In this document: positions 1-64,000 of the stretch, piece after piece
Numbering within the stretch: the stretch's first letter is position 1
Layout of the letters: the number at the start of each line of letters is the position of its first letter
IMG/VR virus record: IMGVR_UViG_3300042889_001503
Location: 1-64,000 of that record
Strand: one strand, 5' to 3'
DNA length: 64,000 nucleotides
Translations under genes and position numbers: made by a program
The notes under the pieces: generated by a model
Database searches by the model: none
The model's input: only the letters and a program-made list of their open reading frames with translations
Told to the model about the DNA's origin: nothing

Positions 1-44
1 TGCCCCGAATAACTATTACGAATAGTCAATTCCGTGTCACTCCC
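1..44 (-). ncRNA. ssrA: probable tmRNA 5' end (truncated by window edge)
   Basis: The minus strand reads GGGAGTGACACGGAATTGAC-N21-GCA. This matches the tmRNA 5' pattern (GGG.. acceptor strand with G3, GG..(T/C)GAC, GCA(T) at about nt 42) and is preceded by a complete Bacteroidetes promoter. Only 44 nt are visible. Confidence 0.55.
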
Positions 45-58
45 ATATTTTGATACCA

Positions 59-89
59 CAAAGATAATACATTTTTGGATAAATCCAAA
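59..89 (-). promoter_or_regulatory. Bacteroidetes-type primary sigma promoter (TTTG-N19-TATCTTTG)
   Basis: Minus strand TTTG at 86-89 and TATCTTTG at 59-66, with a 19 nt spacer. Confidence 0.7.
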
Positions 90-121
90 TAAAATTATAT
101 TTATTATTAAAATAAATATCA

Positions 122-1489
122 ATGCCTAATACAAACGACTCTCACGGGGAATCTAAAATAATATTTGAAGACGAAGATTGGTTAATTGTAGAACCTATGG
201 ACTACGATTCCTATTTATATTATGCTCCGGACAATACAAGATTAATGTGGAAAGATGTTAGGAATGGACAACTATTTTGTATTGTAGATAAGGAGAATAA
301 CGCCGGTCTTGGAGGAGGATTTAGAACTTATATAATTTTCAAAGACGAAGATAATAAAATCTCATATTATAATTGGAATAGTAAACCATTTTCAAAGAGT
401 ACTTTTCTTGAGGCAATACCTGAGGATATTAAACCACAAGTTGTAGAAGTTATTGGTGTTGGTAAAATGTATGATTTATTAACTAGAATTGTTAACGGAG
501 AACCGGTTAGTTCTCGTTGGATGGAAAATGTTGATGAGTCAGTTTATGATTTTAAATACACCCCAAAGGCACCATTTAAAAGTAAAATAGTGTTGAAGTT
601 TGATGACGACGAATATATTAAACTATTTGACCCAAGCGATGACGATATGTGGTACTACAACGTAATTACATCATACTATGATTCATATGAATGGGACGAT
701 GGTTACCAAGCTACCGAGGATTTTGGGGAGGGTTATTTTTTTAGTTACTTTAACGGTGATAACCTTAAAAAAATAAAAGAAATCCTTTCAATTATTGAAC
801 CTAGTTCAGTCCCGTTGGAAACGGATGAACAAAAATCAGATGCTGGTAAAAAATTACTTGATATGTTTGGAAATGAAATTGATAGCATCATCTCGGATTA
901 TACTAGCGAACAAAATCAATGTAAAACCAAAGGGTTTAACACAATGATAAAAAATGATTTTTGTAACGCATTTGACAATTACGGTATTTTTACAAAATAT
1001 TGTCTTACAGAATATTTTACAAGTGTTGGTATGTTATTATCTCTATACGATACGATGGGTGATAAAACATTAACTATAAGTGAATTATTGTTTAGAATAG
1101 GTTCAGAGATGCAGATTGCTGGTTGGAGTGAATATATTTATGAAGTTGATTGTGAGGATTTTGACCAAGAATCATTTGATTCATATACATCAACTAACTT
1201 AGATAAAATTATTGAAAAACTTGAAGATGAATCTCAATATGAAGATATTCACGCATATGGTGACATATACAGAAGACTTGATGCTAAGTTTAAAGTAAAT
1301 AACCGATATAAAACTAAATCCGGAAGAGAATTTTTCTATAGAGGAATTAACGTAAGAAATAACAGAATACTCATTGATGTGTTTAAAAAAGACAATGGAG
1401 GAATGGAAAGTAGAAGTTATACCGAAGAAGAATTTAATAACTTCTTAGTATCTCCGGAATTATTTGAAGGGTTCATTAGAATAAATTAA
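122..1489 (+). CDS. hypothetical protein, acidic (455 aa)
   Basis: Long ORF; TATTTAT motif at 98-104 upstream. Confidence 0.8.
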   Translation: MPNTNDSHGESKIIFEDEDWLIVEPMDYDSYLYYAPDNTRLMWKDVRNGQLFCIVDKENNAGLGGGFRTYIIFKDEDNKISYYNWNSKPFSKSTFLEAIPEDIKPQVVEVIGVGKMYDLLTRIVNGEPVSSRWMENVDESVYDFKYTPKAPFKSKIVLKFDDDEYIKLFDPSDDDMWYYNVITSYYDSYEWDDGYQATEDFGEGYFFSYFNGDNLKKIKEILSIIEPSSVPLETDEQKSDAGKKLLDMFGNEIDSIISDYTSEQNQCKTKGFNTMIKNDFCNAFDNYGIFTKYCLTEYFTSVGMLLSLYDTMGDKTLTISELLFRIGSEMQIAGWSEYIYEVDCEDFDQESFDSYTSTNLDKIIEKLEDESQYEDIHAYGDIYRRLDAKFKVNNRYKTKSGREFFYRGINVRNNRILIDVFKKDNGGMESRSYTEEEFNNFLVSPELFEGFIRIN

Positions 1490-1497
1490 AATAATTC

Positions 1498-1527
1498 TTT
1501 GTTATTTAATTATTTTTTCTATCTTTG
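1498..1527 (+). promoter_or_regulatory. Bacteroidetes-type promoter (TTTG-N18-TATCTTTG)
   Basis: TTTG 1498-1501, TATCTTTG 1520-1527, ATG at 1532. Confidence 0.55.
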
Positions 1528-1531
1528 CTGA

Positions 1532-2350
1532 ATGGAAAGAAATTATCAATTATTAAAAGACGTTTTGTCGGTTCCGACAGTAACATATCAAGAAGACCGT
1601 ATGGTGGAATTTATAACCAATTGGTTAGAAGAAAATGGAATTCCCTTCAATGTGGATGAACATAACAACATTTATGCAATAAAACAAACAGATGAGTTTG
1701 TGGATTACTTCCCCTGTGTAATTGCTCACACTGATACAGTTCATAATATTGACACGATTAATATTCGTGAGGAAATGTTACAAAATAGTCAGTATGAAAT
1801 CAAACCGGCTTTAAAAGCTTATAACGATTTGGGTAACCCAACCGGAATTGGTGGTGATGACAAATGTGGTGTTTATGCGTGTTTAGAACTATTAAAAGAA
1901 TTACCAAATCTGAAAGCCGCGTTCTTTGTATCTGAAGAAACCGGATGTCACGGGTCCAAGAAAGCCGACCCAAACTTCTTTATGAATGTTGGTTATGGTA
2001 TTCAGTTTGATGCTCCGGGAAATACAATGGTTACAGAAATTTGTATGGGAACAAGATTGTTTGATAGAGACAGTGAGTTTTTTGAAACTTGTAACGGTGT
2101 ATTAAATGAGAGTTTCAATGGACGACAAGAATACTTCTCAAACCCTTATACCGATGTTTACGCATTAAAGAACTCTTTTGACTTCGCCTGTATCAATTTT
2201 GCGATAGGTTATTACGACTATCACACAAGAAATGAGTATGTGGTTATCGAGGATGTTTATAATGGAATTGAGACGGGTAAAAAGATGATTCAAGAATTGG
2301 GGAATAAAAAATACCAATATAAAGTAGAATCAAAATTTAAAATGTTTTAA
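1532..2350 (+). CDS. M20/M28-family zinc peptidase
   Basis: Metal-ligand motifs AHTDTV, GGDDKCG, EETG, QFD, YH. Confidence 0.85.
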   Translation: MERNYQLLKDVLSVPTVTYQEDRMVEFITNWLEENGIPFNVDEHNNIYAIKQTDEFVDYFPCVIAHTDTVHNIDTINIREEMLQNSQYEIKPALKAYNDLGNPTGIGGDDKCGVYACLELLKELPNLKAAFFVSEETGCHGSKKADPNFFMNVGYGIQFDAPGNTMVTEICMGTRLFDRDSEFFETCNGVLNESFNGRQEYFSNPYTDVYALKNSFDFACINFAIGYYDYHTRNEYVVIEDVYNGIETGKKMIQELGNKKYQYKVESKFKMF

Positions 2351-2374
2351 GAGACTTCGGTCTCTTTTTTTTTT
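2349..2374 (+). terminator. rho-independent terminator
   Basis: AAGAGAC-TTCG-GTCTCTT followed by a T run. Confidence 0.9.
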
Positions 2375-2401
2375 ATATGATATTTATAAATAAAATATTT
2401 T

Positions 2402-3214
2402 ATGAAAAAACTATATTTCTTAAATGAAGAAGAAAAAAATAGAATTTTAAATCTTCACGAAAGTGCCACAAAACGACAATATTTAAGTGAGCAAATTCCA
2501 TTTGGACCTCAAATACCACCAAACCCATATAAGACAGCCCTTGATAATATGAAAGGTAATGCGAATTGGGAAGGAAAATATTCTTGTGTTCCTAGCCAAG
2601 GGGTTAAACCAACCAAATTAAAAGATGGGTCAACTATGTATATTATTAATGGTGTAAAATACTATAGTAATGGTAGAAAAAAAATGGCTGACGGTAAAAT
2701 GTTAAATTATGCTTGTGAGACGGAATTTATTAAAGAAGGTGAACGACAAACAAATATTACAAAAGTTTATTGTAGTGTTAAAAATGGGATGATAACAACC
2801 GGAAGTCTTAAAAATTCACCATGGAACGACTATGTTAAATCTTTTAAAATAACTAGTCAAGAAATAGAAACGGCTAAAAAATCTTGTCCTAAAACTAATA
2901 AAACTAAACAAAGTTCTGGTAATAGACAACAAATTATTTCTCAAACAGAAAATAACACAAAGGCAATTCAGAAATTATTAAAGTTACCTGAAACGGGGAT
3001 TATGGATACAACATTATTACAAAAAATTAATGAAGTGTTAAATGGTGGGGGACAACAAGCTCAACCAAGACCTCAAGTTGAACCAATCCAACAACTGACT
3101 CCGGCAGGTGTTAAAACACAACAATTAACAACTATGTCTCCGGAACAATTAACCGCAGGGTTGCAACAAATGCAACAAAAAGCTGCCGCTGCAACCGCAG
3201 GATTAAAACGATAA
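2402..3214 (+). CDS. putative internal virion protein with shared N-terminal leader and weak PG-binding-like segment
   Basis: Leader EEEKNRILNLHESATKRQYLSEQ; segment KAIQKLLKLPETGIMDTTLL; TATTTAT at 2381. Confidence 0.7.
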   Translation: MKKLYFLNEEEKNRILNLHESATKRQYLSEQIPFGPQIPPNPYKTALDNMKGNANWEGKYSCVPSQGVKPTKLKDGSTMYIINGVKYYSNGRKKMADGKMLNYACETEFIKEGERQTNITKVYCSVKNGMITTGSLKNSPWNDYVKSFKITSQEIETAKKSCPKTNKTKQSSGNRQQIISQTENNTKAIQKLLKLPETGIMDTTLLQKINEVLNGGGQQAQPRPQVEPIQQLTPAGVKTQQLTTMSPEQLTAGLQQMQQKAAAATAGLKR

Positions 3215-3223
3215 TATATAAAG

Positions 3224-3871
3224 ATGAAAAAAGTTATATTAGAAGAAATTGAAAATATGAAATACCTTTTGGGGTATAAAAGAGGTGTTGTTATTTCTGA
3301 ACAAGAAGAAAAAAATGATTTGATTGATAAATACTCAACTAAATCAATATCAAATTCTATCGATTCAGGTGATTACTCAAATCTTGACCCAAGAGTTGCT
3401 GATGCAATTAAACAATCTCAGAATATGGTTGGTGGACAATCTATTTTACCTAACTCAACTTCAGGAACTACGTCAGGAACTACGTCAGGAACTACTTCAG
3501 GAACTACGTCAGGAGCAACAACTCCGGCACCATCAACCCCTGCAACACCAATAAAAATCGGTGTAAAATATCCATCAATAATGGAATTACAAAATTCATT
3601 AAATACTAAATTTCAATCAGGATTAACTCCGGATGGTATGTATGGACCTAAAACCTCATCAAGTATTTTAGCAGCATTAACAAAAACATCAACAACAACC
3701 ACCGCAAATACGACACCGGTAAATACTGTTGTTGGTGGTGACGCATCATCTGAAGCGATTAAAAAAACCGCTGAGGCAAATGCTTCAATATCTAAAGGTG
3801 TTGTTGCTAATGCACCAAAACCGGCAGCAAATTCTAATTTTGCTGAAGTAGACGGTGGTGATTTTACATAA
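3224..3871 (+). CDS. putative internal virion protein with leader, SGTT repeats and PG_binding_1-like domain
   Basis: Leader EEIENMKYLLGY..ISEQ; segment ELQNSLN..LTPDGMYGPKT. Confidence 0.7.
   Translation: MKKVILEEIENMKYLLGYKRGVVISEQEEKNDLIDKYSTKSISNSIDSGDYSNLDPRVADAIKQSQNMVGGQSILPNSTSGTTSGTTSGTTSGTTSGATTPAPSTPATPIKIGVKYPSIMELQNSLNTKFQSGLTPDGMYGPKTSSSILAALTKTSTTTTANTTPVNTVVGGDASSEAIKKTAEANASISKGVVANAPKPAANSNFAEVDGGDFT
3461..3520 (+). repeat. 12-bp tandem repeat (TCAGGAACTACG, about 5 copies) encoding SGTT
   Basis: Directly visible in the sequence. Confidence 0.95.
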
Positions 3872-3897
3872 AATATAAACAATAAAAAATAAAAAAA

Positions 3898-4335
3898 ATG
3901 AAAAATTTATTCAACAGTATTTCTCAAGAAGAAAAAAATAGAATACTTGAGATGCACTCAGGTAAAAAAAATGTAATATCTGAACAATCTGAACACGGAA
4001 AAGGGGCGATTATTCCTGAACCTAAAAAAAATAAAGTTGCAACACCACAGATGTTAGATAAAGTTTTAAAAAAACTTAATTATGATATTGAAACAGGGGG
4101 TTCTAAATTAAAATTTATGAAAAATATACCTGAAAAAAAATTAACTTTATTTGTTACTTTTACTCCGGAATATGCGATTGTTAATAAGAAAAAAGATAAA
4201 GAACCAACTCAAACAGGAACTGATGGTAAAATTCACGGAATGGGATTAGCGATTCCAGCTGAAAAGTTTCCTTTATTGTTGAAACCTAATACTCTAAAAG
4301 AATTTGAAAAATTTCTTATGAGTTGTGAAAAATAA
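3898..4335 (+). CDS. putative internal virion protein with shared leader
   Basis: Leader SQEEKNRILEMHSGKKNVISEQ. Confidence 0.7.
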   Translation: MKNLFNSISQEEKNRILEMHSGKKNVISEQSEHGKGAIIPEPKKNKVATPQMLDKVLKKLNYDIETGGSKLKFMKNIPEKKLTLFVTFTPEYAIVNKKKDKEPTQTGTDGKIHGMGLAIPAEKFPLLLKPNTLKEFEKFLMSCEK

Positions 4336-4337
4336 TA

Positions 4338-4367
4338 AAAAAAAGAGGACTATTTGTCCTCTTTTTT
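4338..4367. terminator. bidirectional terminator between convergent genes
   Basis: A run-GAGGAC-TATTT-GTCCTC-T run. Confidence 0.85.
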
Positions 4368-6395
4368 CTTTCTACTCTTTTTTACCTCTTCCGGTTTAAC
4401 TACCACTTCTTTCTCTACGGAGATAAGGGTGTATGGAACACCCTCCACCATATTTCCTTTGATAATCTCTTCGGACACAAAATCCTCAATTTTATCTTGG
4501 ATTGCTCTTTTGATTGGTCTAGCCCCGTAGGTCTCATCAAATCCAACTTCAGATATTAGTTCTAAAATAGTTTCATCAAATGTGATGTCATATTTCAACC
4601 CAACTAGTCTGTTGGATAATTTATCCAATTCCAATTTAACAATTTTCTTAACGTCTTCCTTAACCAAAGAATTAAAGATAACTACCTCATCAATTCTGTT
4701 TAAGAATTCCGGAGTAAAAAATTTCTTAAGTTCTTTTTTAAGTGTCTCACGTTTGTATTCTTCTTCCACATAAGAACTAGCACCTGTTTTGAAACCAACC
4801 CCTGAACCAAAATCTTGTAATTTTTTAGCTCCAACATTAGATGTCATAATGATGACACAATTTTTGAAGTTAATCTTTCTCCCCATACCATCGGTAAGGT
4901 GACCGTCGTCTAATACTTGAAGAAGTGTTGAGAAGATATCTTTGTTTGCTTTCTCAATCTCATCAAATAGAATTACAGAATAAGGTTTGTTTTTCACCTG
5001 TTCAGTTAATTGTCCCCCCTCATCGTATCCAACGTATCCCGGAGGTGCACCAATCAATCTTGAAATGGTGTGTTTCTCTTGGTATTCAGACATATCCACA
5101 CGAATCATATTATCTTCACTACCAAACATTTGTTTCGCTAGTTGTTTTGCCAAGTATGTTTTACCCACACCTGTTGACCCTAAGAAGATGAATGAACCGA
5201 TTGGTTTGTTCGGGTCCTTGATACCAATTCTATTTCTACGGATTGACTTTGCAATCTTTGAAACAGCTTCTGCTTGTCCAATTACTTTATCAGATAGATT
5301 CGCCTCCATCTCAGATAATAGTTTGGTTTCATCTGCATTTAATTTGGTTACCGGGATTTTAGTCATATTGGAAACAACCTCATAAACTAAATCAAGGGTG
5401 ATAACTTTCTTGTGAGTAAGAAGTTCTTCCTCAAACTTTTTCTTTTCAGTCTCAAGTTTAGTTAAGATACGTTTTTCTTTATCACGTAGGTTTGCTGCCT
5501 CTTCATATCGTTGTTGTTTTACAACGTCCACCTTTTCTTGTTTGATGTCGGCAGCTTGTTGTTTCAACTTCTCGATTGATTCCGGCATTTTAATTTCCAC
5601 TTGACTTCTCGCTCCAACCTCATCGATGATGTCAAACCCTTTGTCCGGGAATTCTCTATCGGTGATGTATCTGTCGGCTAAGTCAACACATACTGACAAT
5701 ACTTCATCCGTATAAGTTACCTTATGGAAGTTCTCGTATTTGTCTTTTACGTTTTTAAGGATTTCTAAAGTTTCAGCTTTGGTTGCTGAATCCACAACAA
5801 CTTTTTGGAAACGTCTTTCTAACGCTCCGTCCTTCTCAAAGTTTTTTCTATACTCATCCAAGGTTGTTGCTCCAACACATTGAATCTCCCCACGGGCAAG
5901 TGCCGGTTTAAAGATGTTTGATGCGTCCATTGAACCTGATGAATTTCCTGCACCAACTATGGTGTGGATTTCGTCAATGAATACGATGATGTTTGGTGCG
6001 TTTTGAAGTTCTTCGATGATTACTTTCATTCTTTCTTCAAATTGTCCACGGTATTTGGTTCCGGCAACAATTGATGTCATATCTAAGGATACGATACGTT
6101 TGTCCATTAAGTTTCTTGGACATTCCCCATTATAAATCATAATGGCAAGACCTTCAACGATTGCGGTTTTACCACAACCAGGTTCACCAATGATTATTGG
6201 GTTATTTTTCTTTCTACGTGAAAGGATTTGAGCAATTCGAGTAATTTCTCTTTCTCTACCAATAACCGGGTCAAGTTTACCCTCTTCGGCAAGTTTTATC
6301 AAATCTCTACTAAAATTGTCTAATACGGGTGTTGATGAGTCAGTCTTAACTGCTTTATTACCACCATTACTTCCACCATCCATAGATTCTGTCAT
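4350..6395 (-). CDS. clpC: ClpC-like AAA+ ATPase lacking the N-terminal domain
   Basis: Two Walker A motifs ([16 protein letters not shown]), [17 protein letters not shown], a UVR-like middle domain ([12 protein letters not shown]) and a VGF ClpP-docking loop. Confidence 0.9.
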
Positions 6396-6451
6396 AATTT
6401 ATTTGTTTTAATTAAGTATAAGGATTATTTTCACTTTTTCAAATGATTCTA

Positions 6452-6482
6452 CAAAAGTAATACAAATAATTGGATGGACAAA
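6452..6482 (-). promoter_or_regulatory. Bacteroidetes-type promoter for clpC (TTTG-N19-TACTTTTG)
   Basis: Minus strand TTTG at 6479-6482 and TACTTTTG at 6452-6459. Confidence 0.7.
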
Positions 6483-6507
6483 ACAAATTTTAATTATATT
6501 TATCAAT

Positions 6508-6849
6508 ATGGAAAAAAGACCCGCTTGGAAAAAATATATGGACTTGGTTCATCCGGAATCTGAATTAACTGATGTCTACAGAAAAATTCGTCACGCCTTC
6601 CAAAGAGAGGGTTGGACTCAAGAACAATTGGAGAAACCCCCGTATTATCCTCAGGATATTATGAATTACTATCAAAAAATATCTAATTTAGTGACTGACT
6701 TAAAAACTGAGATGAAAACTTATTTTGGTGATATTGACTCTGACGAATTTACTGATTACATTCATAGTAAATTAAAACATATAGATTTAGAAACACCTTT
6801 AAGAGATGGCAATATTAAAAGAAACAATTCAAGGGACGAAGATAATTAA
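6508..6849 (+). CDS. hypothetical protein
   Basis: ORF with TATTTAT at 6497-6503. Confidence 0.65.
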   Translation: MEKRPAWKKYMDLVHPESELTDVYRKIRHAFQREGWTQEQLEKPPYYPQDIMNYYQKISNLVTDLKTEMKTYFGDIDSDEFTDYIHSKLKHIDLETPLRDGNIKRNNSRDEDN

Positions 6850-7048
6850 TGAAATCCAATCGTCAAATGTTAAAAAAACAGAATACGATACTGAAACTAA
6901 AGTAATGTTAGTTGAGTTTAATAATGGACAAAAATACGAGTATGATGAGGTTCCTCACCAAGTATATACTCAATTCAGAATGGCGGAATCTCAAGGGAAA
7001 TTCTTCTCAACAAAAATAGTTAAAACATACAAACACAAAAAACTTTAA
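6806..7048 (+). CDS. KTSC domain protein
   Basis: SSNV..YD....LVEFNNG..YEY..VP..VY..F..AESQGKFF pattern. Confidence 0.85.
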   Translation: MAILKETIQGTKIINEIQSSNVKKTEYDTETKVMLVEFNNGQKYEYDEVPHQVYTQFRMAESQGKFFSTKIVKTYKHKKL

Positions 7049-7078
7049 CAATTATAGATATTTAAGTATTTATAGTTA

Positions 7079-7855
7079 ATGAGTAATCTAAAAAGTATAT
7101 TATCTAGCTTTCATTTACAGGATGAACTAAATCCTAAGATTTGGGAATTACCTAATGAACGTGATATGTCCGACCCAAAAGGTCAGGTTGAAGTGATGGT
7201 TCCTAAGGTTAGAGAACGTCTATTAGAAATCGCCTATGAGTTCATAGAATTCTTAGGGGTTGATGTTATTATATCCGATGTTGTAATGACGGGTTCATTA
7301 GCCAATTACAATTGGTCCAAATATTCTGATGTTGATTTACACTTAATTGCCGACTTTGAACAATTCTCAGAAAAAGAACTCCCATTATATGAGGAACTCT
7401 TCAAATTAAAAAAAACTTTATTTAACGACAAACACAACATCAAAATCTATGGTTATGATGTAGAACTTTATGTCCAAGACGAAGTTGAATCTCATTTTAG
7501 TAGTGGGGAATATTCAGTTTTATTTAATGAATGGAAAACCAAACCGTCAAAAGAAAATGTTGAGATTGACACTAACTTAATTAAAACCAAATCTGAACAT
7601 TGGATGAAAACAATTGATGAGGTTATTGATGACGTAAAAGAAGAACCATTACAGTCCGGAGTTGAGAGTATCAATAAGGTTAAGGATAAATTAAAAAAAT
7701 ATAGAACTGCCGGATTAGAAGATGGTGGTGAAATGTCTGATGAAAATTTAGTATTCAAAGTTTTGAGAAGAAATGGGTACATTCAAAAACTTTTTGATTT
7801 TCAAAATGAATACCAAGACAATAAACTTTCTTTGAAAGAAAAATCAATTAATTAG
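7079..7855 (+). CDS. nucleotidyltransferase (Pol-beta superfamily)
   Basis: TGSLANYNWSKYSDVDLH (GS..DxD) and a downstream VELY motif. Confidence 0.8.
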   Translation: MSNLKSILSSFHLQDELNPKIWELPNERDMSDPKGQVEVMVPKVRERLLEIAYEFIEFLGVDVIISDVVMTGSLANYNWSKYSDVDLHLIADFEQFSEKELPLYEELFKLKKTLFNDKHNIKIYGYDVELYVQDEVESHFSSGEYSVLFNEWKTKPSKENVEIDTNLIKTKSEHWMKTIDEVIDDVKEEPLQSGVESINKVKDKLKKYRTAGLEDGGEMSDENLVFKVLRRNGYIQKLFDFQNEYQDNKLSLKEKSIN

Positions 7856-7935
7856 TAGAAATAACGACAGAATTATAACATTTTTAATTCTGAACATATT
7901 TATATATAAAATAATTCCAAACAAAAACACATAAA

Positions 7936-9288
7936 ATGGGAAACAATTTAAAACCGGTTGGTAGCGAAAAACTACAAGGAATGGAAAAAGTTCAACGTAT
8001 CATGGAAATCGCTAGATATAAGGAGAATATTCCAAACCCTATTAATGAAGATAAATCTACAGAATATACTAAAGTTTTAGCGAACGGTAGAACTTATAAA
8101 ATTGATAAGGAAAGAAATGGTTACGTACTTAAAAGTAGTATAAATGAATCAGCTAATGAGTTCGATTATATGGAGCCTATGAAAAATAGAAAATATTATT
8201 CTTCATATTCTCAAGCGTTGAAACGTCTTAACCTAGTTGCTAAAGAAGTTAACGTTAACGAAGGTAGTGAGAAAAACGTTAATTTATTTTATGAAAGTGA
8301 AAACGATGCAACCAAATACATTTTAAAAATGAAAGGTGGGGAAACTGACGAACAAGTTGCTCCGGCACCCGCTCCATCTGCGGCTCCTGCTCCGGCACCC
8401 GCTCCTGCTCCGGCACCCGCTCCGGCACCTGAAGAGATGTCAGAACCGGCACCTGAAGATATGGATTTAGGTGATGATATGGAAGATGACGACAACAATG
8501 AAGAAGTTACTTTAAAATCTATTCAAAAATTGACAGGTAAATTAGCTCAAAAATTAAGAGCGTTCCAAGAAACAGAAGAAGGTCAAGATATGACATCTAA
8601 AGATTCAAAATATGTTATTAACTCAATTTTGTCCGCAATAGATTTAGAATCTATTGATGATGAAGACAAAGAAGAAATTGTTAATAAAATTGAAGGTACT
8701 GAAGATGAAGGTATGGGAGATTTTAACCCTGATGATATGGGTGATAATGAAGCTGATTTTGGTGACGAAATGGGAGATGAAGAACCGGTTGCCCCTGAAG
8801 GAGAAATGGGTGAAGGTTTTGATGATTTTGAAATGAAATCAAGATTCAGAGATTTTGATGATGACGAATTTAGTGAAATTAATTTAGAAAAAGATTTTGA
8901 TTTTAAACCAAGACACCCAAAACATAGAAGTTTAAATCATCCTGATATTGACTCTAAACACTCAGGTCACATTGAAGATATGATTGAAGGAATTTTTACT
9001 GAATCTAAAGTTGATAAAATTATAGAAGGTTATTTTAAATTGAACGATAAAGAACAACAATTATTAGAATCTAAAAAAAGACAATCTAAATTAGTAACTG
9101 AAAATAAAAAAGCTAAAATTAATAAAATAAAACAATTGTCTGAAAGTATCTCTCAAGAAGTTGGTGCTAGAAAATTAATGGAAAAATATCCAAACGCTAA
9201 GTTGGTTGGTAAAACAAACAGACAAAATTTAGTATTTGAAATGAATGACAAACAATTAAGAGTTAATACAAAAGGTCAGGTTATATAA
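7936..9288 (+). CDS. acidic prohead core-like/internal protein with AP repeat
   Basis: D/E-rich; (AP)n linker; repeated [ILV]-N-E sites; TATTTAT at 7897. Confidence 0.6.
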   Translation: MGNNLKPVGSEKLQGMEKVQRIMEIARYKENIPNPINEDKSTEYTKVLANGRTYKIDKERNGYVLKSSINESANEFDYMEPMKNRKYYSSYSQALKRLNLVAKEVNVNEGSEKNVNLFYESENDATKYILKMKGGETDEQVAPAPAPSAAPAPAPAPAPAPAPAPEEMSEPAPEDMDLGDDMEDDDNNEEVTLKSIQKLTGKLAQKLRAFQETEEGQDMTSKDSKYVINSILSAIDLESIDDEDKEEIVNKIEGTEDEGMGDFNPDDMGDNEADFGDEMGDEEPVAPEGEMGEGFDDFEMKSRFRDFDDDEFSEINLEKDFDFKPRHPKHRSLNHPDIDSKHSGHIEDMIEGIFTESKVDKIIEGYFKLNDKEQQLLESKKRQSKLVTENKKAKINKIKQLSESISQEVGARKLMEKYPNAKLVGKTNRQNLVFEMNDKQLRVNTKGQVI

Positions 9289-9698
9289 TGAGTTATTTAA
9301 TATATGTTAATGAATTAGGTCCTAATTATAAAGGTGATAACATATATGAATTTATTTTCTCGGATAGTTCAGAAGACGTTTGGGGTGAATCTTGGGAATC
9401 AAAACCGTCTAACGGTTACCCACTCCCACCGGACATAGAACACATAAAAACAGTAGGAGTTTTGAAGAATGACCAAATCACAATGTCAGTAATTCAAAAC
9501 TCTGACTATTTTTCGATGATAGATTCAATGGATGATATAATCGCATTATGTTGGGAAAACGAAAGTGAAGACGTTGATTTCACACGTCAAAGAAGATTGG
9601 TGTTTAAGTTTGGAGAAACAGAACAATCAGTCAAAGATAAATTATACGAAAGAGATATCGTATTAGAGTTTGAAAAAAAAATCGAATATGAACACTAA
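9288..9698 (+). CDS. hypothetical protein
   Basis: ORF overlapping the upstream stop (TAATG). Confidence 0.75.
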   Translation: MSYLIYVNELGPNYKGDNIYEFIFSDSSEDVWGESWESKPSNGYPLPPDIEHIKTVGVLKNDQITMSVIQNSDYFSMIDSMDDIIALCWENESEDVDFTRQRRLVFKFGETEQSVKDKLYERDIVLEFEKKIEYEH

Positions 9699-10626
9699 TC
9701 AAAAAAAATTAAAACTAGTGAAGGAGGGAATTAAAGCGTCTACTCTAAATAAAATGACTGATAGTCAGGTTGATGTGTTGTTCAGTAAATTACAAGAACA
9801 AGTTAGTACGGTAACTGAACCTGCTAAAACAGGATATAAAGTTGGTGATAAAGGTGGTAATTTACCTGCAACACCTAAAGGGTATAATGTAAAGAAAAAT
9901 CCTGATGGGACTATTCTTGCAACCCCTAACGAACAAGACAATACTTTAAATGTTGTCCAAGACCCTGACGCGACTGAGGACGGTATGGGTATGTTTGAAG
10001 AAAAAGAAATTGATGAAAAATTTGAATCAAAAAAACAACAAAAATATTTCTTCGCTAAATGTGGTGATGGAAAAACAAAAGAACAAAAAAAATGGTGTAA
10101 AATGGCTGATGAGTTTGCTGAAAAGACTAACTTTGCCAAACTTCCTGAAAAGAAAAAAGAAACCAAAGAAGGTTATGATGATATGGTTGGTGGGGCTTTA
10201 AATAAAATTGCTCAATCCAAATTAAGTCAGGTAAAACCAAGTGTTACTATGGGAGAAAGTAAAATTGAAAAAGAAATTATGAGACTTGTAGAAAAACACA
10301 TTACACCAAAAATGTCTAAAAAAGATTTTAATAATCTTTTAGAAGGAGACACAAAGACAGCTCCGGCGAAACCAAAGGTTAGTCCTGGTACAAAACCAAA
10401 ACATCCATTCCAACCGGACCCTGATAAAAAAGGAGCTCCTAAAGCAAAAAAAAGAGTGATGGATGAGGATACAAAAACTGCACCGGCAAAACCAAAAGTT
10501 AATCCGGGAACAAAACCAAAACATCCTTTTGCTCCGGACCCAAGTAAACAAGGTGCTCCAAAAGCAATTAAAAGAGAATTACCAAGTTTTTTAAAATTCA
10601 ATCAGTTAGGACTTAAAACAAAATAA
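9688..10626 (+). CDS. Lys/Pro-rich protein with duplicated 33-aa peptide (start moved to MNTNQ)
   Basis: The ATG at 9688 overlaps the end of the previous gene; DTKTAPAKPKV.PGTKPKHPF.PDP.K.GAPKA occurs twice. Confidence 0.75.
   Translation: MNTNQKKLKLVKEGIKASTLNKMTDSQVDVLFSKLQEQVSTVTEPAKTGYKVGDKGGNLPATPKGYNVKKNPDGTILATPNEQDNTLNVVQDPDATEDGMGMFEEKEIDEKFESKKQQKYFFAKCGDGKTKEQKKWCKMADEFAEKTNFAKLPEKKKETKEGYDDMVGGALNKIAQSKLSQVKPSVTMGESKIEKEIMRLVEKHITPKMSKKDFNNLLEGDTKTAPAKPKVSPGTKPKHPFQPDPDKKGAPKAKKRVMDEDTKTAPAKPKVNPGTKPKHPFAPDPSKQGAPKAIKRELPSFLKFNQLGLKTK
10348..10566 (+). repeat. direct repeat, two copies of about 99 bp with 120-bp period
   Basis: Copies at 10348-10446 and 10468-10566. Confidence 0.85.
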
Positions 10627-10628
10627 TT

Positions 10629-12017
10629 ATGAGCGTAAATTTAAAAATGGAAAAAATATTGAAAGCCAAAAGTGACTTAGATAAAAAATTAGTTAATGAA
10701 GGGTTAACCAATAATCAAACAACTATGTTGAACGAAATTAATCGTCGTTTAAATGAGGCTCCTGTTAGTTATGATGGTCCTGAAAGAATGGAACCGGGTA
10801 TTGAAAGACAAATTAATCAAAGAGAAACCCCATATAAAGAACATCCAGCATTACCACAAGATGGTGATAGAGATTTCATTGAAATGATTACCTCTCAACG
10901 ATTTAAAGACTCTGTAGACAAAGTAAGAAGATTTTTAGGTGATACTACACCAATTCAGGGAAATAATCCAATGATGGGACTAATGAGTTCTGTAATGGGT
11001 AGTTTACAACAAATTAAAAGAGTTGAAGTTCAAAACAAAGAATATCTTGAAAACTTGGCAGTTGATTTAGTTAAAAAAGAATTAGGTATTCCTGAAGGTC
11101 AATTACAGTTTGAGGTTGAATTAGTTAATGGACCAATGGGAGCGTCTGAAGGAATGCAAACACAACCGGAACAACCGGACGAAGAAGATGTCGAAGAAGC
11201 ATTCAAAGAAAGCGAAGAACACCAAGAAGAAATAGAAGACTTTATGGATTCTATGGAAAAATTCAATTTAGAGAAAGCAAAAAGAAGAATGATTAATTCA
11301 TTAGTTCAAGGAGCGGCATTTAAAGGTGGACATATGTATACATTAGTTAGTGACGAGATAAATAGATTAAGTCCAAACTTACTAAACCTATATGGTGTTA
11401 CACAATCATTGATGGAACACTTATATTGGTTATATCCGGATATGGAAAATATGGCCGGTGGTGGAGGTGGTCAAATGGGACAATCAGAATCTGACCCTGA
11501 AACTGACCCACCAACAATTAAAGCGAAAGCATTTACATTCCCTTTATTAGTTCACGAAATAGTTAAAGGTATTTATTCATTATATGGTGACCAAGGATTA
11601 CCAAACGACCCTGTTCAAAGAAGTATGGTTGTCGGTGCTGAGGATACATTACCAGCAGAAATATGGGATTCAAGATTAGGTCCAATATTTTGGGAAAAAT
11701 TCAGAGATTCTTGGCCTGATAAATTATATGAAGACGACCAAAGACACCTTCAACAATACTTATTTATGAAATTGTCTCAATTAGAGGCGAAAGATTTTAT
11801 TGTATTAGCGAAAGCCATTATGGCTGATAAACCTGAAGCAAAAGAGGTAATAAATAGAATGGTTGCAGAAATCGTTGAAATCCTTAAAAACCACGAGTAT
11901 GAATCAAAAATGTCTGATGACGAAGATGATGAAGACGATAGTGAAAATTATGGTGATTACGGATTTGATGACTTAGATGACTTAGATGATATTGATTTAT
12001 CTTCGTTAGGATTCTAA
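10629..12017 (+). CDS. hypothetical protein upstream of terminase
   Basis: 462-aa ORF with an acidic C-terminus. Confidence 0.8.
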   Translation: MSVNLKMEKILKAKSDLDKKLVNEGLTNNQTTMLNEINRRLNEAPVSYDGPERMEPGIERQINQRETPYKEHPALPQDGDRDFIEMITSQRFKDSVDKVRRFLGDTTPIQGNNPMMGLMSSVMGSLQQIKRVEVQNKEYLENLAVDLVKKELGIPEGQLQFEVELVNGPMGASEGMQTQPEQPDEEDVEEAFKESEEHQEEIEDFMDSMEKFNLEKAKRRMINSLVQGAAFKGGHMYTLVSDEINRLSPNLLNLYGVTQSLMEHLYWLYPDMENMAGGGGGQMGQSESDPETDPPTIKAKAFTFPLLVHEIVKGIYSLYGDQGLPNDPVQRSMVVGAEDTLPAEIWDSRLGPIFWEKFRDSWPDKLYEDDQRHLQQYLFMKLSQLEAKDFIVLAKAIMADKPEAKEVINRMVAEIVEILKNHEYESKMSDDEDDEDDSENYGDYGFDDLDDLDDIDLSSLGF

Positions 12018-12038
12018 AAATTACCGACAACAGTATGT

Positions 12039-13808
12039 ATGTCGAATTTAACAAAAGAACAAGTATTAATAGAATACGTAAAATGTAGTAGAGATATTGA
12101 ATACGCACTTAAGACGTATTTAGAAACTTATGATAACACCGTTAAAAAATATGTTCCATTGGAACTTTTTCCGGACCAGTTAACATTACTGAATGACTAC
12201 GAAGAATACAATGAGAATATAGCATTAAAATACAGACAGGCCGGGGTATCAACAGTTACCGCGGCTTGGATGTCTAAAAAACTTGTATTCGCAAGAAAAG
12301 AAACTCCCGAAAAAATATTAATTATCGCCAATAAGTTGGATACTTCATTGGAGATGGCGAACAAGATAAAAGCGTTCGTTGGTCAATGGCCGTCTTGGAC
12401 AGGTGTAGATTTTGATAAAGCAAAAAATTCCCAAAAACATTATAAGTTAACAAACGGATGTGAGGTTAAAGCCGTTGCAACATCTAAGGATGCCTTGCGT
12501 GGATTTACACCAACCATACTTGTATTTGATGAGGCGGCGTTTATTGAGGCAGATAGTGATTTCTGGTCTGCCTGTATGGCGTCCCTATCTACGGGGGGTA
12601 AAGTAATTGTGGTTTCAACACCTAACGGTTATGACGCAATTTACTATGAAATATACGACCAAGCGTTACGTAATATGAATGACTTCAAAATTACGGAAAT
12701 GTTTTGGTATCGAGACCCAAGATACACCAAAGATTTATTTTTTGTTAAAACAGATAACATTATTCATTATTTGTTAAACAAAGAGGAATATGACCCTAAT
12801 GGATTTATTGATTGGGGTAGTAAATCATATGACGCTCGAAACTTTGATGATGTTAAATTATTAATGAATGACGGATACAAACCTTGTTCATCTTGGTTTG
12901 AGGCGATGGTTAAGAAATTAAAATACGATAAACGTAAGGTTTCTCAGGAGTTAGAATGTAACTTTTTAGGTTCCGGAGATAACGTATTTGATTCTCTTAT
13001 GATGCAAGATATTCGTGAAAATCAAATCCAAGAACCTATTAACAAATTGATGGGGAATGCTCTTTGGATTTGGAAGGAACCGGTTGTTGGACATAAATAC
13101 ATTATGGGTGTCGACGTTTCCCGTGGGGATTCTGAAGATTTTAGTTCATTTCAAATTGTTGATTTTGATGAAAGAGAACAAGTTGCTGAATATGTTGGTA
13201 AATTACCACCCGATACTATGGCTGAAATTTGTCATAAATGGGCTGTTATATATTCTTGTTTTGTCGTTATCGATATTACAGGTGGTATGGGTGTTGCAAC
13301 TTCAAGAAAACTCCAAGAAATGAATTATCGTGATTTATATGTTGATGGTGTTGATGTCTCTAACAAATGGAAATACGACCCAGCCGCGGCAGATAAAATT
13401 CCGGGATTAAATTTTAATAATAAAAGGGTTCAAATTATTGCCTCATTTGAAGAGGCGATGAGACATAAATTTAGGATTTATAGTTCTCGTTTAAATAATG
13501 AGATGAACACCTTTGTATATATCAATGGTAGACCTGACCACCAAAAAGGACATCACGATGATTTAATTATGTCAATCGCGATGGCGACGTATGTTGCGGA
13601 GTCTTCTTTTGGAAAATTAACTAAAGTTACGGAACAAACTAAAGCGATGTTAGATTCTTGGTCCGTTAACAATAATGAATCAATTAAAGAAAACATCAAT
13701 TTTAACCCTGTAATCCCACATTATCAAGATAGAATAAATCAATTTAACAGCCAACAAGTTAGTCGAGACGATTATCAAAAATATGGTTGGTTATTTGGCG
13801 GAATGTAA
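12039..13808 (+). CDS. terL: terminase large subunit (T4 gp17-like)
   Basis: LKYRQAGVST (Walker A region), LVFDEAAF (Walker B), STPNG, QELEC, nuclease motifs GVDVSRG and HDDLIM. Confidence 0.92.
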   Translation: MSNLTKEQVLIEYVKCSRDIEYALKTYLETYDNTVKKYVPLELFPDQLTLLNDYEEYNENIALKYRQAGVSTVTAAWMSKKLVFARKETPEKILIIANKLDTSLEMANKIKAFVGQWPSWTGVDFDKAKNSQKHYKLTNGCEVKAVATSKDALRGFTPTILVFDEAAFIEADSDFWSACMASLSTGGKVIVVSTPNGYDAIYYEIYDQALRNMNDFKITEMFWYRDPRYTKDLFFVKTDNIIHYLLNKEEYDPNGFIDWGSKSYDARNFDDVKLLMNDGYKPCSSWFEAMVKKLKYDKRKVSQELECNFLGSGDNVFDSLMMQDIRENQIQEPINKLMGNALWIWKEPVVGHKYIMGVDVSRGDSEDFSSFQIVDFDEREQVAEYVGKLPPDTMAEICHKWAVIYSCFVVIDITGGMGVATSRKLQEMNYRDLYVDGVDVSNKWKYDPAAADKIPGLNFNNKRVQIIASFEEAMRHKFRIYSSRLNNEMNTFVYINGRPDHQKGHHDDLIMSIAMATYVAESSFGKLTKVTEQTKAMLDSWSVNNNESIKENINFNPVIPHYQDRINQFNSQQVSRDDYQKYGWLFGGM

Positions 13809-13828
13809 TATTTATTTAAAAAGAATAA

Positions 13829-16800
13829 ATGGGATTTGATAGTAGAAAAAAATCGGGTAATATAATCGGGGGGTCAAGACTTAATGTTATTGGTCAGGGG
13901 ATTTATAATGTGAAAATTATCCCACCTGGATTTACTAAGCGTTTACCTGCGTATGCCGATGCTGGTGGAAACCCACCAAGTCAAACACCAAGTAACACTC
14001 CAACTCAAACTCCAACACTATCAATAACCCCATCAAATACGCCAACACCTACATATACTCCAACACCAACTCAAACTGCAACACCATTATATTGTGATTT
14101 TAGTTATTATGTTAACGCAATCACTCCAACTCCAACATCAACATCATTAGCGTGTGATTTCACATATGAAGTCGAATTATTTACAAATACCCCAACACCA
14201 ACCCCAACACCAACTCCAACACAAACAATAACACAAACACCAACACAAACTGAGACGCCAACACAAACACCAACACAAACTGAGACGCCAACACAAACTC
14301 CAACACCAACACAAACTGAGACGCCAACACAAACCCCAACACAAACCCCAACATCCTCTCCATTACCACCAACAGTTGAGTATTTCCAAGATTGTTGTGA
14401 TAGTCTTACCGTATATAAAGTTGGTGGTGTATCAACCCCTATTATTGTTGGTAACACTTATTACATCAACACTGATGGATTTAGTGGTTGTGGGACTGCG
14501 GTAAGTGGTCCACCATATAATAGTCAATCTTTAATTATTAGTGTTACATCATACTCAAATTGTGTTCTGTGTGAGGTAGACAATCCTTGCCCAACACCAA
14601 CACCAACACCAACAATGACAGTAACACCAACAAATACTCAAACCCCAACGGTTACACAAACACCGACGGTTACTCAAACACCAACTAATACACCAACAAA
14701 TACTCAAACCCCAACTAATACACTTACACCTACACCTACTCCAACAGTTTGTATTCCACAAATGATATATAGTGGTGAAAAATTTATTAATATACCACTT
14801 CATACTAGTGCGTCTTTCAAACCGGATGGTACGATATTATATATTGCAATTCATAATGGTTCACCAACTGATAGTGTATGTGCTTATTCATTATCAACAC
14901 CGTGGGATGTTTCAACAATTACATTACCACTAATAGGATGTTCAATTGCTGTTCCGGTAATTTCCGGATTAACCCCTACTAGTGTAATTGGTCATCATTT
15001 TTCACCGGACGGTAGTAAATTATTTGTAGTTGAGACAGCATCAAAAAGTGTCCTTAGATATATATTATCAACATCGTGGGATGTTACAACATCTAGTTAT
15101 TCACCCGGTGACTTATTTACTATAGTTGGTTTAACTCCGTCACATATTGATTTTACCCCTGACGGTTTATTTATGTTTGTTACTGTTACGGGTAGCCTTC
15201 TTAAAAAATATAGTTTAACCACACCTTGGGTTATAAATACGGGGGTTGTGGAAATTCAATCAATTTCCAACTCAATTGTTTCCGATTTTACTTTTCAAAA
15301 TAGTGGAACTTATTTGTTTTCAATAGTATCAGGTCCAAGTATAAGAAGACAAACACTATCTACACCGTATGATTTAACTTCAATTGTTCCTGTTTTAACT
15401 CAGACAGAAAATGTAAGTAGTTTTATTTCAGGAGGTAATCTTTATTCTCTTAATTTTAAAGATGGTTATAAAGGGTTTATTGGTGGTTATTACTCAACCG
15501 GTTTGAACGGAATTACAGCTTTTAATCTTACCTGTGAATACGATATTAGCGGGACTTTAATATTACCAACACCTACTCCAACACCAACTCAGACGGTTAC
15601 ACCAACCAATACAGTTACTCCAACACCAACATTACCACCATCGTTTGTTTCAGTATGGAGAACAACAACACCATCTGAAAGTATTACATTACCATATTCA
15701 CCATCAGGAACATATAGTGGAACAATAGATTGGGGCGACGGTAGTATATCCGCTAACACATATGCAAATAGAACACACACATACTCATTATCAGGTAATT
15801 CTACTGTTACAATTTATGGAACAACTAATGGTTGGGCGTTTGGTAATACTGGTGACATATTAAAAATTAGAGAAGTTTTAAAATGGGGACCATTAAAAAT
15901 TAGTAATGGTGCTCAAGTTTTTAGAGGATGTAGTAATTTAGTATTAACCGGTGTTACGGACACTATTGATTTAACAAGTGTTAATAATTTAATTTATATG
16001 TTTGGAGGTTGTTCATCTCTTACAACCATCAACAACGTTAATAGTTGGAATGTTTCAGGAATTACCGTTATGAGTAATATGTTTCAATCATCAACTTTTG
16101 ACGATGATATAAGTTCTTGGAGTGTTTCAAATGTTACAGATATGAATCGTATGTTCCAATTTGGAGCATTTAACCATAATATAAATTCGTGGAATGTTTC
16201 AGGGGTTACAAGTATGGAAAATATGTTTAGACAATCTTCTTTTAATCAACCATTATCAGGTTGGAATGTTTCAAAGGTTACATCTACTATGGCAGGTATG
16301 TTTGATGGAACCTTATTTAACCAAGATATAAGTATGTGGAATGTTTCAGGGGTTACAAGTATGAGTGGTATGTTTAGATACACCCCATTTAATTATTCTC
16401 TTAATAATTGGAATGTTTCAAAGGTAACAAATATGTCTAATATGTTTTATGGTGCGTCATTTAATTTACCATTATCAGGCTGGAATGTTTCAAAGGTTAC
16501 AAATATGAATTCTATGTTCGCATCAACTTCACAATTTAACCAAAACATTAATTCGTGGAATGTTTCAGGTGTTACAGATATGGGTTCTATGTTTTATCAA
16601 AACGCATATTTTAACCAACCATTATCCGGATGGAGTGTGTCAAACGTTAGAAATATGTCTTTTATGTTTTACAATTCACCATTTAATTATCCTATTGGTA
16701 ATTGGGATGTTTTAAATGTTACAGGAATGACATCTATGTTCCAAAGTTCATCATTTAACCAAGACATCGGAAATTGGAATATATCGGGAGTAACCAATTT

Positions 16801-17017
16801 CACTGATTTTATGTTTGCAAAAACACCGATTACATTCTCAACAATAAATTTAGATTCTATTTATAATGGATGGCAAACCAAAACACCGCAAACCGGATTA
16901 ACAATTAATTTTGGTTCTGCAAAATACACATTAGCGAGTCAACCGGGTAAAGATATACTAACAGGTTCAACTATGAGCGGTGGATATGGTTGGACAATAA
17001 CAGATGGGGGGATATAA
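13829..17017 (+). CDS. large surface/fibre protein: Pro/Thr linkers, Cys-rich module, beta-propeller-like repeats, DUF285/BspA-like repeats
   Basis: (PT)n tracts; F.PDG..L(Y/F)....Y.LSTPWDV repeats; IDWGDG; FNQPLSGWNVS.VT.M..MF repeats. Confidence 0.85.
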   Translation: MGFDSRKKSGNIIGGSRLNVIGQGIYNVKIIPPGFTKRLPAYADAGGNPPSQTPSNTPTQTPTLSITPSNTPTPTYTPTPTQTATPLYCDFSYYVNAITPTPTSTSLACDFTYEVELFTNTPTPTPTPTPTQTITQTPTQTETPTQTPTQTETPTQTPTPTQTETPTQTPTQTPTSSPLPPTVEYFQDCCDSLTVYKVGGVSTPIIVGNTYYINTDGFSGCGTAVSGPPYNSQSLIISVTSYSNCVLCEVDNPCPTPTPTPTMTVTPTNTQTPTVTQTPTVTQTPTNTPTNTQTPTNTLTPTPTPTVCIPQMIYSGEKFINIPLHTSASFKPDGTILYIAIHNGSPTDSVCAYSLSTPWDVSTITLPLIGCSIAVPVISGLTPTSVIGHHFSPDGSKLFVVETASKSVLRYILSTSWDVTTSSYSPGDLFTIVGLTPSHIDFTPDGLFMFVTVTGSLLKKYSLTTPWVINTGVVEIQSISNSIVSDFTFQNSGTYLFSIVSGPSIRRQTLSTPYDLTSIVPVLTQTENVSSFISGGNLYSLNFKDGYKGFIGGYYSTGLNGITAFNLTCEYDISGTLILPTPTPTPTQTVTPTNTVTPTPTLPPSFVSVWRTTTPSESITLPYSPSGTYSGTIDWGDGSISANTYANRTHTYSLSGNSTVTIYGTTNGWAFGNTGDILKIREVLKWGPLKISNGAQVFRGCSNLVLTGVTDTIDLTSVNNLIYMFGGCSSLTTINNVNSWNVSGITVMSNMFQSSTFDDDISSWSVSNVTDMNRMFQFGAFNHNINSWNVSGVTSMENMFRQSSFNQPLSGWNVSKVTSTMAGMFDGTLFNQDISMWNVSGVTSMSGMFRYTPFNYSLNNWNVSKVTNMSNMFYGASFNLPLSGWNVSKVTNMNSMFASTSQFNQNINSWNVSGVTDMGSMFYQNAYFNQPLSGWSVSNVRNMSFMFYNSPFNYPIGNWDVLNVTGMTSMFQSSSFNQDIGNWNISGVTNFTDFMFAKTPITFSTINLDSIYNGWQTKTPQTGLTINFGSAKYTLASQPGKDILTGSTMSGGYGWTITDGGI

Positions 17018-17020
17018 TAT

Positions 17021-19432
17021 ATGGGAACAATTTTAAAAATATTATCAATAAATTACGACGGACAATTCGCCGACATTACCTTTTACCCTTGTTCGGGTGG
17101 GAGTATTAATATCGGTGAAGTTAACTTACCATATAATTATTATTCGGAAAATTACTACGGAACATATAACATTTATTTACTTGATTCGGGTAAAACTTGT
17201 TTGTTAAATGTTCCTTGTTTAACACCTACGCCTACTCCAACAACAACAATGACATTAACTCCAACAAATACTCCAACACCAACAAACACACCCGCACCAA
17301 ATTGTGATTTATTAGGTTTAGATATTACAACCCCAACCCCAACTCCAACACCTACAATGACACCAACACCAAGTTCTACACCATTATTACCATTTATATC
17401 TGTGTGGAGAACAACATCTCCGTCTGAGAGTATAACATTACCTTATTACGGTTTAGATTATTCAGGAACCATTGATTGGGGTGATGGAAATTTTTCGGCG
17501 AATACATTTGCAAATAGGACACATATTTATACAACTCCTGATGACTATGTAATAACTATTACAGGTAAAGTTAATGTGTGGTCGTTTTATTATACACCAA
17601 CAAGTAAACTTAAAATAAGAGAAATAACACAGTGGGGATGTCTTAACATAACTCAACTATCATATAATTTTTATGAGTGTTCTAATTTAATATTAACAGG
17701 TGTTACTGACACTCTAAATTTATCTCAAGTGACAAATTTAACATATATATTTCGTGGATGTTCGTCTATTACAACCATAAATAATATTAATAATTGGGAT
17801 GTTTCTAACATTACAGGTATGTCAGGAATGTTTGGTCAAAGTAATTTTAACGATAACATTAATAATTGGGATGTTTCGGGAGTTGAGGATATGAGTTATA
17901 TGTTCCAAGGAGCAACATCTTTCAACGAACCATTATCTGGTTGGACTGTTTCAGGTGTTACAAATATGTCGAATATGTTCCAAGGAACAACATCTTTCAA
18001 CCAACCATTATCAGGTTGGAACGTTTCAAATGTTGCGTCTATGACATATATGTTCCAAAATTCACAATTTAATCAAGATATTAATAATTGGGATGTTTCA
18101 AGTGTTATTTATATGAATTATATGTTTAACGGCACACCGTTTAATCAACCGTTGTCAGGTTGGAATGTTTCAAATGTTACAAGTACGTATTATATGTTTG
18201 CTAGCACCCCATTCAATCAACCAATCGGAAATTGGGATGTCTCAAAAGTGGTTAATATGGAGGGTATGTTCCAAAACGCAACATCCTTCAACCAACCAAT
18301 TAATAATTGGAATGTTTCAGGAGTTACCAATATGACATCAATACTCCAAAGCACTGATTTCAACCTACCATTATCCGGATGGAATGTTTCAAATGTCTAT
18401 AATATGACTTTTATGTTTGCCAATTCACCATTCAATCAACCAATTGGGAATTGGAATGTTTCGGGTGTTACAAATATGGTAGGTATGTTCCAAGGAGCAA
18501 CATCGTTCAATCAACCATTATCCGGATGGAATGTAAGTAACGTTAATAGTATGAGGCAAATGTTTAATACTGCTACCGACTTTAACCAACCTATTGGGTC
18601 TTGGAATGTTTCGGGGGTTACAGATTTGGGTTATATGTTTTATGCGTCATCATTTGACTATCCATTATCTGGGTGGAATGTTTCAAAAGTTACAGATATG
18701 ACTTATATGTTTGCCAATTCCCCATTCAATCAACCAATCGGAAATTGGGATGTCTCAAAAGTTAAAAATATGTCAGGTATGTTTGTCAATACATCATTTG
18801 ATTATCCGATTGGGAATTGGACTGTTTCAGGGGTAACAAATATGAGTAATATGTTTCAAAACGACCAATATTTTAATCAACCATTATCTGGATGGAACGT
18901 CTCAAATGTTGTTGATATGACATCTATGTTCCGAAATTCACAATTTAATCAAGATATTAATAATTGGGATGTTTCAAGTGTTATTTATATGAATTATATG
19001 TTCGCATCTTCCCTATTTAATCAACCATTATCCGGATGGAATGTTTCAAATGTTGGTGATATGAACAATATGTTTTATAATTCGGAGTTCAATTACCCTA
19101 TTGGAAATTGGGATGTATCTAATGTTGTTAATATGAACAATATGTTTAATATTAATACATATTTTAACCAAGATATTGGAAATTGGAGTATATCAAATGT
19201 AACTAATTTTACTGACTTTATGTTAGGTAAAACACCATTAACATTCTCAACAACAAATTTAGATTCAATCTATAGTGGATGGTCAACTAAAAATCCGTAT
19301 ACAGGAAGAACAATAAATTTTGGAAGTGCTAACTACACAATATCCGGAGGACAACCAGGTAAAAATACATTAACGGGTTCAACTATGAGTGGAGGATATG
19401 GTTGGACAATAACTGATGGAGGAGGAATTTAA
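17021..19432 (+). CDS. DUF285/BspA-like repeat surface protein with shared N-terminal module
   Basis: Roughly 20 repeats of about 25 aa (FNQP(L/I)..W(N/D)VS.VT.M..MF); IDWGDG; PT linker. Confidence 0.88.
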   Translation: MGTILKILSINYDGQFADITFYPCSGGSINIGEVNLPYNYYSENYYGTYNIYLLDSGKTCLLNVPCLTPTPTPTTTMTLTPTNTPTPTNTPAPNCDLLGLDITTPTPTPTPTMTPTPSSTPLLPFISVWRTTSPSESITLPYYGLDYSGTIDWGDGNFSANTFANRTHIYTTPDDYVITITGKVNVWSFYYTPTSKLKIREITQWGCLNITQLSYNFYECSNLILTGVTDTLNLSQVTNLTYIFRGCSSITTINNINNWDVSNITGMSGMFGQSNFNDNINNWDVSGVEDMSYMFQGATSFNEPLSGWTVSGVTNMSNMFQGTTSFNQPLSGWNVSNVASMTYMFQNSQFNQDINNWDVSSVIYMNYMFNGTPFNQPLSGWNVSNVTSTYYMFASTPFNQPIGNWDVSKVVNMEGMFQNATSFNQPINNWNVSGVTNMTSILQSTDFNLPLSGWNVSNVYNMTFMFANSPFNQPIGNWNVSGVTNMVGMFQGATSFNQPLSGWNVSNVNSMRQMFNTATDFNQPIGSWNVSGVTDLGYMFYASSFDYPLSGWNVSKVTDMTYMFANSPFNQPIGNWDVSKVKNMSGMFVNTSFDYPIGNWTVSGVTNMSNMFQNDQYFNQPLSGWNVSNVVDMTSMFRNSQFNQDINNWDVSSVIYMNYMFASSLFNQPLSGWNVSNVGDMNNMFYNSEFNYPIGNWDVSNVVNMNNMFNINTYFNQDIGNWSISNVTNFTDFMLGKTPLTFSTTNLDSIYSGWSTKNPYTGRTINFGSANYTISGGQPGKNTLTGSTMSGGYGWTITDGGGI

Positions 19433-19436
19433 TATT

Positions 19437-21650
19437 ATGAAAACTTTTGAAATATTTACAACAAATTACGACGGGTATATCGGAGATATAAGTTATTCCG
19501 CATATACCGGAGGAACTATTAGTTTAGGTTCACAGTTATTACCATACGATTATAATACAGATTATTATTATGGAACATATACCGTATACATACCTTTTTA
19601 TAATAAAACCTGTATTTTAGATTATCCGCCACCTTCTTGGGATTTAATCGGTGATACGTTAATATTGTTCATTTCAAGTTGGAAAACCGACAATGAAGGT
19701 TTTACTAACACTAATCAAATTGGTATTGTGTTAGACCCATCAGGAACTTTTAATTTTGTAATTGATTGGGGTGATGGAAATACAGACACAATAACATCAT
19801 ATAGTCAACCTGAGCTTATACATACTTACAATGTTATAGGAACATATACTATACGTATGTTTGGAGTAATTGACGGGTTTAATATAGGAAATTATGCTGG
19901 TGATTATGGTAAAATTTTAAGTGTTCAACAGTGGGGTGATGTAAAATTAATTGATGGTGGATATCAATTTTATTATTGTTTTAATTTAGATTTATCTACC
20001 GTAATCGATACTTTAGACACTTCAAATCTGACTAATATCGACGCTATGTTTGCAGAATGTTATAGTTTAACATCTGTAAATAATATACAATCGTGGGACA
20101 TTTCTAATATAACAAGTTTATCTTATTTATTCTCCGGATGTATATTATTTAATCAAAACTTAAATAATTGGGATATTTCGGGAATTACAAATATAAGTGG
20201 AATGTTTTATTTGACAAGTTATAATCAACCATTATCCGGGTGGAATGTTTCAAATGTTCAATACACAAATTATATGTTTAGTAATTCTCAATTTAATCAA
20301 CCATTATCCGGATGGGATGTTTCAAATGTTGTTGATATGAGTAATATGTTTGAGTCTTGTCCATTTAACCAACCAATCAATAATTGGAATGTTTCAGGTG
20401 TTACAAATATGGGTTATATGTTTAATGGGTCATCATTTAATCAACCATTATCCGGATGGGATGTTTCAAATGTTACAGATATGAGTTATATGTTCTATAA
20501 CAACTCAATATTTAATCAACCTATTGAAAATTGGAATGTTTCAAATGTTACAAATATGAGTGGTATGTTCTATTACAACTCAGCATTTAACCATCCAATT
20601 GGGAATTGGAATGTTTCGGGTGTTACCAATATGAGTTATATGTTCTATTACAACTCAACATTTAACCATCCAATTGGGGATTGGAATGTTTCGGGTGTTA
20701 CCAATATGTCGGGTATGTTCTCTAATAATCAAATATTTAATCAACCATTATCCGGGTGGAACGTCTCAAATGTTACCAATATGTCGAATATGTTCTATTC
20801 CAACTCAACATTTAATCAACCATTATCAAGTTGGACTGTTAGTAATGTAACAAATATGTCAGGTATGTTTTATAATAATAGAATATTTAACCAACAAATT
20901 GATAATTGGGATGTATCTAAAGTTACAAATATGAGTTATATGTTTTTTAACAGTTTATTTGACCAACCATTATCCGGATGGAATGTTTCTAAAGTTACTC
21001 TTATGTTTTCCATGTTTAATAATTCTCAATTTAATCAAAATATAAATAATTGGAATGTTTCTGGAGTTACAAATATGAGTGATATGTTCTCTAATAATCA
21101 AATATTTAATCAACCATTATCCGGGTGGAATGTTTCAAAGGTTACAAGTATGAGTAATATGTTTGCCACTTCATCATTCAATCAACCAATTAATAATTGG
21201 AATGTGTCGGGTGTCACAGATATGGGTGCGATGTTCTATCAATCTCAATTTAATCAACCATTATCCGGGTGGAATGTTTCAAATGTTATTAGTTTGTTTA
21301 ATATGTTTAGGGGTTCAAAATTTAATCAACCTATTGGAAATTGGGATATTTCTAAAGTATCTAATGTTGTGTATATGTTTTATGAAAACCAATATTTTAA
21401 ACAAAATTTAGGGAATTGGAACATATCAGGTGTTACAAATTTTTATTATTTTATGGGAACTAAAAACCCTATTACTTTTTTCACATACAATTTAGATAGT
21501 ATTTATAATGGGTGGGTAACAAAAAACCCACAAATAGGGATACAGATTAATTTTGGTAGTGCAAAATACACATCAGCTGGTTTGGCGGCAAGGACAACCC
21601 TTGTAACAACTTATTTTTGGTCAATTAGCGACGGAGGAATGTTAACTTAA
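19437..21650 (+). CDS. DUF285/BspA-like repeat surface protein with shared N-terminal module (start MKTFEIF)
   Basis: Same repeat type; the ATG at 19437 follows the upstream stop and aligns with the paralog N-termini. Confidence 0.88.
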   Translation: MKTFEIFTTNYDGYIGDISYSAYTGGTISLGSQLLPYDYNTDYYYGTYTVYIPFYNKTCILDYPPPSWDLIGDTLILFISSWKTDNEGFTNTNQIGIVLDPSGTFNFVIDWGDGNTDTITSYSQPELIHTYNVIGTYTIRMFGVIDGFNIGNYAGDYGKILSVQQWGDVKLIDGGYQFYYCFNLDLSTVIDTLDTSNLTNIDAMFAECYSLTSVNNIQSWDISNITSLSYLFSGCILFNQNLNNWDISGITNISGMFYLTSYNQPLSGWNVSNVQYTNYMFSNSQFNQPLSGWDVSNVVDMSNMFESCPFNQPINNWNVSGVTNMGYMFNGSSFNQPLSGWDVSNVTDMSYMFYNNSIFNQPIENWNVSNVTNMSGMFYYNSAFNHPIGNWNVSGVTNMSYMFYYNSTFNHPIGDWNVSGVTNMSGMFSNNQIFNQPLSGWNVSNVTNMSNMFYSNSTFNQPLSSWTVSNVTNMSGMFYNNRIFNQQIDNWDVSKVTNMSYMFFNSLFDQPLSGWNVSKVTLMFSMFNNSQFNQNINNWNVSGVTNMSDMFSNNQIFNQPLSGWNVSKVTSMSNMFATSSFNQPINNWNVSGVTDMGAMFYQSQFNQPLSGWNVSNVISLFNMFRGSKFNQPIGNWDISKVSNVVYMFYENQYFKQNLGNWNISGVTNFYYFMGTKNPITFFTYNLDSIYNGWVTKNPQIGIQINFGSAKYTSAGLAARTTLVTTYFWSISDGGMLT

Positions 21651-21653
21651 TTT

Positions 21654-21863
21654 ATGGAATATATATATAGAATATCGACAAATAATTATACCGGATATAC
21701 CGCCGATATAACTTTTAATCCATCAACAGGTGGAACAATTAATATTGGTACGGTTACATTACCGTATGATTACCCTACAGATTATCCGTATGGTGATTAT
21801 TATATATACATACCGGCAACAGGTGTATCGGGGTCTTTGAATAATCCCCCACCAACACCTTAA
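21654..21863 (+). CDS. stand-alone copy of the shared N-terminal module (69 aa)
   Basis: NYTGYTADITFNPSTGGTINIGTVTLPYDY..DYPYGDYYIY aligns with the N-termini of 17021, 19437 and 21884. Confidence 0.8.
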   Translation: MEYIYRISTNNYTGYTADITFNPSTGGTINIGTVTLPYDYPTDYPYGDYYIYIPATGVSGSLNNPPPTP

Positions 21864-21883
21864 TTTATACGAACTAACAATAT

Positions 21884-24800
21884 ATGAGTACAACTTTAGA
21901 AATATTAACTGCGAATTATAACGGACAATTAGCCGATATAACCTTTTTCCCTTGTTCGGGGGGGGTTATAAATATTGGTGAAGTTACATTACCGTATAAT
22001 TACGAATCCGAAAATTATTATGGAACTTACATTATTTACGTAATGTATTACGATGAAACTTGCTCGTTGGATATTCCTTGTATATCATTAACACCGACAA
22101 ATACACCGACAAATACACCGACACCTACTATTACAGATACTCCAACTCAAACACCAACTCAAACTAATACTGTTACACCAACTAATACTGGAACACCAGC
22201 ACAAACCCCAACACAAACGACAACGCAGACACAAACACAAACACCTTCCAATACAGCTACACCTACTAACACTATCACTCCAACTCAAACTCCAACTAAG
22301 ACTCATACTCCCACACCAACAAATCGCCCTACAACAACACCAACAATGACACCAACAAATACTCCTACACAAACAAATACTCAAACAAATACGCCAACAA
22401 ATACGCAAACGCAAACACAAACGCAAACTCAAACCACTACACAAACTCCGACTAACACTCCAACACAAACACAAACTCAAACACAAACACCGTCACCATT
22501 ACCTCCAACAATTGGGTATTTTGAAGATTGTTGTTACCCATCTATAATATATAAAGTGGGTGGAATAATATATCCTGTTTTTATTGATAACTTCTATTAT
22601 ATAGAGACTACCGGATATAGTGGTTGTGTTAAAGCAATAAATCCTACGTCATTTAACAGTCAATATGAAATTATTAGTTTAACTTCATATGTGAGTTGCC
22701 TTATTTGTCAATTAGACCACGAATGTATTTTACCTACACCTACACCAACTCCAACTCAAACTGTGACTCCAACGGTAACGCCAACAGTAACTCCAACAAT
22801 TTCAACAACACCAACAAATACTCCTACACAAACACAAACACAAACTTCAACACCAACACAAACACCTACCAATACACCAACAAACACTCAAACACAAACT
22901 CAAACACAAACACAAACTCAAACTTCAACACCGACACAAACACCTACTCAAACTCCGACTAACACTCCAACCAAAACTCAAACTCCAACAACAACAACGA
23001 CATTAACCGCAACACCAACTCAGACTCAAACTCCAACAAACACTCAAACACCAACAAAAACTCAAACACCAACACCAACAAAAACAATGACTCAAACACC
23101 TACTAATACTCAAACACAAACACCAACCAAAACTCAAACACAGACGCCTACAAACACACCAGTTTGTTCAGCACCTCAAATGTTAGGTGTTACATTGTCA
23201 TCAGGTTCAATTTTATCTGTTTCGATTATTCCGGGACCAAATTGTAGTGGTATTTTTATGATATATTCTTATGATAATATAAACTTTAATTCTGCTGTGG
23301 CAACTCCAAGTAACTGTACATCACCGTTTACTTTTGACTCTCTTACTACAACAGGAAATGTTTATGTAAAAGTGGGTCAATTATGTACATCAGGTGGTAT
23401 TAGCGCATATTCTGAAGTTTTCCCATATTTCTTCCCAACCCCAACTCCGACACCAACACCAACAAATACACAAACGCCTACTAAAACTCCAACCAACACT
23501 CCAACTAAAACTCAAACCCCAACAACAACAACAACATTAACTGCAACTCCGACTCAGACTCAGACGCCAACTAAAACTCCTACTAACACTCCAACCAAAA
23601 CACAAACACAAACTCCAACTAAAACTCAAACTCCAACAACAACAACAACATTAACTGCAACTCCGACGCAAACACAAACGCCTACTAAAACTCCTACACA
23701 AACACCTACTCGAACAAACACTCCAACGCCAACAACATCGTGTGGTGTTACATTAATTTCTACCACATATGTTTCAGGAACCACTTGGAATTATAATTTC
23801 ACAACAGCAGGTTCTTGTGGAACACTTTTACCGGAATATTCGTCTGATAATATAACTTGGACTTTGGGTGGTGCAGGTGGTTGTACTTCACCTAGGTCGG
23901 CAATAACCGGTATTAATAGTGGAACAATATACTTTAGAATGACATTATTTTGTTCGTCTCTTACGGGAGTTTCAAATGTTATTACTTATGTGTTCCCATC
24001 ACCAACACCTACACCTACAAGAACTCAAACACCAACACCAACAAAAACACCTACACCTACACCGACTGAAACACCACCTGGAGTAACTTGTGTATGTTAT
24101 GAATTATATTGGTCTCCACCAGGTGGTCCTTTCTTTGGTTCAACAACTTTTGATTATATTGATTGTGAAGGGTTCCCTGCAAGTTCCTTTGCTAACAATA
24201 TGGGTGATTCACCGAATATTTGTGCTCAAGAAAACACTATTTCATTTGGCGGTGGTGACAATTCAGGTGGTTGGCTTCCATCAATATATAATTGTTGCGC
24301 AACAAATATTACATTAGGATATAGAGTGTCAAATGCTGTATGTTCGTTACCTGGTTGGGCGTTAGTTAATCAATGTATAAATCGTTCCGCAATTTTAGGT
24401 TTATGTGACGCAACCGAATTATATGATGATGATATATCCGGTAATTGTACCTTCGCATTTGCAGCTGCGGGTTATTATAAAACCACTGATAACTTTAGTA
24501 GAAGATATTGGGATGGAACCGCATTTACGGGTGCTTGTTTTTCGTGTGGTTGTTTAGTTGTTAATACAGTAATAACATTATCTGATGGTTCAACTAAATT
24601 AATACAAGATGTTCAAGTTAACGACATACTTAAATCTATTGATGTTTCAGGAATGCCACAACCATCAAACGAATGGTACTCTTGGAGTAGTGACACTTTA
24701 AATTATGTAGAATCAACCTCTACAGTAATTAATTTTACAATATATGAATTTGATTCGGTTATTAATATTAATAACGATAAATTAATTGCGACTGATTCTC

Positions 24801-25006
24801 ATAACCACGTTGTTAAACAAAATGGTGTTTGGTATATCAGAACAACATCTGATTTAAATGTTGGTGATGTATTATTAGATATTGACAATACTGAATTTGA
24901 AATCACATCATTAGTGACAATTACAGAATCAACAACAGTTTATAACGTTGATGTGAATAATAGTAATTTATATTTTGCGAATAATGTCTTAACTCACAAT
25001 AAGTAA
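21884..25006 (+). CDS. mucin-like Thr/Pro-rich surface protein with C-terminal Hint domain
   Basis: Shared N-module; long TPTQT tracts; Cys-rich modules; C-terminal CLVVNT...TDSH...VYNVDV..LYFANNVLTHNK. Confidence 0.85.
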   Translation: MSTTLEILTANYNGQLADITFFPCSGGVINIGEVTLPYNYESENYYGTYIIYVMYYDETCSLDIPCISLTPTNTPTNTPTPTITDTPTQTPTQTNTVTPTNTGTPAQTPTQTTTQTQTQTPSNTATPTNTITPTQTPTKTHTPTPTNRPTTTPTMTPTNTPTQTNTQTNTPTNTQTQTQTQTQTTTQTPTNTPTQTQTQTQTPSPLPPTIGYFEDCCYPSIIYKVGGIIYPVFIDNFYYIETTGYSGCVKAINPTSFNSQYEIISLTSYVSCLICQLDHECILPTPTPTPTQTVTPTVTPTVTPTISTTPTNTPTQTQTQTSTPTQTPTNTPTNTQTQTQTQTQTQTSTPTQTPTQTPTNTPTKTQTPTTTTTLTATPTQTQTPTNTQTPTKTQTPTPTKTMTQTPTNTQTQTPTKTQTQTPTNTPVCSAPQMLGVTLSSGSILSVSIIPGPNCSGIFMIYSYDNINFNSAVATPSNCTSPFTFDSLTTTGNVYVKVGQLCTSGGISAYSEVFPYFFPTPTPTPTPTNTQTPTKTPTNTPTKTQTPTTTTTLTATPTQTQTPTKTPTNTPTKTQTQTPTKTQTPTTTTTLTATPTQTQTPTKTPTQTPTRTNTPTPTTSCGVTLISTTYVSGTTWNYNFTTAGSCGTLLPEYSSDNITWTLGGAGGCTSPRSAITGINSGTIYFRMTLFCSSLTGVSNVITYVFPSPTPTPTRTQTPTPTKTPTPTPTETPPGVTCVCYELYWSPPGGPFFGSTTFDYIDCEGFPASSFANNMGDSPNICAQENTISFGGGDNSGGWLPSIYNCCATNITLGYRVSNAVCSLPGWALVNQCINRSAILGLCDATELYDDDISGNCTFAFAAAGYYKTTDNFSRRYWDGTAFTGACFSCGCLVVNTVITLSDGSTKLIQDVQVNDILKSIDVSGMPQPSNEWYSWSSDTLNYVESTSTVINFTIYEFDSVININNDKLIATDSHNHVVKQNGVWYIRTTSDLNVGDVLLDIDNTEFEITSLVTITESTTVYNVDVNNSNLYFANNVLTHNK
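24551..25003 (+). other. Hint (intein/Hedgehog-like) domain
   Basis: Cys1 at 24551, block B TxxH, block F VYN, terminal His-Asn followed by a single Lys and a stop. Confidence 0.8.
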
Positions 25007-25070
25007 AACAGATACTTATTAGAACAAAGTAAACTATTTATATAAGGAAAATTATATTTAAATTTAGAAT

Positions 25071-26957
25071 ATGGAAAATAATGAAAATAATGATTTAACG
25101 GTTTGGCAAAGGTTATCAAGAGCCTTTGGACCAAACGCGTTATTAAATCAAGACTACCCAACATATAAGTTAGATAAGAAAGAGTTGTTAAAGACAACAT
25201 CACAAGCGGAATATGAAAGAGAAAAATTACAAGCTCAACAAACATATTACCTATCTAACCAATGGACTAAGATTGAAAGTAATCTATACACTCAAGCAGT
25301 TTATTATGAACCAACTCGTTTGGCTTCATTTTACGATTATGAATCTATGGAATACACCCCTGAGATATCAGCGGCATTAGACATCTATGGTGAAGAATCA
25401 ACAACTGTTGATGAGAATGGATATATGTTACAAATTTATTCTGAATCAAAAAGAATAAAATCTATACTAGCCGATTTATTCAATAACGTATTAGACGTTA
25501 ATACGAATTTAACTATGTGGACAAGAAATACTTGTAAGTATGGTGATAACTTTGTTTATTTAAAATTAGATTCAGATAAAGGTATTGTTGGTTGTATGCA
25601 ATTACCAAACATTGAAATAGAACGTTTGGAAAGAGGTATGGCAGCAAAATCTGCAACTATAGATGAACCTGCAGAACACAAAGGATTAAGATTTAAGTGG
25701 AAGGCAAAAGATATGGAGTTTAACTCTTGGGAAGTTGCCCACTTCCGTTTATTAGGTGACGATAGAAAACTTCCATACGGAACGTCAATGTTAGAAAAAG
25801 CAAGACGTATTTGGAAACAATTATTATTATCGGAAGATGCGATGTTAATTTATAGAACTTCAAGAGCACCGGAAAGACGTGTGTTCAAAGTATTCGTTGG
25901 TAATATGGATGATAAAGATGTTGAGGCTTACGTACAACGTGTTGCAAACAAATTTAAACGTGACCAAGTTGTTGATGCTAAAACAGGTAATGTCGATATG
26001 AGATTCAACCAAATGGCTGTTGACCAAGATTACTTTATTCCTGTTAGAGACCCAGCGGCGGCATCACCAATTGATACGTTACCGGGAGCAACAAACTTAT
26101 CTGAAATTGCCGATATAGAATATATCCAAAAGAAATTATTAACCGCTCTTCGTGTTCCTAAAGCATTTTTAGGATTTGAAGAAACTGCCGGTGATGGTAA
26201 GAATTTATCATTACAGGATATTCGTTTTGCAAGAACAATCAATAAGATTCAAAAATCAATGATTGCCGAATTAAATAAAATTGCAATCATTCATTTATTC
26301 TTATTAGGGTTTGAAGATGAGTTATCTAACTTTACGTTAGGACTAACCAATCCATCATCCCAAGCAGATTTATTAAAGAATGACCTTTGGAAAGAAAAAA
26401 TTGCATTATACCAACAAGCCGTTGCGGCAATTGCGGGTATTGCTCCGGTATCTGTATCGTGGGCTAAGAAACATATTTTAGGATTCTCTGATGAGGAAAT
26501 CAAACTTGATTTACAACAACAAAGAATTGAGATGGCTGTCGGAGCTGAATTAACAAATACGGCAACTATCATAACACATACAGGTATCTTCGATAATATC
26601 GATAAATTATATGGTAACCCTGCATCCGGAGCAACTGCCGGTGGTGCGGCACCATCATCCCCACCACCACCGGGAGGTGGAGGAGGTTTCGGCGGAGGTG
26701 GAGACTTAGGTGGAGGAATGGAAGATTTAGGTGGACCTGAACCAGGACCTGAACCGGGTGGACCTGAACCGGGTGGAGCCCCTGAGGCGGCAGCTCCCGA
26801 AGCAGAAGTAACTCCTGAATCATTTAATAGAGATAATTTAAAAATATTGGTAGAAAGAAGTAATATGACAGAAGATGATTCATACATTGATTTATCCAAA
26901 GGTGGAAACTCTTTAGGAGAAATTGAAGCTCAATTAGGTAAACTTCTAAAAGATTAG
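25071..26957 (+). CDS. portal protein (T4 gp20-like)
   Basis: LLLSEDAMLIYRTSRAPERRVFKVFVGNM, DYFIP, IDTLPG, YIQKKLLTALRVP; G/P-rich tail. Confidence 0.92.
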   Translation: MENNENNDLTVWQRLSRAFGPNALLNQDYPTYKLDKKELLKTTSQAEYEREKLQAQQTYYLSNQWTKIESNLYTQAVYYEPTRLASFYDYESMEYTPEISAALDIYGEESTTVDENGYMLQIYSESKRIKSILADLFNNVLDVNTNLTMWTRNTCKYGDNFVYLKLDSDKGIVGCMQLPNIEIERLERGMAAKSATIDEPAEHKGLRFKWKAKDMEFNSWEVAHFRLLGDDRKLPYGTSMLEKARRIWKQLLLSEDAMLIYRTSRAPERRVFKVFVGNMDDKDVEAYVQRVANKFKRDQVVDAKTGNVDMRFNQMAVDQDYFIPVRDPAAASPIDTLPGATNLSEIADIEYIQKKLLTALRVPKAFLGFEETAGDGKNLSLQDIRFARTINKIQKSMIAELNKIAIIHLFLLGFEDELSNFTLGLTNPSSQADLLKNDLWKEKIALYQQAVAAIAGIAPVSVSWAKKHILGFSDEEIKLDLQQQRIEMAVGAELTNTATIITHTGIFDNIDKLYGNPASGATAGGAAPSSPPPPGGGGGFGGGGDLGGGMEDLGGPEPGPEPGGPEPGGAPEAAAPEAEVTPESFNRDNLKILVERSNMTEDDSYIDLSKGGNSLGEIEAQLGKLLKD

Positions 26958-26979
26958 ATATTTATAAATAAAAAAACTT

Positions 26980-27696
26980 ATGAACTTCGGTATATTAAAA
27001 ACAAAAATAGAAAGAGTGTTGTTAGAATCATACGCTAACGACACATTTAAAGACGAAATAAAAAATTTCAAAAAATATGTTTTAGAAAACAAAAACATAA
27101 GTAAATTATTTTATTTATACGATGAATTAAATTCTCCAAAAGCATTAAGTGAATCTTACGCCAGAGAGTTTATTAACGAAAGTATTAAAATGTATGAGAA
27201 CACAATCAATAAAATCAAGCAATCTGATTTAAATAAAATAAAATCTTGGGTTGGTAATAAACAGATAGAGAATCAATATGAGACTATCGATACGTTGTTT
27301 TCTTCAGATATATTAACGATTGAATCTAAAATTAAATGTAGAAACATTCTGTCAGAATCTCTTAGAAAATTACCGGTGGTGAAAACAGAAGGGATTGATT
27401 TACCGTTAACAACAATGGTAAGTGTTGCAAACAAAACTATTAAAAGTTATATTGATGGTTTAACTGAATCTGACAAAAAAGAATTAATGTCTTTATTGTC
27501 TGAAGATGATTCAACATTGAATGAAAAATACGTTACACTTAAAGAAGGTGTAGTTACGAAACTAACGGAAATGAAGAATGCTAGCACTGATTCAACAATG
27601 CAAATAAGAATTGAGGATACTATCTCAAAAGTAATTTCTGAAAAATACGACAAACTTACGTACTTCAAACTTAAAAACCTTAAAGAAAATCTTTAA
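26980..27696 (+). CDS. hypothetical head-module protein
   Basis: ORF after the portal gene, with TATTTATAAATA upstream. Confidence 0.75.
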   Translation: MNFGILKTKIERVLLESYANDTFKDEIKNFKKYVLENKNISKLFYLYDELNSPKALSESYAREFINESIKMYENTINKIKQSDLNKIKSWVGNKQIENQYETIDTLFSSDILTIESKIKCRNILSESLRKLPVVKTEGIDLPLTTMVSVANKTIKSYIDGLTESDKKELMSLLSEDDSTLNEKYVTLKEGVVTKLTEMKNASTDSTMQIRIEDTISKVISEKYDKLTYFKLKNLKENL

Positions 27697-27887
27697 TTAT
27701 CGTCTGATTTAAATTTTTTCTGAACATACTTAGCTTTTGAAAGACCATCACGTTTAATTACTGATGGTTTTTTAAATTCTTTTCGTTTTGATAATTCAGA
27801 GCTTTGACGGGTTTTAATTACTTTACTTTTATAGAGTTTTAGAGCTTTCTCAATCGTAATGTGATTATTTAATTTTACTATTAGCAT
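27693..27887 (-). CDS. rpsU: ribosomal protein bS21
   Basis: MLIVKL....IEKALK.YK.KV.KT.Q..EL..RKEF.KPSV.KR, a Bacteroidetes-type bS21 pattern. Confidence 0.85.
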   Translation of the reverse strand: MLIVKLNNHITIEKALKLYKSKVIKTRQSSELSKRKEFKKPSVIKRDGLSKAKYVQKKFKSDDN

Positions 27888-27890
27888 ATA

Positions 27891-27910
27891 CTACATATAT
27901 CTCCCTCCTA
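27891..27910 (-). promoter_or_regulatory. AGGAGG motif plus ATG-TAG start-stop element upstream of bS21
   Basis: Minus strand TAGGAGG-GAGATAT-ATG-TAG-TAT-ATG(bS21). Confidence 0.45.
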
Positions 27911-27920
27911 CAAAAAAGTT

Positions 27921-27949
27921 TTGACATTACCCATAAAAACACCTATTAT
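27921..27949 (+). promoter_or_regulatory. possible sigma70-like promoter TTGACA-N17-TATTAT
   Basis: TTGACA at 27921-27926 and TATTAT at 27944-27949, upstream of the ORF at 27982. Confidence 0.4.
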
Positions 27950-27981
27950 TTTTAAAAATAAACAGGAAAATATGAAAATTA

Positions 27982-28452
27982 ATGAAAAAGGGAAAAACTT
28001 CTCTACTACACGGGTTCAAAACAGCGAAGATTGTTTATGGAACGGTAGACTCAATCAAACTTAAATCACTTTACTTAAACATCCAAACTTGGGTTGAACC
28101 AATATACGAATGTGATAATTGGACAAGAACAGTTCTTAACCTAAGTAGGAGTATTAAACACTCAATCTACGAGTCAATAAACAAAGATATATTCAACGAC
28201 AAATTTATTGTAGACTTAGATTTAAGGTCCAGCGGACTCAATCTAAACAAAAAATCGTTTATGAACCTTGAAATAAATTTTTATTTAATACAAGAAGATT
28301 TGGATTTCAAATGTAACGAAATAAAAGAATCATTACAACAAATAACAAAACAAATTTTTAAAGATAATTTTTTAGATAATGAAAATTTTAACTTTTATCT
28401 AACCAAAAACAGTAAAATCACAGAAGAATTGTTACAAACCGAGAATGTTTAA
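27982..28452 (+). CDS. hypothetical protein
   Basis: 156-aa ORF divergent from bS21. Confidence 0.75.
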   Translation: MKKGKTSLLHGFKTAKIVYGTVDSIKLKSLYLNIQTWVEPIYECDNWTRTVLNLSRSIKHSIYESINKDIFNDKFIVDLDLRSSGLNLNKKSFMNLEINFYLIQEDLDFKCNEIKESLQQITKQIFKDNFLDNENFNFYLTKNSKITEELLQTENV

Positions 28453-28475
28453 TATTTATAAATAAAACATTCAAA

Positions 28476-29201
28476 ATGAATTTAAGAATATTACAACCAA
28501 GTGAATCAGGGAAAGGTATATTAGTTGAATACGATGCTGGGTATATTAACCCAAATGATAATCGTAACGAAACATTAATTAGAGAATCTAGCGAAACTCT
28601 TGACCACACTAAACCAATTGAGTTTTATGCCGTATTACAAAAATATGATACCCCTAATAGAAATGGTAGATTATATCCTGAACGTATATTAAAAAGAGAG
28701 GCGGAGAATTATAAAAAAATGATTAAAAAGGGAACAGCCCTATCCGAGTTAAATCACCCGGAATCATCTTTAATCGATTTAGATAGAGTTTCTCACGCAA
28801 TCACCGAAGTATGGTGGGAAGGTAATGTCCTAATGGGTAAAATAAAACTACTTACATCACCGGGATATCACGAAAGTGGTATTTGTTCAACCAAAGGTGA
28901 CTTAGCAGCTAACTACCTAAGACAAGGAGTTACATTAGGTATCTCATCAAGAGGTGTAGGTTCCCTTAAAAAGATTGGTGAACAAAATGAAGTTCAAGAC
29001 GATTTTGAATTAATCTGTTTTGATTTAGTATCATCACCATCAACCCCGGGAGCGTATCTATTCTTAAATAAAGAGGATAAACAACTATACGATGAGAACT
29101 TAGAAGAAGAGAAAAAAATGAGTGTTGAGAGACACGTTGGTGATTCCGGAAATAAATCGCTTGACTTAATGAAAAAATTAAACGATTATTTGGGTTACTA
29201 A
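28476..29201 (+). CDS. prohead core protease (T4 gp21-like)
   Basis: NRNGRLYP, ELNHP, SHAI, GISSRGVGSL, DLVSSPSTPGAY. Confidence 0.92.
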   Translation: MNLRILQPSESGKGILVEYDAGYINPNDNRNETLIRESSETLDHTKPIEFYAVLQKYDTPNRNGRLYPERILKREAENYKKMIKKGTALSELNHPESSLIDLDRVSHAITEVWWEGNVLMGKIKLLTSPGYHESGICSTKGDLAANYLRQGVTLGISSRGVGSLKKIGEQNEVQDDFELICFDLVSSPSTPGAYLFLNKEDKQLYDENLEEEKKMSVERHVGDSGNKSLDLMKKLNDYLGY

Positions 29202-29215
29202 TAAAAAAAAACAAA

Positions 29216-29425
29216 ATGGAAGAAAAGTATTTTATCGCAAAAGTTACCTTGGACTCAGTTGATGAGGCATCAGGTAAGATTAAAAAATTAAGAGAAGAAA
29301 AATTAGTAAGTGGTTACAACCCTACTGATGTTGAGGCGAAAGTTACCAAAGTTTTTGAACATTATACAATGGAGTGGAGAATTACCGCTATTGTAGAAAG
29401 TAAAATTGATGAAGTAATTGAGTAG
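29216..29425 (+). CDS. small protein, DUF4494-like
   Basis: YFIAKV......GKIKKLREEKLV......VEAKV resembles Bacteroidetes DUF4494 (recognised from memory, not searched). Confidence 0.45.
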   Translation: MEEKYFIAKVTLDSVDEASGKIKKLREEKLVSGYNPTDVEAKVTKVFEHYTMEWRITAIVESKIDEVIE

Positions 29426-29446
29426 TTAAATTTTTAATTATTAAGT

Positions 29447-29474
29447 AAAAGAGGACATATAGTCCTCTTTTTTT
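29447..29474 (+). terminator. rho-independent terminator
   Basis: AAAAGAGGAC-ATATA-GTCCTCTTTT followed by a T run. Confidence 0.88.
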
Positions 29475-29592
29475 ATGCTTTTTATTTTTTGGAGATATTT
29501 ATCAATGTATAAAAACCTAACTCAATTTAAGTAAATTTTAAACTTTTTTTGAATTAGGAGATATTTATATATTAAAATAACAACAAAACGAA

Positions 29593-31104
29593 ATGGCAAA
29601 AGAAAAATCTTTAGTTGAAGAGGCTATCATCCAAATGAAAAACTTGGAAGAAGCGGTAGCTGAAAATGCAAAAGGAATACTTGCTTCTACAATGAAACAA
29701 GAAATCAAAGACCTAGTAAAAGAATCTCTAACTGAACAAGACGAGATTAACCCTGATGACGTTGAAGTGGATGAACCTATGGGTTCTGATGATATTGCCG
29801 ATATTGATATGGGTGATGATTCAGATGAAGAAGGTGATGAAATGGATACTGATGATACTGATGACGAAGAAGATATGGACTTTGGTGACGAAGAAGATAT
29901 GGACGACGAGGAAGACACTATTGACTTAACTGACGCAGACGATGAAGAAGTACTTAGAGTATTTCAACTTATGGGTCCGGATGACAACATTGTCGTAACA
30001 AAAGACGACAAAGGAAACACTCACCTTAAAGATGAGGAAACCGGTAAAGAGTATATGATTGTTGGTGAAAGTGAAGAAGAAGAATTTGAAATGTCTGAAG
30101 AATGGGACGAAGAACTTGAAGAAGATGAGATGGGTGACGAATCTATTGAATCAATCGTTGAGAGAATGTTCGGTTCTGATGATGAAGACGAAGACGAAGT
30201 GGAATTTGATTTTGAAGAGTTTGACGAATCTGATGATATGGACGATGAAGAAATCGTTTATGAAATCGAAATGGATGAAGAAGACGAAGAAGAATTAGGT
30301 GAAGAAGAAATGGATGATGAATCTATTACTGAAGCTAAAATGTCTATCAAACCAAAAGGTGTTGGGATGGGTAATCAATCAAAATTTAAATTTAACAAAT
30401 CACCTAATCAAGGAACAGGATTTAAAACTAAAATGAAAGAGGCTCCAAAATCTGTAGGAACAGGTAAAGCGAAATTCGAGTATAAAGAAGGTGAAAATTC
30501 AGGAACTAAATTAGGAACAAACAAAGTTGTTAAGAAAACTGAAACAAAAGAAGGTTCAACTAGAAAACCAATGGTTAAAAAAGTTGAAGGTAAAAAAGAA
30601 GAGACAAAAGAGGCTGTAAGAACTTTAGGTTCAGGGTCTAACTTTAGAAAAGGTGGTTTACCAAAACCAAGAGCTCATTCAAGTTTTAATACTGCTATCA
30701 AAGAAAGTAACACTAATTCAGAGTTACAAGTTCTTAGAGAAAAAAACGAAGAATACAGAAAAGCACTTAATGTTTTCAGAAGTAAATTAAACGAGGTTGC
30801 AATCTTCAATTCAAACTTGGCTTACGCTACACGTTTGTTCACTGAACATTCAACATCAAAACAAGAAAAAATTAACATTTTAAGAAGATTTGATGGTGTT
30901 GAAACTATCAAAGAATCTAAAAATCTATATCAGGTCGTTAAAAATGAATTATCCTCAGGAACTAAAACTCAAACTATGAACGAGTCAATTGAAAGAACAA
31001 TCGCAAAATCACCTTCTACAGGAGCGGTTAACTTACTTGAATCAAAAACATATGAGAATCCACAGTTCTTAAGAATGAAAGATTTAATGGCAAAAATAAA
31101 ATAA
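29593..31104 (+). CDS. prohead scaffold/core protein (gp22-like)
   Basis: Lies between protease and MCP; very acidic middle; coiled-coil NEVAIFNSNLAYATRLF; C-terminal FLRMKDLMAKIK. Confidence 0.8.
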   Translation: MAKEKSLVEEAIIQMKNLEEAVAENAKGILASTMKQEIKDLVKESLTEQDEINPDDVEVDEPMGSDDIADIDMGDDSDEEGDEMDTDDTDDEEDMDFGDEEDMDDEEDTIDLTDADDEEVLRVFQLMGPDDNIVVTKDDKGNTHLKDEETGKEYMIVGESEEEEFEMSEEWDEELEEDEMGDESIESIVERMFGSDDEDEDEVEFDFEEFDESDDMDDEEIVYEIEMDEEDEEELGEEEMDDESITEAKMSIKPKGVGMGNQSKFKFNKSPNQGTGFKTKMKEAPKSVGTGKAKFEYKEGENSGTKLGTNKVVKKTETKEGSTRKPMVKKVEGKKEETKEAVRTLGSGSNFRKGGLPKPRAHSSFNTAIKESNTNSELQVLREKNEEYRKALNVFRSKLNEVAIFNSNLAYATRLFTEHSTSKQEKINILRRFDGVETIKESKNLYQVVKNELSSGTKTQTMNESIERTIAKSPSTGAVNLLESKTYENPQFLRMKDLMAKIK

Positions 31105-31136
31105 AAATAAATTAAAATTAATAAAAACCAAAAAAA

Positions 31137-33008
31137 ATGGGAGCATTATTAGAATCAGGATTAGTTGGTAACATCGGGTTAAAACACCTTAAAGTTATCA
31201 AAGAAGACACAATCAACAAATGGGATAAATTAGGATTCCTAGAAGGTCTTAAAGGACACATGAGAGAAAACGTAGCTCAGTTATATGAGAACCAAGCGTC
31301 TTTCTTAATAAACGAAGCTACAGGTGAAGGTTCAAACGGTTCATTCGAAACGGTTGTATTCCCTATCGTAAGAAGAGTATTCTCTAAATTACTTGCGAAT
31401 GAAATCGTATCAGTACAAGCTATGAACTTACCAATCGGTAAATTGTTCTTCTTCGTACCTAAAATTCAAGGTTACCAATCAGGTCAAGAAACTATCTTAG
31501 GAACTCAATTAGGTGGTGGTACTCACTACGGACCAATTGGTGCGGCTGATGGACAAACTGCGGCTGATGGTCAATCAGGAGCTGGTTACACAGGAGCAAA
31601 CGCATTCAAGAAAAATCTTTATGATTTATTCTATGAAGGAAACGAAGGTCAATTAGACCCTCCAGGATTGTTTGACTACTCTAAAGGACAATGGTCGGCA
31701 GTTACTAAACCAACAACAGTTATGGTTTGGTCAAATGGTAGTTTAGTTGTTGCTGACGCAACTGCATTAGCTAACCAATTCAATGGAAAAAACATTAGAA
31801 AAGTAATCGTAGCATTATCAGGATTCACAACTGCTGGTACAGGTAAATTAATCGGACCAGACGGTAATGAAGTTGATACTGAAACTTTCTTATCTGATTT
31901 AAGAATCTACAGTGATTCTACAACTGCATGGACTTCAACAACATCACCTTGTAGTGTTGTAAGTGGGTCTACCGGAATAAACTCATTATTGTTTAGAGTT
32001 GTTACTCAACAATATGGTGAAGGTATCGTTTCAGGATTAAACGGAAGAGGAACTACATCATTTGCAACTACAGGTAATAACGGTACTTACAATGATACTT
32101 GTTCTCCTGCAGGAATCATCTACTTAGAAGTTGATTTATCTTGTCCAACTTGTCCTTCTTGTGGTGACACATTAGACGGTTATACAGGAACAACTATCGG
32201 AGTATTACCATCAACTGGGTTTACTGCTGTTTACAGACGTTACGCTGATATGGAATTTGAAGATAAAATCGGTGAGGTTTCTTTCGAATTAGATTCAGTT
32301 ACTGTATCTGTTACAGAAAGAAAATTAAGAGCACAATGGTCTCCTGAGTTAGCTCAAGACGTTGCAGCTTTCCACAACATCGATGCTGAGGCTGAATTAA
32401 CAGCTTTATTATCTGAACAAGTTGCGGCTGAAATCGACCGTGAAATCTTAAGAGATTTACGTAAAGGTGCGGCATGGAACTTACGTTGGGATTACAATGG
32501 TTGGAGAAGAATCTCTTCAACAACAAACTATACACAAAAAGATTGGAACCAAACTTTGATTACTGCAATTAACCAATTGTCAGCACAAATCCACAAATCT
32601 ACTTTAAGAGGTGGAGCTAACTGGATTGTAGTATCTTCTGAGGTTTCAGCGATTATGGATGACTTAGAATACTTCCACGTATCTAATGCTTCACCTGAAC
32701 AAGACCAATATAATATGGGTATTGAAAGAGTTGGAACATTAGCAGGACGTTACCAAGTATATCGTGACCCTTACTTCCCAGCTAACCAAGTGTTAATTGG
32801 ACACAAAGGAACATCGTTACTTGATACAGGATACATCTACGCTCCGTATGTACCATTACAATTAACACCTACAATGTACAACCCATTCAACTTTACACCG
32901 ATTAAAGGTATAATGACTCGTTACGCGAAAAAGATGGTGAATAATAGATTTTACGGCAGAATTACTGTAGATGGTGTTAGAACATTCGATTTAAGAGAAT
33001 TGAGATAA
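31137..33008 (+). CDS. major capsid protein (T4 gp23-like)
   Basis: FPIVRRVF..L.A..IVSVQAM, RKLRAQWSPELAQDV.AFH.IDAEAEL, EIDREI, GYIYAPYVPL, GIMTRYA. Confidence 0.95.
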   Translation: MGALLESGLVGNIGLKHLKVIKEDTINKWDKLGFLEGLKGHMRENVAQLYENQASFLINEATGEGSNGSFETVVFPIVRRVFSKLLANEIVSVQAMNLPIGKLFFFVPKIQGYQSGQETILGTQLGGGTHYGPIGAADGQTAADGQSGAGYTGANAFKKNLYDLFYEGNEGQLDPPGLFDYSKGQWSAVTKPTTVMVWSNGSLVVADATALANQFNGKNIRKVIVALSGFTTAGTGKLIGPDGNEVDTETFLSDLRIYSDSTTAWTSTTSPCSVVSGSTGINSLLFRVVTQQYGEGIVSGLNGRGTTSFATTGNNGTYNDTCSPAGIIYLEVDLSCPTCPSCGDTLDGYTGTTIGVLPSTGFTAVYRRYADMEFEDKIGEVSFELDSVTVSVTERKLRAQWSPELAQDVAAFHNIDAEAELTALLSEQVAAEIDREILRDLRKGAAWNLRWDYNGWRRISSTTNYTQKDWNQTLITAINQLSAQIHKSTLRGGANWIVVSSEVSAIMDDLEYFHVSNASPEQDQYNMGIERVGTLAGRYQVYRDPYFPANQVLIGHKGTSLLDTGYIYAPYVPLQLTPTMYNPFNFTPIKGIMTRYAKKMVNNRFYGRITVDGVRTFDLRELR

Positions 33009-33030
33009 TCAAAATCTTAAAATATTTAAC

Positions 33031-33058
33031 AAAAAGGGACTATATGTCCCTTTTTTTT
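33031..33058 (+). terminator. rho-independent terminator after MCP
   Basis: AAAAAGGGAC-TATAT-GTCCCTTTTT followed by a T run. Confidence 0.9.
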
Positions 33059-33103
33059 ATGTATATTTGTAAACAATCAAGTTTATGGTTGTATTTATAA
33101 TAT

Positions 33104-33784
33104 ATGAAGAAAATACTATTAGAAAAATCAGTTGTTGATGAAATTTTGAGATTATATAATGATGAGATGTTAGGCTCTCCATCTATATCTGAAAAATTAA
33201 ATATTAACAAACAAGTTGTGTTACGAACATTAAAAGAAAATGGTGCTATTGTCGGTATCTCCGGTAGAAAATATAAGGGTGGGAAATCTGAATCAGATAA
33301 ACGACATTATCTTAAAAATAGAGAAAAACGATTACAATATTTTTCTGATTGGCAAAAAGATAATAGAGACCGTCTAAATGATTACCATCAAAAATGGAGA
33401 GAAAAAAATATTGATAAACATAGAGAATATAAACGTAAGTATGAAAAACATCGTAAAGATACTGACCCCCTCTATAAACTAATCACCAATTTCAGAACTG
33501 CAATATGGACAGTATTAAAAGAAAGTAATGTAGACAAATATGGACATTACTTTGATGTTCTACAATATAGTCCGGAGGAATTGATTAATCATTTAGAAAA
33601 ACAATTTAAGGATGATATGACGTGGGATAACTATGGAATTTGGCACGTGGACCATAAACTACCAATTACATCTTTTGATATACAAGAGATGGGTGACGAG
33701 GAATTTATGAGATGTTGGTGTTTGGATAACCTTCAACCAATGTGGGGTGAGGAGAATATTCGTAAATCAAATAAAGTTTTTTAA
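33104..33784 (+). CDS. HNH endonuclease (free-standing, homing-type)
   Basis: WHVDHKLP...NLQPMWGEENIRKSNK; N-terminal HTH-like segment; basic helical linker. Confidence 0.8.
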   Translation: MKKILLEKSVVDEILRLYNDEMLGSPSISEKLNINKQVVLRTLKENGAIVGISGRKYKGGKSESDKRHYLKNREKRLQYFSDWQKDNRDRLNDYHQKWREKNIDKHREYKRKYEKHRKDTDPLYKLITNFRTAIWTVLKESNVDKYGHYFDVLQYSPEELINHLEKQFKDDMTWDNYGIWHVDHKLPITSFDIQEMGDEEFMRCWCLDNLQPMWGEENIRKSNKVF

Positions 33785-33814
33785 ATACTGAGGTATTTAT
33801 ATAAAAAGAAAAAT

Positions 33815-34957
33815 ATGAACAATTTATTTGAGATATCGAGTGAGGAAAGAAGTAGAATATTAAATCTTCACGAGAGTGCAACAAAACGACAATATTTAAC
33901 GTTAGAACAGGTTGTTCAACCCCAATATCATTCGACAACTACATCAAAATCGACTAACACTACTTTTCCGGTTCAAAATGTTGGTGATAAATTTGCTTAT
34001 GGTCAGGTTGATTCTCCAAATGTTAAGTCAAAAATAATTTCATTAAAACCTCAAATTGATAAATTTATCAAGGATGATGGTGGTAAAAATTTTGTTATAA
34101 CTATTACTGCAGGGGAATCTAATGTTACGAATCCAAAAGGATTTGAAGAAAAGGGTAGTTTAGCATTGGCGAGAGCTAATTCTGTGAAAGGGTATTTTGA
34201 AGAAGTATTTCAAGATTTAATTAAAAATGGTGTTTTAACTATTAAAGTTCCTACAGATGTTAGTCAAGTATCTTTAGGTAAAACACCATATGATAAGACT
34301 AAAGGTGATAATAAAAATCCTGATAAGATTAAATTATATAGTGGTGAGCAATTTGTAAACTTTACTATCACAGGTAGTGGTTCAAAGTGTAATTTTGTTT
34401 TAGATGTTGAAGCTGGTCAAGGGGACCCTAATTTAGATTATGTAACAACTGATGAGATTTTAGAAGGTAAAGGGGAAGTTACATTTACTCCGGGACAGAT
34501 TCCGGATAGATTGGTTATTATGGATAGTCAGGGTAAAATAGAAACGGACACAGGGTATATTACGGGTGACGTTAGTAAATACCCGGATTGGAAATATACT
34601 CCACTATATGTTTATCTTTTAACTTTGGTAAGTCAAACTAACCCGGTTGCGGTTTCAGGTAGTGAAATATTAACGATAACAGTTACAGATTATGCTGATT
34701 TGGTTAAACAATTATTGAATGACCCCAATTCACGTAGTTATCAAAAAATGGGTAGTGAGATAGAACCGGGGTTAAAAGCTATGGCGGGTATGATTAAAAA
34801 AGGGCGAACAGAGTTTGTTATTTATAAATTATCGAATGCGGGAACCACAGTTCAATTTGATTCACCAAATAATGATAAAAAAATCAAAGTATATTCACCT
34901 ATTGGAACCGGAACAATTAAAACAGGTTACGGGTTAGTAGGTCGTTGTATTAATTAA
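33815..34957 (+). CDS. putative internal virion protein with shared leader and OmpA-C-like segment
   Basis: Leader EERSRILNLHESATKRQYLTLEQ; AGES.V.N....LALARANSVKGYF. Confidence 0.65.
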   Translation: MNNLFEISSEERSRILNLHESATKRQYLTLEQVVQPQYHSTTTSKSTNTTFPVQNVGDKFAYGQVDSPNVKSKIISLKPQIDKFIKDDGGKNFVITITAGESNVTNPKGFEEKGSLALARANSVKGYFEEVFQDLIKNGVLTIKVPTDVSQVSLGKTPYDKTKGDNKNPDKIKLYSGEQFVNFTITGSGSKCNFVLDVEAGQGDPNLDYVTTDEILEGKGEVTFTPGQIPDRLVIMDSQGKIETDTGYITGDVSKYPDWKYTPLYVYLLTLVSQTNPVAVSGSEILTITVTDYADLVKQLLNDPNSRSYQKMGSEIEPGLKAMAGMIKKGRTEFVIYKLSNAGTTVQFDSPNNDKKIKVYSPIGTGTIKTGYGLVGRCIN

Positions 34958-35198
34958 TTCGTTTTGAACTAATTAACTCATAAGTTAATTTATTATCTTT
35001 TGCGTAGGCAATATAGGTTTTGATAGTATCGTTTTTAGTAATTTTCATTATAGAAAAAACTTTTTTGTTATAAACTTTAGATAACGAATCCATCAAGACG
35101 TTGGCATCTTTGTCAATGTCTTTTGTTTTTGGTTTAACTTGAGCCACAGAGGTTAATGTTCCGATAAGTAATAACGATAATAAGAATAACTTTTTCAT
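34950..35198 (-). CDS. small secreted protein with Sec signal peptide
   Basis: MKKLFLLSLLLIGTLTSVA|Q; Bacteroidetes promoter upstream. Confidence 0.7.
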   Translation of the reverse strand: MKKLFLLSLLLIGTLTSVAQVKPKTKDIDKDANVLMDSLSKVYNKKVFSIMKITKNDTIKTYIAYAKDNKLTYELISSKRIN

Positions 35199-35218
35199 AG
35201 TGTTTGTGTTTTGTTTGA

Positions 35219-35249
35219 CAAATATAAATATAATATTTTAACTGCCAAA
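35219..35249 (-). promoter_or_regulatory. Bacteroidetes-type promoter (TTTG-N19-TATATTTG)
   Basis: Minus strand TTTG at 35246-35249 and TATATTTG at 35219-35226. Confidence 0.65.
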
Positions 35250-35260
35250 ATTTTTATATA

Positions 35261-35286
35261 AAAAAAGACGTTATTCTACGTCTTTT
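35261..35286 (-). terminator. terminator hairpin
   Basis: AAAAAAGACGT-TATTCT-ACGTCTTTTT. Confidence 0.7.
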
Positions 35287-35495
35287 TCTTTTTTGGCGGT
35301 TACTCTAATTGCTTTTGATAATACTTCACATTCTCCTAATGAGAATATTCCGGATTGATATGCGTATTTAACGGCTTGGGTTAGATAGTATATTCCGTGT
35401 TCTTTATCCATAGTTTCAAGTATGGCATCTAAGTGTTCTTCAGATTGGATTGGTATTGATTCAAATAGCTTTCCGAATAATTGAGGTTCTTCCAT
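35271..35495 (-). CDS. hypothetical protein (74 aa, start MEEPQLF)
   Basis: The upstream extension in the track is antisense to the 35526 gene; the ATG at 35495 has an A-rich leader. Confidence 0.65.
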   Translation of the reverse strand: MEEPQLFGKLFESIPIQSEEHLDAILETMDKEHGIYYLTQAVKYAYQSGIFSLGECEVLSKAIRVTAKKEKDVE

Positions 35496-35525
35496 TTTTT
35501 TAATTTGTTTGATATTTATAAGTAT

Positions 35526-36755
35526 ATGAACAAAAATAACAAAATACAGATTAAAGAGGCTACCGGAGAGAGTGGAACTAGAGGTTCGTTTATAGCACCT
35601 CTTCAAGTGGGTATTAGAAAATTCAAAAAATCTCAAATGGGTCCGTTTACGACATCGGTATCTAAGTATGATAATCCTGAATTGGAATTTGATAGTTATG
35701 ATGGTTCGATGGATGAAACAAAGAAACAGATTAAGAAGATAGAGGGGAAGGCAAGAAAGGTAACTAATTATATGACGAAACACCCTGATTCGACCAATAG
35801 TGATGAAGAGGGTAACAACATTAATCAAACACCCGGTAAGAAAAATTTAAAAGTTGTTCCAATTAAAGAAAATACGTTGGCTAGTAATGCCGGTGAATAC
35901 AATGGTCCAATTGAGTTAGGATTAAAAAAATGGAGAAAGACTGAATTATTTCCTTTTAGTATTGATGTTGATAATCACCATAATAAAAAAGCTAAAGGTA
36001 AACATATAAAAAATAATGTTGAACGTGTTATTGGTATGTGGGAGAAAGGTGTTGACGGAAGTTATGATATAGACACACACGACGTTCATACGGTTAAAGA
36101 ATGGGTTGAGATAACCGAAGGCACCATATTGGGAGATATTGTCCCAAATGGACTAAAAATGTCCTCTAATTACGACAGAGTTATTGATAAGTTTAGAAAG
36201 GATATTCCTGAGGATAAAATGAAGGAATATGATTTGATTTCTGAGAAGATAAAAGATTTTGTTCAAGATAGGGGATATGTTATAAAAGTATTGAATTCTT
36301 GTAACACCGGATTTAAAGGGGTTAGAACAAATAAGGCAATTATTTTATGTTCACCTGAAATGTTTCCAAATTTTGCATCATTTGTTTATATTTTATTCCA
36401 CGAATTAAGGCACGAACAACAGATGAGTGAATTTGATTTGAAGGATTCCTATATGGGGGATATTGAGGATTTTGAGGAATTTTATAAAATCTATTGGGAT
36501 ATGGAAATGGATGCCGATAATTACGGTAAGGATTGGGTTAAAAAAATTGGTGATGTGTTAAAATTGCCTGAGGATGTTTATTATCTAGATAATATGATTA
36601 AAAATTATCCATCAATGTCAAATATGGTTAGACAAATGACATCACACCTACACAGAGAAATACAAACCTTAAAGAGTCGAGGAATGACGTATACGGACAT
36701 TAGTGACTTGGATATCGTTAAGAAACACTTACAGAGTCTTGAAGATATGTTTTAA
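35526..36755 (+). CDS. modular protein with internal repeat and C-terminal HExxH metalloprotease-like domain
   Basis: FHELRHEQQ..EMDAD; two IKE..G...P...G..K..K....PF units; TATTTAT at 35513. Confidence 0.7.
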   Translation: MNKNNKIQIKEATGESGTRGSFIAPLQVGIRKFKKSQMGPFTTSVSKYDNPELEFDSYDGSMDETKKQIKKIEGKARKVTNYMTKHPDSTNSDEEGNNINQTPGKKNLKVVPIKENTLASNAGEYNGPIELGLKKWRKTELFPFSIDVDNHHNKKAKGKHIKNNVERVIGMWEKGVDGSYDIDTHDVHTVKEWVEITEGTILGDIVPNGLKMSSNYDRVIDKFRKDIPEDKMKEYDLISEKIKDFVQDRGYVIKVLNSCNTGFKGVRTNKAIILCSPEMFPNFASFVYILFHELRHEQQMSEFDLKDSYMGDIEDFEEFYKIYWDMEMDADNYGKDWVKKIGDVLKLPEDVYYLDNMIKNYPSMSNMVRQMTSHLHREIQTLKSRGMTYTDISDLDIVKKHLQSLEDMF

Positions 36756-36759
36756 ATAA

Positions 36760-36788
36760 CAAACCCCTACTCAACAGTGGGGGTTTTT
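36760..36788. terminator. bidirectional terminator
   Basis: AAACCCCTAC-TCAACA-GTGGGGGTTT between convergent genes. Confidence 0.75.
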
Positions 36789-37210
36789 GATTTAATTAAG
36801 ATTCTATTCTTTAATTTTGATAATGAATGTTCCACTTGGGATTTCATTTGTTCAATACGTTGCATTCTATTTTGTTGCACTTTGTTATCATACATATTGG
36901 ACATTTTCTTCCAATCTCTATCAGTAAGGGGGATATTACTATAATAACAAACGTGATTGATTATTGTAATTTTTTTATCGTCTAAGATAATGAATACACC
37001 TAATTTTTTATTTTCTATAATTCTATGGTCAGATAGTGGAGCAATTTCATAAATGGAATTGGAATGTCGTAAGACATTACGGAAAATAAATTTACAATCA
37101 TTGATATCCGCCAATCTTCCCGGGTCAACAACATCGTATAATATCTGTAACTCTAATAGTTTCTTTCTAACAGCTCTACGTTTTAATTTTCGTTTTATGT
37201 ATTTTATCAT
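36767..37210 (-). CDS. hypothetical protein
   Basis: ORF; TATCTTTG (minus strand, 37231-37238) upstream. Confidence 0.7.
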   Translation of the reverse strand: MIKYIKRKLKRRAVRKKLLELQILYDVVDPGRLADINDCKFIFRNVLRHSNSIYEIAPLSDHRIIENKKLGVFIILDDKKITIINHVCYYSNIPLTDRDWKKMSNMYDNKVQQNRMQRIEQMKSQVEHSLSKLKNRILIKSKTPTVE

Positions 37211-37288
37211 ATCTTTAGTGAATTATCGGACAAAGATACGTAAAAATTTTATATATAAAAAAATAATTTGATAAAAAAAAGGAGAAAA

Positions 37289-37567
37289 TTAAATTCCTCC
37301 TTTATTTTTTGCTTTATCTAAGTAGTCATAAGCTCTATCTCCATACATTTCATATATTTTTTTGAAGAATTGTGCGGGGTTTTTTCTTATGTATCTAAGA
37401 ACATCATTTGGGATATACGAACCGTATTTGTCACCAAAGATTGATTTGACTTGTCTCTCTCTATCACTCGTTGGTCTATTAACATCGGATGAGTAATCTT
37501 GTTCAGACATTACTTTTTTAATAATGTTTGATAAATCTGATTCTGAAAGTTTAACTACCTTACCCAT
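37289..37567 (-). CDS. small protein with leader-like N-terminus
   Basis: MGKVVKLSESDLSNIIKKVMSEQ. Confidence 0.7.
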   Translation of the reverse strand: MGKVVKLSESDLSNIIKKVMSEQDYSSDVNRPTSDRERQVKSIFGDKYGSYIPNDVLRYIRKNPAQFFKKIYEMYGDRAYDYLDKAKNKGGI

Positions 37568-37570
37568 AAC

Positions 37571-38176
37571 TTACGAATTTAATCCATTCATTCCACCAAG
37601 TTCGATTGCATCTAGTAAGACAACTGCCTTACCATACGCGTTTGTCCAAGTTGGGTGGGGTGGGACAACTGTTATAGTGTTACCACTACAATCAAGTACA
37701 CACATAATTGTTTCTGTTCCTGCGGATATAGGTGGTGGTGATACACAATTTTCACAATCTAAAAAGGGACCTGAATAGTAATAATAATTTGTTTCACCCG
37801 AATTAGTTAACCCATCAAAAGTTACGCAAAATGGTGTTCCTCTACCAAATTGTATTTCATAAGTACTACCTGATGTGGGAGCACCAAAGTAACTACAAAA
37901 TTCAGTTGGGTCTATATTAATCTCTTCTAATGTACCACATCGTATAAATTTAAAATTTAAATCCACTGTGGTCTCACTTAAACACTCACAACAATCTGTA
38001 TATGATATCCCCAAGGTTACCCCTATAGTTGGAGGGTTAGACGTTTCTACCCCAACAGTAGCACAAAATCCTATCTCGTCAATAGAATACCCTACTGTTT
38101 CTCCCACTGTTAACGTTATTGCAGAAACAATGTATTCCTCATTAGTTAAACAATCATTTATAATATAATTTGCCAT
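37571..38176 (-). CDS. Cys-rich virion-type protein
   Basis: Two C..(FC)..DC..C modules similar to those in 13829 and 21884. Confidence 0.7.
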   Translation of the reverse strand: MANYIINDCLTNEEYIVSAITLTVGETVGYSIDEIGFCATVGVETSNPPTIGVTLGISYTDCCECLSETTVDLNFKFIRCGTLEEINIDPTEFCSYFGAPTSGSTYEIQFGRGTPFCVTFDGLTNSGETNYYYYSGPFLDCENCVSPPPISAGTETIMCVLDCSGNTITVVPPHPTWTNAYGKAVVLLDAIELGGMNGLNS

Positions 38177-38222
38177 ATATTTTGTATTATTTTTTTTTTA
38201 GTTTTTATTTATAAATATCTTA

Positions 38223-39683
38223 TTATTCCAAATACTTCACATTAACAATCTGAAATTTGATTTGTTTTTTGTAGGTATTAATCACCCCACTACTCTCAAC
38301 TTTCAAATCAACATAGTATTCGTTTGGTATTTTATCCCTCGTATCGAACATAAAGTAATATTCATTTGGGGTTTGGTTAATTCTTGTCCATCCTTGAACT
38401 TGAACTTCTGTTTGCCCTTCTCTTACATACACTCGGTAATGAGCCTTTACGTTTGGAAGTAACTTATTTGTTGTGTAAGCTTGTTTAATTACCACGCCAA
38501 CTTTTCTAATATCTGTGTTGTATATTTTTTCGTCTTGTTTTATTCCGTAAAAATCAAATCCATAAATCTTTGGGTCCTGAGTTGACGTACCAATTTGAAT
38601 TGAATGTTTTAACGGGTATAATACAAAGTCATTGGTTATATTAGGTAAAGAAAAACCATTTAATTTTAACCCTGACCAAATGTCATAAAAAGAACAAGGT
38701 GTACGATACCCAATTAATGGTGGTATTGTAACTTCATAAACACCTTTGGTTCTCTGACATACATCTAAGTAAGGACTCATTAATCCTAAAATAGGAGTTC
38801 CATTGGAATCCGAAATAGACACTGACGGTAATTCATCTAAGTTGATAGGATTACCATCTTCGTATATGTATAAGTATAATTTATTGATTTTCCCTAACGA
38901 AAATGAGTTTCTGTCATCCTCAATCAAATCATCATAGTTTGTTTCTAAGAATGGTTCGTAGAAGGTTTGAGTATGTCTTGTAAAGAATTGAACTTCGTAG
39001 TTCTCAGTTAACCCCGTTAAGTTTTCAATTTGAGGTAAATAAGCAATTCCCCATCCTGTTACACCGGTTAAACCATTTGTTAAGATATTATTAATTTCAC
39101 TTGTCATATCAAAAGATATGTCTTCATTCCCGAATTGAAAATGTTGTGTGTCTACAATAGTTAACGCACTGTATGGTGTTGAACCTGAATTATTATTGTT
39201 ATAGATACCCGGTGATGTCCACCCACTTAATGTTGTTGTTTGAATCCAATTTGACGGTCTTGTTGAGAAGTTTCTATCTGAATTACTATAATCATATATT
39301 AAGTCAGCAAAGTCATATCCAACACCTTCGTCCCACATTTGGTTGTTAGGTATTCTAAATAATATTAAATCAAAGGAAGTTGCTCTCAATCTAGCTTGAG
39401 ATGTTGTTGTATTTAACTCTTCAATATTAAAGGTTGATGTGTTAACCATTCTTAACGTATGTGTCATAGCATCAGGACAAGTTGTAGATATTGTTCCGTC
39501 AGATATTTTTTCTTGAAGAAGAGACATATCCAAATCAAAAATGAAACGGCTAAACCCATTTGGGTATTGTGAAGTCGCTAATGAACCATAAAATAGTTCA
39601 GTCACAGGGTTTCTTCCGGTGTTTGTTAAACTATTTGATATGATTGTATTGTTTTTACTAAAATAGGAATTGTTAATTGACAT
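38223..39683 (-). CDS. putative structural protein (start MSINNSY)
   Basis: Beta-rich 486-aa ORF; TATTTAT at 39698-39704 just upstream of the ATG at 39683. Confidence 0.7.
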   Translation of the reverse strand: MSINNSYFSKNNTIISNSLTNTGRNPVTELFYGSLATSQYPNGFSRFIFDLDMSLLQEKISDGTISTTCPDAMTHTLRMVNTSTFNIEELNTTTSQARLRATSFDLILFRIPNNQMWDEGVGYDFADLIYDYSNSDRNFSTRPSNWIQTTTLSGWTSPGIYNNNNSGSTPYSALTIVDTQHFQFGNEDISFDMTSEINNILTNGLTGVTGWGIAYLPQIENLTGLTENYEVQFFTRHTQTFYEPFLETNYDDLIEDDRNSFSLGKINKLYLYIYEDGNPINLDELPSVSISDSNGTPILGLMSPYLDVCQRTKGVYEVTIPPLIGYRTPCSFYDIWSGLKLNGFSLPNITNDFVLYPLKHSIQIGTSTQDPKIYGFDFYGIKQDEKIYNTDIRKVGVVIKQAYTTNKLLPNVKAHYRVYVREGQTEVQVQGWTRINQTPNEYYFMFDTRDKIPNEYYVDLKVESSGVINTYKKQIKFQIVNVKYLE

Positions 39684-39705
39684 AAAATCTTTTAACAATA
39701 AATAT

Positions 39706-41274
39706 TTAGTTTAATCGAATATTTTGATTTAAGACAGTATTATTTACATCGGCTAGTAATTGATTGATACTAGTCTTGGTTGTTTTAGAACCTTGAGTCG
39801 CTTCATCCGGAACCATATTAGCATGAGGATGGACGTGATTGTTTAAAAATTCAACAATTTTCTCAATCAGTTTAACCAATTCTTCACCTCTAACACTTGA
39901 GTATGTTTTCTCAAATAATGTATCTCCGGCACCAACAAATTTATCCTGTGGAATACCGTATAACGTATTAGATAAATCAATTTGTCCTTTAGGACTTGTT
40001 GCGTTTTGAGATAATAAAAATACTTTTTGAGCACCTAACACACCGTAAGTAACATCTTCATTTTGAAATGTTGTTGGTATTACTGTTTCTTCTTTAACAG
40101 TTCCTTGAGGACCAAATAAAGGTTTACCCCCTTTATTTTCTGAAACCAAAAACCAACCTTCTTCTTTTGAATTATTTAATTTAATTTTATTAAAAAATCT
40201 TTTGTAATTCACGTATTCAACAACATCATTTAATGCCGTTGATGGTGTAAAGTTTTTACCGGTATCGTATGTTTGTTTTGATGGTGTAACAACAAAAGGA
40301 AATTGGTCAGCAAGATTTTTTGGGTTATTAATTGTTATTCCTGTAAATGTAACATTTGGGTTAAATACTTTAGAAATAAAATCATTAATTGATTTAACCG
40401 ATTCCTGAAAAGTTTTACCCACAAACGATATGGACTCTAGTTCAACACCATAATCTTCACCACTATTTAATTTTAATATGGTATCGTATTTAAAGTTGTC
40501 CGTATTAACTTTTGGACTTGGTTTAAGATTATACAATTTAACTGACCCGGTAAAGGAATCTGCCGTCGTATTTAATGTTGCAATATCCCAAACAATCATT
40601 TTTTTAACTAATAAAACATCTTGAACTAATCTATATTTTGTTTCAGGTGGTAATGTTTTTTTAGTTTGAGTAAATCTTGTTAACTGTAAAAAGGCTCTAT
40701 TTTGATTACCAATTGGGAATTTATCTTTAGATAATTCTTTTGTTTTTCCGGCACGGATTAATACTTCATTTTCTTTTACAATAACGTCAGCGGTTCCTCT
40801 ACCTAACAAAGCGTTGTCACCAGGTTCAGGGAAGATACCTTGACTGTTTTTATCACGGTATTCACCGTCTTGGTTTTTAAGACTCATACCTTGTTTAATT
40901 CTATCTCCGGCTGCCAAGAATTTTTTGGCGCCTTGGTAGTGTTCAAAAGGTGTTGTCATTGGAGACGAGAACGGACCTTGAATATAAAATTGGTTATTAA
41001 ATTCGGACATTCTATTCATATAAACAATATGAACATACTCATCCTTTTTAGGTGTCTGACTAATATAAAACGGTAATAACGGCATAAAAAGTAATGGGTC
41101 TCTCGATGTCCATATATCTTTTTGTTCATCCCAATTCGGAACGGACGCGATTATATCGTTATAATTTTTAGTTTCAGGAATAACTCTAATTCTACCCAAC
41201 ATCATTGGGTCTTGGTTATCGTAAACATATCCCGGAAATAATATTTGATACTTATTTTGACTATCTATTATCAT
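39706..41274 (-). CDS. baseplate hub/spike protein (gp5/VgrG-like)
   Basis: N-terminal OB-fold signature DNQDPMMLGRIRV; PEPGD..L.GR; C-terminal VRGEEL...HVHPH metal-binding tip. Confidence 0.7.
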   Translation of the reverse strand: MIIDSQNKYQILFPGYVYDNQDPMMLGRIRVIPETKNYNDIIASVPNWDEQKDIWTSRDPLLFMPLLPFYISQTPKKDEYVHIVYMNRMSEFNNQFYIQGPFSSPMTTPFEHYQGAKKFLAAGDRIKQGMSLKNQDGEYRDKNSQGIFPEPGDNALLGRGTADVIVKENEVLIRAGKTKELSKDKFPIGNQNRAFLQLTRFTQTKKTLPPETKYRLVQDVLLVKKMIVWDIATLNTTADSFTGSVKLYNLKPSPKVNTDNFKYDTILKLNSGEDYGVELESISFVGKTFQESVKSINDFISKVFNPNVTFTGITINNPKNLADQFPFVVTPSKQTYDTGKNFTPSTALNDVVEYVNYKRFFNKIKLNNSKEEGWFLVSENKGGKPLFGPQGTVKEETVIPTTFQNEDVTYGVLGAQKVFLLSQNATSPKGQIDLSNTLYGIPQDKFVGAGDTLFEKTYSSVRGEELVKLIEKIVEFLNNHVHPHANMVPDEATQGSKTTKTSINQLLADVNNTVLNQNIRLN

Positions 41275-41485
41275 TTGGTTTTATTCTTTTTTGATATTCT
41301 TTTAATATGGTGTTGTAAGTTAACTCTAACTTATCTAATTGTTCAGTTCCTTTTAAAACTAATTTTTTAGTAAATTCAAAATCCTCCAAAAGATAATCCA
41401 TCGCAAGAATTAAATCTTTATTTGACGATGTTTTATGTTCTTTAATGATTTGTAATACTTTTTCAGATTTTTCTTTCTTATCCAT
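41261..41485 (-). CDS. hypothetical protein
   Basis: 74-aa ORF within the operon. Confidence 0.7.
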   Translation of the reverse strand: MDKKEKSEKVLQIIKEHKTSSNKDLILAMDYLLEDFEFTKKLVLKGTEQLDKLELTYNTILKEYQKRIKPNDNR

Positions 41486-41487
41486 AA

Positions 41488-43383
41488 TTAGAATTTTTTA
41501 CCATACGAACTGGCAGGAACAGTCAAGAACGCCGGAGTTACCACCAATGGTCCCACCGCAACTTGAAGTTTATTATTTTCCGCATCTTCCATAGCCATCG
41601 CTTTCATTTGTCCAAACTTCCCTAATAAATCAAAATTTGGTGCACCACTTGGCATCGCTCCGGTAGGGATTCCCATACTTTGCATTTCTTCAATGGCACC
41701 AATAAAGGCTCTTGATTCGGAGTAACCATCCAATAATTGTGCGGCATATAAGAATGGTAATGGTATTCCACTACTCAGTCCGGGGAGATTTAATAAATTC
41801 AATAACGCCAATATATCGTCTATTAAGTTTTTACACTTACGATAATCCGTTATCAATCCAATGATTGCCAATAATAACGCAATTAATTTTAATATCATTG
41901 CATATTTTTTAACAATCTTTTCTTTAACAATATCTTTAATAACTTGTTGAACAAGTTTCAAAATGTCTTCTTTAATTAATTTAAACAATTCCTCAACAAA
42001 TATTGCACCTACTTTAGATACTAAATTAATGAAGAACTTTTTAAATATTTTAGCGAAATCAACAAATGATTTTATATTGTCCGCCAATGTATTACCCAAC
42101 GCTTTATACATAACAATAATTGGTAATATCATTTTTGGAGTAATTAAAGCACTAATCATTCCGTTACTTATTAATTTTATAAAATTTGTGTCAACAACAA
42201 CCTGTGGGGTAACATTTATTCCAACACCAATCCAAGCCGGATTGTTTGCCAAAACATCTGTTATGTTATTTGCCGCCTCTTCAAACTCAGAACCTTCATA
42301 AAAATTTAATTGTCCTAACGCACTTATAATTTCGTTGAAGTTAACAGGTAAATCAATGTTATCACAATCCTCAAATTGAATAACCCCTTTCTTAATGTTT
42401 TGTGTTCTAATATCAATATTTCTTAAATCAATTTCAGTAAACTCAAAAAATGAATCGTCAACACCATCTAGTTCAGCTATCTTAGCAATACCACTAGTAT
42501 CTATTTCATTACCCCTACTATCAAAACAAAGTCCTAATATTCTTGCCAATATTAATTCGTATTTACTTGCGTTTTCAACTTGAGATGTTCCCGCAGATAC
42601 TTTCATTGATATTGCACCGGATAAGGATTCCATAATAGACCCAATAATATCGGTGTCTTCCGCCATTCTTATTGTGTCGTAATAATCAACCATAAATTCA
42701 CCTACTCTAAGAGGTCCGGTTCTACTACTTAAATCAACCTGAAACCAACCACCTGTTACACCATTTGGGTCAGCGTTTACATATTGTATTTTAAATAAAT
42801 CTTGACCCGACTTACCTACGTGAGTGTATATACTATTATTTTGAGTTAATTGATGTAATTCTCGATTCATTGAGAATGGAATTTGTCCTACTTGAATCGA
42901 CTTCTTTTCGTAAACAACAGCACCTACTTCATCTTGGGGGTCAATTAATAATCTATTAAATAAATCGATAGAACCAACTTTTACATAAATTGTTTCCGGA
43001 GATGTGTATGTTTGTTGTTGGTCACACCCTAATGCTGTTAAACAATCTTTAATAACAATTGTTCGTAACCTTGGTTGTACGTTTTTAATTGTTCTAATTA
43101 AGAGTCTTTTAATATATGATGGTGAACCACTACCATTTCCACCTGTTGTGTTGGTTAAATCTAAAAGTTGTTCAAATTGGTTTTTTACTTGTTTCTGATA
43201 TCTTTTAGTTTGACTTTTAACACTGTTTAATGATTCTGAAACTTGAGATTTTGTTTTTTCAAAGGAACTACCCGCTTTTCTATTTGCCTCGTCATACTGA
43301 GACTTAATATCAGCAAAAGATTTTGTTGCGTTAACTTTCTTTTGAATTTTATTATATCCAAAATTAATGTCTAATGAACCCAT
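41488..43383 (-). CDS. hypothetical protein, probably baseplate/tail-associated
   Basis: 631-aa ORF next to the gp5-like gene. Confidence 0.7.
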   Translation of the reverse strand: MGSLDINFGYNKIQKKVNATKSFADIKSQYDEANRKAGSSFEKTKSQVSESLNSVKSQTKRYQKQVKNQFEQLLDLTNTTGGNGSGSPSYIKRLLIRTIKNVQPRLRTIVIKDCLTALGCDQQQTYTSPETIYVKVGSIDLFNRLLIDPQDEVGAVVYEKKSIQVGQIPFSMNRELHQLTQNNSIYTHVGKSGQDLFKIQYVNADPNGVTGGWFQVDLSSRTGPLRVGEFMVDYYDTIRMAEDTDIIGSIMESLSGAISMKVSAGTSQVENASKYELILARILGLCFDSRGNEIDTSGIAKIAELDGVDDSFFEFTEIDLRNIDIRTQNIKKGVIQFEDCDNIDLPVNFNEIISALGQLNFYEGSEFEEAANNITDVLANNPAWIGVGINVTPQVVVDTNFIKLISNGMISALITPKMILPIIVMYKALGNTLADNIKSFVDFAKIFKKFFINLVSKVGAIFVEELFKLIKEDILKLVQQVIKDIVKEKIVKKYAMILKLIALLLAIIGLITDYRKCKNLIDDILALLNLLNLPGLSSGIPLPFLYAAQLLDGYSESRAFIGAIEEMQSMGIPTGAMPSGAPNFDLLGKFGQMKAMAMEDAENNKLQVAVGPLVVTPAFLTVPASSYGKKF

Positions 43384-43384
43384 A

Positions 43385-43765
43385 TTATTTTTTCATTTTA
43401 TAAGAATCGTTATCTTTTGAAATGTCTTTTTCCATTAGAGTTCTGAATAGTTCATCATCCCCTAAATCAGTTATTGAGAATCCTGCTCCACTATCTTTAT
43501 TAGCGTTAGATTTTTCCCACATAGAAGATTGTAACTTAGATAGGGTTAGTTTTTTCTCAATACAGTCGTTAACAATTTTTTGTTGTTTTTCGATAACCGG
43601 ACCAATGACAGTCATATCCTCCGGTTCTTTCATCATTGTTAACATCTTGTTTTGTATTCTTATTGCAGTATTTCGTTGTTCCACAACTTCGTTATAGATT
43701 TCCTGCATCAATGATAACATTGATTCTTTTGAAAGATTAATTTCTTTTTTTGTCGGTCTTGCCAT
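43385..43765 (-). CDS. hypothetical coiled-coil protein
   Basis: ORF with TATTTAT at 43770-43776. Confidence 0.7.
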   Translation of the reverse strand: MARPTKKEINLSKESMLSLMQEIYNEVVEQRNTAIRIQNKMLTMMKEPEDMTVIGPVIEKQQKIVNDCIEKKLTLSKLQSSMWEKSNANKDSGAGFSITDLGDDELFRTLMEKDISKDNDSYKMKK

Positions 43766-43790
43766 AACAATAAATATTTAATATTGGATT

Positions 43791-44540
43791 TTATTTAACC
43801 ATAGTTTGGACTAACTCAAAATACATATTTTTATATTTCTTCATTGACCCTCTAATTTCTTTAGTAGAAAGGTTGGTCATTTCCCTCAATGAGAGTAATA
43901 TTATATTCTTGTTGAATTTATTATTGTCGTTACCCACAAAAATATTTTCATAATTATCGAATAAATCGTATAATGCTTGTCCGAGTTTTATTTCATTCTC
44001 ACTTAGATTTTCATTTTTAACAAACAAATCTAATTTGATTAAAAAATGATGAATAATCCTTTCAGAATCTAAATTATCATTTTCAATGTAATATGCGAAC
44101 CCTTCATCGTTTTCTAAACTAGTTGAAATATCTTCGTAAGAAATTTTTCTATTAGTTTCTTTTTGGTCCTTAATAATTTGACCCATAAGATAATTTTTAC
44201 ATATGGTTCCAAAATAAGAGTAAGCCTTCTTTTCTTTAGAAGGCTTAAACTTATCTATTTTTGTTATTAAGAATGAGTGAGTATCTGTATGGATTTCATT
44301 AAAATCCATGTCTTTTCTATATAATTTGTATCTTCTTATAATCGAAGATATCATCTTATCTAAAGGTTTTAATAAAAACTCATTATAAATTTTATTTCTC
44401 TCGTGATGACATTCGGTTTCTAAAAATCGAACAACTGCCAGTTCTTCTCGAACATCAAAATAATTTAATTGGGTTGGTTTTCTACCTTTCTTCTTTAACT
44501 CAACGCTGGTGTCTCCTGTCAAATTAACTGATTCAGTCAT
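43791..44540 (-). CDS. sigma-factor-like protein (T4 gp55-like late sigma)
   Basis: Region-2-like KIDKFKPSKEKKAYSYFGTICKNYL. Confidence 0.6.
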   Translation of the reverse strand: MTESVNLTGDTSVELKKKGRKPTQLNYFDVREELAVVRFLETECHHERNKIYNEFLLKPLDKMISSIIRRYKLYRKDMDFNEIHTDTHSFLITKIDKFKPSKEKKAYSYFGTICKNYLMGQIIKDQKETNRKISYEDISTSLENDEGFAYYIENDNLDSERIIHHFLIKLDLFVKNENLSENEIKLGQALYDLFDNYENIFVGNDNNKFNKNIILLSLREMTNLSTKEIRGSMKKYKNMYFELVQTMVK

Positions 44541-45352
44541 TACGATTCTTGAGATTCGTATTTTATGGCTCTGTCATTAATAAAGAAAAACTCTTTTTTT
44601 GCTGACTCTACCCAAAATTTAACCTCGTCCGGGGAAATGATATCGTCACCATTTTTGTAATTCCAAAAAATAGAACCTTCACGTAAGTTCATATGTTTGT
44701 AACCAATTTTAGGAATTGTCATAATTCTTATTGAGTTGTATGTCATTCTTAAAAAGAATTCGTACCCAAAGGTTAATTTAAACGATGGTTTTAACAATCC
44801 ATAATCAATGAATGATTCTTTTTTAATTACTATCCCTGATAGTTGGAAATTTTGATAATCCATTAACGTTTCATTTGTTAAGATTCCCATTTCAGGTGTA
44901 AAATTTGCTGCGAATGTTGCCTCATTAGTGAAACCCGCAAAATTTGTGTTTTGGTCTACGTCAACAACTATTGGTAAAAATGCCGATACCTCAGGATATA
45001 TTTCAGAATATTTAAGAACGTTCTTAAACCAAATTGAAGAATATTCATCATCAAATTCAAACAATGAAACCCACGTTGATTTTGCACTTCTAACACCATA
45101 GTTAATTTGTGCCGAGTAATTTGGTTCTTTAGTCCACTCAACTTTAATTACCGGTAAATCACCAAAGTCAAAATCGTTTAAGTATTCAACTAAAGATGTT
45201 TCGTTAGTATGAACAATAACAAGTTCTTTTATTTCTGTTTTTTGTATTCTTAACGAATCGATAGCTTTTTTAAAGTATTCGTCAAAATCTCGTGCTTTAG
45301 ACGATTTAATCGGTAAGATAACCGATACATCAAATGTTTTAATTTCTTCCAT
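44540..45352 (-). CDS. glycosyltransferase, GT2/GT-A fold
   Basis: VSVILPI, NYGV, FEFDDEY. Confidence 0.75.
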   Translation of the reverse strand: MEEIKTFDVSVILPIKSSKARDFDEYFKKAIDSLRIQKTEIKELVIVHTNETSLVEYLNDFDFGDLPVIKVEWTKEPNYSAQINYGVRSAKSTWVSLFEFDDEYSSIWFKNVLKYSEIYPEVSAFLPIVVDVDQNTNFAGFTNEATFAANFTPEMGILTNETLMDYQNFQLSGIVIKKESFIDYGLLKPSFKLTFGYEFFLRMTYNSIRIMTIPKIGYKHMNLREGSIFWNYKNGDDIISPDEVKFWVESAKKEFFFINDRAIKYESQES

Positions 45353-45359
45353 ATTGTTC

Positions 45360-46415
45360 TTAAATTGTTTGTAGTTTAGATAATTGTTCAGTAAAAGATT
45401 CTTGTCTTGACGTTAAATATTTATCAAATAATTCAACAGATTCTTTTTCAAAAGATTCTTTAGTTGGTAATGAATCAACAGTTTTTTTCATTTGAATAAA
45501 TAAGTTTTCGTTTACATTATCCTCTAACCAATTTTGTAAATAATCGGCAATGAAGTCAACTAATTGTATTTTATTGTTAATCCATAAACCATTTTCCTCA
45601 CTCATCCATTCAGGAATTAAACTAGGAACTAAACCTAATACAGGTATTCCACATTTCATAGATTCTAATGGGTATGTTCCATAAGCACTTGTCTCATCAA
45701 TCCATACTGATAAACAAGATTCTTCCAACCCGGTTGAAAATTCTTTTTCTGTTAGACTTCTCATATCTCTGAAGGTTACCCATCTATATTGAGGAAATTT
45801 AATGTAGAATGTTTTAATTAAGTTAACCGTATCTCTTTGGTCTCTTGAATGTACTGTAATGATTGGTTTTGCGGGTAAGGTTTGAGGTTTAAAACTATCA
45901 GAAATGTATGGAGTTAAGATATCAAAAGATATGTTTCTCATAACACTTTCGATTTGTTCTTTTTGTTTGTTTGATGTTGTTATACATTTTAAAAATCCTA
46001 AGTCACTCCAAGATTGTCCTGGCTGTAACGTTTCTAACATATGGTCGTATGATTGACATAATACAATTTTACCACAAGGTAAATTGTTAACTTGAGACAT
46101 AACAAAACCGTATAGTTCCGGGATGATAATTAAGTCTTCCGGAGAAACATCTAAATTCTGACCCTCAATTGATTTATGTGGTATTACCATATATTCTTCA
46201 CCTAACCATTCAGATACACCAGTGTAATCAGGAGTTTCGTGTAAAATAATTGGGTTATACCCGGCGTTTAATAATGATAACGCTAATCTATAGATGTAAG
46301 CAATAGATGCTTTAGCGTTACCTTTGGTGTCTTGAGCAATAAGATAAATTCTAGATTTCTTATTTTTCATATTCTCAATAGACAATTCTAATTTTGTAAT
46401 TTGTTCTTGATTCAT
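45360..46415 (-). CDS. glycosyltransferase, GT-B-like
   Basis: SAYGTYPLESMKCGIPVLG motif. Confidence 0.7.
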   Translation of the reverse strand: MNQEQITKLELSIENMKNKKSRIYLIAQDTKGNAKASIAYIYRLALSLLNAGYNPIILHETPDYTGVSEWLGEEYMVIPHKSIEGQNLDVSPEDLIIIPELYGFVMSQVNNLPCGKIVLCQSYDHMLETLQPGQSWSDLGFLKCITTSNKQKEQIESVMRNISFDILTPYISDSFKPQTLPAKPIITVHSRDQRDTVNLIKTFYIKFPQYRWVTFRDMRSLTEKEFSTGLEESCLSVWIDETSAYGTYPLESMKCGIPVLGLVPSLIPEWMSEENGLWINNKIQLVDFIADYLQNWLEDNVNENLFIQMKKTVDSLPTKESFEKESVELFDKYLTSRQESFTEQLSKLQTI

Positions 46416-46416
46416 A

Positions 46417-46695
46417 TTATATTTTATTTAGTAAGTTTTTATAAAGTAGCGTGTTAAACGCAATTTTAAATGGTATTGATAAATTGTTAGTACCCTTTGC
46501 ACCTAATTGTTCATCAATCTCTTCCGGTTCGTCCATAATTATTTCCATCATTAATTTAACCGTTTCATATTTAATTATACTAATGTGGGTTGATTCTGTA
46601 ATACCTGAGGTAACAACTTTATCCCCTTTAATTTGAACGTAGTCATCTATTTTGTCTAAATCCAAATAATAATTTTCACCTAATACTTTTAACAT
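46417..46695 (-). CDS. hypothetical protein
   Basis: ORF within the operon. Confidence 0.7.
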   Translation of the reverse strand: MLKVLGENYYLDLDKIDDYVQIKGDKVVTSGITESTHISIIKYETVKLMMEIIMDEPEEIDEQLGAKGTNNLSIPFKIAFNTLLYKNLLNKI

Positions 46696-47291
46696 TATAT
46701 TATTTTTGTTAATTCAAATTCTAATTCTTTAATTGTTGTTATAGAATTGTCTAATTTGATATGTTTATTGTATTCCGTTTGATATTGTATGATAATTTTA
46801 TCATCCGGATGTTCTAATAATAAGGCGGGATTAGCCGTAAGTAAAACATCAATTTCGTCCCACATTGAATTTATTGTCATATTACTATAGAATTTTACTT
46901 TTTCTATCTGACAACCAAATTTTGATAAGAAGAATAACGATGATGGTTTTGACCTACCCATTTCATCAGACACAATTAATATGTCGTGATTATCTCTTAA
47001 ATTTACGTATATCTCATTTAAATCATTGAAGGTTGAATATTCAGTTGATTGAGAGTGTCCAAAAATTTCCATAGGAAACTCCTCATATAAAAATGAATAT
47101 AATTCTTCGTCCGTTTGGAACTTAAAATGATTTCTAAGATTTAAACTATCTACCGGTAGGGATATCTCATATTTAAAAGATTCTTCGTCTTCCAACCCCT
47201 CCGTCTTATCTATCATATATTTTTGATAGGTTTGTTCTATTTTATCTATTGTATTTCTTAATACTCCGTTAATCTCAATTGCTATTCTCAT
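46695..47291 (-). CDS. HAD-like 5'(3')-nucleotidase homolog with degenerate motif I
   Basis: MRIAIEINGVLRN in place of DxDGVL; C-terminal EYNK. Confidence 0.5.
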   Translation of the reverse strand: MRIAIEINGVLRNTIDKIEQTYQKYMIDKTEGLEDEESFKYEISLPVDSLNLRNHFKFQTDEELYSFLYEEFPMEIFGHSQSTEYSTFNDLNEIYVNLRDNHDILIVSDEMGRSKPSSLFFLSKFGCQIEKVKFYSNMTINSMWDEIDVLLTANPALLLEHPDDKIIIQYQTEYNKHIKLDNSITTIKELEFELTKII

Positions 47292-48036
47292 CCGGTTCGT
47301 TATCGTATTTACGTAATATCTTACTAATTAATGGGTTTCGTACAATATCGTTTTTATCTTTAAATTCAAACGTTGACACATAGTCATCATCTCTAAACTT
47401 TTCGATTGCGTCCCATAAACCACTGTGGGTTTTATTTTTATATTTGTCCGATTGTTCCACATCACCTGATATGAAGAATTTACTGTTAAACCCAATTCTT
47501 GTTAAAAGAAGTTTCATTTGACTTGGCGAGGCATTCTGACCTTCTTCAAATATTAGAATAGAATTATCAATATTCATACCTCTCATAAACGCTAATGCAA
47601 ATACTTCAATAACTTCAATCTCTTTAAGTTTTTCACGAGATTCTTTTCCAATAATTTTATTTAATAAATAATATGATGGAAAAATATATGGGTCTAATTT
47701 TTCTTCTACGTTACCGGGTAGTGAACCTAATTTTTCTTCGGCTTCAACCGCCGGTCTAACAATGATAATTTTCTCATAAGGAGTTTTTGGGTCTGATAAT
47801 AAATCAATTGCAGCTTTCATTGTTATGTAACTTTTACCAACGCCCGCTGGTCCGGAACAAACAGTAATTTCACTTTCAATTAGAGTATCGTAATACTTTT
47901 TTTGATTTACTGTTAAAAACTTTTCTTTAGTTTTTCTCCTGATGATTTGACCAATTAAATCTTTTTTACTTACCGGTTTACCGGTGACTTCCGGAGTCGG
48001 AGTTGTTGTTGGTTTTCTTTTTCTAGCTTCAGCCAT
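47275..48036 (-). CDS. phoH: PhoH-family ATPase
   Basis: GPAGVGKS, RPAVE, LGSLPG, AFMRG, EGQN, GDVEQSD, DIVRNPLI. Confidence 0.92.
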   Translation of the reverse strand: MAEARKRKPTTTPTPEVTGKPVSKKDLIGQIIRRKTKEKFLTVNQKKYYDTLIESEITVCSGPAGVGKSYITMKAAIDLLSDPKTPYEKIIIVRPAVEAEEKLGSLPGNVEEKLDPYIFPSYYLLNKIIGKESREKLKEIEVIEVFALAFMRGMNIDNSILIFEEGQNASPSQMKLLLTRIGFNSKFFISGDVEQSDKYKNKTHSGLWDAIEKFRDDDYVSTFEFKDKNDIVRNPLISKILRKYDNEPDENSN

Positions 48037-48043
48037 TTTTTAA

Positions 48044-49033
48044 TTATTGTTGTTTATAATATGTTAACCAATGTTCAATCATTTCGTCTAACATAGTTTC
48101 AAAGGTATAGTCGTGAGTCCATCCCGTTGCTTTTACTAATTTTGATGGGTCACCTTTTAAATTATGTAATTCTTCCGGTCTTAAAAACTTCTCATCTTGT
48201 TTCACATATAATTCCCAATCTAAATCTAATTTTCCAAAAACATACTCACATAGGTCTTGTACTGAATGTGATATCCCTGTTGCACATACAAAATCATCAG
48301 GTTTATCCAATTGAAGAATCTCCCACATTACTTTAACATAATCTTTAGCGTGTCCCCAATCTCGAGTAGCATCTAAGTTACCTAGTTTAAGTTCATTCGA
48401 TAATCCAAATTTAATTTTAACGGCCTCTTTACAGACTTTATTAGTTACAAAGTTAGTTCCTCTTCTTGGTGATTCGTGGTTGAATAATATTCCGTTTGAT
48501 ATGAACATACCATAAGAATTTCTATAGTTACGACAAATATTGTAACTAAAAACTTTGGCACATCCGTAAGGTGATACAGGGTTCAATGGTGTAGTTTCTC
48601 TTTGATATCCATCGGTATCAATTGAATTACCAAACATTTCTGATGATGACGCTTGATAAATTTTAATAGATGGGTCTAATAATTTAACCGACTCTAAAAC
48701 ATTTAAAGTTCCTATTCCAGTAACATTTGCGGTGTATAATGGTTGGTCAAATGATATTCTTACGTGTGACTGAGCGGCTAAATTATATATCTCAATTGGT
48801 TTAACCTCACTAATAACTCGTACTAATGATGATAAGTCAGTTAAATCAGCGTAATGTAATTTAACTTTATCATATACTTTATCCAATCTTGATGTTTGAT
48901 TTTCTGCTACTGAATTTCTTTTTAAAGTTCCGTGAACTTCATATCCTTTTTCTATTAAGAATTCTGCAAGATAAGAACCATCTTGACCATTAATCCCTGT
49001 AATTAAAGCAATTTTATTTTCTTGTGTTTTCAT
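48044..49033 (-). CDS. gmd: GDP-mannose 4,6-dehydratase
   Basis: ALITGINGQDGSYLAE, NLAAQSHV, YQASSSEMFG, SPYGCAK, NHESPRRG, RDWGHAKDYV. Confidence 0.95.
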   Translation of the reverse strand: MKTQENKIALITGINGQDGSYLAEFLIEKGYEVHGTLKRNSVAENQTSRLDKVYDKVKLHYADLTDLSSLVRVISEVKPIEIYNLAAQSHVRISFDQPLYTANVTGIGTLNVLESVKLLDPSIKIYQASSSEMFGNSIDTDGYQRETTPLNPVSPYGCAKVFSYNICRNYRNSYGMFISNGILFNHESPRRGTNFVTNKVCKEAVKIKFGLSNELKLGNLDATRDWGHAKDYVKVMWEILQLDKPDDFVCATGISHSVQDLCEYVFGKLDLDWELYVKQDEKFLRPEELHNLKGDPSKLVKATGWTHDYTFETMLDEMIEHWLTYYKQQ

Positions 49034-49916
49034 AATTTTCTATAAACCAATTTATTGTTTCTTTTAATCCCTGTTCAATTGGGGTAAATTCAAAATTAGG
49101 TAAATACGATTTTAATTTTGAATTATCCGATGGTTTTCTAAATTGACCATCAGGTTTTGTTTTGTCAAATATTACTTTCCCTTTAAAGTTAAACTCATTA
49201 ACTAATAAATCAACCAAATCTTTAATACTAATTTCATTTGAGTTACTGAATATAATAGGTTCTGATTCATTATAATTGTCTAAGGCCCATTCAGATAATT
49301 TTGCGATATCTTTAGAATATATAAATTCCCTTAATGGTGTTCCACTACCCCAAACAACAAAATCAGCGTTATCTCTTTGAGCGTTATACATTTTATGTAA
49401 TAACATAGGGATTACGTGACCGGTGTCTAATGAAAAATTATCATTTGGTCCGTAAATGTTTGTTGGGATTACTGACACATATTCTAACCCATATTGTTCC
49501 CTATAAGCTCTTATTTGAATATCAGCCATTCTTTTTGCGTATGCGTATGGGTAATTTGAAAAGTGAGGGGCTCCTAAGTGAATTTTTTTCTCAGTTATTG
49601 GGTATTCAATATTGTCCGGAAATACACAAGTTGATAAAAATGATACTAATTTTTTAACATTATTTTTTCTGGCCGATTCAATAACGTTAGTGTTAATCAT
49701 TATGTTATCGTAAAAAAACTCTCCTTTATAATTCATATTGGCACTAAGACCACCTACTTTACCGGCACAATGAATAACGTGAGTTGGTTTATGGTATTCA
49801 AACATTTTATCGGTTTCTTCAATATTTCTCAAATCATACTCTTTACCAATTTTTACATCAGAAGTAATGGAAGAACCAACTAAACCATTACCACCGGTTA
49901 CTAATAATTTTTTCAT
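49014..49916 (-). CDS. fcl: GDP-4-keto-6-deoxymannose epimerase/reductase (GDP-L-fucose synthase / ColC-like)
   Basis: GGNGLVG, AGKVGG, LSTCVFP, YAYAKR, PTNIYGPNDNF, WGSGTPLREF. Confidence 0.9.
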   Translation of the reverse strand: MKKLLVTGGNGLVGSSITSDVKIGKEYDLRNIEETDKMFEYHKPTHVIHCAGKVGGLSANMNYKGEFFYDNIMINTNVIESARKNNVKKLVSFLSTCVFPDNIEYPITEKKIHLGAPHFSNYPYAYAKRMADIQIRAYREQYGLEYVSVIPTNIYGPNDNFSLDTGHVIPMLLHKMYNAQRDNADFVVWGSGTPLREFIYSKDIAKLSEWALDNYNESEPIIFSNSNEISIKDLVDLLVNEFNFKGKVIFDKTKPDGQFRKPSDNSKLKSYLPNFEFTPIEQGLKETINWFIENYENTRK

Positions 49917-51064
49917 ATATTTTCGTTAACAATTTTAATTACTTTAGTTATTTCTTCTTCAGTCATTTGGTGATTGTTTGGTAAGTATAAACCATATTCG
50001 TGTACTAACTTTGAATTAGGTAATTCTTGTTTCCCATATCTTTCATACCAAAATGGGTGTTCGTTTATTGACCCACAAATTAATGGTCGACATTCGATAT
50101 CATTATTTTGTAATTCAGTTATCAATCTGTCAAGATTTTTAGTTATTATAGGATAAGAAAAATTTGACACATAGGAATTACTTGTTGGTTTAACCTCCCA
50201 AAAATCATTTTTGATACCTTCTTTATATCTTATGTAATTCTTATATCTAGATTCAACAATATGGTCTAATTTATCCATTTGTTGAATTCCGATAAACGCT
50301 TGTAAGTCAGTTGCTCTTAAATTAAACCCCGGGTAATAAAAGGTGTATAATGATTTAAAATCATTAACCTTATATTTTTCGCGTAATTCTTTTTGTTTCG
50401 ATAAAGGTAAATCTCTGTCCCACCCGTGCGACCTAATGGATAATAAAATATGATACAATTCTTCATTATCTGTTGATACCATACCACCTTCAATTGTTGA
50501 CATATGATGTCCAAAATAAAATGAAAAGGTTGATAAATCTCCAAAAGTTCCTAAATGTTTATCACCGTATTTTGAACCAATAGATTCACAAGTATCCTCA
50601 ATTAATAAAATATCATTTTCTTCACATAGCTCAATGATTTCTTTCATATGATTAGGAAAACCTAATACGTGAACTAATATAATTGCGGAAGGGTTTTCTT
50701 CTTTAATTAACGTTTTTAAATGGTTAATATCTAAACCTAAATTATCCTTATCACAATCACACATAATAGGCGTTAATCCTAATTGTATTGCCGGTGTCAC
50801 AGTAGTTACCCAAGAAACTGCTGGAACAATAATTTTATTATTTTTTAACTTACCGGATAGTATTAACGAATAAATCGCCGCTAAATTGGCTGAAGACCCG
50901 GAATTCACAAATACCGAATACTTACACCCTAACCATTTAGACCATAAGTCCTCAAAAGTTGTTGTTAATTCTCCTTTAGTTAATCTTGGATTGGTTTTTA
51001 ACCATTCTATTAATTTGGTGATGTCATCAAAATCAATAGTGTCCTTTACTAGTTTAATACTCAT
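49913..51064 (-). CDS. colD: ColD-like GDP-4-keto-6-deoxymannose 3-dehydratase (DegT/DnrJ family)
   Basis: NSGSSAN, VPAVSW, EDTCES, SFYFGHHMSTIEGG (His in place of the Schiff-base Lys), RSHGW.R, PGFNLR. Confidence 0.75.
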   Translation of the reverse strand: MSIKLVKDTIDFDDITKLIEWLKTNPRLTKGELTTTFEDLWSKWLGCKYSVFVNSGSSANLAAIYSLILSGKLKNNKIIVPAVSWVTTVTPAIQLGLTPIMCDCDKDNLGLDINHLKTLIKEENPSAIILVHVLGFPNHMKEIIELCEENDILLIEDTCESIGSKYGDKHLGTFGDLSTFSFYFGHHMSTIEGGMVSTDNEELYHILLSIRSHGWDRDLPLSKQKELREKYKVNDFKSLYTFYYPGFNLRATDLQAFIGIQQMDKLDHIVESRYKNYIRYKEGIKNDFWEVKPTSNSYVSNFSYPIITKNLDRLITELQNNDIECRPLICGSINEHPFWYERYGKQELPNSKLVHEYGLYLPNNHQMTEEEITKVIKIVNENI

Positions 51065-51833
51065 ATATGTCTTTAATTGTTAAGTTGATTAGGTCGTTAT
51101 AATCTATTGTTTTTTCGCAACTATAATAACCACCTCTTTTTATTTTTAAGTTATTGGATTCGTCGTATTCTATGTAATCTATAATGTTTTTATTTAATTT
51201 TGTAAAGATGTCCTCAATAAACTTTTGAACATTGATTAATTCACCTAAACCAACAATACAATCTTTATCGGCTTTTAATGAAACATCAACAATGTTTTTA
51301 GGGTGGGTTAAATCTCTATTAAAATTAATATCACCAATAGATATTTTTTTATCGTTCAGTATTGAATCAAATATTTTACCAAAGAGAAACCCTTCTTTTC
51401 TATAAACAGAATTAAAGTTAAATGGGTAGATTATTATTACGTTAGGGTAAACATCTCTGTTATGATTAATATAGTTACAGAGAATTTCTTTTGATTTAAT
51501 ATATGGTGAGTAATTATAGTTATACTCATCACTTAGGGAGACACACCCGTCGTATTTATTCCACAATTCTGATGTTGAATAAATGATGACCTTATTTGAG
51601 ATGTCTTTAAACTTATTAATAACTTCTAACGTATAATCAAAATTAGTTTTTATAAAAAACTCATCAGATTCATTTAAAAAAGTTCGTTGTTCCGCAAATA
51701 ATAAAAAAACCTTGTCATACTTTTTAGAACAAAGTGTTGCAAAATCTATGTTTCGGGACGATATTTTTTCATAATCATTGGGGAAATAATGACTTAACTG
51801 AGATGTATTCCCAATTACTAAATTACTCAACAC
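51054..51833 (-). CDS. NAD-dependent epimerase/dehydratase-like protein
   Basis: LVIGNTSQL, YSTSE, YIKSK (YxxxK), RDLTH. Confidence 0.65.
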   Translation of the reverse strand: MLSNLVIGNTSQLSHYFPNDYEKISSRNIDFATLCSKKYDKVFLLFAEQRTFLNESDEFFIKTNFDYTLEVINKFKDISNKVIIYSTSELWNKYDGCVSLSDEYNYNYSPYIKSKEILCNYINHNRDVYPNVIIIYPFNFNSVYRKEGFLFGKIFDSILNDKKISIGDINFNRDLTHPKNIVDVSLKADKDCIVGLGELINVQKFIEDIFTKLNKNIIDYIEYDESNNLKIKRGGYYSCEKTIDYNDLINLTIKDIYEY

Positions 51834-52167
51834 CTTTATATAATTTTACCGAATCCTCAATTAATGATTTACCTTGACTTATTGAATTATCAACCATCCG
51901 ATTTATTGCCTCAACATATTTAGGTCGTTTACTTTTAAAACAGATGTCAATTTTTTTCTTTAACACAGCAATTTCAGAGTCGGTTTTAGCATCACTAATG
52001 GCGTCTTCTAAATACCACATTCTACAATGTAATATGGATAATTTTTCAATCACCTCACCTAAATTATCGGTTTCAATGATATCATCAGGTAATTCAACAT
52101 TTTTATTTTTAGTTAAAATTTCTAATGTTTTATTTTTAATTATTTCTTCAATTTTTTCACCTATCAT
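51823..52167 (-). CDS. hypothetical protein, DUF4254-like
   Basis: LGEVIEKLSIL..RMWYLED. Confidence 0.45.
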   Translation of the reverse strand: MIGEKIEEIIKNKTLEILTKNKNVELPDDIIETDNLGEVIEKLSILHCRMWYLEDAISDAKTDSEIAVLKKKIDICFKSKRPKYVEAINRMVDNSISQGKSLIEDSVKLYKGVE

Positions 52168-52169
52168 AA

Positions 52170-53039
52170 TTATTTAATTTTTAAATTTATTTCATTTTGT
52201 ATTGTTGTTATCATATTAGGATAATTTAAATTATTTGACCATAAATTTTTATTTTTACCATCATAATAAAATATACCTTCAGATTCATTAAATGTGAATG
52301 AAATGAATGTTTTTTTATCGTCATTAAAATTTTCTTTAGTATGTGTAAAACAAAATGGTCCGGAAGCCCTTCCTACAATAATATCACAATGATTTGAAAT
52401 TAGACTAATTTGTAATAAATCAGGTAATGATTCTGTTATTTGTGGATATGTTGTAATAACATTAGAATTATTTTCATATAATTGATTAGTACTTAAAAAT
52501 AAACAATTAGGGTTATTTTCAGACAAATTTTCAACAATAGGTGTGAAACTAAAATTATGTGATTGACTTGAATTTACATTACCGTCACAAACTAAAATAA
52601 TTAAATCATATTTTAGTTTTAATTCTTTTATTTTGTTTACAATATTATCATGCGATTTTAAATTAGTATTAATCACAGAGGGTAAATACTTATTAAAATC
52701 ATTATCTAATTCAATATTATAGAAATCACAAATATCGGTAACTAATTTAAAATGATTAATAAATGAACAACCAGGAATAGGTTGGTGTGATACATAAATC
52801 ATTTGTTTTTGTCCTATCCAAGTATTCACAATATTATTTTCTAAATTTGTGTTGTGAATATCATAATTTCCGGGGATACCCACAATTTCATTAACTTCAG
52901 GTAAATCTTCAAATAATGGTGATTGTAGATTATGATAGTATGTAATGTTATAATGGTTTTTTAAAATATTAATTAATATTCTTGAGTAAAATATATCACC
53001 ATTGTGGAAATGATTATATAATGTTATATTGTTTTTCAT
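52170..53039 (-). CDS. putative glycosyltransferase (GT-B-like)
   Basis: HNGD N-terminal motif; CDIIVGRASGP; start taken as MKNNITLY. Confidence 0.55.
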   Translation of the reverse strand: MKNNITLYNHFHNGDIFYSRILINILKNHYNITYYHNLQSPLFEDLPEVNEIVGIPGNYDIHNTNLENNIVNTWIGQKQMIYVSHQPIPGCSFINHFKLVTDICDFYNIELDNDFNKYLPSVINTNLKSHDNIVNKIKELKLKYDLIILVCDGNVNSSQSHNFSFTPIVENLSENNPNCLFLSTNQLYENNSNVITTYPQITESLPDLLQISLISNHCDIIVGRASGPFCFTHTKENFNDDKKTFISFTFNESEGIFYYDGKNKNLWSNNLNYPNMITTIQNEINLKIK

Positions 53040-53043
53040 ATTA

Positions 53044-53817
53044 TTAACTATAATGTATGTGTTTATCCATATATTTAAAATTTTCATTTAAATTATTTAA
53101 TAATGAAAAAGTTGATACGTTACTTCTACTTACTAATTTAAAATCAGTTAATGATAATAAAATAGAATCAACAATAACTTCTTCGGCTAATTTAGATTTA
53201 TTTGGTAGATTTGAAAAATGTAAACCAACATTAGAATCACCCCTTCTTGATTCAGTATAAATTAAAGTATCACCTAATTCTTTTTTAAAAAAATTCAAAG
53301 AATTATTATCATCAGTCATTAAATAAATTTTATCATAACTGTTATGTTTAAATTCTTCATTAATATTTGACAAAATAATTTCATCAGATAATAATGCTCC
53401 GTGAGTACTATGGTCTGTACCTCTTTTTTGAACACCTAAAGTTTTTAACCCTTTAAAATAATTTTTATCAATATTGTTAAAAAAAATATTATCCATTAAT
53501 TTTAAATCAATCAATGTTTGAGAGGGGGTTTTTAAATTTTTTAAAATAGTTAATTCATCAAGTCCATTTCCAATAGCTTCAGGGAAATAATACCCATAAG
53601 GGGTTAAATTAATAAATGTTGACGTAATTGGTTCAATATCATAAACTTGTTTAAAAAATTTATCATATAGATTTTCGTTAGATAAATCACTATACATATA
53701 ATTAAACCATTCAACATTAAATTTTTGATTATTATCGTTAAAATACATTATACCCGCTAATAATGTTAAAAAATCCGAAAAAAAACCTTCGTTTCGGTTT
53801 ATTATTAATTTATTCAT
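53044..53817 (-). CDS. NodZ/FUT-like GDP-sugar (fucosyl/colitosyl) transferase
   Basis: EGFFS, LGVQKRGTD, IYLMTDD, D..LLS.TD....SNVS. Confidence 0.7.
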   Translation of the reverse strand: MNKLIINRNEGFFSDFLTLLAGIMYFNDNNQKFNVEWFNYMYSDLSNENLYDKFFKQVYDIEPITSTFINLTPYGYYFPEAIGNGLDELTILKNLKTPSQTLIDLKLMDNIFFNNIDKNYFKGLKTLGVQKRGTDHSTHGALLSDEIILSNINEEFKHNSYDKIYLMTDDNNSLNFFKKELGDTLIYTESRRGDSNVGLHFSNLPNKSKLAEEVIVDSILLSLTDFKLVSRSNVSTFSLLNNLNENFKYMDKHIHYS

Positions 53818-53823
53818 ATTTTA

Positions 53824-54501
53824 TTATAAATTTTTATTTAATTCAAAATTTATTGATTTTCTTTTTAGATATAAATTTTTATCAATATAATCATTTTTAG
53901 AATTTTCTAAATGTATATTGTCTCGACCACCGAATCCAACATCAGGATGTTCATGTTTAATTATTAGTTCATTAAAATAAGTTTGTTTATTTAATAAGTT
54001 TGCAACATCCATAAATTCGTTATCCGCCCATAAAGATTTATATTCTGGATGATAAATGTAATTAAACCTCTCATAATATTTTTTACCTAAAATACATAAA
54101 GTATTCAATCTATTACCTTGATAACCATCATTAAACCATAAAACACCATCAGTATCCGGATATTTTTCTTTCATTTTTTTTCTAATGATTGTATCGTAAC
54201 CTTTAACTTTTGGTATCATATCATCAGATGCTAATAAGACAATATCCCAATCATTTTCGGTTTCCATATCTCTATTTATGGCTTCGATTTTTGATTTACT
54301 TTCACCATAAATGTATGATAAGTTTTTGTATTCTTTAAACATCTCAATAACACCCGGTTGATTCATAACTTTATCATCAGTGTCTAATGTTACTAAAAAT
54401 TTAATATTATCTAAATCATCACACATTGTGTAATACATTTTTAAAACATTAAAGAATTTAAATGTTCGTCCTCTAGTAGGAAACTTAATTAAAATTTTCA
54501 T
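53824..54501 (-). CDS. glycosyltransferase, GT-A fold
   Basis: KFPTRGR, LASDDM, WADNE, IKHEH. Confidence 0.7.
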   Translation of the reverse strand: MKILIKFPTRGRTFKFFNVLKMYYTMCDDLDNIKFLVTLDTDDKVMNQPGVIEMFKEYKNLSYIYGESKSKIEAINRDMETENDWDIVLLASDDMIPKVKGYDTIIRKKMKEKYPDTDGVLWFNDGYQGNRLNTLCILGKKYYERFNYIYHPEYKSLWADNEFMDVANLLNKQTYFNELIIKHEHPDVGFGGRDNIHLENSKNDYIDKNLYLKRKSINFELNKNL

Positions 54502-55882
54502 TCTTAAAATTTTTGTTCATTATTTTATTATACAACTCTTGTTGGTTGTTATTCGCCTCTGTTGATACGGTTCCGTCACTTTCGTGGTGAAAATATACAA
54601 AAAGAGGTTTTGGTATTCTTTTCCCCGAATATCCCTTCAATCCCATTCTAATCCATAAATCATAATCTTCCCATCCTTTCAATGTAACATCATACCCGTC
54701 ACAAACATCAAACGCTTCTTTATGAAACATTGAACAATTAACTATAAACGGACCTTCTCTTAATCTTTCTATAGACCATTCAGGTCTTTTTTCGATTCCT
54801 TGTATTTGACCTATATGATGTGTATCACAATAAACCGGACTAATGGTTTTATTGTTTTTTAAAATGTTAACACAGAATTGAATATAATCCGGATGAATAG
54901 TGTCATCACCATCTAATGGTAGTATAAAAATACCATTTGAATTTTTAACCCCATTATTTCTTGCTGAAGATGGTCCTTGATTTTCTTGATATATGATTTT
55001 AATATTTGGATGGTCTTTAATACTCTCTAATTTTAATTTAACGTAAGTATCGGTTGACCCGTCATCAACAATTACTATCTCTACATTTTTATAGGTAGAA
55101 TCAAATACTGATTGTAACGATTTTTCGAATTGTAACCCATAATTGTAAATCGGAATTATAACAGAAACTAACGGTAACTTTGGATTAATTTTATTTATCG
55201 GGTATTTTGATTCTAATTTAATAGGTAATTTTTCTTTGTATTTTTCTAAAAATAATAATCTATTCTGTTCCCACTGATTATTGGTCATACCAATAGAAAG
55301 ATGTGTTAACGGGACATTTGAAATTGTTCCAACTTTAACTCCGGATAAATGATTACTCATACAAAATGATGTATCATAAAAATGGAATCCGGTAAATGAT
55401 TCATCAAAATTAGTTTTTAAATTACTTTTTTTAACGGCAAAGAAAACACCATCAACAATAACGGAATCTATTATTTTTGACCCAAATGGTTTATTATATT
55501 CAGATAACCATTTTTTACCTTCGTGCTGATGATAAACTTGACCAATCATCTCACCCTGTATGTCCCACCATCTTCCGGAATTAGGGTAATATGATGTTCC
55601 AGCAACACCTAAAATACCGTATTCAGGTTTTTTGGTAAAATGTTCTAAAACTCGTTTACCCCAATATTCTTTTTCAAAAATGATATCATTATGACAAAAC
55701 ACAATAATATCATTAACTGATTCGTTTAATCCTTTGTTATAAACTTCAGTTAAACTAAATTGGTTATGGTTAACATACTCCAATATTTGAACATTTTTTA
55801 AACCAACAGTTTGTAACAAATGTTGTCTAAATTTGTTATTATATTGTTCGTCTTTATGTGTTGAATAAATTACTGTTATCAT
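54485..55882 (-). CDS. two-domain glycosyltransferase (GT2-like plus GT2)
   Basis: YNKG..FCHNDI..GVAG..VDGVF..FHFYD; second domain VSVIIPIYN, VDDGSTD, ARNNG, LDGDD, EDYDLW. Confidence 0.88.
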   Translation of the reverse strand: MITVIYSTHKDEQYNNKFRQHLLQTVGLKNVQILEYVNHNQFSLTEVYNKGLNESVNDIIVFCHNDIIFEKEYWGKRVLEHFTKKPEYGILGVAGTSYYPNSGRWWDIQGEMIGQVYHQHEGKKWLSEYNKPFGSKIIDSVIVDGVFFAVKKSNLKTNFDESFTGFHFYDTSFCMSNHLSGVKVGTISNVPLTHLSIGMTNNQWEQNRLLFLEKYKEKLPIKLESKYPINKINPKLPLVSVIIPIYNYGLQFEKSLQSVFDSTYKNVEIVIVDDGSTDTYVKLKLESIKDHPNIKIIYQENQGPSSARNNGVKNSNGIFILPLDGDDTIHPDYIQFCVNILKNNKTISPVYCDTHHIGQIQGIEKRPEWSIERLREGPFIVNCSMFHKEAFDVCDGYDVTLKGWEDYDLWIRMGLKGYSGKRIPKPLFVYFHHESDGTVSTEANNNQQELYNKIMNKNFKNENFN

Positions 55883-56484
55883 ACTAATCCTGTTGAACCA
55901 AATCCGTTTTCACCCCGTTCTTTTTTATTTATTTTCTCAACTTGATTTAATCCTACCCAAGCACCGTTTACAACGGGACAAAGAACCGCTTGTCCGAATT
56001 TCATACCTTTTGGTATTCTAACCTCAGTTGGGTTTGTATTAAAGATGATTCCTTTAACTTCTCCGGTGTAACCATTATCCACGGTTCCCGGTGAATTTAA
56101 AACCATAAGTCCTTGGTTGATTGCCAACCCACTTTTTGTTCTAACTTGTATCTCAAAACCGTCTTTAATGTCGAAACATAGTCCACTAGGAACTAACGCT
56201 CTACCAAACGGTGGGATAACAACATCCTCAACAGAATGTAAGTCAAACCCCGAATCACTATCGTAGTTATATTTTGGGTGAACAGCATCCGGGTGAAGTA
56301 TCTCATAAGGTAAATCTAATTTAGTTGCCCCCTCGGCAATATCTTTTTCAATTTGTTCTAAATCAATATCCATTTCTTTCAAAATGTCATCGTAATCCAC
56401 CTCACCTGTTTCGGATGAGAATGTCTCTTGTAAATTAAGTAATTTTTTTCTTAAATTTTCTAACTCTTCAAAATTGTCTAACAT
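55879..56484 (-). CDS. dut: dUTPase with acidic N-terminal extension
   Basis: SGFDL, RTKSGLA, NSPGTVDNGYTGE, RGENGFGSTG. Confidence 0.92.
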   Translation of the reverse strand: MLDNFEELENLRKKLLNLQETFSSETGEVDYDDILKEMDIDLEQIEKDIAEGATKLDLPYEILHPDAVHPKYNYDSDSGFDLHSVEDVVIPPFGRALVPSGLCFDIKDGFEIQVRTKSGLAINQGLMVLNSPGTVDNGYTGEVKGIIFNTNPTEVRIPKGMKFGQAVLCPVVNGAWVGLNQVEKINKKERGENGFGSTGLV

Positions 56485-57185
56485 TATTCTAATTCTTTTA
56501 ATTTTTTTATTACGTCAATTAGTACAAGTACGTCTCGTTCACAGTAAGCGGTGATTTCAGGTAACATATTTTTGTTCCAATATGCGTCGTGAACTTTATC
56601 TCCGGTAACATCACCTTCCTTTGGTGATGGAACATCCATACAAGTACACATTAAGTCTAACGAACCAATTGCCGTATATGCTCCGTATTGCCAAATTTCT
56701 TTGGTATCGATAGCTTTAATCTCCCACGGTTTTGTGTCGTAAGATGGTAAAAGTGTTGGAGGCATTAATCCGTTGATAATCATTCGTTTTGCCAACATAG
56801 GGATATCAAAATTCTTAAGATTGTGTCCACATAGATAAAAATCTAATTTACCACAACGATTAAGTAATGTTTGACATTCTTTTAATAGAACCTTTTCATC
56901 ATCACCTGAAAACGATTGTTTTTTAATATCACCATTGTCCATAACAAAGGCAACACTAACACAAACAATTTTTGCAAACTCAGGAACTAATGCGGCTCTT
57001 TTTTCAAAAACTTTATCGGCAGAAAATCCGGCATCTTCAGGAAATCGTTTTTGGAACCAATCAAAATATTTCTCAAATTGACTCGCAACATTAGGATTGT
57101 TAACTTTACACTCGGTATAGTTTTTACATCCACCAACAGTTTCTATATCAAGAAACAATATTTTGGTTAAAGGTATTTTTATCAT
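56484..57185 (-). CDS. 3'-5' exonuclease (PolB exo-like, DEDDy)
   Basis: FLDIETV, GHNLKNFDIP, YCERDV. Confidence 0.85.
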   Translation of the reverse strand: MIKIPLTKILFLDIETVGGCKNYTECKVNNPNVASQFEKYFDWFQKRFPEDAGFSADKVFEKRAALVPEFAKIVCVSVAFVMDNGDIKKQSFSGDDEKVLLKECQTLLNRCGKLDFYLCGHNLKNFDIPMLAKRMIINGLMPPTLLPSYDTKPWEIKAIDTKEIWQYGAYTAIGSLDLMCTCMDVPSPKEGDVTGDKVHDAYWNKNMLPEITAYCERDVLVLIDVIKKLKELE

Positions 57186-57188
57186 TTT

Positions 57189-58409
57189 TTATTTTATTAA
57201 AGATTTGTAAAATTCTGCTCTATTTTTTGTAACCACGTTAAGGTCGTATTTGTCTTTTACTGTATTATATAATCTTTCACCCAATACTTTAATCATTTCA
57301 GGGTTCTGAACTAATTTCTTAATTGCTTTAGACCAATCACTATGATTTCTACTTTCAGGGATTAAAATAGCGTTACCCTCTTCGTTAAATTCACCATTTT
57401 TCAAACAGTGAACTAAATCGATTGTGTATGGTCCAATTTCAGACGCGATTAAAGCTTTCTTATAAAACCCTGCCTCAATAACTTTTAATTGAGATTTCAT
57501 TCTGTTGAAGATGTGATTTTTAATCGGAGCCAAAGATATATCAAATTTTGAATAATTCATAGCGTAAGTTGTGACAGGTTTTGTCCAAACTCTAACATAA
57601 GGTAAAACATTTCCGGAATTATATTCACCTTCTTTAAATTGTTGTAAGAATTTTTTATAGTCATCATCAACTGTTTGATAATTGGTTGTAAAAATTTCCT
57701 CATAACGAGCCCATACAGTTTCGTGTGGTTTAATTTCTCGTTGTTTTTCTTCACCTGTTTGAGGATTTATTTCAGTTACAGTTCCTCTTGTATCAAAACC
57801 ACAAATCACATATTGTAATTTATCGTTAATGTCACTATTTTTTTGAACAAACCCCCCAAGTAATTCTAAATCGTGTAAGTGAGATGAGCCACCTAACCAC
57901 CCAACTCTAATTTTATCAGAAGGAGGTGTTGGTTGATTAAACTGTAATTCTTTTGGGTTAATGGCGTTTGGAAATACAATAACGTTTTTGTTTAATTTTT
58001 TGATTTCCTCAGCAAATATATCAGTAGTGGTGGTTACATAACTTGCCGCTCTCAGATTATTTTTAATTTTCTCATCAATTTTGTGTTTAACAATAATACT
58101 ATGTATTGGATGCTCAACCGTTGGTAACCAATAATCATCTAAATCGACAATAACGATAATACCCATTGACTTTAACCATTGGATTAATTGAGGGGCGATA
58201 TTATAATCTTGTCCAATTGTTCTGTGAGCATGAATTATCTGATATTTTTTCCAATATTCAATATTATTTATTTGAGGTTCGTAGTCAATATCTACGTGGA
58301 AGTCATCCGGATATAAGTTTTGTAAGAATACGTGAGGGTCAACAGAGCGAAATTTACCAACACCTGTTTTGTCACTTGGTAGAACTAATACATTAATTTT
58401 TTCTTTCAT
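57189..58409 (-). CDS. glycosyltransferase, GT-B (GT4-like)
   Basis: DLDDYW, GWLGGSSH..DL, DISLAP, FNRMKSQLKVIEAG, IAS. Confidence 0.8.
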   Translation of the reverse strand: MKEKINVLVLPSDKTGVGKFRSVDPHVFLQNLYPDDFHVDIDYEPQINNIEYWKKYQIIHAHRTIGQDYNIAPQLIQWLKSMGIIVIVDLDDYWLPTVEHPIHSIIVKHKIDEKIKNNLRAASYVTTTTDIFAEEIKKLNKNVIVFPNAINPKELQFNQPTPPSDKIRVGWLGGSSHLHDLELLGGFVQKNSDINDKLQYVICGFDTRGTVTEINPQTGEEKQREIKPHETVWARYEEIFTTNYQTVDDDYKKFLQQFKEGEYNSGNVLPYVRVWTKPVTTYAMNYSKFDISLAPIKNHIFNRMKSQLKVIEAGFYKKALIASEIGPYTIDLVHCLKNGEFNEEGNAILIPESRNHSDWSKAIKKLVQNPEMIKVLGERLYNTVKDKYDLNVVTKNRAEFYKSLIK

Positions 58410-58521
58410 AGTTTTAAATTATATTCTAAAATATAATAAAAAACAAAAAGAATATCAACCATATAAAACTAAAAAACCCCCAACTTGGTAGATGAGGGTT
58501 AATCTTGAGAGTAAATAAAGT

Positions 58522-59157
58522 TTAAGAGATTTTTTTTATCTTAGTAACCTTACCTTCAAATATATGTTTTCCAACTTTAAAAGAAAAGACTTCATTAGAT
58601 TTTTGTTCTGATTCAGACAAAATTCCATTTTCTTGTAGAACTTCCTCTACAACTTCACGAAGCATAGATTTTAATTCATTCACATTAAAGTTTGGTGATT
58701 GTGTCTGTTGTGGTCTTTTAGTTTGTTCGTTAACCGATTGTTTTGGTTGTTGATTCCCTTTTAAATTCATCAATCTAGATGCTTTCTCAACTAATTCGTC
58801 AGATAATACTGAACCACCACCACCCATTGAGTTTGGAACTTCTATTGGGTGTTCAATCATCAATCGTTTAATTGCGTCCGGTAATTTTGATGACATAACT
58901 CTATCTGCCGTTAGAGGTTGTGGCATTGTTGGTGCTTTAGGTATTGATGATAAATAAGGTTGTTCTGATTGTTGAGATTCTTGTAAAAATTCTTGTGGAA
59001 TATTATATTTTGCACCAACAGGTTCAAAAGATTCAACTTCAGGTGAATTATAGGAATCCATTGATGATGCCACACCACCTCTCGGTGTATTGTTATGGGC
59101 ATCCATTATTTTTTTAGATACCACTAATTTTTCCATTAAACTTAATTCGTTTGTCAT
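58522..59157 (-). CDS. hypothetical protein
   Basis: 211-aa ORF. Confidence 0.75.
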   Translation of the reverse strand: MTNELSLMEKLVVSKKIMDAHNNTPRGGVASSMDSYNSPEVESFEPVGAKYNIPQEFLQESQQSEQPYLSSIPKAPTMPQPLTADRVMSSKLPDAIKRLMIEHPIEVPNSMGGGGSVLSDELVEKASRLMNLKGNQQPKQSVNEQTKRPQQTQSPNFNVNELKSMLREVVEEVLQENGILSESEQKSNEVFSFKVGKHIFEGKVTKIKKIS

Positions 59158-59175
59158 AAAATTTAATTATTGTAT

Positions 59176-59565
59176 TTAGTTTTGTCCGAAGACAGCGTTT
59201 ATTATAACTTTTGTCATACTTTTATCCCCGTTAAGATTATAACCGGGTTTTGGTTCTGTAAACTTTTCACCTGATGGTCTGAATGATTGGATTTTATCAA
59301 CCCTAAATAATCTCCACCCCGGTAAAGGTTGTTCCCCTTTATATCCTGTGTGAGAAGCTCCTTCACTGTCCCAAGCACGTAATACAGGGTTTCCGGCTTT
59401 TGAGTATCCAAAACAAACAGGTTCAATATCTCGTAAACCACGTCCTCCGGGTTCATCACCGTCGTAATAAATTATTATCTTATCTTTATTTTTAATAGCG
59501 TTAACAATTGAGTCAATTGACGCTACTTCTAAAATAAGAGATTTAACTGTGTTGTAAAGTTTCAT
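59176..59565 (-). CDS. stand-alone WYL-domain protein
   Basis: IYY......R.IEP..G......LRAW......WRLFRVDKI. Confidence 0.75.
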   Translation of the reverse strand: MKLYNTVKSLILEVASIDSIVNAIKNKDKIIIYYDGDEPGGRGLRDIEPVCFGYSKAGNPVLRAWDSEGASHTGYKGEQPLPGWRLFRVDKIQSFRPSGEKFTEPKPGYNLNGDKSMTKVIINAVFGQN

Positions 59566-59861
59566 TACGCACTTGGTGTTGTATAAGGTGCATTTGGTTT
59601 ATACTCATTAATAACTAATTCAGAGTTTCTTTCTTGAATATCTTGAATAGCTCCCGCTTGTTGATTATAAACATCTAAAAAGTTACCTGTTCCTTTACCT
59701 GCGGTATCACCATCGGCAATTGCGTCAGGGTTAACTGAGGAGTATTCATTTGCTGTTTTTTTAAAATCATTTTTTGGAAATAATAATCTTCTTTGAGCCT
59801 CGGCAATTGATGACAAATCATTAGATGGTTGTTCAAAATTTAATGGTTCATTTACTGGCAT
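59565..59861 (-). CDS. hypothetical protein
   Basis: ORF coupled to the WYL gene (TAATG overlap). Confidence 0.7.
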   Translation of the reverse strand: MPVNEPLNFEQPSNDLSSIAEAQRRLLFPKNDFKKTANEYSSVNPDAIADGDTAGKGTGNFLDVYNQQAGAIQDIQERNSELVINEYKPNAPYTTPSA

Positions 59862-59866
59862 AATTG

Positions 59867-60334
59867 TTATATTTTTTGTATTAATTCGTTTATTCTTTTT
59901 AGACTCTCTGTGATAGCGGTGTCAAATTTATTAATTGATGAACTATGTTTTTGATTCGGTCTATTCATATCTTTAATCCCTTCTTTTTCGTGAGGGTTAA
60001 TGTATTGATTTGGTAATACTTCCGATTTTGATTGTTTTCCGGTATTAATACTATCTCTATCTCCTTTTAGGGTATTGTTCACCCAATCTTTAACGTAGTG
60101 TCCCCCATTTAAAATATGGGAAGTCTCATCTTGATGTCCATTGAAATTATCAAACCAATTCTTCATTCGTTTTAGTTGTTGATAAGTCACCTCACCTTTT
60201 TCACGCAAATCTTTATTACGTTTAAAACCTTCGGTAGTTTCATCAACTTCCCCAACAGCTTGATTACATTGTTCTAAATATTCAATAACGTCTTGCGGTA
60301 CCGTATATGTCTTTCCGTATAAATCACTATTCAT
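59867..60334 (-). CDS. hypothetical protein with C-terminal ITESLKRINELI helix
   Basis: ORF within the operon. Confidence 0.72.
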   Translation of the reverse strand: MNSDLYGKTYTVPQDVIEYLEQCNQAVGEVDETTEGFKRNKDLREKGEVTYQQLKRMKNWFDNFNGHQDETSHILNGGHYVKDWVNNTLKGDRDSINTGKQSKSEVLPNQYINPHEKEGIKDMNRPNQKHSSSINKFDTAITESLKRINELIQKI

Positions 60335-61160
60335 CTGAAGATTTTAACGCTTTTATCAGAGTATTGATACTAATACCTTCTTTATCTGCAATATTTTTAA
60401 TTACTTGTAAATTTTTCTTTAATATTTTACTAACACCGGTGTTTTTAATAACATCAGAAGAATCTTTTGATTTTTTGGTTAAAATATCCTCAACCATTTT
60501 CTTCATCATTTTTTTCTGTTGTTCTTCTATGGTATCCTTTTCTGATAATCTTTGTCTTAATTCACCGTCTTCTTTTTTTGCCTTTGGTAGTTTACCAAAT
60601 TCTTTAGCTCTTTCGATTGCGTTCTCAACACCCATTTCTTCAAGAGTTTTGACGGTATCTTTAAAGTCCATATCTTTTGTTTCTTCATATCCAAAAGCTT
60701 CTGAATAATCAACTTCATTAATTACTTCATCTGAACCTTCTTTACTTTCACCATAATAAACACGATAACCTCTTGTTAATGGGTCGTTTGTCGCTCTTGA
60801 CATTGCAATGGTTTGGTCCATAGTTTTGTGTGGAGTTAACACTTGACTAAGATTTGGTATTCTTGAACCTAACATATTACCGTCCTCATCAACAAATTCG
60901 TCAATTTCTTCTTTGGGTTTAATTCCTTTAAGTTTTTTATCTAAAGCTTTTTTAGAAACTTTTGATTTTGTTTTTAACGCTGAAGAAACCACACCTTTAA
61001 CTTTTTTTTCGTCTTTTTTATCGAACTCAAGTTTATCGTCAGACTTTCTTGATTCCGTTAAAGTGTCCGCCACATTATAATAAAGGGATATTTTGTTACC
61101 TCTATCTTTAATGTAGAAGTAACAATTGTTCCCAAAATATTCGGTATTAAAATTAATCAT
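60327..61160 (-). CDS. hypothetical protein
   Basis: ORF; TATTTAT at 61176-61182 (minus strand). Confidence 0.75.
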   Translation of the reverse strand: MINFNTEYFGNNCYFYIKDRGNKISLYYNVADTLTESRKSDDKLEFDKKDEKKVKGVVSSALKTKSKVSKKALDKKLKGIKPKEEIDEFVDEDGNMLGSRIPNLSQVLTPHKTMDQTIAMSRATNDPLTRGYRVYYGESKEGSDEVINEVDYSEAFGYEETKDMDFKDTVKTLEEMGVENAIERAKEFGKLPKAKKEDGELRQRLSEKDTIEEQQKKMMKKMVEDILTKKSKDSSDVIKNTGVSKILKKNLQVIKNIADKEGISINTLIKALKSSDE

Positions 61161-61215
61161 ATCAACTTTTTATATATAAATACTTCGTTTCTGACTATTT
61201 ATCATAAAAAAGATT

Positions 61216-64000
61216 GTGAGTCAAAATATAAATCAATTTCCGAAACCAAATTGGGGTGTAAAATTAGCGTTAGACGTTAGTGATATATCATTATCTACTG
61301 ATGAAAGAAACTATAAAGAAGAGGTTGTTTTTTCCCCTTATTTAATTGCCGAGACATATGGTAATAAATTACCTATTAATTTTGATATTAATAACCCAAT
61401 TTCTGCACAACAAATTGATTTATACTATAAAAACTATAACTTCAATAATCTTTTTGTTTCTAAAAACTATTACAACCCTGATAATGTTGATTTATTTTGT
61501 TTAACCGCTAATACATCTTGTGATATTGGTTTAACCGGGATTGACAATGGGTTGGTGGAATCAATGACGGGACAGTCAATCACATTTACAAACGGTATTA
61601 ATGATTACACCAAATTCAATAGATTGTCTTTTGATAGACGATTAAAGTTATTTCAAGTTACAGGATACACTAGTTCTAATGTTAGATTCTCAGGTTTTAA
61701 TGACACAATATTATATGAGGTTGTTAGTAAAAATGATAGTGTAGGTAGATACCACGAACTTTATGGTGGATTCTATCAAGGGTTCTATAGATTATTTGGT
61801 TATGACTATAACATTTTTCCTGAAAGAATGAATAAAGGATGGTCGGTTGAAATGTTGTTAAAACCAAGATTAATTAACGAATATACTCCATCGTTAGGTG
61901 AAACAACCTTAAATGAGATTTACCCAAACAACAAAGATATATTCTTTTACTTTGGGGCTCGTGCTGAAAATAAATTCTATCATTACGCCGACGGACACCC
62001 AAGATGTTTTACCGGTTACACTAGAGTTACCTCAGAGGTCACAGGTTTAACAACTTGTGCTTGTTGTAATAATTCTGTTGTTAATAGTAGATGTATCTAT
62101 GTTTATCCACCTAGACCAACTAAAGCGGATTGTGATGGTTGTATTAGTTGTGGTTGGGAATATAAAATACACGATTGTCCATTACCTACACCAACACCAA
62201 CTCCAACACCAACTCCGATACCGGTCCCTTCAAATTGCGAACCAATCACGGCTTGTACTGCGGGATGTACTTGTGTACAATGTATATCTTGTAACGATTG
62301 TCAAACTTGTGATAATTGTAATGTAACTCCGGGTTCAGTTGAGAATACTTGTGAGAGTGACCCATTGTTTGATTCAATGTCAAACGCATTATCATTTAAA
62401 TTATGTGGTGACCCACATAACCCTCAAATTGGTGTTAGATTACTAAGATTTACCGGAGGATGTGAGACTAGTGGAAGTTGTTCAACAACAGGAATTACTT
62501 ACACAACAGGATACACTATAGACAATTATTGTACACCACCAATTTATCCTTATTGTTTAGAAGTTAATCCAAGTTATTTAGATATGGAACATTGGTTTCA
62601 TATTACAGCCGTTTGGGAGAGATATACTTGGTTAGACACTTGTGACTTATGGTATAGAGGGGGTATTGGAGATATCACGGAGAAAAAATATTTAGATGGA
62701 TTAGCAAATAACTCAAAAGAGTTAATCACTGTTCCATATACACAAACTTGTGGGACTGACCCACAACAAATTGATTTGGTTAATCTAAATGAGAAATGGT
62801 TGATTGATAAGGATTTTAGAAAAGGAAGATTAAAAATATACATTAATGGAAGAATATTCCACACATTTCAAGATATTGAGGAAATTATCCCAAGAGCATT
62901 ATCCACAGATAAGGAAAAACAAGTCGGTGTTCCTTATAATATTTCGTGGGGTGGTGGAACCCAAGGTTTAAGAGAAAATTTAACTTTCTCGGCAATTACC
63001 GGAACAACTTATATCCAAGACCCGGAATGTTTACCAACTAACGATTTGTTAGGAACAACGTTTAGTGGATTAACGACTGATATATTATTAGAACAAAATT
63101 TTGGTGGAACATTTGATGGGGGTATATCTCAATTCAGAATGTATGTGGAGCCATTATCATCAGACGAAGTTAAACATAATTTTAAATTATTAAAAGATAC
63201 GTTTGATATGTTTAATCCTGATTGCCCTGATTGTGGTGAAAATTTCTGTCCGGTTGATGATTTTACATATGTGATTAATGGTCCTACTCCAACACCTACC
63301 AATACTCAAACACCAACACCCACATCAGAACCATTAAATTTAACCCTTTTCGTGGAATATACACCGGGTTCTATAATTGCGTATTATAGATTAGTATTGA
63401 ACCGTTCATATAGTGAAGAAATAAATGTTACTTTTGAAAATGTTCTAAATGTCTATAGTGGGACTCCGATTACAATATTTACTGGTGTTACGGTTAGTTT
63501 AGGGGATTTATCAGGACAAACTATTGTTACAATAAATGAAGATTATAACAACTATAATGGGGAACCATTTTTTAGTCAATTATCGGGAACTCCGAATGGA
63601 AGTACGTGGGAAATAATTTTAATCCAACCAACACCAACCCCAACACCAACTAATACCGTAACTCCAACTAATACCATAACACCAACTAATACCGTAACTC
63701 CAACTAATACCATAACACCAACACAAACCTTAACTCCGACTAATACCATAACACCAACACAAACCTTAACTCCGACTAATACTCCAACTGAAACACCAAC
63801 TCAAACCTTAACTGAAACTCCGACAAACACTCCAACTCCGACTATTACAGAAACTCCAACTAATACTCCAACAAATACCTTAACACCAACTCCGACCCCT
63901 ACACCAATTATACCATTAGTTTTAATACAAGGTTTATTTTCTTATGAAGGTTGCATACCTTGTGAGACTTCTTGTTTATTAGGTTTAATTACTTTATATA
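61216..64000 (+). CDS. large virion-type protein with split LamG/ConA-like domain, Cys-rich and Pro/Thr tracts (runs off window; not in ORF track)
   Basis: Manual translation from GTG 61216 stays open to 64000: GWSVEMLLKP, HWFHITAVW, LKIYINGR, FDGGISQFRMY..PLS..EV; CxxC run; (TPTNT)n; TATTTAT at 61196-61202. Confidence 0.85.
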   Translation, partial: MSQNINQFPKPNWGVKLALDVSDISLSTDERNYKEEVVFSPYLIAETYGNKLPINFDINNPISAQQIDLYYKNYNFNNLFVSKNYYNPDNVDLFCLTANTSCDIGLTGIDNGLVESMTGQSITFTNGINDYTKFNRLSFDRRLKLFQVTGYTSSNVRFSGFNDTILYEVVSKNDSVGRYHELYGGFYQGFYRLFGYDYNIFPERMNKGWSVEMLLKPRLINEYTPSLGETTLNEIYPNNKDIFFYFGARAENKFYHYADGHPRCFTGYTRVTSEVTGLTTCACCNNSVVNSRCIYVYPPRPTKADCDGCISCGWEYKIHDCPLPTPTPTPTPTPIPVPSNCEPITACTAGCTCVQCISCNDCQTCDNCNVTPGSVENTCESDPLFDSMSNALSFKLCGDPHNPQIGVRLLRFTGGCETSGSCSTTGITYTTGYTIDNYCTPPIYPYCLEVNPSYLDMEHWFHITAVWERYTWLDTCDLWYRGGIGDITEKKYLDGLANNSKELITVPYTQTCGTDPQQIDLVNLNEKWLIDKDFRKGRLKIYINGRIFHTFQDIEEIIPRALSTDKEKQVGVPYNISWGGGTQGLRENLTFSAITGTTYIQDPECLPTNDLLGTTFSGLTTDILLEQNFGGTFDGGISQFRMYVEPLSSDEVKHNFKLLKDTFDMFNPDCPDCGENFCPVDDFTYVINGPTPTPTNTQTPTPTSEPLNLTLFVEYTPGSIIAYYRLVLNRSYSEEINVTFENVLNVYSGTPITIFTGVTVSLGDLSGQTIVTINEDYNNYNGEPFFSQLSGTPNGSTWEIILIQPTPTPTPTNTVTPTNTITPTNTVTPTNTITPTQTLTPTNTITPTQTLTPTNTPTETPTQTLTETPTNTPTPTITETPTNTPTNTLTPTPTPTPIIPLVLIQGLFSYEGCIPCETSCLLGLITLY

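Follow-up and report, generated by a model that had tools for sequence, protein, structure and literature searches.

Why do proteins encoded at distant points of one phage genome begin with the same kind of short peptide and then have nothing further in common? We analysed a 64,000-nt stretch of an uncultured virus genome (hereafter the window), in which five ORFs open with a helical leader of 22-32 amino acids that ends in (L/I/V/M)-x-E-Q. The leaders fall into three classes.

Five leaders and their classes

The initial annotation listed ORFs 2402, 3224, 3898, 33815 and 37567- as leader-bearing, and the coordinates and N-termini of all five were verified. Their leaders are the following.

2402..2494, plus strand: class A leader of ORF2402 (ORF 2402-3214), MKKLYFLNEEEKNRILNLHESATKRQYLSE followed by Q
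3224..3304, plus strand: class B leader of ORF3224 (ORF 3224-3871), MKKVILEEIENMKYLLGYKRGVVISE followed by Q
3898..3987, plus strand: class A' leader of ORF3898 (ORF 3898-4335), MKNLFNSISQEEKNRILEMHSGKKNVISE followed by Q
33815..33910, plus strand: class A leader of ORF33815 (ORF 33815-34957), MNNLFEISSEERSRILNLHESATKRQYLTLE followed by Q
37499..37567, minus strand: class C leader of ORF37567c (ORF 37289-37567), MGKVVKLSESDLSNIIKKVMSE followed by Q

Among the window's 139 ATG-ORFs (>=40 aa), seven contain [SL]EQ inside their first 60 residues. Five of these seven are the claimed leaders, in which the motif starts at residue 21-30; the other two have it at residues 42 and 20 and lack the helix pattern. 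When a profile of the five leaders was run on the window, it found those five only (33-63 bits), and the runner-up scored 11.8 bits in a non-coding frame.

The five ORFs had been described as sharing one common leader. The N-terminal helix with its x-E-Q end is present in each, but leave-one-out profiles resolve three sequence classes. The leaders of 2402, 33815 and 3898 find one another (E 2e-11 to 2e-6), and those of 3224 and 37567 were not found from the other leaders (E >= 10). Because these two are undetectable from the rest, we treat them as separate classes. What the separate classes have in common is their N-terminal position, an amphipathic helix and a hydrophobic-S-E-Q end, and nothing else. 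Within class A, the DNA of the 2402 and 33815 leaders had been called near-identical (2441-2486 vs 33854-33899), and indeed 43 of 46 nt are the same, with all 3 mismatches at synonymous third positions.

The body of ORF2402 combines Cys-pair modules, a PG_binding-like helix pair and a basic Q/P-rich tail in mosaic fashion. In ORF3224 a PG_binding-like segment is accompanied by a T/S/G linker, and aa 69-183 have endolysin PHROG matches. ORF3898 has a small, basic body (pI 9.5), and that of ORF37567c is basic and 70 aa long, its gene being co-transcribed with ORF 37571-38176. In ORF33815 the leader is followed by a disordered S/T linker and two domains, one OmpA-like and one beta-rich. Pfam and PHROGs gave almost no matches for the five window proteins; the exceptions were the endolysin-like PG-binding segment of ORF3224 and the leader of ORF3898, which has a weak PHROG match spanning 38 aa. 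Structure prediction gave the leader as a lone low-confidence helix, then a disordered linker, then a confident OmpA-like body.

Reuse of the leaders and selection on their codons

The class A profile, run against 1.84 billion representatives, matched 1,440 proteins (non-redundant at 50% identity) at E <= 1e-3, and the best 150 of these all aligned at residue 1. A search with the leader only returned 397 proteins; the best 120 of the 397 all have a near-identical 31-aa leader, and the sequence beyond it is unalignable. In IMG/VR, 109 leader ORFs across 79 loci form at least 22 body clusters, counted with a coverage rule because single linkage had fused nearly all bodies through common short modules. 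Classes B and C are each carried by many unrelated bodies in IMG/VR. Thus, the proposal of a portable leader on unrelated cargo holds well beyond the window, with 1,440 profile matches and at least 22 body clusters in a small sample.

The carriers are a group of uncultured freshwater T4-like phages with genomes of ~270-320 kb, and the genome of the window is 272 kb. No match to ORF2402, ORF33815 or the bare leader was found by tblastn in 50,697 GenBank phage records. Scanning cellular genomes for the leader DNA pattern gave 5 matches, none of them leader-like: one was ParB (LLRILNLHEY) in an alphaproteobacterial single-cell genome, and three further matches reached merely 12-13 bits against the leader profile. 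Contigs resembling ORF33815 were present at low depth in four freshwater metatranscriptomes; these are silent on timing, and DNA carry-over is possible.

Comparison with relatives of the window's genome separates the leader from what follows it. The leader codons differ by 7 synonymous and 0 non-synonymous changes from relative 1, and by 5 synonymous and 1 non-synonymous from relative 2, whereas the 93 nt past the leader are random. Similarity between genomes breaks off directly after the E-Q codons. Module shuffling had been suggested for these genes, and a breakpoint exactly 3' of these codons is what we observed. Portability of the leader across unrelated cargo, with module shuffling, is therefore strongly supported. 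The conserved leader DNA may double as a fixed recombination boundary for the swapping of bodies.

A census of class A codons counted 13 synonymous and 0 non-synonymous changes at L28 (P3) and 6 and 0 at E30 (P1), compared with 7 and 18 at S29 (P2). At the protein level, purifying selection on the helix is strong.

The conserved element could instead act as nucleic acid. What is copied from gene to gene would then be a mobile promoter or 5' cassette, or a translational operator, with the peptide as a by-product. T4-type phages have comparable promoter-stem-loop cassettes, and the window does contain promoter-like motifs. The motif TATTTATA precedes 12 starts by 12-41 nt (expected 0.58, P 1e-13), which include those of the portal, protease and scaffold genes, ORF2402, ORF33815 and the ORF37567c operon. 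A gp55-like sigma factor could be the reader of TATTTATA(AATA) promoters, judging from a weak match.

2350..2392, plus strand: terminator-like hairpin (GAGACttcgGTCTC and a T-run), then promoter-like TATTTATAAATA, 10 nt upstream of the ORF2402 start
33794..33801, plus strand: TATTTATA promoter-like motif, beginning 21 nt upstream of ORF33815
38206..38217, minus strand: TATTTATAAATA promoter-like motif upstream of operon 38176-37289, in which the class C leader gene is last
43791..44540, minus strand: weak gp55-like late sigma factor (phrog_234, E 4.5e-4)

A promoter motif just upstream, the 43 of 46 nt shared by two leaders and the similarity breakpoint at the leader end would all suit a nucleic-acid element. 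However, DNA-level conservation irrespective of codon position was not found: changes cluster at synonymous sites, with the core codons free there and almost fixed at non-synonymous ones. The upstream regions of different leader genes are also unlike (18-30 of 40 nt), and three classes unrelated in DNA converge on a hydrophobic-S-E-Q peptide end. We give this explanation hardly any credence.

Protease motif and head-maturation genes

In class A leaders L at P3 and E at P1 are invariant and P2 is free, the pattern at which T4 gp21 cuts. The exception is ORF33815, where P3 is Thr (T-L-E/Q, the slash marking the predicted cut), a point against the propeptide reading; most of its orthologues have I/V/F/M. 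The other leaders end in I-S-E (class A'), M-S-E (class B) and I-T-E (class C), and the residue after the Glu is mostly Gln. The window also encodes the following candidates for head maturation.

26980..27696, plus strand: candidate prohead core protein, between portal and protease, placed as T4 gp67/gp68
28476..29201, plus strand: gp21-family prohead serine protease, the presumed processing enzyme (Peptidase_S77, E 4.9e-24)
29593..31104, plus strand: scaffold-like protein, the presumed docking partner of the leader, between the protease and capsid genes
31302..31319, plus strand: predicted maturation site F-L-I-N-E/A of the gp23-like major capsid protein (31137-33008), aligned with T4 gp23 F-L-T-E/A

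The protease is 35% identical to T4 gp21. The scaffold-like protein (503 aa) is very acidic and has 16 L/I/M-x-E sites, and the candidate core protein has 12 (L/I/M)-x-E sites, mainly L-S-E-S. The leader had also been read as a scaffold-mimicking tag that resembles the scaffold C-terminus, the ORF59867 C-terminus and ORF7936. We could not reproduce this: the scaffold tail does not score with the leader profile, and what the profile gives in these proteins is 0-4 bits off the claimed sites, that is, profile noise.

In T4, the targeting sequence is the sole part shared by the internal proteins (PMC3012670, PMC9026906). This capsid-targeting sequence (CTS), carried by IPI, IPII, IPIII and Alt and removed by gp21, is like the leaders an N-terminal peptide on unrelated proteins with an (L/I)-x-E end. 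Both kinds of phage have a gp21-family protease, a gp23-like capsid protein, here with a propeptide site, and a scaffold core. Both also have their cargo genes in variable loci, which swap bodies and retain the leader (PMC3012670, PMC9026906). However, the T4 CTS has 10 aa (MKTYQEFIAE) and is found on a handful of cargo proteins in T-even phages, whereas the leaders have 22-32 aa, are predicted to form a long helix plus linker, and occur in three classes on >1,400 non-redundant cargo proteins. No sequence similarity to the CTS was detectable, the leader profile scoring <=0 on T4 IPII, IPIII, gp24, gp67 and gp68. This dissimilarity, and a length 2-3 times greater, speak against a propeptide.

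As far as sequence can tell, removal of the leader by a gp21-type protease, together with capsid targeting, is consistent with every test that we ran. The TATTTATA motif, common to leader genes and to the portal, protease and scaffold genes, fits this reading, as does the weakly matched gp55-like sigma factor. The positions of the genes bear on this too. ORF33815 is kept in all relatives, downstream of the capsid gene; one relative has two leader genes directly after the capsid gene, and leader genes of relatives lie within the head module.

Cargo, probable site of action and a model for capsid loading

All recognisable cargo domains bind or remodel peptidoglycan: PG_binding_1, LysM, OmpA-like, YkuD/Tlde1-like, TseH-like and phage lysozyme domains (this census covers ~15% of bodies, and the remainder have no annotation). 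The leaders do not have the hydrophobic core of ~10-15 residues after a basic N-terminus that marks a Sec signal. Their maximal 10-aa hydropathy is <=1.0 and their longest apolar run <=5 residues, compared with hydropathies of 2.9-3.4 and runs of 16-18 in the Sec-like signals of neighbouring genes. Recognisable cargo that acts on peptidoglycan, behind a leader that is no Sec signal, points to the periplasm of the cell just infected as the likely site of action. Known T4 internal proteins have a cytoplasmic destination and counter restriction enzymes, whereas the recognisable cargo here is predicted to target peptidoglycan. Periplasmic delivery of capsid cargo is an extra assumption, which counts against the propeptide reading.

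Cargo that needs access to the wall behind a leader that is not a Sec signal might also be explained by a tag for an intracellular process. The tag could serve the neighbouring ClpB-like unfoldase, or a late non-classical export or localisation for wall remodelling or lysis control. The cassette of leader genes has, without exception, a ClpB-like AAA+ gene and an M20-like peptidase gene at its sides, which would fit. However, 33815, 37567c and the post-capsid leader genes of relatives are distant from the Clp gene, other exported proteins of the same phages use ordinary Sec signals, and the leader motif fits the prohead protease consensus. No export route through a charged helix of this kind is known to us, and we consider an intracellular tag quite improbable.

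A second possibility is that the leader is a permanent, uncleaved docking peptide that ties wall-binding or wall-cutting modules to a virion part (baseplate hub, tail tip or capsid surface), with the linker giving reach to the wall as the tail penetrates. The disordered S/T/P-rich linker past the leader suits such an anchor; a flexible linker fits permanent attachment equally well, which is a point against the propeptide. Peptidoglycan-acting cargo is also expected of virion-associated lysins at tail tips, the class C gene ends its operon beside large minus-strand structural genes, and Cys pairs in some bodies suggest an extracytoplasmic life. On the other side, the leader end is conserved exactly as L-x-E with a free P2, a better fit to a protease site than to a binding surface. 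The leader genes of relatives are located in the head module, and a single fixed site would have to accept >1,000 cargo proteins, several per genome. Permanent docking thus seems unlikely to us.

Based on these sequence comparisons, we lean towards reading the leaders as T4-like capsid-targeting propeptides, longer and more widely reused, on ejected proteins directed at the cell wall. Loading into the capsid for injection is probable because unrelated, often cell-wall-acting proteins carry one peptide with a protease-motif end. We propose that during prohead assembly the leader docks its cargo onto the acidic scaffold or core. Once the shell is closed, the gp21-family protease would cut after the invariant Glu, and an internal L-H-E/S may be an additional cut. 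Cleavage would free the mature cargo within the head. Upon infection, the cargo would exit via the tail, and in the periplasm it could open the wall, anchor to it or modify it.

A broader version of our model, which we offer tentatively, is plug-and-play loading: three interchangeable leaders would bring >1,400 non-redundant, fast-shuffling wall effectors into the capsid for injection into the next host's periplasm, lineage-wide. With similar reserve, we suggest that the effector repertoire may comprise lysozyme, L,D-transpeptidase/Tlde1-like, TseH-like, OmpA-like, LysM and PG_binding modules. In such a system these phages would have their own equivalent of the type VI effector arsenal. Some leader-bearing bodies match the Tlde1, TseH and YkuD domains of type VI wall effectors, and in the proposed reading both systems use a contractile device that delivers into the periplasm of a target cell. 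However, type VI cargo is loaded via Hcp/VgrG/PAAR, whereas we propose a prohead and a cleaved leader, and the effectors would act on the phage's own host; the two systems are alike in cargo type only.

If our model is correct, the T4 capsid-targeting principle is general and heavily used among environmental phages, beyond the T-even coliphages. A leader profile would then pick ejected proteins, a class otherwise almost invisible to annotation, straight from metagenomes. The model would also highlight an under-studied step of infection, in which injected proteins manipulate the cell wall. As a natural, well-defined tag of ~30 aa that brings its own release site, the leader might be tested as a means of packing foreign proteins into phage heads. 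The combination of an invariant leader with hyper-variable bodies is, in addition, a clean system for studying module swapping in phages.

Related principles are known in other phages. In the phiKZ-like giant phages (phiKZ, 201phi2-1, SPN3US), N-terminal propeptides of head proteins are cleaved behind a Glu by a diverged homologue of gp21, and inner-body or ejection paralogues have identical N-termini and a diverged remainder, as we found for the leaders (PMC5694885). Like the leader phages, they are large. Unlike the leaders, their propeptides are usually >100 aa, have the motif (S/A/G)-x-E and are not one leader on hundreds of bodies; phage lineage and scaffold organisation differ as well. 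In P1, the N-terminal 30 residues of DarB suffice to target a reporter to the capsid, in which it can travel to the next host (PMC9024508). This signal is similar in length to the leaders, but DarB is a single cargo in the stepwise Dar assembly pathway, and its signal is not a family-wide leader. Sequence similarity to DarB is presumably absent, the 50,697 GenBank phage records having given no leader match. Last, the conserved Gln at P1' might cyclise and so shield the mature N-terminus.

Distribution of the leader

The five ORFs that carry the leader, a 22-32 aa N-terminal helical peptide ending in hydrophobic-x-E-Q, have the positions and N-termini described in the initial annotation, and its report of near-identical leader DNA in ORF2402 and ORF33815 is also correct: over 46 nt (2441-2486 vs 33854-33899) there are three differing positions, all synonymous. 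A profile of the five leaders, run against the six-frame translation of the window, recovered only these five (33-63 bits), the next best match being one of 11.8 bits in a non-coding frame. The idea of one shared leader held in part. The leaders of ORF2402, ORF33815 and ORF3898 form a single homologous class, A/A' (leave-one-out E 2e-11 to 2e-6), but those of ORF3224 and ORF37567c could not be found from the others and are thus treated as classes B and C. The suggested likeness to the C-termini of the scaffold and ORF59867, and to ORF7936, is not supported, as profile scores were not above noise.

The leader is portable. When residues 1-40 of ORF2402 were searched against 5.8 billion proteins, 397 proteins of 153-410 aa were returned; the best 120 of the 397 all begin MKKLYFL[ND]EEEKNRILN[LI]HESATKRQYL[SG]E[Q], and right after this the sequence is not alignable. 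A class A profile (33 positions, 19 leaders) run against 1.84 billion representatives of 50% identity clusters gave 1,440 matches at E <= 1e-3 and 364 at E <= 1e-10. Among the best 150, all but one start at or before residue 13; the exception starts at residue 32, and such offsets probably reflect differently called start codons. Scanned at the DNA level, IMG/VR gave 104 stretches; the 80 loci fetched contain 109 leader ORFs, frequently two to four a locus. Pooled with sampled database proteins, the leader-bearing bodies (the parts after the leader) form at least 22 clusters, which strongly bears out the claim that a portable leader stands on unrelated proteins. Class A' alone occurs on at least six unrelated bodies, class B (…NMKYLLGYKRGVVISEQ) in 25 distinct proteins whose bodies are of many kinds, and class C (LTESDLxxIIK[KR]VxSEQ) on at least ten bodies, N-terminal in every case. 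Cellular genomes scanned with the leader DNA pattern gave no leader-like match; one candidate was ParB on full reading, and the others scored 12-13 bits against the leader profile. The leader was also absent from the GenBank phages searched.

Selection on the leader and its terminal motif

Compared with two syntenic relatives, the window differs at 7-8 of the 93 leader nucleotides; codon changes are 7 synonymous and none non-synonymous against one relative, and 5 and 1 against the other. Upstream, 40 nt are almost unchanged, and the 93 nt downstream differ at the level of random sequence; thus, the E-Q codon pair is the boundary of conservation. Among 32 unique class A leader DNAs, synonymous/non-synonymous changes numbered 10/0 at I15 and 8/0 at L16, where the search pattern biased codons 14-20, and, at the remaining, unbiased codons, 15/0 at A22, 4/0 at Y27, 13/0 at L28 and 6/0 at E30. 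Residue 29 varies freely (7 synonymous and 18 non-synonymous changes, 14 codons), and Q31 is fixed only in part. This pattern is one of selection at the protein level, which takes the form L-x-E at the leader end. It speaks against the leader being a nucleic-acid cassette, a reading that we consider very improbable.

The window leaders end in L-S-E, I-S-E, I-S-E and M-S-E; ORF33815 differs in ending T-L-E, and its orthologues have mostly I/V/F/M at P3 of the presumed cut, with L-I-N-E-Q among their ends. In their ends the three leader classes converge. In T4, the gp21 protease cleaves behind the Glu of (L/I)-x-E, and N-terminal targeting sequences of 10-20 aa with this motif at their end are present on the internal proteins and Alt; nothing else is conserved across this diverse set of proteins (PMC3012670, PMC5694885, PMC9026906). 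Class A also contains a nearly invariant internal L-H-E|S, which would allow a second predicted cut; second cuts are known for other propeptides (PMC5694885).

We liken the leader to the T4 capsid targeting sequence in its way of working. T4 IPII/IPIII (MKTYQEFIAE) and gp24 (MAKINELLRE) showed no similarity to the leader profile, so the resemblance is functional, not homologous, and the leader is two to three times longer. The P1 DarB signal offers a similar likeness in way of working (PMC9024508), and the leader is reminiscent of the N-termini conserved among diverged paralogues in phiKZ-like phages (PMC5694885). Reuse on the leader's scale is not reported for T-even phages.

Head genes and a probable promoter motif

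At about 32% G+C, the window is AT-rich; it derives from a large T4-like myophage. The same genome is in IMG/VR as a 272-kb contig, where loci L030 and L077 correspond to the leader proteins of the window; syntenic relatives measure 290-317 kb. Among cultured phages, the nearest capsid proteins, those of Flavobacterium phage immuto and Microcystis phage Mel-JY01, are only 39-45% identical, as is that of a 484-kb uncultured phage. Lakes and other freshwater sites are the source of the RNA libraries that contain the sequence.

Head genes and a candidate late sigma factor gene of the window
12039-13808, T4-type large terminase
25071-26957, T4-type portal
28476-29201, gp21-family prohead protease (Peptidase_S77, E 4.9e-24)
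29593-31104, scaffold-like protein, very acidic
31137-33008, gp23-like major capsid protein (E 1.3e-74)
43791-44540 (-), gp55-like late sigma factor, weak match

The protease shares 35% identity with T4 gp21. In an alignment of the capsid protein with T4 gp23, S-F-L-I-N-E|A lies opposite S-F-L-T-E|A, the T4 site being taken from the literature. ORF26980, placed between portal and protease in the slot that core proteins gp67/gp68 occupy in T4, has 12 (L/I/M)-x-E sites, mostly L-S-E-S.

The octamer TATTTATA occurs 28 times; a frequent longer form, TATTTATAAATA, includes the T4 late-promoter consensus TATAAATA. Twelve of the 28 copies precede a correctly oriented start codon by 12-41 nt (expected 0.58, P about 1e-13).

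Positions of TATTTATA(AATA) before structural-gene starts
(+): 2381, 7067, 7897, 25035, 26959, 28453, 29562, 33092, 33794
(-): 38210, 35223, 61175

The genes so marked include those for portal, protease and scaffold, ORF26980, ORF33815, the operon ending in ORF37567c, and ORF2402, the first of three tandem leader genes, which lies behind a terminator hairpin. The motif is likely a late promoter. Sequences like ORF33815 occur in metatranscriptome contigs at low depth, which is uninformative on timing.

The gene order in a 41-kb relative runs protease, scaffold, capsid protein, 226-aa ORF, OmpA-like leader gene and class A leader gene. Its 226-aa ORF matches that at 33104-33784 (+) in the window, which has its own TATTTATA motif and forms an insertion between the capsid gene and ORF33815. 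This 226-aa window ORF resembles, by eye, an HNH-type endonuclease; it had no match in Pfam. The position may be compared with that of the homing endonuclease gene segD, between T4 genes 23 and 24.

Several neighbours deserve description. Two proteins upstream of the terminase gene (10629-12017 and 9670-10626, +) lie outside the leader classes and may be further processed head proteins; possible protease sites follow their N-terminal helices (…INRRLNE|AP and …SKLQE|QV, each at residue 43). Between terminase and portal, 13829-21650 (+) encodes three giant proteins, paralogues in tandem (1062, 803 and 744 aa), with P/T-rich linkers and DUF285 repeat arrays (first: E 3.7e-127), probably host-recognition or fibre proteins. 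The 1040-aa protein at 21884-25006 (+) consists largely of (T/Q/P)-T repeats and had no Pfam match; its C-terminal end (…CLVVNTVITLSDGS…VLTHNK) resembles, by eye, a Hint/intein-type self-cleaving domain. A long sugar-metabolism block (44540-55882, -), where G+C falls to 25% at 52-56 kb, is flanked by PhoH (47275-48036) and dUTPase (55879-56484) genes; Pfam confirmed GDP-mannose 4,6-dehydratase and a DegT-type aminotransferase, and an epimerase/reductase and several glycosyltransferase-like genes were recognized by eye.

Cargo and a model for its delivery

Pfam matches on 115 non-redundant leader proteins nearly all concern peptidoglycan (PG_binding_1 (10), LysM, OmpA, YkuD, Tlde1, TseH and PG_binding_3), the sole exceptions being two domains of unknown function; separate examples have Phage_lysozyme (E 3e-17) and OmpA. 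The cargo has a different functional theme from that of the T4 targeting sequence. Short modules make up the class A bodies in mosaic fashion, namely Cys-pair modules, a PG_binding-like helix pair, linkers of T/A/P and strongly basic tails. AlphaFold modelling of ORF33815 (57-sequence alignment, mean pLDDT 81.6) gave the leader as one low-confidence helix (residues 9-30) with no packing against the body. Over residues 21-43, the helix end and linker, confidence stays below 50; the body is confident, and its first domain matches the periplasmic OmpA-like domains 5nhx and 4erh (E 1.6e-4, probability 1.0).

We propose that the leader would dock cargo on the acidic scaffold or core of the prohead under assembly, that the gp21-family protease would take it off by cutting after the invariant Glu, and that the mature cargo would remain in the head and be ejected at the next infection. 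On balance we lean towards this mechanism as a whole. The cargo is wall-directed and carries no signal for export, so it likely acts in the periplasm of the infected cell. The analysis itself shows the portability, the selection pattern, the terminal motif, the presence of the protease system, the shared promoter motif and the domain content; docking, cleavage, packaging, ejection and the place of action are inferred. The leader points to injected wall-active effectors, and, if the model is true, ejected proteins would become recognizable in metagenomes. Alternatively, the same wall-active modules could be held on tail or capsid by the leader as an uncleaved docking peptide, which we think unlikely.

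In relatives, a cassette between an M20-like peptidase gene and a ClpB-like gene contains three to six genes, the majority with leaders. It is conceivable, if rather improbable, that the leader is an intracellular tag, for example for the adjoining Clp-like unfoldase or for an unknown export route. The leaders lack a hydrophobic core and are therefore not Sec signals; two metzincin-like cassette genes have ordinary Sec signals in their place.

In the window, the full-length two-ring ClpB/ClpA-like AAA+ protein is encoded at 4350-6395 (-; AAA_2, AAA_lid_9, ClpB_D2-small). Its gene is conserved at the cassette edge in all relatives, with the M20/M42-like peptidase (1532-2350) at the other edge, and an SmpB gene lies a few kb upstream in relatives L001 and L002. 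Genes with Sec-type signals adjoin leader genes in the window (34950-35198, -, a small 82-aa protein), L001 (11917-12501) and L002 (13202-13804), and those in relatives include metzincin-like peptidases (Peptidase_M54 in L001); thus, two different N-terminal addressing systems stand side by side in the phage. In the 317-kb L001, a frameshift interrupts a class A leader gene with an L,D-transpeptidase-like body (10623-11875): the leader ORF ends after 60 codons, and from 10802 the body is read in a different frame. An intact counterpart of 410 aa, P0148, occurs elsewhere.

What the first reader, a model, noticed from the sequence alone, without database searches (positions are those of the whole stretch)
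3461..64000. [ST]-G-x-T tetrapeptide appears enriched in virion surface proteins: candidate glycosylation sequon
Counted by eye. The 61216 ORF has nine (VTGYT, FTGYT, VTGLT, TTGIT, TTGYT, ITGTT, FSGLT, FTGVT, LSGQT). MCP has four, all in its variable central insertion (LSGFT, VSGST, YTGTT, STGFT). 38223-39683 has four. 3224 has a tandem (SGTT)n array. Many DUF285 repeats read VSGVT/ISGIT where others read VSNVT/VSKVT. I found none in ClpC or terminase. A motif recurring across unrelated folds suggests selection for a modification site, and the phage GT cluster is the obvious candidate writer.
Basis: partly seen in the sequence, partly recalled or inferred. Interest (0 to 1): 0.68.

Follow-up and report, generated by a model that had tools for sequence, protein, structure and literature searches.

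The report
Recurrent Ser/Thr-Gly-x-Thr motif in phage virion proteins
A four-residue motif, [Ser/Thr]-[Gly/Ala]-x-Thr, really is over-represented in head, baseplate and fibre-like proteins of this large aquatic phage and its relatives but not in other phages tested, which fits a modification site such as a sugar attachment point, though no modification has been shown.

Summary
The genome has 119 [ST]GxT against 46.6 expected from per-protein composition. About half come from three repeat families: the DUF285 core WNVSGVT, a 36-aa fibre repeat and an (SGTT)n linker. After repeat masking 49 remain against 23.7 expected.

The stronger evidence comes from 80 metagenomic relatives. I scanned all a-b-x-c patterns, counting distinct alignment sites against column shuffles that keep phylogeny and local composition. 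TGxT and SGxT rank 1 and 2 in three baseplate/tail-side families, and SAxT ranks 3. TGxS, SGxS, NGxT and DGxT are not enriched. Sites turn over between homologues. In a complete 321-kb relative without DUF285, TGxT ranks 1 of 6,833 patterns genome-wide. Control alignments from T4-like and immuto-like phages, and the single genomes Mel-JY01, XacN1 and CM1, show little or none.

The motif is therefore specific to this lineage. Glycosylation remains untested. No glycosyltransferase co-varies with the motif. The transferases could instead modify DNA or the host surface. The Pro-Thr linkers next to a GT60-like gene are the more canonical glycan target. My leading reading is an enzyme recognition or acceptor motif (about 0.35). 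A lineage-specific structural idiom is nearly as likely (about 0.3).

The parts
3461..3520 (+). (SGTT)4-SGAT tandem array, aa 80-99 of the 215-aa ORF 3224-3871. It is a low-complexity linker. The ORF gives weak endolysin PHROG hits.
13829..17017 (+). DUF285/BspA-like repeat protein 1 (1062 aa). It has an N-terminal (TPTQ)n Pro-Thr linker and 10 [ST]GxT, mostly repeat cores WNVSG[VI]T plus the C-terminal module TGLTINFG...TGSTMSGGYGW.
17021..19432 (+). DUF285 paralogue 2 (803 aa), with 10 [ST]GxT.
19416..21650 (+). DUF285 paralogue 3 (744 aa), with 8 [ST]GxT. Its N-terminal module is Y-TGGT-ISLG..LPYDY.
21654..21863 (+). 69-aa ORF carrying the same N-terminal module (TGYT, TGGT).
26625..26636 (+). 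Portal (gp20-like, 25071-26957) residues 519-522, SGAT. The site is kept as [ST]-G-x-T in 24 of 27 homologues, with S/T exchange and free x, inside a poorly conserved tail (local identity 0.47).
31137..33008 (+). gp23-like major capsid protein. About 234 aa (144-377) stand where T4 gp23 has about 95 aa. It has four [ST]GxT sites. Only TGTT350 (nt 32184-32195) is conserved (70/79). Across the family [ST]AxT is the more enriched form.
37571..38176 (-). 201-aa Cys-containing tail-side protein with 3 sites. Its homologues carry 3.4 on average against 0.7 expected.
38223..39698 (-). 491-aa tail-side protein with C-terminal tandem beta-sandwich domains (atlas lead: CBM96-like) and 4 sites. Its homologues carry 2.1 against 0.47 expected, at 14 distinct columns.
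39706..41274 (-). 522-aa protein. Atlas lead only: gp5/gpV-like baseplate hub or spike. It has 1 site here. Its homologues carry 2.6 against 0.33 expected (z 10 against column shuffle).
44540..55882 (-). Sugar/GT block, co-directional with and upstream of the tail-side genes. It holds GT2 (44540), a weak GT1-like hit (45360), PhoH, GMD (48044), an epimerase/reductase (49014), a DegT aminotransferase (49913), an epimerase-like gene (51054), a weak NodZ-like hit (53044) and a double GT2 (54485). A dUTPase/dCTP-deaminase-like gene and an exonuclease follow it.
61216..64000 (+). N-terminal 928 aa of a 1972-aa fibre-like DUF285 protein that runs on to 67134. It has nine [ST]GxT in the Cys-rich N-terminal part and a (TPTN)n linker.

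Best explanation
[ST]-[GA]-x-T is a genuine short linear motif specific to this phage lineage. In this window the raw count has two layers.

Layer 1, about half of the count, is inherited repeat sequence: the DUF285 beta-solenoid core W-N-V-S-G-V-T, a 36-aa fibre repeat LPLSGGTVTGATIFT just outside the window, and an (SGTT)n linker.

Layer 2 is a recurrent four-residue element in variable, mostly loop-before-strand positions of the capsid-protein insertion and of three baseplate/tail-side proteins. There, sites are gained and lost between relatives while the load stays several-fold above expectation.

The rules are compact. Position 1 takes S or T equally. Position 2 takes a small residue (G, then A, but not N or D). 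Position 3 is free. Position 4 takes T but not S. There is almost no flanking consensus, apart from few charged residues at -1.

I read this as the footprint of a trans-acting enzyme that recognises the motif in late proteins. The leading candidate is O-glycosylation of Thr/Ser by one of the lineage's core glycosyltransferases, acting in the cytoplasm before or during assembly.

Shown: the enrichment, its specificity, the turnover of sites and the restriction to this lineage. Inferred: that any modification exists, that it is a glycan, and which enzyme writes it.
For: - Composition- and repeat-corrected enrichment in this genome.
- Unbiased scan of 3,468 patterns over three tail-side families from relatives: TGxT rank 1 (21 distinct sites against 4.5, z 8.1) and SGxT rank 2 (18 against 4.0, z 6.8). 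The next pattern reaches z 4.2.
- The result holds when columns are shuffled only within 15- or 30-column windows: [ST]GxT 40 against about 10, z about 9, 0 of 300 shuffles. SAxT ranks 3. TGxS, SGxS, NGxT, DGxT and GGxT stay near 1.
- A complete relative, G004 (321 kb, no DUF285), replicates it genome-wide: TGxT rank 1 of 6,833 (62 against 25.8, P 1e-9) and SGxT rank 4.
- Controls show little or none. T4-like baseplate and fibre families give z -0.7 and 0.6. Immuto-like families give z 1.9 and 0.5. XacN1 gives a ratio of 1.16 and CM1 0.97. Mel-JY01 gives 1.03 and T4 1.37. Non-DUF285 parts of cellular BspA homologues give 1.57 for SGxT and 1.13 for TGxT.
- The DUF285 cores here use G at 44% (24/55), against 6.4% (86/1337) in 120 mostly cellular homologues. 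This fits an acquired repeat drifting toward the motif.
- Sites lie in the more variable regions and are poorly conserved in position, while the per-protein load is maintained.
- Flanks carry little information. In the AF2 models the sites are mostly coil just before a strand.
- The lineage has core GTs. A PF11397 GT60-like gene is in 3 of 3 complete genomes and GT2s are in all of them. The sugar genes are co-directional with the motif-rich tail-side genes.
Against: - There is no direct evidence of any modification.
- No GT co-varies with the motif. GMD is absent from complete relative G005, whose proteins are still motif-rich. XacN1 and CM1 carry the GT60-like gene without enrichment. Immuto and Mel-JY01 have GT2s but no lineage-level enrichment.
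- The GTs sit among dUTPase/dCTP-deaminase-like, exonuclease and RNaseH-like genes, and a ThyA-family gene exists. DNA glycosylation or host-surface modification are therefore equally plausible uses.
- A GT60-type enzyme would canonically target Thr-rich mucin-like stretches, and such (TPTQ)n linkers are abundant here. The most Thr-rich protein is depleted for [ST]GxT (1 against 4.6).
- Non-structural proteins show no avoidance of the motif (16 against 15.5).
- Several homologues of the enriched families carry zero sites.
- The conserved portal site lies in a C-terminal tail that is probably inside the head.
- The DUF285 S and T are conserved across cellular homologues for structural reasons, and G-rich DUF285 lineages also occur on a 1.56-Mb cellular contig.
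- The AF2 models are of low to moderate confidence (pLDDT 64 and 56), and no coordinates were available to measure exposure.
Confidence: 0.35

Rival explanations
1. Lineage-specific structural idiom. The motif is a loop-to-beta-strand cap: a small residue in a tight turn, then a beta-branched Thr opening the strand. It is used repeatedly by domain types that this lineage shuffles among its fibre, baseplate and capsid-insertion proteins. No enzyme reads it. The GTs serve DNA or host-surface modification.
For: - In the AF2 models most sites sit in coil immediately before a strand.
- Preferring T over S at position 4 matches beta propensity.
- S/T and G/A are the commonest conservative exchanges, and several sites are semi-conserved columns: S[AG][LI]T in the 38223 family, TG[TAS]T in the MCP and [ST]A[VI]T in the MCP.
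- BLAST-detectable module sharing exists among these proteins: the N-terminal TGGT module, and the 67149 and 21654 ORFs are fully masked.
- The DUF285 and fibre-repeat instances are clearly structural. T4 gp36 carries the same core (LRSGDTMTG) once, and T4 is not known to glycosylate its proteins.
- The immuto phage fibres have their own GDGSGLTGIT repeats.
Against: - T4-like baseplate and fibre families, and cellular beta-rich BspA homologues, show no such enrichment. It is therefore not a general property of beta-rich fibrous proteins.
- N and D, the classic turn residues, are not enriched at position 2, while A is.
- The flanks show no hydrophobic periodicity or extended consensus, which a shared domain would produce.
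- The secondary-structure contexts are mixed: loop, strand end and helix N-cap.
- Sites turn over rather than staying at fixed structural positions.
Confidence: 0.3
2. Virion glycosylation exists but targets the Pro-Thr mucin-like linkers, not [ST]GxT. A GT60-like polypeptide GlcNAc-transferase initiates the glycans and accessory GT2s and the GMD pathway extend them. The tetrapeptide enrichment is unrelated.
For: - A PF11397 gene (E 2.5e-70) lies directly after the fibre cluster and is core to the lineage.
- CAZy GT60 enzymes initiate mucin-type O-GlcNAc on Ser/Thr-rich domains in protists (PMC8724618). Linking PF11397 to GT60 rests on my own knowledge.
- PTxT, TPxP and TPxQ are the most over-represented patterns in this genome. 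Five or more fibre or DUF285 proteins carry long (TPTQ)n stretches, and one 1040-aa protein is 26% Thr.
Against: - The same PT linkers occur in cellular BspA homologues, where they are ordinary spacers.
- In XacN1 the GT60-like homologue sits beside carbamoyltransferase and NUDIX genes, a context that suggests nucleotide or DNA modification.
- No prolyl hydroxylase was found, though the record is only 53% complete.
- This reading does not explain the tetrapeptide signal.
Confidence: 0.2
3. Statistical artefact. The enrichment comes from S/T/G composition, internal repeats or post-hoc pattern picking.
For: - About 46% of the 119 instances are repeat copies.
- The pattern was chosen by eye.
- In this genome alone SGxT ranks 6 of 5,401 with P 2.4e-5, which does not survive Bonferroni correction.
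- The MCP enrichment falls to z 2.5 once local composition is kept.
Against: - The enrichment survives per-protein composition correction, repeat masking, pair-term correction and local-window column shuffles.
- Close variants of the pattern are flat.
Confidence: 0.04

Closest known systems
Mycobacteriophage virion glycosylation (Freeman et al. 2023, Cell Host Microbe; cited through PMC12619734, the paper itself not held)
   Same: Phage-encoded glycosyltransferases modify capsid and tail-tube subunits in the cytoplasm. It is the one established precedent for glycosylated tailed-phage virions.
   Different: In that case the glycans sit on C-terminal extensions and no internal sequon is described. 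Here nothing has been shown chemically, and the candidate sites are internal loops of the MCP insertion and of baseplate or fibre proteins.
Bacteroidota general O-glycosylation motif D-[ST]-[AILVMT] (own knowledge: Fletcher et al. 2009; Coyne et al. 2013)
   Same: It is a three- to four-residue S/T-centred motif in the probable host phylum, followed by a small or aliphatic residue.
   Different: It needs Asp at -1, whereas here charged residues are depleted at -1 (0.04-0.07 against 0.24). It acts in the periplasm on exported proteins, not on cytoplasmically assembled virions.
Cytoplasmic N-glycosyltransferase HMW1C/NGT acting on N-x-S/T in beta-helical adhesins (PMC5303269 names NGT; the details are own knowledge)
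   Same: It is a soluble cytoplasmic GT that reads a short sequon scattered over a beta-solenoid adhesin. The DUF285 cores S-N-V-T contain N-x-T.
   Different: It is N-linked and belongs to the GT41 family, which was not seen here. The lineage shift in DUF285 runs away from N toward G.
Bacillus anthracis BclA collagen-like (GxT)n region, O-glycosylated on Thr (own knowledge: Daubenspeck et al. 2004)
   Same: Its T-G-x-T strings (GPTGPT, GDTGTT) are real O-glycan acceptors on a surface filament.
   Different: It has strict collagen triplet periodicity. Here the motif occurs singly with irregular spacing.
CAZy GT60 polypeptide alpha-GlcNAc-transferases with mucin-like Thr-rich acceptors (PMC8724618)
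   Same: A PF11397 protein is core to the lineage and sits next to fibre genes that are rich in Pro-Thr repeats.
   Different: The canonical acceptors are Thr runs, not [ST]GxT. Other phages with the homologue (XacN1, CM1) lack the motif enrichment.
DUF285 / BspA-type leucine-rich-repeat surface proteins of Flavobacteriia
   Same: Five paralogues match PF03382 at E 1e-97 to 1e-241. The nearest homologues are T9SS-sorted surface proteins of Flavobacteriia and archaeal BspA proteins.
   Different: The variable core residue is G in 44% of the repeats here, against 6.4% in the homologues (N 43%, S 32%).

Membership tests
Protein glycosylation sequon | A short acceptor-containing motif is maintained above expectation in the target proteins, with defined residue rules. 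| tested here: met
   [ST]-[GA]-x-T takes the top ranks, close variants are flat, and the result replicates in an independent genome.
Protein glycosylation sequon | A glycan is covalently attached at the motif. | not testable with these tools
   This needs mass spectrometry of virions or of co-expressed proteins. The genome is a metagenomic record with no isolate.
Protein glycosylation sequon | A writer enzyme's presence goes with the motif. | tested here: inconclusive
   The GT60-like gene is in 3 of 3 complete relatives, but also in XacN1 and CM1, which lack enrichment. GMD is absent from motif-rich G005. GT2s are present everywhere, including in the controls.
Protein glycosylation sequon | The acceptor sites are solvent-exposed on the assembled particle. 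| tested here: inconclusive
   Most sites fall in coil before a strand in AF2 models of pLDDT 64 and 56. The MCP sites lie in the 144-377 insertion relative to T4 gp23. No coordinates were available, so no accessibility could be computed. The portal site is probably internal.
Bacteroidota O-glycosylation motif D-[ST]-[AILVMT] | Asp immediately precedes the acceptor. | tested here: not met
   Charged residues are depleted at -1.
DUF285 / BspA-like repeat proteins | Multiple PF03382 repeats above the gathering score. | tested here: met
   five proteins, E 5.9e-97 to 6.2e-241.
Phage tail-fibre L-S-G-G/D-T-x-T-G motif | The same core motif occurs in characterised tail-fibre proteins. | tested here: inconclusive
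   T4 gp36 holds LRSGDTMTG. The 1340-aa ORF with seven LPLSGGTVTGAT copies has no Pfam hit and only a weak PHROG hit.
GT60 polypeptide GlcNAc-transferase with mucin-like acceptors | A PF11397 catalytic domain is present. | tested here: met
   (E 2.5e-70, 238 bits against a cut-off of 21) and phrog_24687 at E 1.6e-168.
GT60 polypeptide GlcNAc-transferase with mucin-like acceptors | Thr/Pro-rich acceptor domains occur in co-encoded proteins. | tested here: met
   (TPTQ)n and (TPTN)n linkers in at least seven proteins.
T4-type gp23 major capsid protein | A match to the Gp23 family and to solved gp23 chains. | tested here: met
   PF07068, E 1.3e-74; 8gmo, 6uzc, 5vf3; E about 1e-24 over aa 378-597.

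The most novel reading that the evidence does not exclude
[ST]-[GA]-x-T is the acceptor sequon of a cytoplasmic, phage-encoded protein O-glycosylation system that decorates the capsid insertion, baseplate and fibres of a jumbo phage lineage infecting Bacteroidota. Sites turn over like the glycan shields of animal viruses. Acquired host adhesin repeats (DUF285) have been re-coded toward the sequon. It would be the first defined glycosylation sequon of a tailed phage.
Probability: 0.2. Interest if true: 0.85.

Novelty: new variant of a known kind. Interest (0 to 1): 0.62.

Why it matters
Protein glycosylation of tailed-phage virions is established in the work I know of only for mycobacteriophages, and no acceptor rule is known for any of them. 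A four-residue rule readable from sequence would allow three things. Glycosylated phages could be predicted from metagenomes. A function could be assigned to the many orphan phage glycosyltransferases. The idea that aquatic phages shield or tune their surfaces with glycans, against host receptors, grazers or defence sensors, could be tested.

Even if the motif proves structural, one result stands. An unbiased scan with a null that keeps phylogeny puts one tetrapeptide pattern at the top of a whole phage proteome, and control lineages lack it. That is a reusable way to find short linear motifs in viral dark matter.

Tried and rejected
- Composition alone is rejected.
- Repeats alone are rejected. 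They explain about half of the raw count but not the rest.
- Lower-order pair terms ([ST]G and GxT) leave a 1.66-fold excess.
- Local S/T/G-rich composition is rejected for the tail-side families by 15- and 30-column local shuffles. It largely explains the MCP [ST]GxT signal, which falls to z 2.5.
- A DNA-level motif or codon effect is rejected.
- A generic property of beta-rich fibre proteins is rejected by the T4-like lineage, by the cellular BspA homologues and by Mel-JY01, XacN1 and CM1.
- The GT60-like gene as a co-occurring writer gets no support.
- The GMD pathway as a requirement is rejected by G005.
- DGR-type diversification is unlikely, because the motif codons are not of the NNY type.
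- Identifying the three tail-side proteins failed. There were no PDB sequence matches. Foldseek gave only generic Ig-like hits or nothing. PHROGs gave nothing. Only atlas leads remain: gp5/gpV-like and CBM96-like.
- An all-against-all hhalign run against T4 families timed out.
- The Freeman 2023 paper is not held.
- No prolyl hydroxylase was found.

Full report
**What the window is.** The window is G000:C1:70628-134627 of a single 159,912-bp IMG/VR virus record at 32% G+C. CheckV rates the record 53% complete. It encodes a gp23-type major capsid protein (31137-33008), a gp20-type portal (25071-26957), a T4-type large terminase (12039-13808), a gp21-type protease and a ClpC-like ATPase.

The closest isolates by MCP are Flavobacterium phage immuto and Microcystis phage Mel-JY01, at 40-45% identity. 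IMG/VR holds at least 599 relatives of the MCP. Three complete or near-complete relatives measure 273-321 kb, one of them with terminal repeats. This is therefore a jumbo-phage lineage. The DUF285 homologues point to Flavobacteriia as the likely host group. The lineage may correspond to the 'moraphages' of PMC12619734, but I did not verify that.

**Checking the observation.**
- nine sites in the visible part of the 61216 ORF
- four in the MCP
- four in the 38223 ORF
- an (SGTT)4-SGAT array at nt 3461-3520
- none in ClpC or the terminase
- a G/N/K/S alternation at one position of the DUF285 core, with counts 24, 19, 9 and 3 out of 55

Genome-wide there are 119 [ST]GxT against 46.6 expected from each protein's own composition. 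Nearly all sit in about a dozen proteins. The sequence contexts show that about 46% of the instances are copies of three repeat families:
- the DUF285 core WNVSG[VI]TnM, together with a conserved C-terminal module
- a 36-aa fibre repeat, YQNLPATPFLPLSGGTVTGATIFTDGLT, in a 1340-aa ORF just beyond the window
- the SGTT linker

After masking BLAST-detectable paralogy and the short internal repeats, 49 instances remain against 23.7 expected. That is z 5.4, reached by 0 of 2000 shuffles. Correcting for the pair terms [ST]G and GxT still leaves a 1.66-fold excess. The excess is confined to the reading frame, and the codons in the motif are mixed, so there is no DNA-level cause.

Within this genome alone SGxT ranks 6 of 5,401 a-b-x-c patterns. 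That is suggestive but does not survive multiple testing.

I took 80 loci around MCP homologues. The four MCP sites are not a conserved set. Only TGTT350 is kept (70/79), and the other three are kept in 5, 5 and 1 of 79.

Homologues of three minus-strand genes downstream of the head module (37571, 38223 and 39706) carry 3.4, 2.1 and 2.6 sites on average. Composition predicts 0.7, 0.47 and 0.33. The sites fall at many different alignment columns.

The portal keeps one [ST]GxT in 24 of 27 homologues. There S and T exchange, G is fixed, x is free and T is fixed, all inside a poorly conserved tail.

To remove both phylogenetic pseudo-replication and the post-hoc choice of pattern, I did the following:
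- I counted distinct alignment columns for every a-b-x-c pattern.
- I compared each count with column-shuffled alignments, which keep each column's residues and the tree.

Over the three families TGxT ranks 1 (21 sites against 4.5, z 8.1) and SGxT ranks 2 (18 against 4.0, z 6.8) out of 3,468 patterns. The next pattern reaches z 4.2.

Shuffling only within 15- or 30-column windows also keeps local composition, and the result stands. [ST]GxT gives 40 sites against about 10, z about 9, reached by 0 of 300 shuffles. SAxT comes third. TGxS, SGxS, NGxT, DGxT and GGxT stay near expectation.

In the MCP the G form is only marginal under the local null (z 2.5). The A form, [ST]AxT, ranks 1 and 4 in the 30-column shuffle and 2 and 4 in the 15-column shuffle, with 33 sites against about 12.

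The rule that emerges is [ST]-[GA]-x-T.

**Replication and controls.** The complete relative G004 (321 kb) has no DUF285 proteins at all. After repeat masking, TGxT is still rank 1 of 6,833 patterns genome-wide (62 against 25.8, P 1e-9). SGxT is rank 4 (54 against 24.9) and SAxT is rank 17.

| Control | Result for [ST]GxT |
|---|---|
| 17 T4-like baseplate and short-fibre families, 49 loci | SGxT z -0.7, TGxT z 0.6 |
| 13 immuto-like families, 80 loci | z 1.9 and 0.5; only its MCP mildly enriched |
| T4, single genome | ratio 1.37 |
| Immuto, single genome | ratio 1.73 |
| Mel-JY01, single genome | ratio 1.03 |
| XacN1, single genome | ratio 1.16 |
| CM1, single genome | ratio 0.97 |
| Non-DUF285 parts of 120 mostly cellular BspA homologues | SGxT 1.57, TGxT 1.13; SGxS is higher at 2.2 |

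The motif is therefore not a general property of beta-rich fibrous proteins. It belongs to this lineage.

Within the lineage only 4 of 17 alignable families carry it: the MCP and the three tail-side proteins. The terminase, the protease, a scaffold-like acidic protein (1 against 13.8) and other families have none or are depleted.

**DUF285.** The five paralogues are BspA-type repeat proteins. Their nearest homologues are T9SS-sorted surface proteins of Flavobacteriia. In 1,337 repeat cores from the 120 best homologues the variable residue is N in 43%, S in 32%, K in 9% and G in 6.4%. Here it is G in 44%. The S and the T of the core are conserved across homologues, so only x-to-G is needed to create the motif.

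This shift fits an acquired repeat being re-coded toward a lineage-specific motif. But repeats evolve in concert, and G-rich DUF285 lineages exist elsewhere, including on a 1.56-Mb cellular contig. It is supportive evidence, not decisive.

**Anatomy of the sites.** The flanks carry little information. Position -1 shows a hydrophobic or aromatic preference, charged residues there fall to 4-7% against 24%, and there is no periodicity downstream.

AF2 models of the 38223 family (pLDDT 64) and of a 39706-family member (pLDDT 56, with a central domain near 90) place most sites in coil immediately before a strand. One site is at a strand end and one at a helix N-cap.

The MCP sites lie in residues 144-377, which stand where T4 gp23 has about 95 residues. 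By published T4 structures that corresponds to the outward-facing insertion region (own knowledge).

The identity of the three tail-side proteins remains open. I found no PDB or PHROG matches and only generic Ig-like fold hits. The atlas leads point to a gp5/gpV-type baseplate hub (39706) and a CBM96-like protein (38223).

**The candidate writers.** The minus-strand block 36767-61160 is co-directional. In transcription order it contains:
- an exonuclease
- a dUTPase/dCTP-deaminase-like gene
- a double GT2
- a weak NodZ-like hit
- epimerase/reductase genes
- a DegT aminotransferase
- GMD
- PhoH
- a weak GT1-like hit
- a GT2
- an RNaseH-like gene
- then the motif-rich tail-side genes

Beyond the window, directly after the fibre and DUF285 cluster, lie a PF11397 'GlcNAc' glycosyltransferase (E 2.5e-70), another GT2 and an HtrL/YibB-like protein. 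I take PF11397 to be the Pfam counterpart of CAZy GT60, on my own knowledge. GT60 enzymes are polypeptide alpha-GlcNAc-transferases that start mucin-type O-glycans on Thr/Ser-rich domains in protists (PMC8724618).

That gene is present in all three complete relatives. In G004 it again directly follows a run of motif-rich proteins at 55.6-62.8 kb, with the GT at 63.1-64.0 kb.

Co-occurrence does not single out a writer:
- XacN1 and CM1 have a 46-48% identical homologue but no motif enrichment. In XacN1 it sits beside carbamoyltransferase and NUDIX genes.
- GMD is missing from complete relative G005, whose proteins are still motif-rich.
- GT2s occur in the control phages as well.
- The nucleotide-metabolism neighbours and a ThyA-family gene keep DNA hypermodification and host-surface remodelling open as uses of these enzymes.

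**A competing glycan target.** The most over-represented patterns in this genome are PTxT, TPxQ and TPxP. The DUF285 and fibre proteins carry long (TPTQ)n or (TPTN)n linkers, and one 1040-aa protein is 26% Thr. Such mucin-like stretches are what a GT60-type enzyme would canonically modify. They also occur as plain spacers in the cellular homologues.

**Conclusion.** I am confident of four things: a compact four-residue rule, a lack of flanking constraint, site turnover with a maintained load, and restriction to one phage lineage. Together these fit a short linear motif read by a lineage-specific enzyme better than they fit a fold-inherent turn. I make that the leading explanation at about 0.35, with O-glycosylation as the leading chemistry. 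A structural idiom of lineage-specific modules is nearly as likely, at about 0.3.

The specific claim that the window's GT cluster writes glycans on [ST]GxT has no direct support, and some evidence counts against particular writers. Only mass spectrometry of virions or co-expressed proteins can settle it.

No reads tools, alternative genetic codes or restricted sequences were involved in this work.

Noticed in passing
window 13829-17017 (aa ~56-175), 17021-19432 (aa ~62-115), 21884-25006, 61216-64000 (aa ~800-900): Long Pro-Thr repeat linkers, (TPTQ)n and (TPTN)n. The 1040-aa ORF 21884-25006 is 26% Thr and matches only phrog_15511. PTxT, TPxP and TPxQ are the most over-represented patterns in the genome. 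The same linkers occur in cellular BspA homologues.
   Followed up: partly
outside the window: G000:C1:146097-147344 (L002:54-1301): A PF11397 'GlcNAc' (GT60-like) glycosyltransferase lies directly after the fibre cluster. It is present in all three complete relatives. Among isolates it occurs only in Xanthomonas and Stenotrophomonas jumbo phages, where it sits next to a carbamoyltransferase.
   Followed up: partly
whole record G000; relatives G004, G005, G011: The record is about 53% complete. Relatives are 273-321 kb, one with direct terminal repeats. This is a jumbo-phage lineage with a T4-type head module, possibly the 'moraphages' of PMC12619734 (not verified).
   Followed up: partly
window 19416-19520, 21654-21863; L002:5858-6931: A shared N-terminal module, Y-TGGT-I-x-LG...LPYDY, heads three otherwise different proteins. 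It may be a common attachment domain for interchangeable distal parts.
   Followed up: no
L002:5858-6931 (window coordinates 81274-82347, outside the window): A protein with a LCIB_C_CA (limiting-CO2-inducible beta-carbonic-anhydrase-like) domain (E 4.6e-27) behind the fibre-type N-terminal module. This is an unusual domain for a phage.
   Followed up: no
window 29593-31104: The 503-aa protein upstream of the MCP has acid-rich low complexity (EDxD and DDxD patterns in relatives). It is strongly depleted for [ST]GxT across 78 homologues (1 against 13.8 expected). It is probably a scaffold or prohead-core protein.
   Followed up: no
window 55879-57185 and G000:C1:5446-6717: A dUTPase/dCTP-deaminase-like gene and a 3'-5' exonuclease abut the double GT2. 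A 424-aa ThyA-family protein lies elsewhere in the record. Together these hint at glycosylated or otherwise hypermodified DNA.
   Followed up: partly
window 37571-38176, 61216-62600, 31137-33008 (aa 270-350): Cysteines are unusually frequent next to the motif: ldC-SGNT, C-x-[ST]GxT in the large homologues L104 and L107, TGLTTCACC, and tCpsCgdtldgyTGTT. This suggests small disulfide- or metal-stabilised modules.
   Followed up: no
window 4350-6395 (-): A full-length ClpB/ClpC-type double-AAA+ chaperone is encoded by the phage.
   Followed up: no
L104:15514-21178, L107:19306-21700: Some relatives expand the 201-aa 37571-type protein into 560-940-aa proteins with six motif sites each. The family is therefore modular and expands by domain addition.
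   Followed up: no

What the first reader, a model, noticed from the sequence alone, without database searches (positions are those of the whole stretch)
13829..58409. Putative phage-encoded virion O-glycosylation system: sugar pathway, transferases and mucin-like virion proteins
Seen in sequence: 44540-58409 encodes gmd, an fcl/colC-like gene, a colD-like gene, an epimerase, a NodZ-like GDP-sugar transferase and about six other glycosyltransferases. They are co-oriented with, and directly upstream of, the gp55-like sigma and baseplate genes. No Wzx/Wzy, ABC exporter or obvious membrane-anchored enzyme is visible, which argues against host LPS/capsule conversion. The same window encodes virion-type proteins with very long Thr/Pro mucin-like tracts (13829, 17021, 21884, 61216). 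Established: Pro/Thr tracts are classic O-glycosylation targets, and some viruses (chloroviruses, some actinophages) glycosylate capsids with their own enzymes. Inference: the phage builds a deoxy-sugar glycan coat on its own particle.
Basis: partly seen in the sequence, partly recalled or inferred. Interest (0 to 1): 0.82.

Follow-up and report, generated by a model that had tools for sequence, protein, structure and literature searches.

The report
Phage glycan gene block beside mucin-like proteins
An uncultured freshwater jumbo phage carries membrane-free sugar-building enzymes with a swappable deoxy-sugar cassette, next to late genes for proteins with long Thr/Pro tracts; whether the glycan ends up on the virus particle is plausible but unproven.

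Summary
Window 43791-58409 (- strand) encodes GMD, a ColD-type 3-dehydratase with its diagnostic catalytic His, an Fcl/ColC-like reductase, a short SDR and seven glycosyltransferase proteins (eight GT domains). These are interleaved with dUTPase, an exonuclease and PhoH, and the block ends at a probable gp55-like sigma gene. Five late-strand proteins carry long Thr/Pro tracts, mostly with DUF285 repeats.

Comparison with over 300 related loci adds three points:
- Four GTs are conserved across the lineage, while the sugar genes sit in a recombination hot spot (2.8-12.8 kb, 131 protein families in 76 loci) with no multi-pass membrane protein.
- The PT/DUF285 genes between terminase and portal are a separate insertion. 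Four contigs have the colitose cassette without them, so the two are not co-inherited.
- A second PT/DUF285 gene family (61216) is a lineage-wide neighbour of the GT block.

The block has its own terminator and sigma-70-like promoter and lacks the late-promoter motif. DNA glycosylation is unlikely: GATC occurs 0 times against 187 expected, and no ThyA-like enzyme lies nearby.

Virion-protein glycosylation is the best reading (about 0.4). The published alternative, remodelling of host surface polysaccharide, is not excluded (about 0.3).

The parts
57189..58409 (-). Core GT, 406 aa; GT-B/GT4 'RfaG-like' family found only in phages. First gene of the block.
   Evidence: phrog_7162 3e-42. Atlas look-alikes are 100% viral GT1/GT4 clusters. 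64-100% identical in relatives.
58410..58521 (-). Boundary of the transcription unit: hairpin plus U-run after the upstream late genes, then TTGATA-17-TATATT before the first GT.
   Evidence: The hairpin is kept with different stem sequences in relatives L297, L301 and L313.
56484..57185 (-). 3'-5' exonuclease (PolB-exo-like); conserved.
   Evidence: PF10108 6.7e-14.
55879..56484 (-). Trimeric dUTPase / dCTP-deaminase-like protein; conserved.
   Evidence: PF00692 2e-20. No similarity to T4 gp56.
54485..55882 (-). Two-domain GT-A enzyme, present across the lineage but only about 42% identical. It forms the edge of the variable cassette.
   Evidence: PF13712 1.3e-29 and PF00535 9.2e-33. Best PDB match is chondroitin polymerase 2z86, 9.4e-33.
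53824..54501 (-). Cassette GT, 225 aa.
   Evidence: phrog_14945 7.8e-21. Found in 21 of 76 loci.
53044..53817 (-). Cassette protein resembling NodZ/FUT8/protein-O-FucT; a candidate fucosyl- or colitosyl-transferase.
   Evidence: Pfam NodZ 4.7e-5, below cut-off. Atlas look-alikes at score 0.95-0.97.
52170..53087 (-). Cassette protein with a GT9-like GT-B fold. It lies in the 21.7% G+C stretch.
   Evidence: Atlas structure TM 0.69 to a Bacteroidota GT9 protein. Composition.
51823..52167 (-). Cassette protein of 114 aa, function unknown (weak DUF4254 match). It travels with the SDR and ColD genes.
   Evidence: 22 loci.
51054..51833 (-). Short SDR, probably a sugar-nucleotide reductase.
   Evidence: PF16363 1.4e-9. 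YxxxK at residue 111; no GxxGxxG.
49913..51064 (-). ColD-type GDP-4-keto-6-deoxymannose 3-dehydratase.
   Evidence: PDB 2gms 2.6e-66, with the catalytic His aligned.
49014..49916 (-). GDP-fucose synthase / ColC-like epimerase-reductase.
   Evidence: PDB 4e5y 8.7e-96. NF047922 247 bits, below its 500-bit cut-off.
48044..49033 (-). GDP-mannose 4,6-dehydratase.
   Evidence: PF16363 1.3e-116. TIGR01472 399 bits.
47275..48036 (-). PhoH-like ATPase; the conserved anchor on the other side of the cassette.
   Evidence: PF02562 9.9e-60. Used as anchor for the 80 loci.
46417..47291 (-). Two conserved genes of unknown function (198 and 92 aa).
   Evidence: Conserved in all PhoH-anchored loci. No family hit.
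45360..46415 (-). Core GT, 351 aa, GT-B/GT4-like.
   Evidence: Model pLDDT 86. Foldseek 8xsg 5.2e-13, TM 0.71. 49-100% identical in relatives. No homologue in 50,697 GenBank phage records.
44540..45352 (-). Core GT, 270 aa, GT-A/GT2.
   Evidence: PF00535 2.1e-7, 31.5 bits against a 23.3-bit cut-off. Conserved.
43791..44540 (-). Probable gp55-like late sigma factor; last gene of the block.
   Evidence: phrog_234 4.5e-4. hhalign to T4 gp55 gives 41 columns, 32% identity, E 0.0068, over the same region.
13829..17017 (+). Late protein of 1062 aa: PT tracts, a beta-propeller-like middle part and DUF285 repeats.
   Evidence: PF03382 3.7e-127. Tracts at residues 119-182, 255-306 and 578-604.
17021..19432 (+). 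Late protein of 803 aa: N-terminal beta-sandwich adapter, PT tracts, DUF285 repeats.
   Evidence: PF03382 5.7e-240. Adapter model pLDDT 86, six strands.
19416..21650 (+). Paralogue of 744 aa: the same adapter and DUF285 repeats, but no PT tract.
21884..25006 (+). Late protein of 1040 aa: adapter, about 418 residues of T/P/Q tracts, Cys-rich modules and a C-terminal Hint-like domain.
   Evidence: Hint-like domain matches PDB 6y75/6tmm at 3e-6.
61161..61215 (.). Divergent intergenic region carrying the late-promoter-like motif GTATTTAT in both directions.
   Evidence: Conserved in relatives whose flanking protein is only 46-61% identical.
61216..64000 (+). First 928 codons of a 1971-1979 aa PT/DUF285 protein. 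This gene family is the lineage-wide neighbour of the GT block.

Best explanation
The window comes from an abundant, uncultured T4-related freshwater jumbo phage (contig of 272 kb). It encodes a wholly cytoplasmic glycan assembly line.

**Shown**
- A pre-late transcription unit (58409 to 43791) holds four lineage-conserved glycosyltransferases.
- Between dUTPase and PhoH lies a recombination hot spot. Here it carries GMD, a ColD-type 3-dehydratase, an Fcl/ColC-like reductase, a short SDR and three to four more transferases.
- By homology this cassette should yield GDP-colitose and/or GDP-fucose.
- Relatives hold other cassettes at the same site, with methyl- and acetyl-transferases and GT6/10/11/31/47/92 enzymes.

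**Inferred**
- These enzymes build a branched, strain-specific glycan directly on phage-made late proteins in the cytoplasm, before or during assembly.
- The likeliest acceptors are the Thr-rich tracts that link a small beta-sandwich adapter to distal DUF285 repeat domains in fibre-like appendage proteins.
- The conserved GTs would start and extend the inner glycan, and the swappable cassette would set the outer sugars.
- The acceptor, the attachment of these proteins to the virion and the benefit of the glycan are all inference.
For: - Every enzyme is soluble. No initiating phosphotransferase, flippase, polymerase, ligase or ABC exporter occurs in the window or among 131 cassette families from 76 loci.
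- The PT proteins have no signal peptide or membrane span, so only cytoplasmic enzymes could modify them before lysis.
- The PT proteins lie on the late strand. 13829 and 21884 have near-matches to the late motif, and 61216 shares the divergent late-promoter region.
- The 61216-family PT/DUF285 gene and the GT block are neighbours in 32 of 37 related loci, and nearly all have PT tracts in that gene or the next.
- The adapter, PT linker and variable distal domain recur at two structural loci, which is the layout of modular virion appendages.
- DUF285 proteins are packaged in a giant virus particle (PMC7507832).
- Mycobacteriophage virions are glycosylated by phage GTs (summarised in PMC12619734).
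- Global DNA modification, a main rival, is disfavoured by extreme restriction-site avoidance.
Against: - Four contigs have the GMD/ColD/Fcl cassette but no PT gene between terminase and portal, and most relatives lack that insertion.
- Two loci (L313, L314) keep the GTs although their 61216 homologue and its neighbours have no PT tract.
- The GT block sits with dUTPase, exonuclease, PhoH and the sigma gene behind a sigma-70-like promoter. It is not in a structural operon, unlike the mycobacteriophage case.
- No GT can be assigned as a protein O-transferase. The GT-B model matches small-molecule, lipid and protein GTs alike, and these are the same PDB entries that top the lists for phage DNA GTs (PMC13326640).
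- PT tracts also serve as plain linkers.
- No experimental datum exists for this lineage.
Confidence: 0.4

Rival explanations
1. Remodelling of the host surface. The soluble phage GTs act at the inner face of the host membrane on the host's own lipid-linked O-antigen or capsule intermediates. The host machinery then exports the altered polysaccharide. This would block superinfection or stop progeny adsorbing to debris. It is the published reading of similar jumbo-phage clusters.
For: - Iyer et al. 2021 (PMC7824862) describe polymorphic sugar/GT clusters in jumbo phages (SDR paralogues, PfkB kinases, nucleotidyltransferases, at least eight GT families) and assign them this role. All these features are met here.
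- Colitose and fucose are classical O-antigen sugars (established knowledge).
- O-antigen GTs are themselves soluble.
- The two-domain GT resembles capsule polymerases (2z86 and heparosan synthase).
- The block is pre-late, as expected for a takeover function.
Against: - None of 131 cassette families is a multi-pass membrane protein. Export of at least 40 length variants of the cassette would therefore depend on host flippases and polymerases, which are usually specific for their glycan.
- Known surface conversion by phages uses one to three genes and belongs to temperate phages (established knowledge).
- This reading does not explain the conserved adjacency to PT-rich late genes.
Confidence: 0.3
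2. The glycan is made, but the PT tracts are not the acceptor. They would be plain spacers, and the target would be another phage protein (for example the 623-aa capsid protein), a host protein, or a free or lipid-bound glycan.
For: - The core GTs are lineage-wide, whereas the PT genes at terminase-portal are confined to the window's nearer kin (portal at least about 80% identical).
- L313 and L314 keep the GTs without PT tracts at the second locus.
- One paralogue (19416) has the adapter and DUF285 repeats but no PT tract.
Against: - PT tracts are otherwise pervasive next to the GT block.
- No other Ser/Thr-rich acceptor was seen in the conserved head proteins of the window.
Confidence: 0.2
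3. DNA hypermodification. The GTs would glycosylate a modified base in phage DNA against restriction, as in T4 and in RB69/DLP3, which also encode sugar-nucleotide pathways and several GT4-like enzymes.
For: - The phage has a T4-like head module.
- In T4, a-gt lies just upstream of gene 55.
- The GTs are GT-B/GT4-like and phage-specific.
- The neighbours are nucleotide-metabolism genes, and the block is pre-late.
- Cassette diversity would suit an arms race.
- A precedent exists in PMC13326640.
Against: - GATC occurs 0 times against 187 expected, CATG 11 against 170, GCGC 3 against 17 and GGCC 7 against 28. Among relatives that all carry the GT block the purge is all-or-none (GATC absent in 13 of 21 diverse loci). 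A T4 control shows 37 against 95. The DNA is therefore exposed to type II restriction.
- No ThyA-like enzyme, T4 a-GT or b-GT, or gp56 homologue occurs in the window or in 4.3 Mb of related loci, although such pathways are usually clustered.
- Eight GT domains, plus methyl- and acetyl-transferases in relatives, exceed any known DNA glycan.
- Only about 70 of 272 kb were seen.
Confidence: 0.05

Closest known systems
Polymorphic sugar/GT clusters of jumbo phages and cyanophages (P-SSM2 type; Iyer et al. 2021, PMC7824862)
   Same: - Several SDR dehydratase/epimerase paralogues and many GT families.
- Sugar kinases and nucleotidyltransferases occur in relatives.
- Content differs between close relatives.
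- No experimental function is known.
   Different: - A different, uncultured lineage, probably with Bacteroidota hosts.
- A ColD-type colitose branch. My literature search found no report of a phage-encoded one.
- Defined anatomy: four fixed GTs plus one hot spot between dUTPase and PhoH.
- Conserved adjacency to PT/DUF285 late genes.
Mycobacteriophage virion glycosylation (Freeman et al. 2023, as cited in PMC12619734)
   Same: Phage-encoded soluble GTs are proposed to modify the phage's own structural proteins in the cytoplasm.
   Different: - In mycobacteriophages, glycans sit at the C-termini of capsid and tail-tube subunits. I recall from memory, and did not check, that the GT genes lie in the structural operon.
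- Here the block is a separate pre-late unit with a full sugar-nucleotide pathway, and the candidate acceptors are internal Thr/Pro linkers.
Giant-virus particle glycosylation (chlorovirus capsid, mimivirus fibrils)
   Same: From established knowledge: virus-encoded GMD-type pathways, clade-specific glycosylation clusters and glycosylated surface fibrils. DUF285 proteins are packaged in AaV particles (PMC7507832).
   Different: Those are eukaryotic viruses with no homology in their structural proteins. The resemblance is functional only.
E. coli / Yersinia GDP-colitose pathway (ColB-ColD-ColC in O-antigen loci)
   Same: GMD plus a ColD with His in place of the aminotransferase Lys, plus an Fcl-family reductase, all adjacent and co-oriented.
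   Different: No Wzx, Wzy or initiating transferase. The reductase scores best against eukaryote-type GDP-fucose synthases, so its ColC activity is not established.
Phage DNA glycosylation clusters (T4 a-gt/b-gt; RB69/DLP3 arabinosyl-5hoC, PMC13326640)
   Same: T4-like phage, GT4-like enzymes, a phage-encoded sugar-nucleotide supply, and neighbours in nucleotide metabolism.
   Different: No thymidylate-synthase homologue or nucleotide kinase nearby, GDP-sugars rather than UDP-sugars, and extreme restriction-site avoidance.

Membership tests
GDP-colitose biosynthesis (ColB/GMD, ColD, ColC) | GDP-mannose 4,6-dehydratase | tested here: met
   PF16363 full length, 1.3e-116. TIGR01472 399 bits, just under its 415-bit cut-off.
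GDP-colitose biosynthesis (ColB/GMD, ColD, ColC) | PMP-dependent 3-dehydratase with His in place of the Schiff-base Lys | tested here: met
   ColD 2gms 2.6e-66. The query 'GHH' aligns with ColD 'SHH', and the H188N and H188K mutant entries mark the position.
GDP-colitose biosynthesis (ColB/GMD, ColD, ColC) | ColC-type C5 epimerase / C4 reductase acting on the 3-deoxy intermediate | not testable with these tools
   An Fcl-family enzyme is present, but sequence cannot separate Fcl from ColC specificity.
Jumbo-phage polysaccharide-modification clusters (Iyer et al. 2021) | SDR paralogues plus several GT families, polymorphic between related phages | tested here: met
   Three SDRs and seven GT proteins in the window. 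131 families in 76 loci.
Jumbo-phage polysaccharide-modification clusters (Iyer et al. 2021) | The product decorates host outer polysaccharide | not testable with these tools
   This is a proposal in the source paper too.
O-antigen / capsule loci | Initiating polyprenyl-phosphate transferase, Wzx/Wzy or ABC exporter | tested here: not met
   No protein with more than one hydrophobic segment in the window cluster or the pan-cassette. No such Pfam family among the 25 most frequent of the 51 families matched.
Phage virion glycosylation (mycobacteriophage type) | GT genes inside the late structural operon, next to their acceptor genes | tested here: not met
   The block has its own terminator and promoter and no late motif. 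It is, however, next to a PT/DUF285 late gene transcribed divergently four to five genes away.
Phage virion glycosylation (mycobacteriophage type) | Glycans detected on virion proteins | not testable with these tools
   The phage is uncultured, and no proteomic data were found.
Phage DNA glycosylation (T4, RB69/DLP3) | Thymidylate-synthase homologue making a hydroxylated pyrimidine, clustered with the GTs | tested here: not met
   phmmer with T4 gp42 against all ORFs of the window and 284 loci found nothing. The rest of the 272-kb genome was not seen.
Phage DNA glycosylation (T4, RB69/DLP3) | Homology to T4 alpha- or beta-glucosyltransferase | tested here: not met
   hhalign probabilities below 1%.
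Phage DNA glycosylation (T4, RB69/DLP3) | DNA shielded from restriction, so no need to purge sites | tested here: not met
   GATC 0 against 187 expected; CATG 11 against 170.
T4 gp55 late sigma factors | Sequence similarity to gp55 | tested here: inconclusive
   phrog_234 4.5e-4. hhalign E 0.0068 with probability 5.6%. No PDB hit with the profile. A conserved T4-like AT-rich late motif supports the idea indirectly.
DUF285 / BspA-like repeat proteins | PF03382 repeats | tested here: met
   3.7e-127, 5.7e-240 and 6.2e-241. Also in the C-terminal part of the 61216 protein, through PHROGs.
Hint / pre-toxin HINT domains | About 150-aa module starting with Cys and ending in His-Asn | tested here: inconclusive
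   phmmer to PDB 6y75/6tmm at 3e-6 over the whole module. Cys890 and the terminal 'THNK' were read directly. No Pfam hit at E 0.01 or better. That the PDB chains are HINT domains is my recollection.

The most novel reading that the evidence does not exclude
A widespread freshwater jumbo-phage lineage coats mucin-like Thr/Pro stalks of its own fibre-like virion proteins with strain-specific glycans. The glycans would be made in the cytoplasm by four fixed transferases plus an exchangeable sugar cassette (here colitose/fucose). This would be a phage counterpart of giant-virus fibril glycosylation, with an O-antigen-like diversity locus acting on the virus particle itself.
Probability: 0.35. Interest if true: 0.8.

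Novelty: new member of a known kind. Interest (0 to 1): 0.55.

Why it matters
Large sugar/GT clusters in jumbo phages and cyanophages have been known for twenty years, yet no target has been shown experimentally.

This lineage offers a clean test bed:
- It is very abundant: more than 599 capsid relatives in IMG/VR, and the exact core GT occurs on 74 contigs.
- The block has a fixed frame with one exchangeable cassette.
- The enzymes are all soluble.
- Candidate acceptor peptides are encoded next door, so co-expression in E. coli could settle protein versus lipid versus DNA targets.

If the particle is the target, phage surfaces would carry hypervariable glycans. That would matter for adsorption, for grazing and decay of virus particles in lakes, and for how phage 'auxiliary metabolic' sugar genes are read in metagenomes.

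Tried and rejected
**Searches that found nothing useful**
- Megablast of the cluster against 50,697 phage records: no match.
- tblastn of two core GTs and two 'baseplate' candidates: no match.
- Pfam and PHROGs on the flanking small genes and large unknowns: nothing usable.
- Profile search of 5.8 billion proteins with the GT-B core enzyme: 4084 relatives, and all 120 listed are unnamed or 'hypothetical', apart from one labelled HEPN-domain.

**Tests that could not discriminate**
- Profile search of the sigma candidate against PDB found no gp55 hit. Only hhalign and PHROGs give weak support.
- Fold search of the GT-B model returns generic GT4 hits. These include the protein O-GTs SdgB and GtfA, and also the entries reported for DNA GTs, so the acceptor cannot be read from the fold.
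- Fold search of the N-terminal adapter gave no significant match. It is an Ig/FN3-like sandwich only by eye.
- The generic promoter/terminator scan was not above shuffles. The boundary was found by comparing relatives instead.
- Metatranscriptome contigs cover the block at 90-95% identity, with a dip at the intergenic boundary. They are unstranded and cannot prove transcription.

**Identity of the lineage**
- Identity with the published 'moraphages' (PMC12619734) could not be verified.

**Rejected**
- A tight cassette-PT gene linkage.
- DNA glycosylation as the main reading.

**Considered but not done**
- Walking the remaining 200 kb of the contig. The step size is too small for the look-up cap.

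Full report
**What the window is**

The window is the first 64 kb of IMG/VR contig 3300042889_001503 (272,437 bp), with the same numbering. It has about 31% G+C and no tRNA.

The + strand carries a T4-type head module:
- terminase at 12039
- portal at 25071
- prohead protease at 28476
- major capsid protein at 31137

No GenBank phage is similar at the DNA level. By capsid and portal protein the nearest records are an uncultured 484-kb phage, Microcystis phage Mel-JY01 and Flavobacterium phage immuto, at 38-45% identity.

The lineage is very common in metagenomes. More than 599 capsid relatives at 73% identity or better were found in IMG/VR. RNA libraries labelled freshwater metagenome hold related contigs. 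It fits the published 'moraphages': freshwater, 200-307 kb, four core GT orthogroups and predicted Bacteroidota hosts (PMC12619734). I could not verify that identity.

**The observation**

- GMD is full length.
- The DegT-family protein is a ColD-type 3-dehydratase, not an aminotransferase. Its best solved relatives are E. coli ColD entries, and the catalytic His188 is conserved.
- The adjacent SDR is an Fcl/ColC-family enzyme.
- A fourth enzyme is a short SDR.
- Seven proteins are glycosyltransferases or have GT folds, giving eight GT domains in all.
- None of these proteins has a membrane span.

The Thr/Pro tracts are real and large. They contain 43-50% Thr, and a single tract reaches 145 residues. 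Three of the four named proteins also carry DUF285 repeats. A fifth paralogue (19416) has the repeats without PT.

Three details need correction:
- The block is interleaved with dUTPase, an exonuclease, PhoH and two unknown genes.
- The 'baseplate' genes have no support.
- The gp55 call is only probable.

**Anatomy from relatives**

I fetched loci anchored on capsid, ColD, PhoH, portal and the 61216 protein and compared them by tblastn and ORF clustering.

*A fixed frame with one hot spot.* The frame runs: GT406, exonuclease, dUTPase, two-domain GT, [cassette], PhoH, two unknowns, GT-B enzyme, GT2 enzyme, sigma candidate. It is conserved throughout the lineage. The interval between dUTPase and PhoH is a hot spot:
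- It spans 2.8-12.8 kb, with 40 different lengths and 131 protein families in 76 loci.
- No family has more than one hydrophobic segment.
- Besides the GMD/ColD/Fcl set, the cassettes encode methyltransferases (Methyltransf_24, TylF, FkbM), acetyltransferases, cytidylyltransferases, UDP-glucose dehydrogenase, a PfkB kinase and GT2, GT6, GT10, GT11, GT31/Fringe, GT47 and GT92 enzymes.
- Only 13 of about 78 informative PhoH-anchored loci have a ColD homologue at 50% identity or better.

*A second insertion site.* The terminase-portal junction is also variable. In most relatives terminase abuts portal. Only the window's nearer kin carry one to four PT/DUF285 genes there.

*No co-inheritance.* Four contigs that span both sites have the colitose-type cassette but no PT gene at that junction. 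The cassette and these PT genes are therefore not inherited together.

*A lineage-wide neighbour.* The 61216 family behaves differently. In 32 of 37 related loci it lies next to the same five small genes and GT406. In nearly all of them the homologue or the next gene carries PT tracts. The exceptions are L313/L314 and one truncated locus.

*A shared adapter.* A small N-terminal domain is shared by 17021, 19416 and 21884. In relatives it is also found in genes next to the 61216 family, and it is usually followed directly by a PT tract. Its model is a confident six-stranded beta sandwich with no significant structural match.

**Transcription units**

A motif (A/G)GTATTTAT(A/C) lies 5-40 nt upstream, in the sense orientation, of the portal, scaffold-region, protease and other + strand genes. 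It also precedes the - strand genes at 38176 and 61160. Near matches occur before 13829, 21884 and 43765.

The motif is conserved upstream of the 61160 gene, and in reverse complement before the 61216 family, in relatives whose proteins are only 46-61% identical. It resembles the T4 late promoter, so I treat it as the late promoter. None lies between 43.8 and 60.3 kb.

Upstream of GT406 there is a hairpin plus U-run and then TTGATA-17-TATATT. In relatives the hairpin is kept with different stem sequences.

The GT block is therefore its own unit. It is probably read by the host sigma factor, together with the nucleotide-metabolism genes and the late sigma gene. The PT/DUF285 genes are late.

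Metatranscriptome contigs of close relatives cover the block, with a dip at this boundary. That is weak, unstranded evidence.

**Which target?**

*DNA.* T4-like phages can encode sugar-nucleotide pathways and several GT4-like enzymes for DNA glycans (PMC13326640). In T4, a-gt lies just upstream of gene 55. Three results argue against this reading here:
- No thymidylate-synthase homologue, a-GT, b-GT or gp56 relative occurs in the window or in 4.3 Mb of related loci.
- The glycan machinery is far more elaborate than any known DNA glycan.
- The window has no GATC at all (187 expected) and 11 CATG (170 expected). Purging among relatives that all carry the GT block is all-or-none.

A genome that purges restriction sites is not shielded by bulky base modification. 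I give this reading 0.05.

*Host surface.* This is the published view for similar clusters (PMC7824862), and it fits the sugars, the polymorphism and the pre-late timing. Against it, there is no membrane component in any cassette, and it does not explain the conserved neighbourhood with PT-rich late genes. I give it 0.3.

*The phage's own proteins.* This reading explains the following:
- the all-soluble machinery
- the signal-peptide-less PT proteins
- their late expression
- their adapter-linker-distal-domain layout
- the lineage-wide adjacency

Precedents exist in mycobacteriophages and giant viruses, and DUF285 proteins are packaged in AaV particles. It remains inference. The acceptor cannot be read from GT folds, and the comparative data show that neither the cassette nor the core GTs depend on any one PT gene. 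I give 0.4 to PT-tract glycosylation and 0.2 to glycosylation of some other target.

**Novelty**

Sugar/GT clusters that differ between related jumbo phages are known, so this is a new member of that kind. Three elements are new here:
- the ColD branch (no report of a phage-encoded one in my search)
- the resolved frame-plus-hot-spot anatomy
- the conserved pairing with mucin-like late proteins

Together these make the target question testable by simple co-expression.

Noticed in passing
window 1-64000; loci L012, L107, L136, L150, L160, L179, L191, L262, L300, L308, L311, L317, L323: Extreme purging of 4-bp palindromes. GATC is 0 observed against 187 expected, CATG 11 against 170, GCGC 3 against 17, GGCC 7 against 28 and GTAC 51 against 137. 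Among relatives the purge is all-or-none and differs by member: GATC is absent in 13 of 21 diverse loci and normal in L040, L061, L062 and L202. This suggests host-specific type II restriction pressure.
   Followed up: partly
window 2381-2392, 7067-7074, 7897-7904, 25035-25042, 26959-26970, 28453-28464, 29562-29569, 33092-33099, 33794-33801, 38206-38217, 61175-61182: A conserved motif (A/G)GTATTTAT(A/C), often TATTTATAAATA, lies 5-40 nt upstream of structural genes in the sense orientation. It is probably the late promoter of this lineage and is absent from 43.8-60.3 kb.
   Followed up: partly
window 24551-25006: The 1040-aa PT-rich protein ends in a 151-aa Hint-like module (first residue Cys890, ending 'THNK'; PDB 6y75/6tmm 3e-6). 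It is conserved at 81-85% in L217 and L219. A terminal Hint could cleave off the upstream PT-rich part or transfer it to another molecule.
   Followed up: partly
window 13809-25070; loci L206-L284: The terminase-portal junction is an insertion hot spot holding 0-4 genes. Many related contigs end just upstream of portal, probably because the PT/DUF285 repeats break assemblies.
   Followed up: yes
window 17021-17215, 19437-19631, 21884-22078; L298:11362-11556, L312:16539-16733, L315:12011-12205: A 62-aa N-terminal beta-sandwich domain (model pLDDT 86) is shared by paralogues at two structural loci and is usually followed at once by a PT tract. It is a candidate virion-attachment adapter with no significant structural match.
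   Followed up: partly
window 52001-54000: G+C falls to 21.7% within the cassette (GT9-like and NodZ-like genes), against about 31% for the window.
   Followed up: no
window 4350-6395 (-): A 681-aa Lon-like ATP-dependent protease (phrog_4871, 1.2e-240) lies alone on the - strand inside the + strand block.
   Followed up: no
window 33104-33784 (+): An HNH / endonuclease VII-like gene lies directly downstream of the major capsid gene and has its own late-type motif.
   Followed up: no
window about 1515-1525 and about 37225-37235: TATCTTTG lies upstream of the genes at 1532 (+) and 37210 (-). It matches the Bacteroidota -7 box TAnnTTTG (recalled from memory), in line with a Bacteroidota host.
   Followed up: no
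window 3224-3871 (+): An endolysin-like protein (phrog_2649, 1.2e-4) also contains a short Thr/Pro linker of 20 residues by my criterion. PT linkers in this phage are therefore not confined to fibre-like proteins.
   Followed up: no
window 46695-47291 (-): The conserved 198-aa protein next to PhoH begins 'MRIAIEINGVL'. This resembles the HAD / 5'(3')-deoxyribonucleotidase DxDGV motif with both Asp residues replaced. The resemblance is from memory, and no family hit was found.
   Followed up: no
L293:13931-14995 (contig 67146-68210, just beyond the window): The gene after the 1971-aa PT/DUF285 protein encodes a 355-aa protein with 94 PT-tract residues. Equivalents in relatives carry 84-163 such residues.
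   Followed up: partly
window 55800-61400: Three runs labelled freshwater metagenome (metatranscriptomic libraries) hold contigs 90-99% identical to the exonuclease, GT406 and the small late genes. Depth dips at the 58418-58604 boundary.
   Followed up: partly
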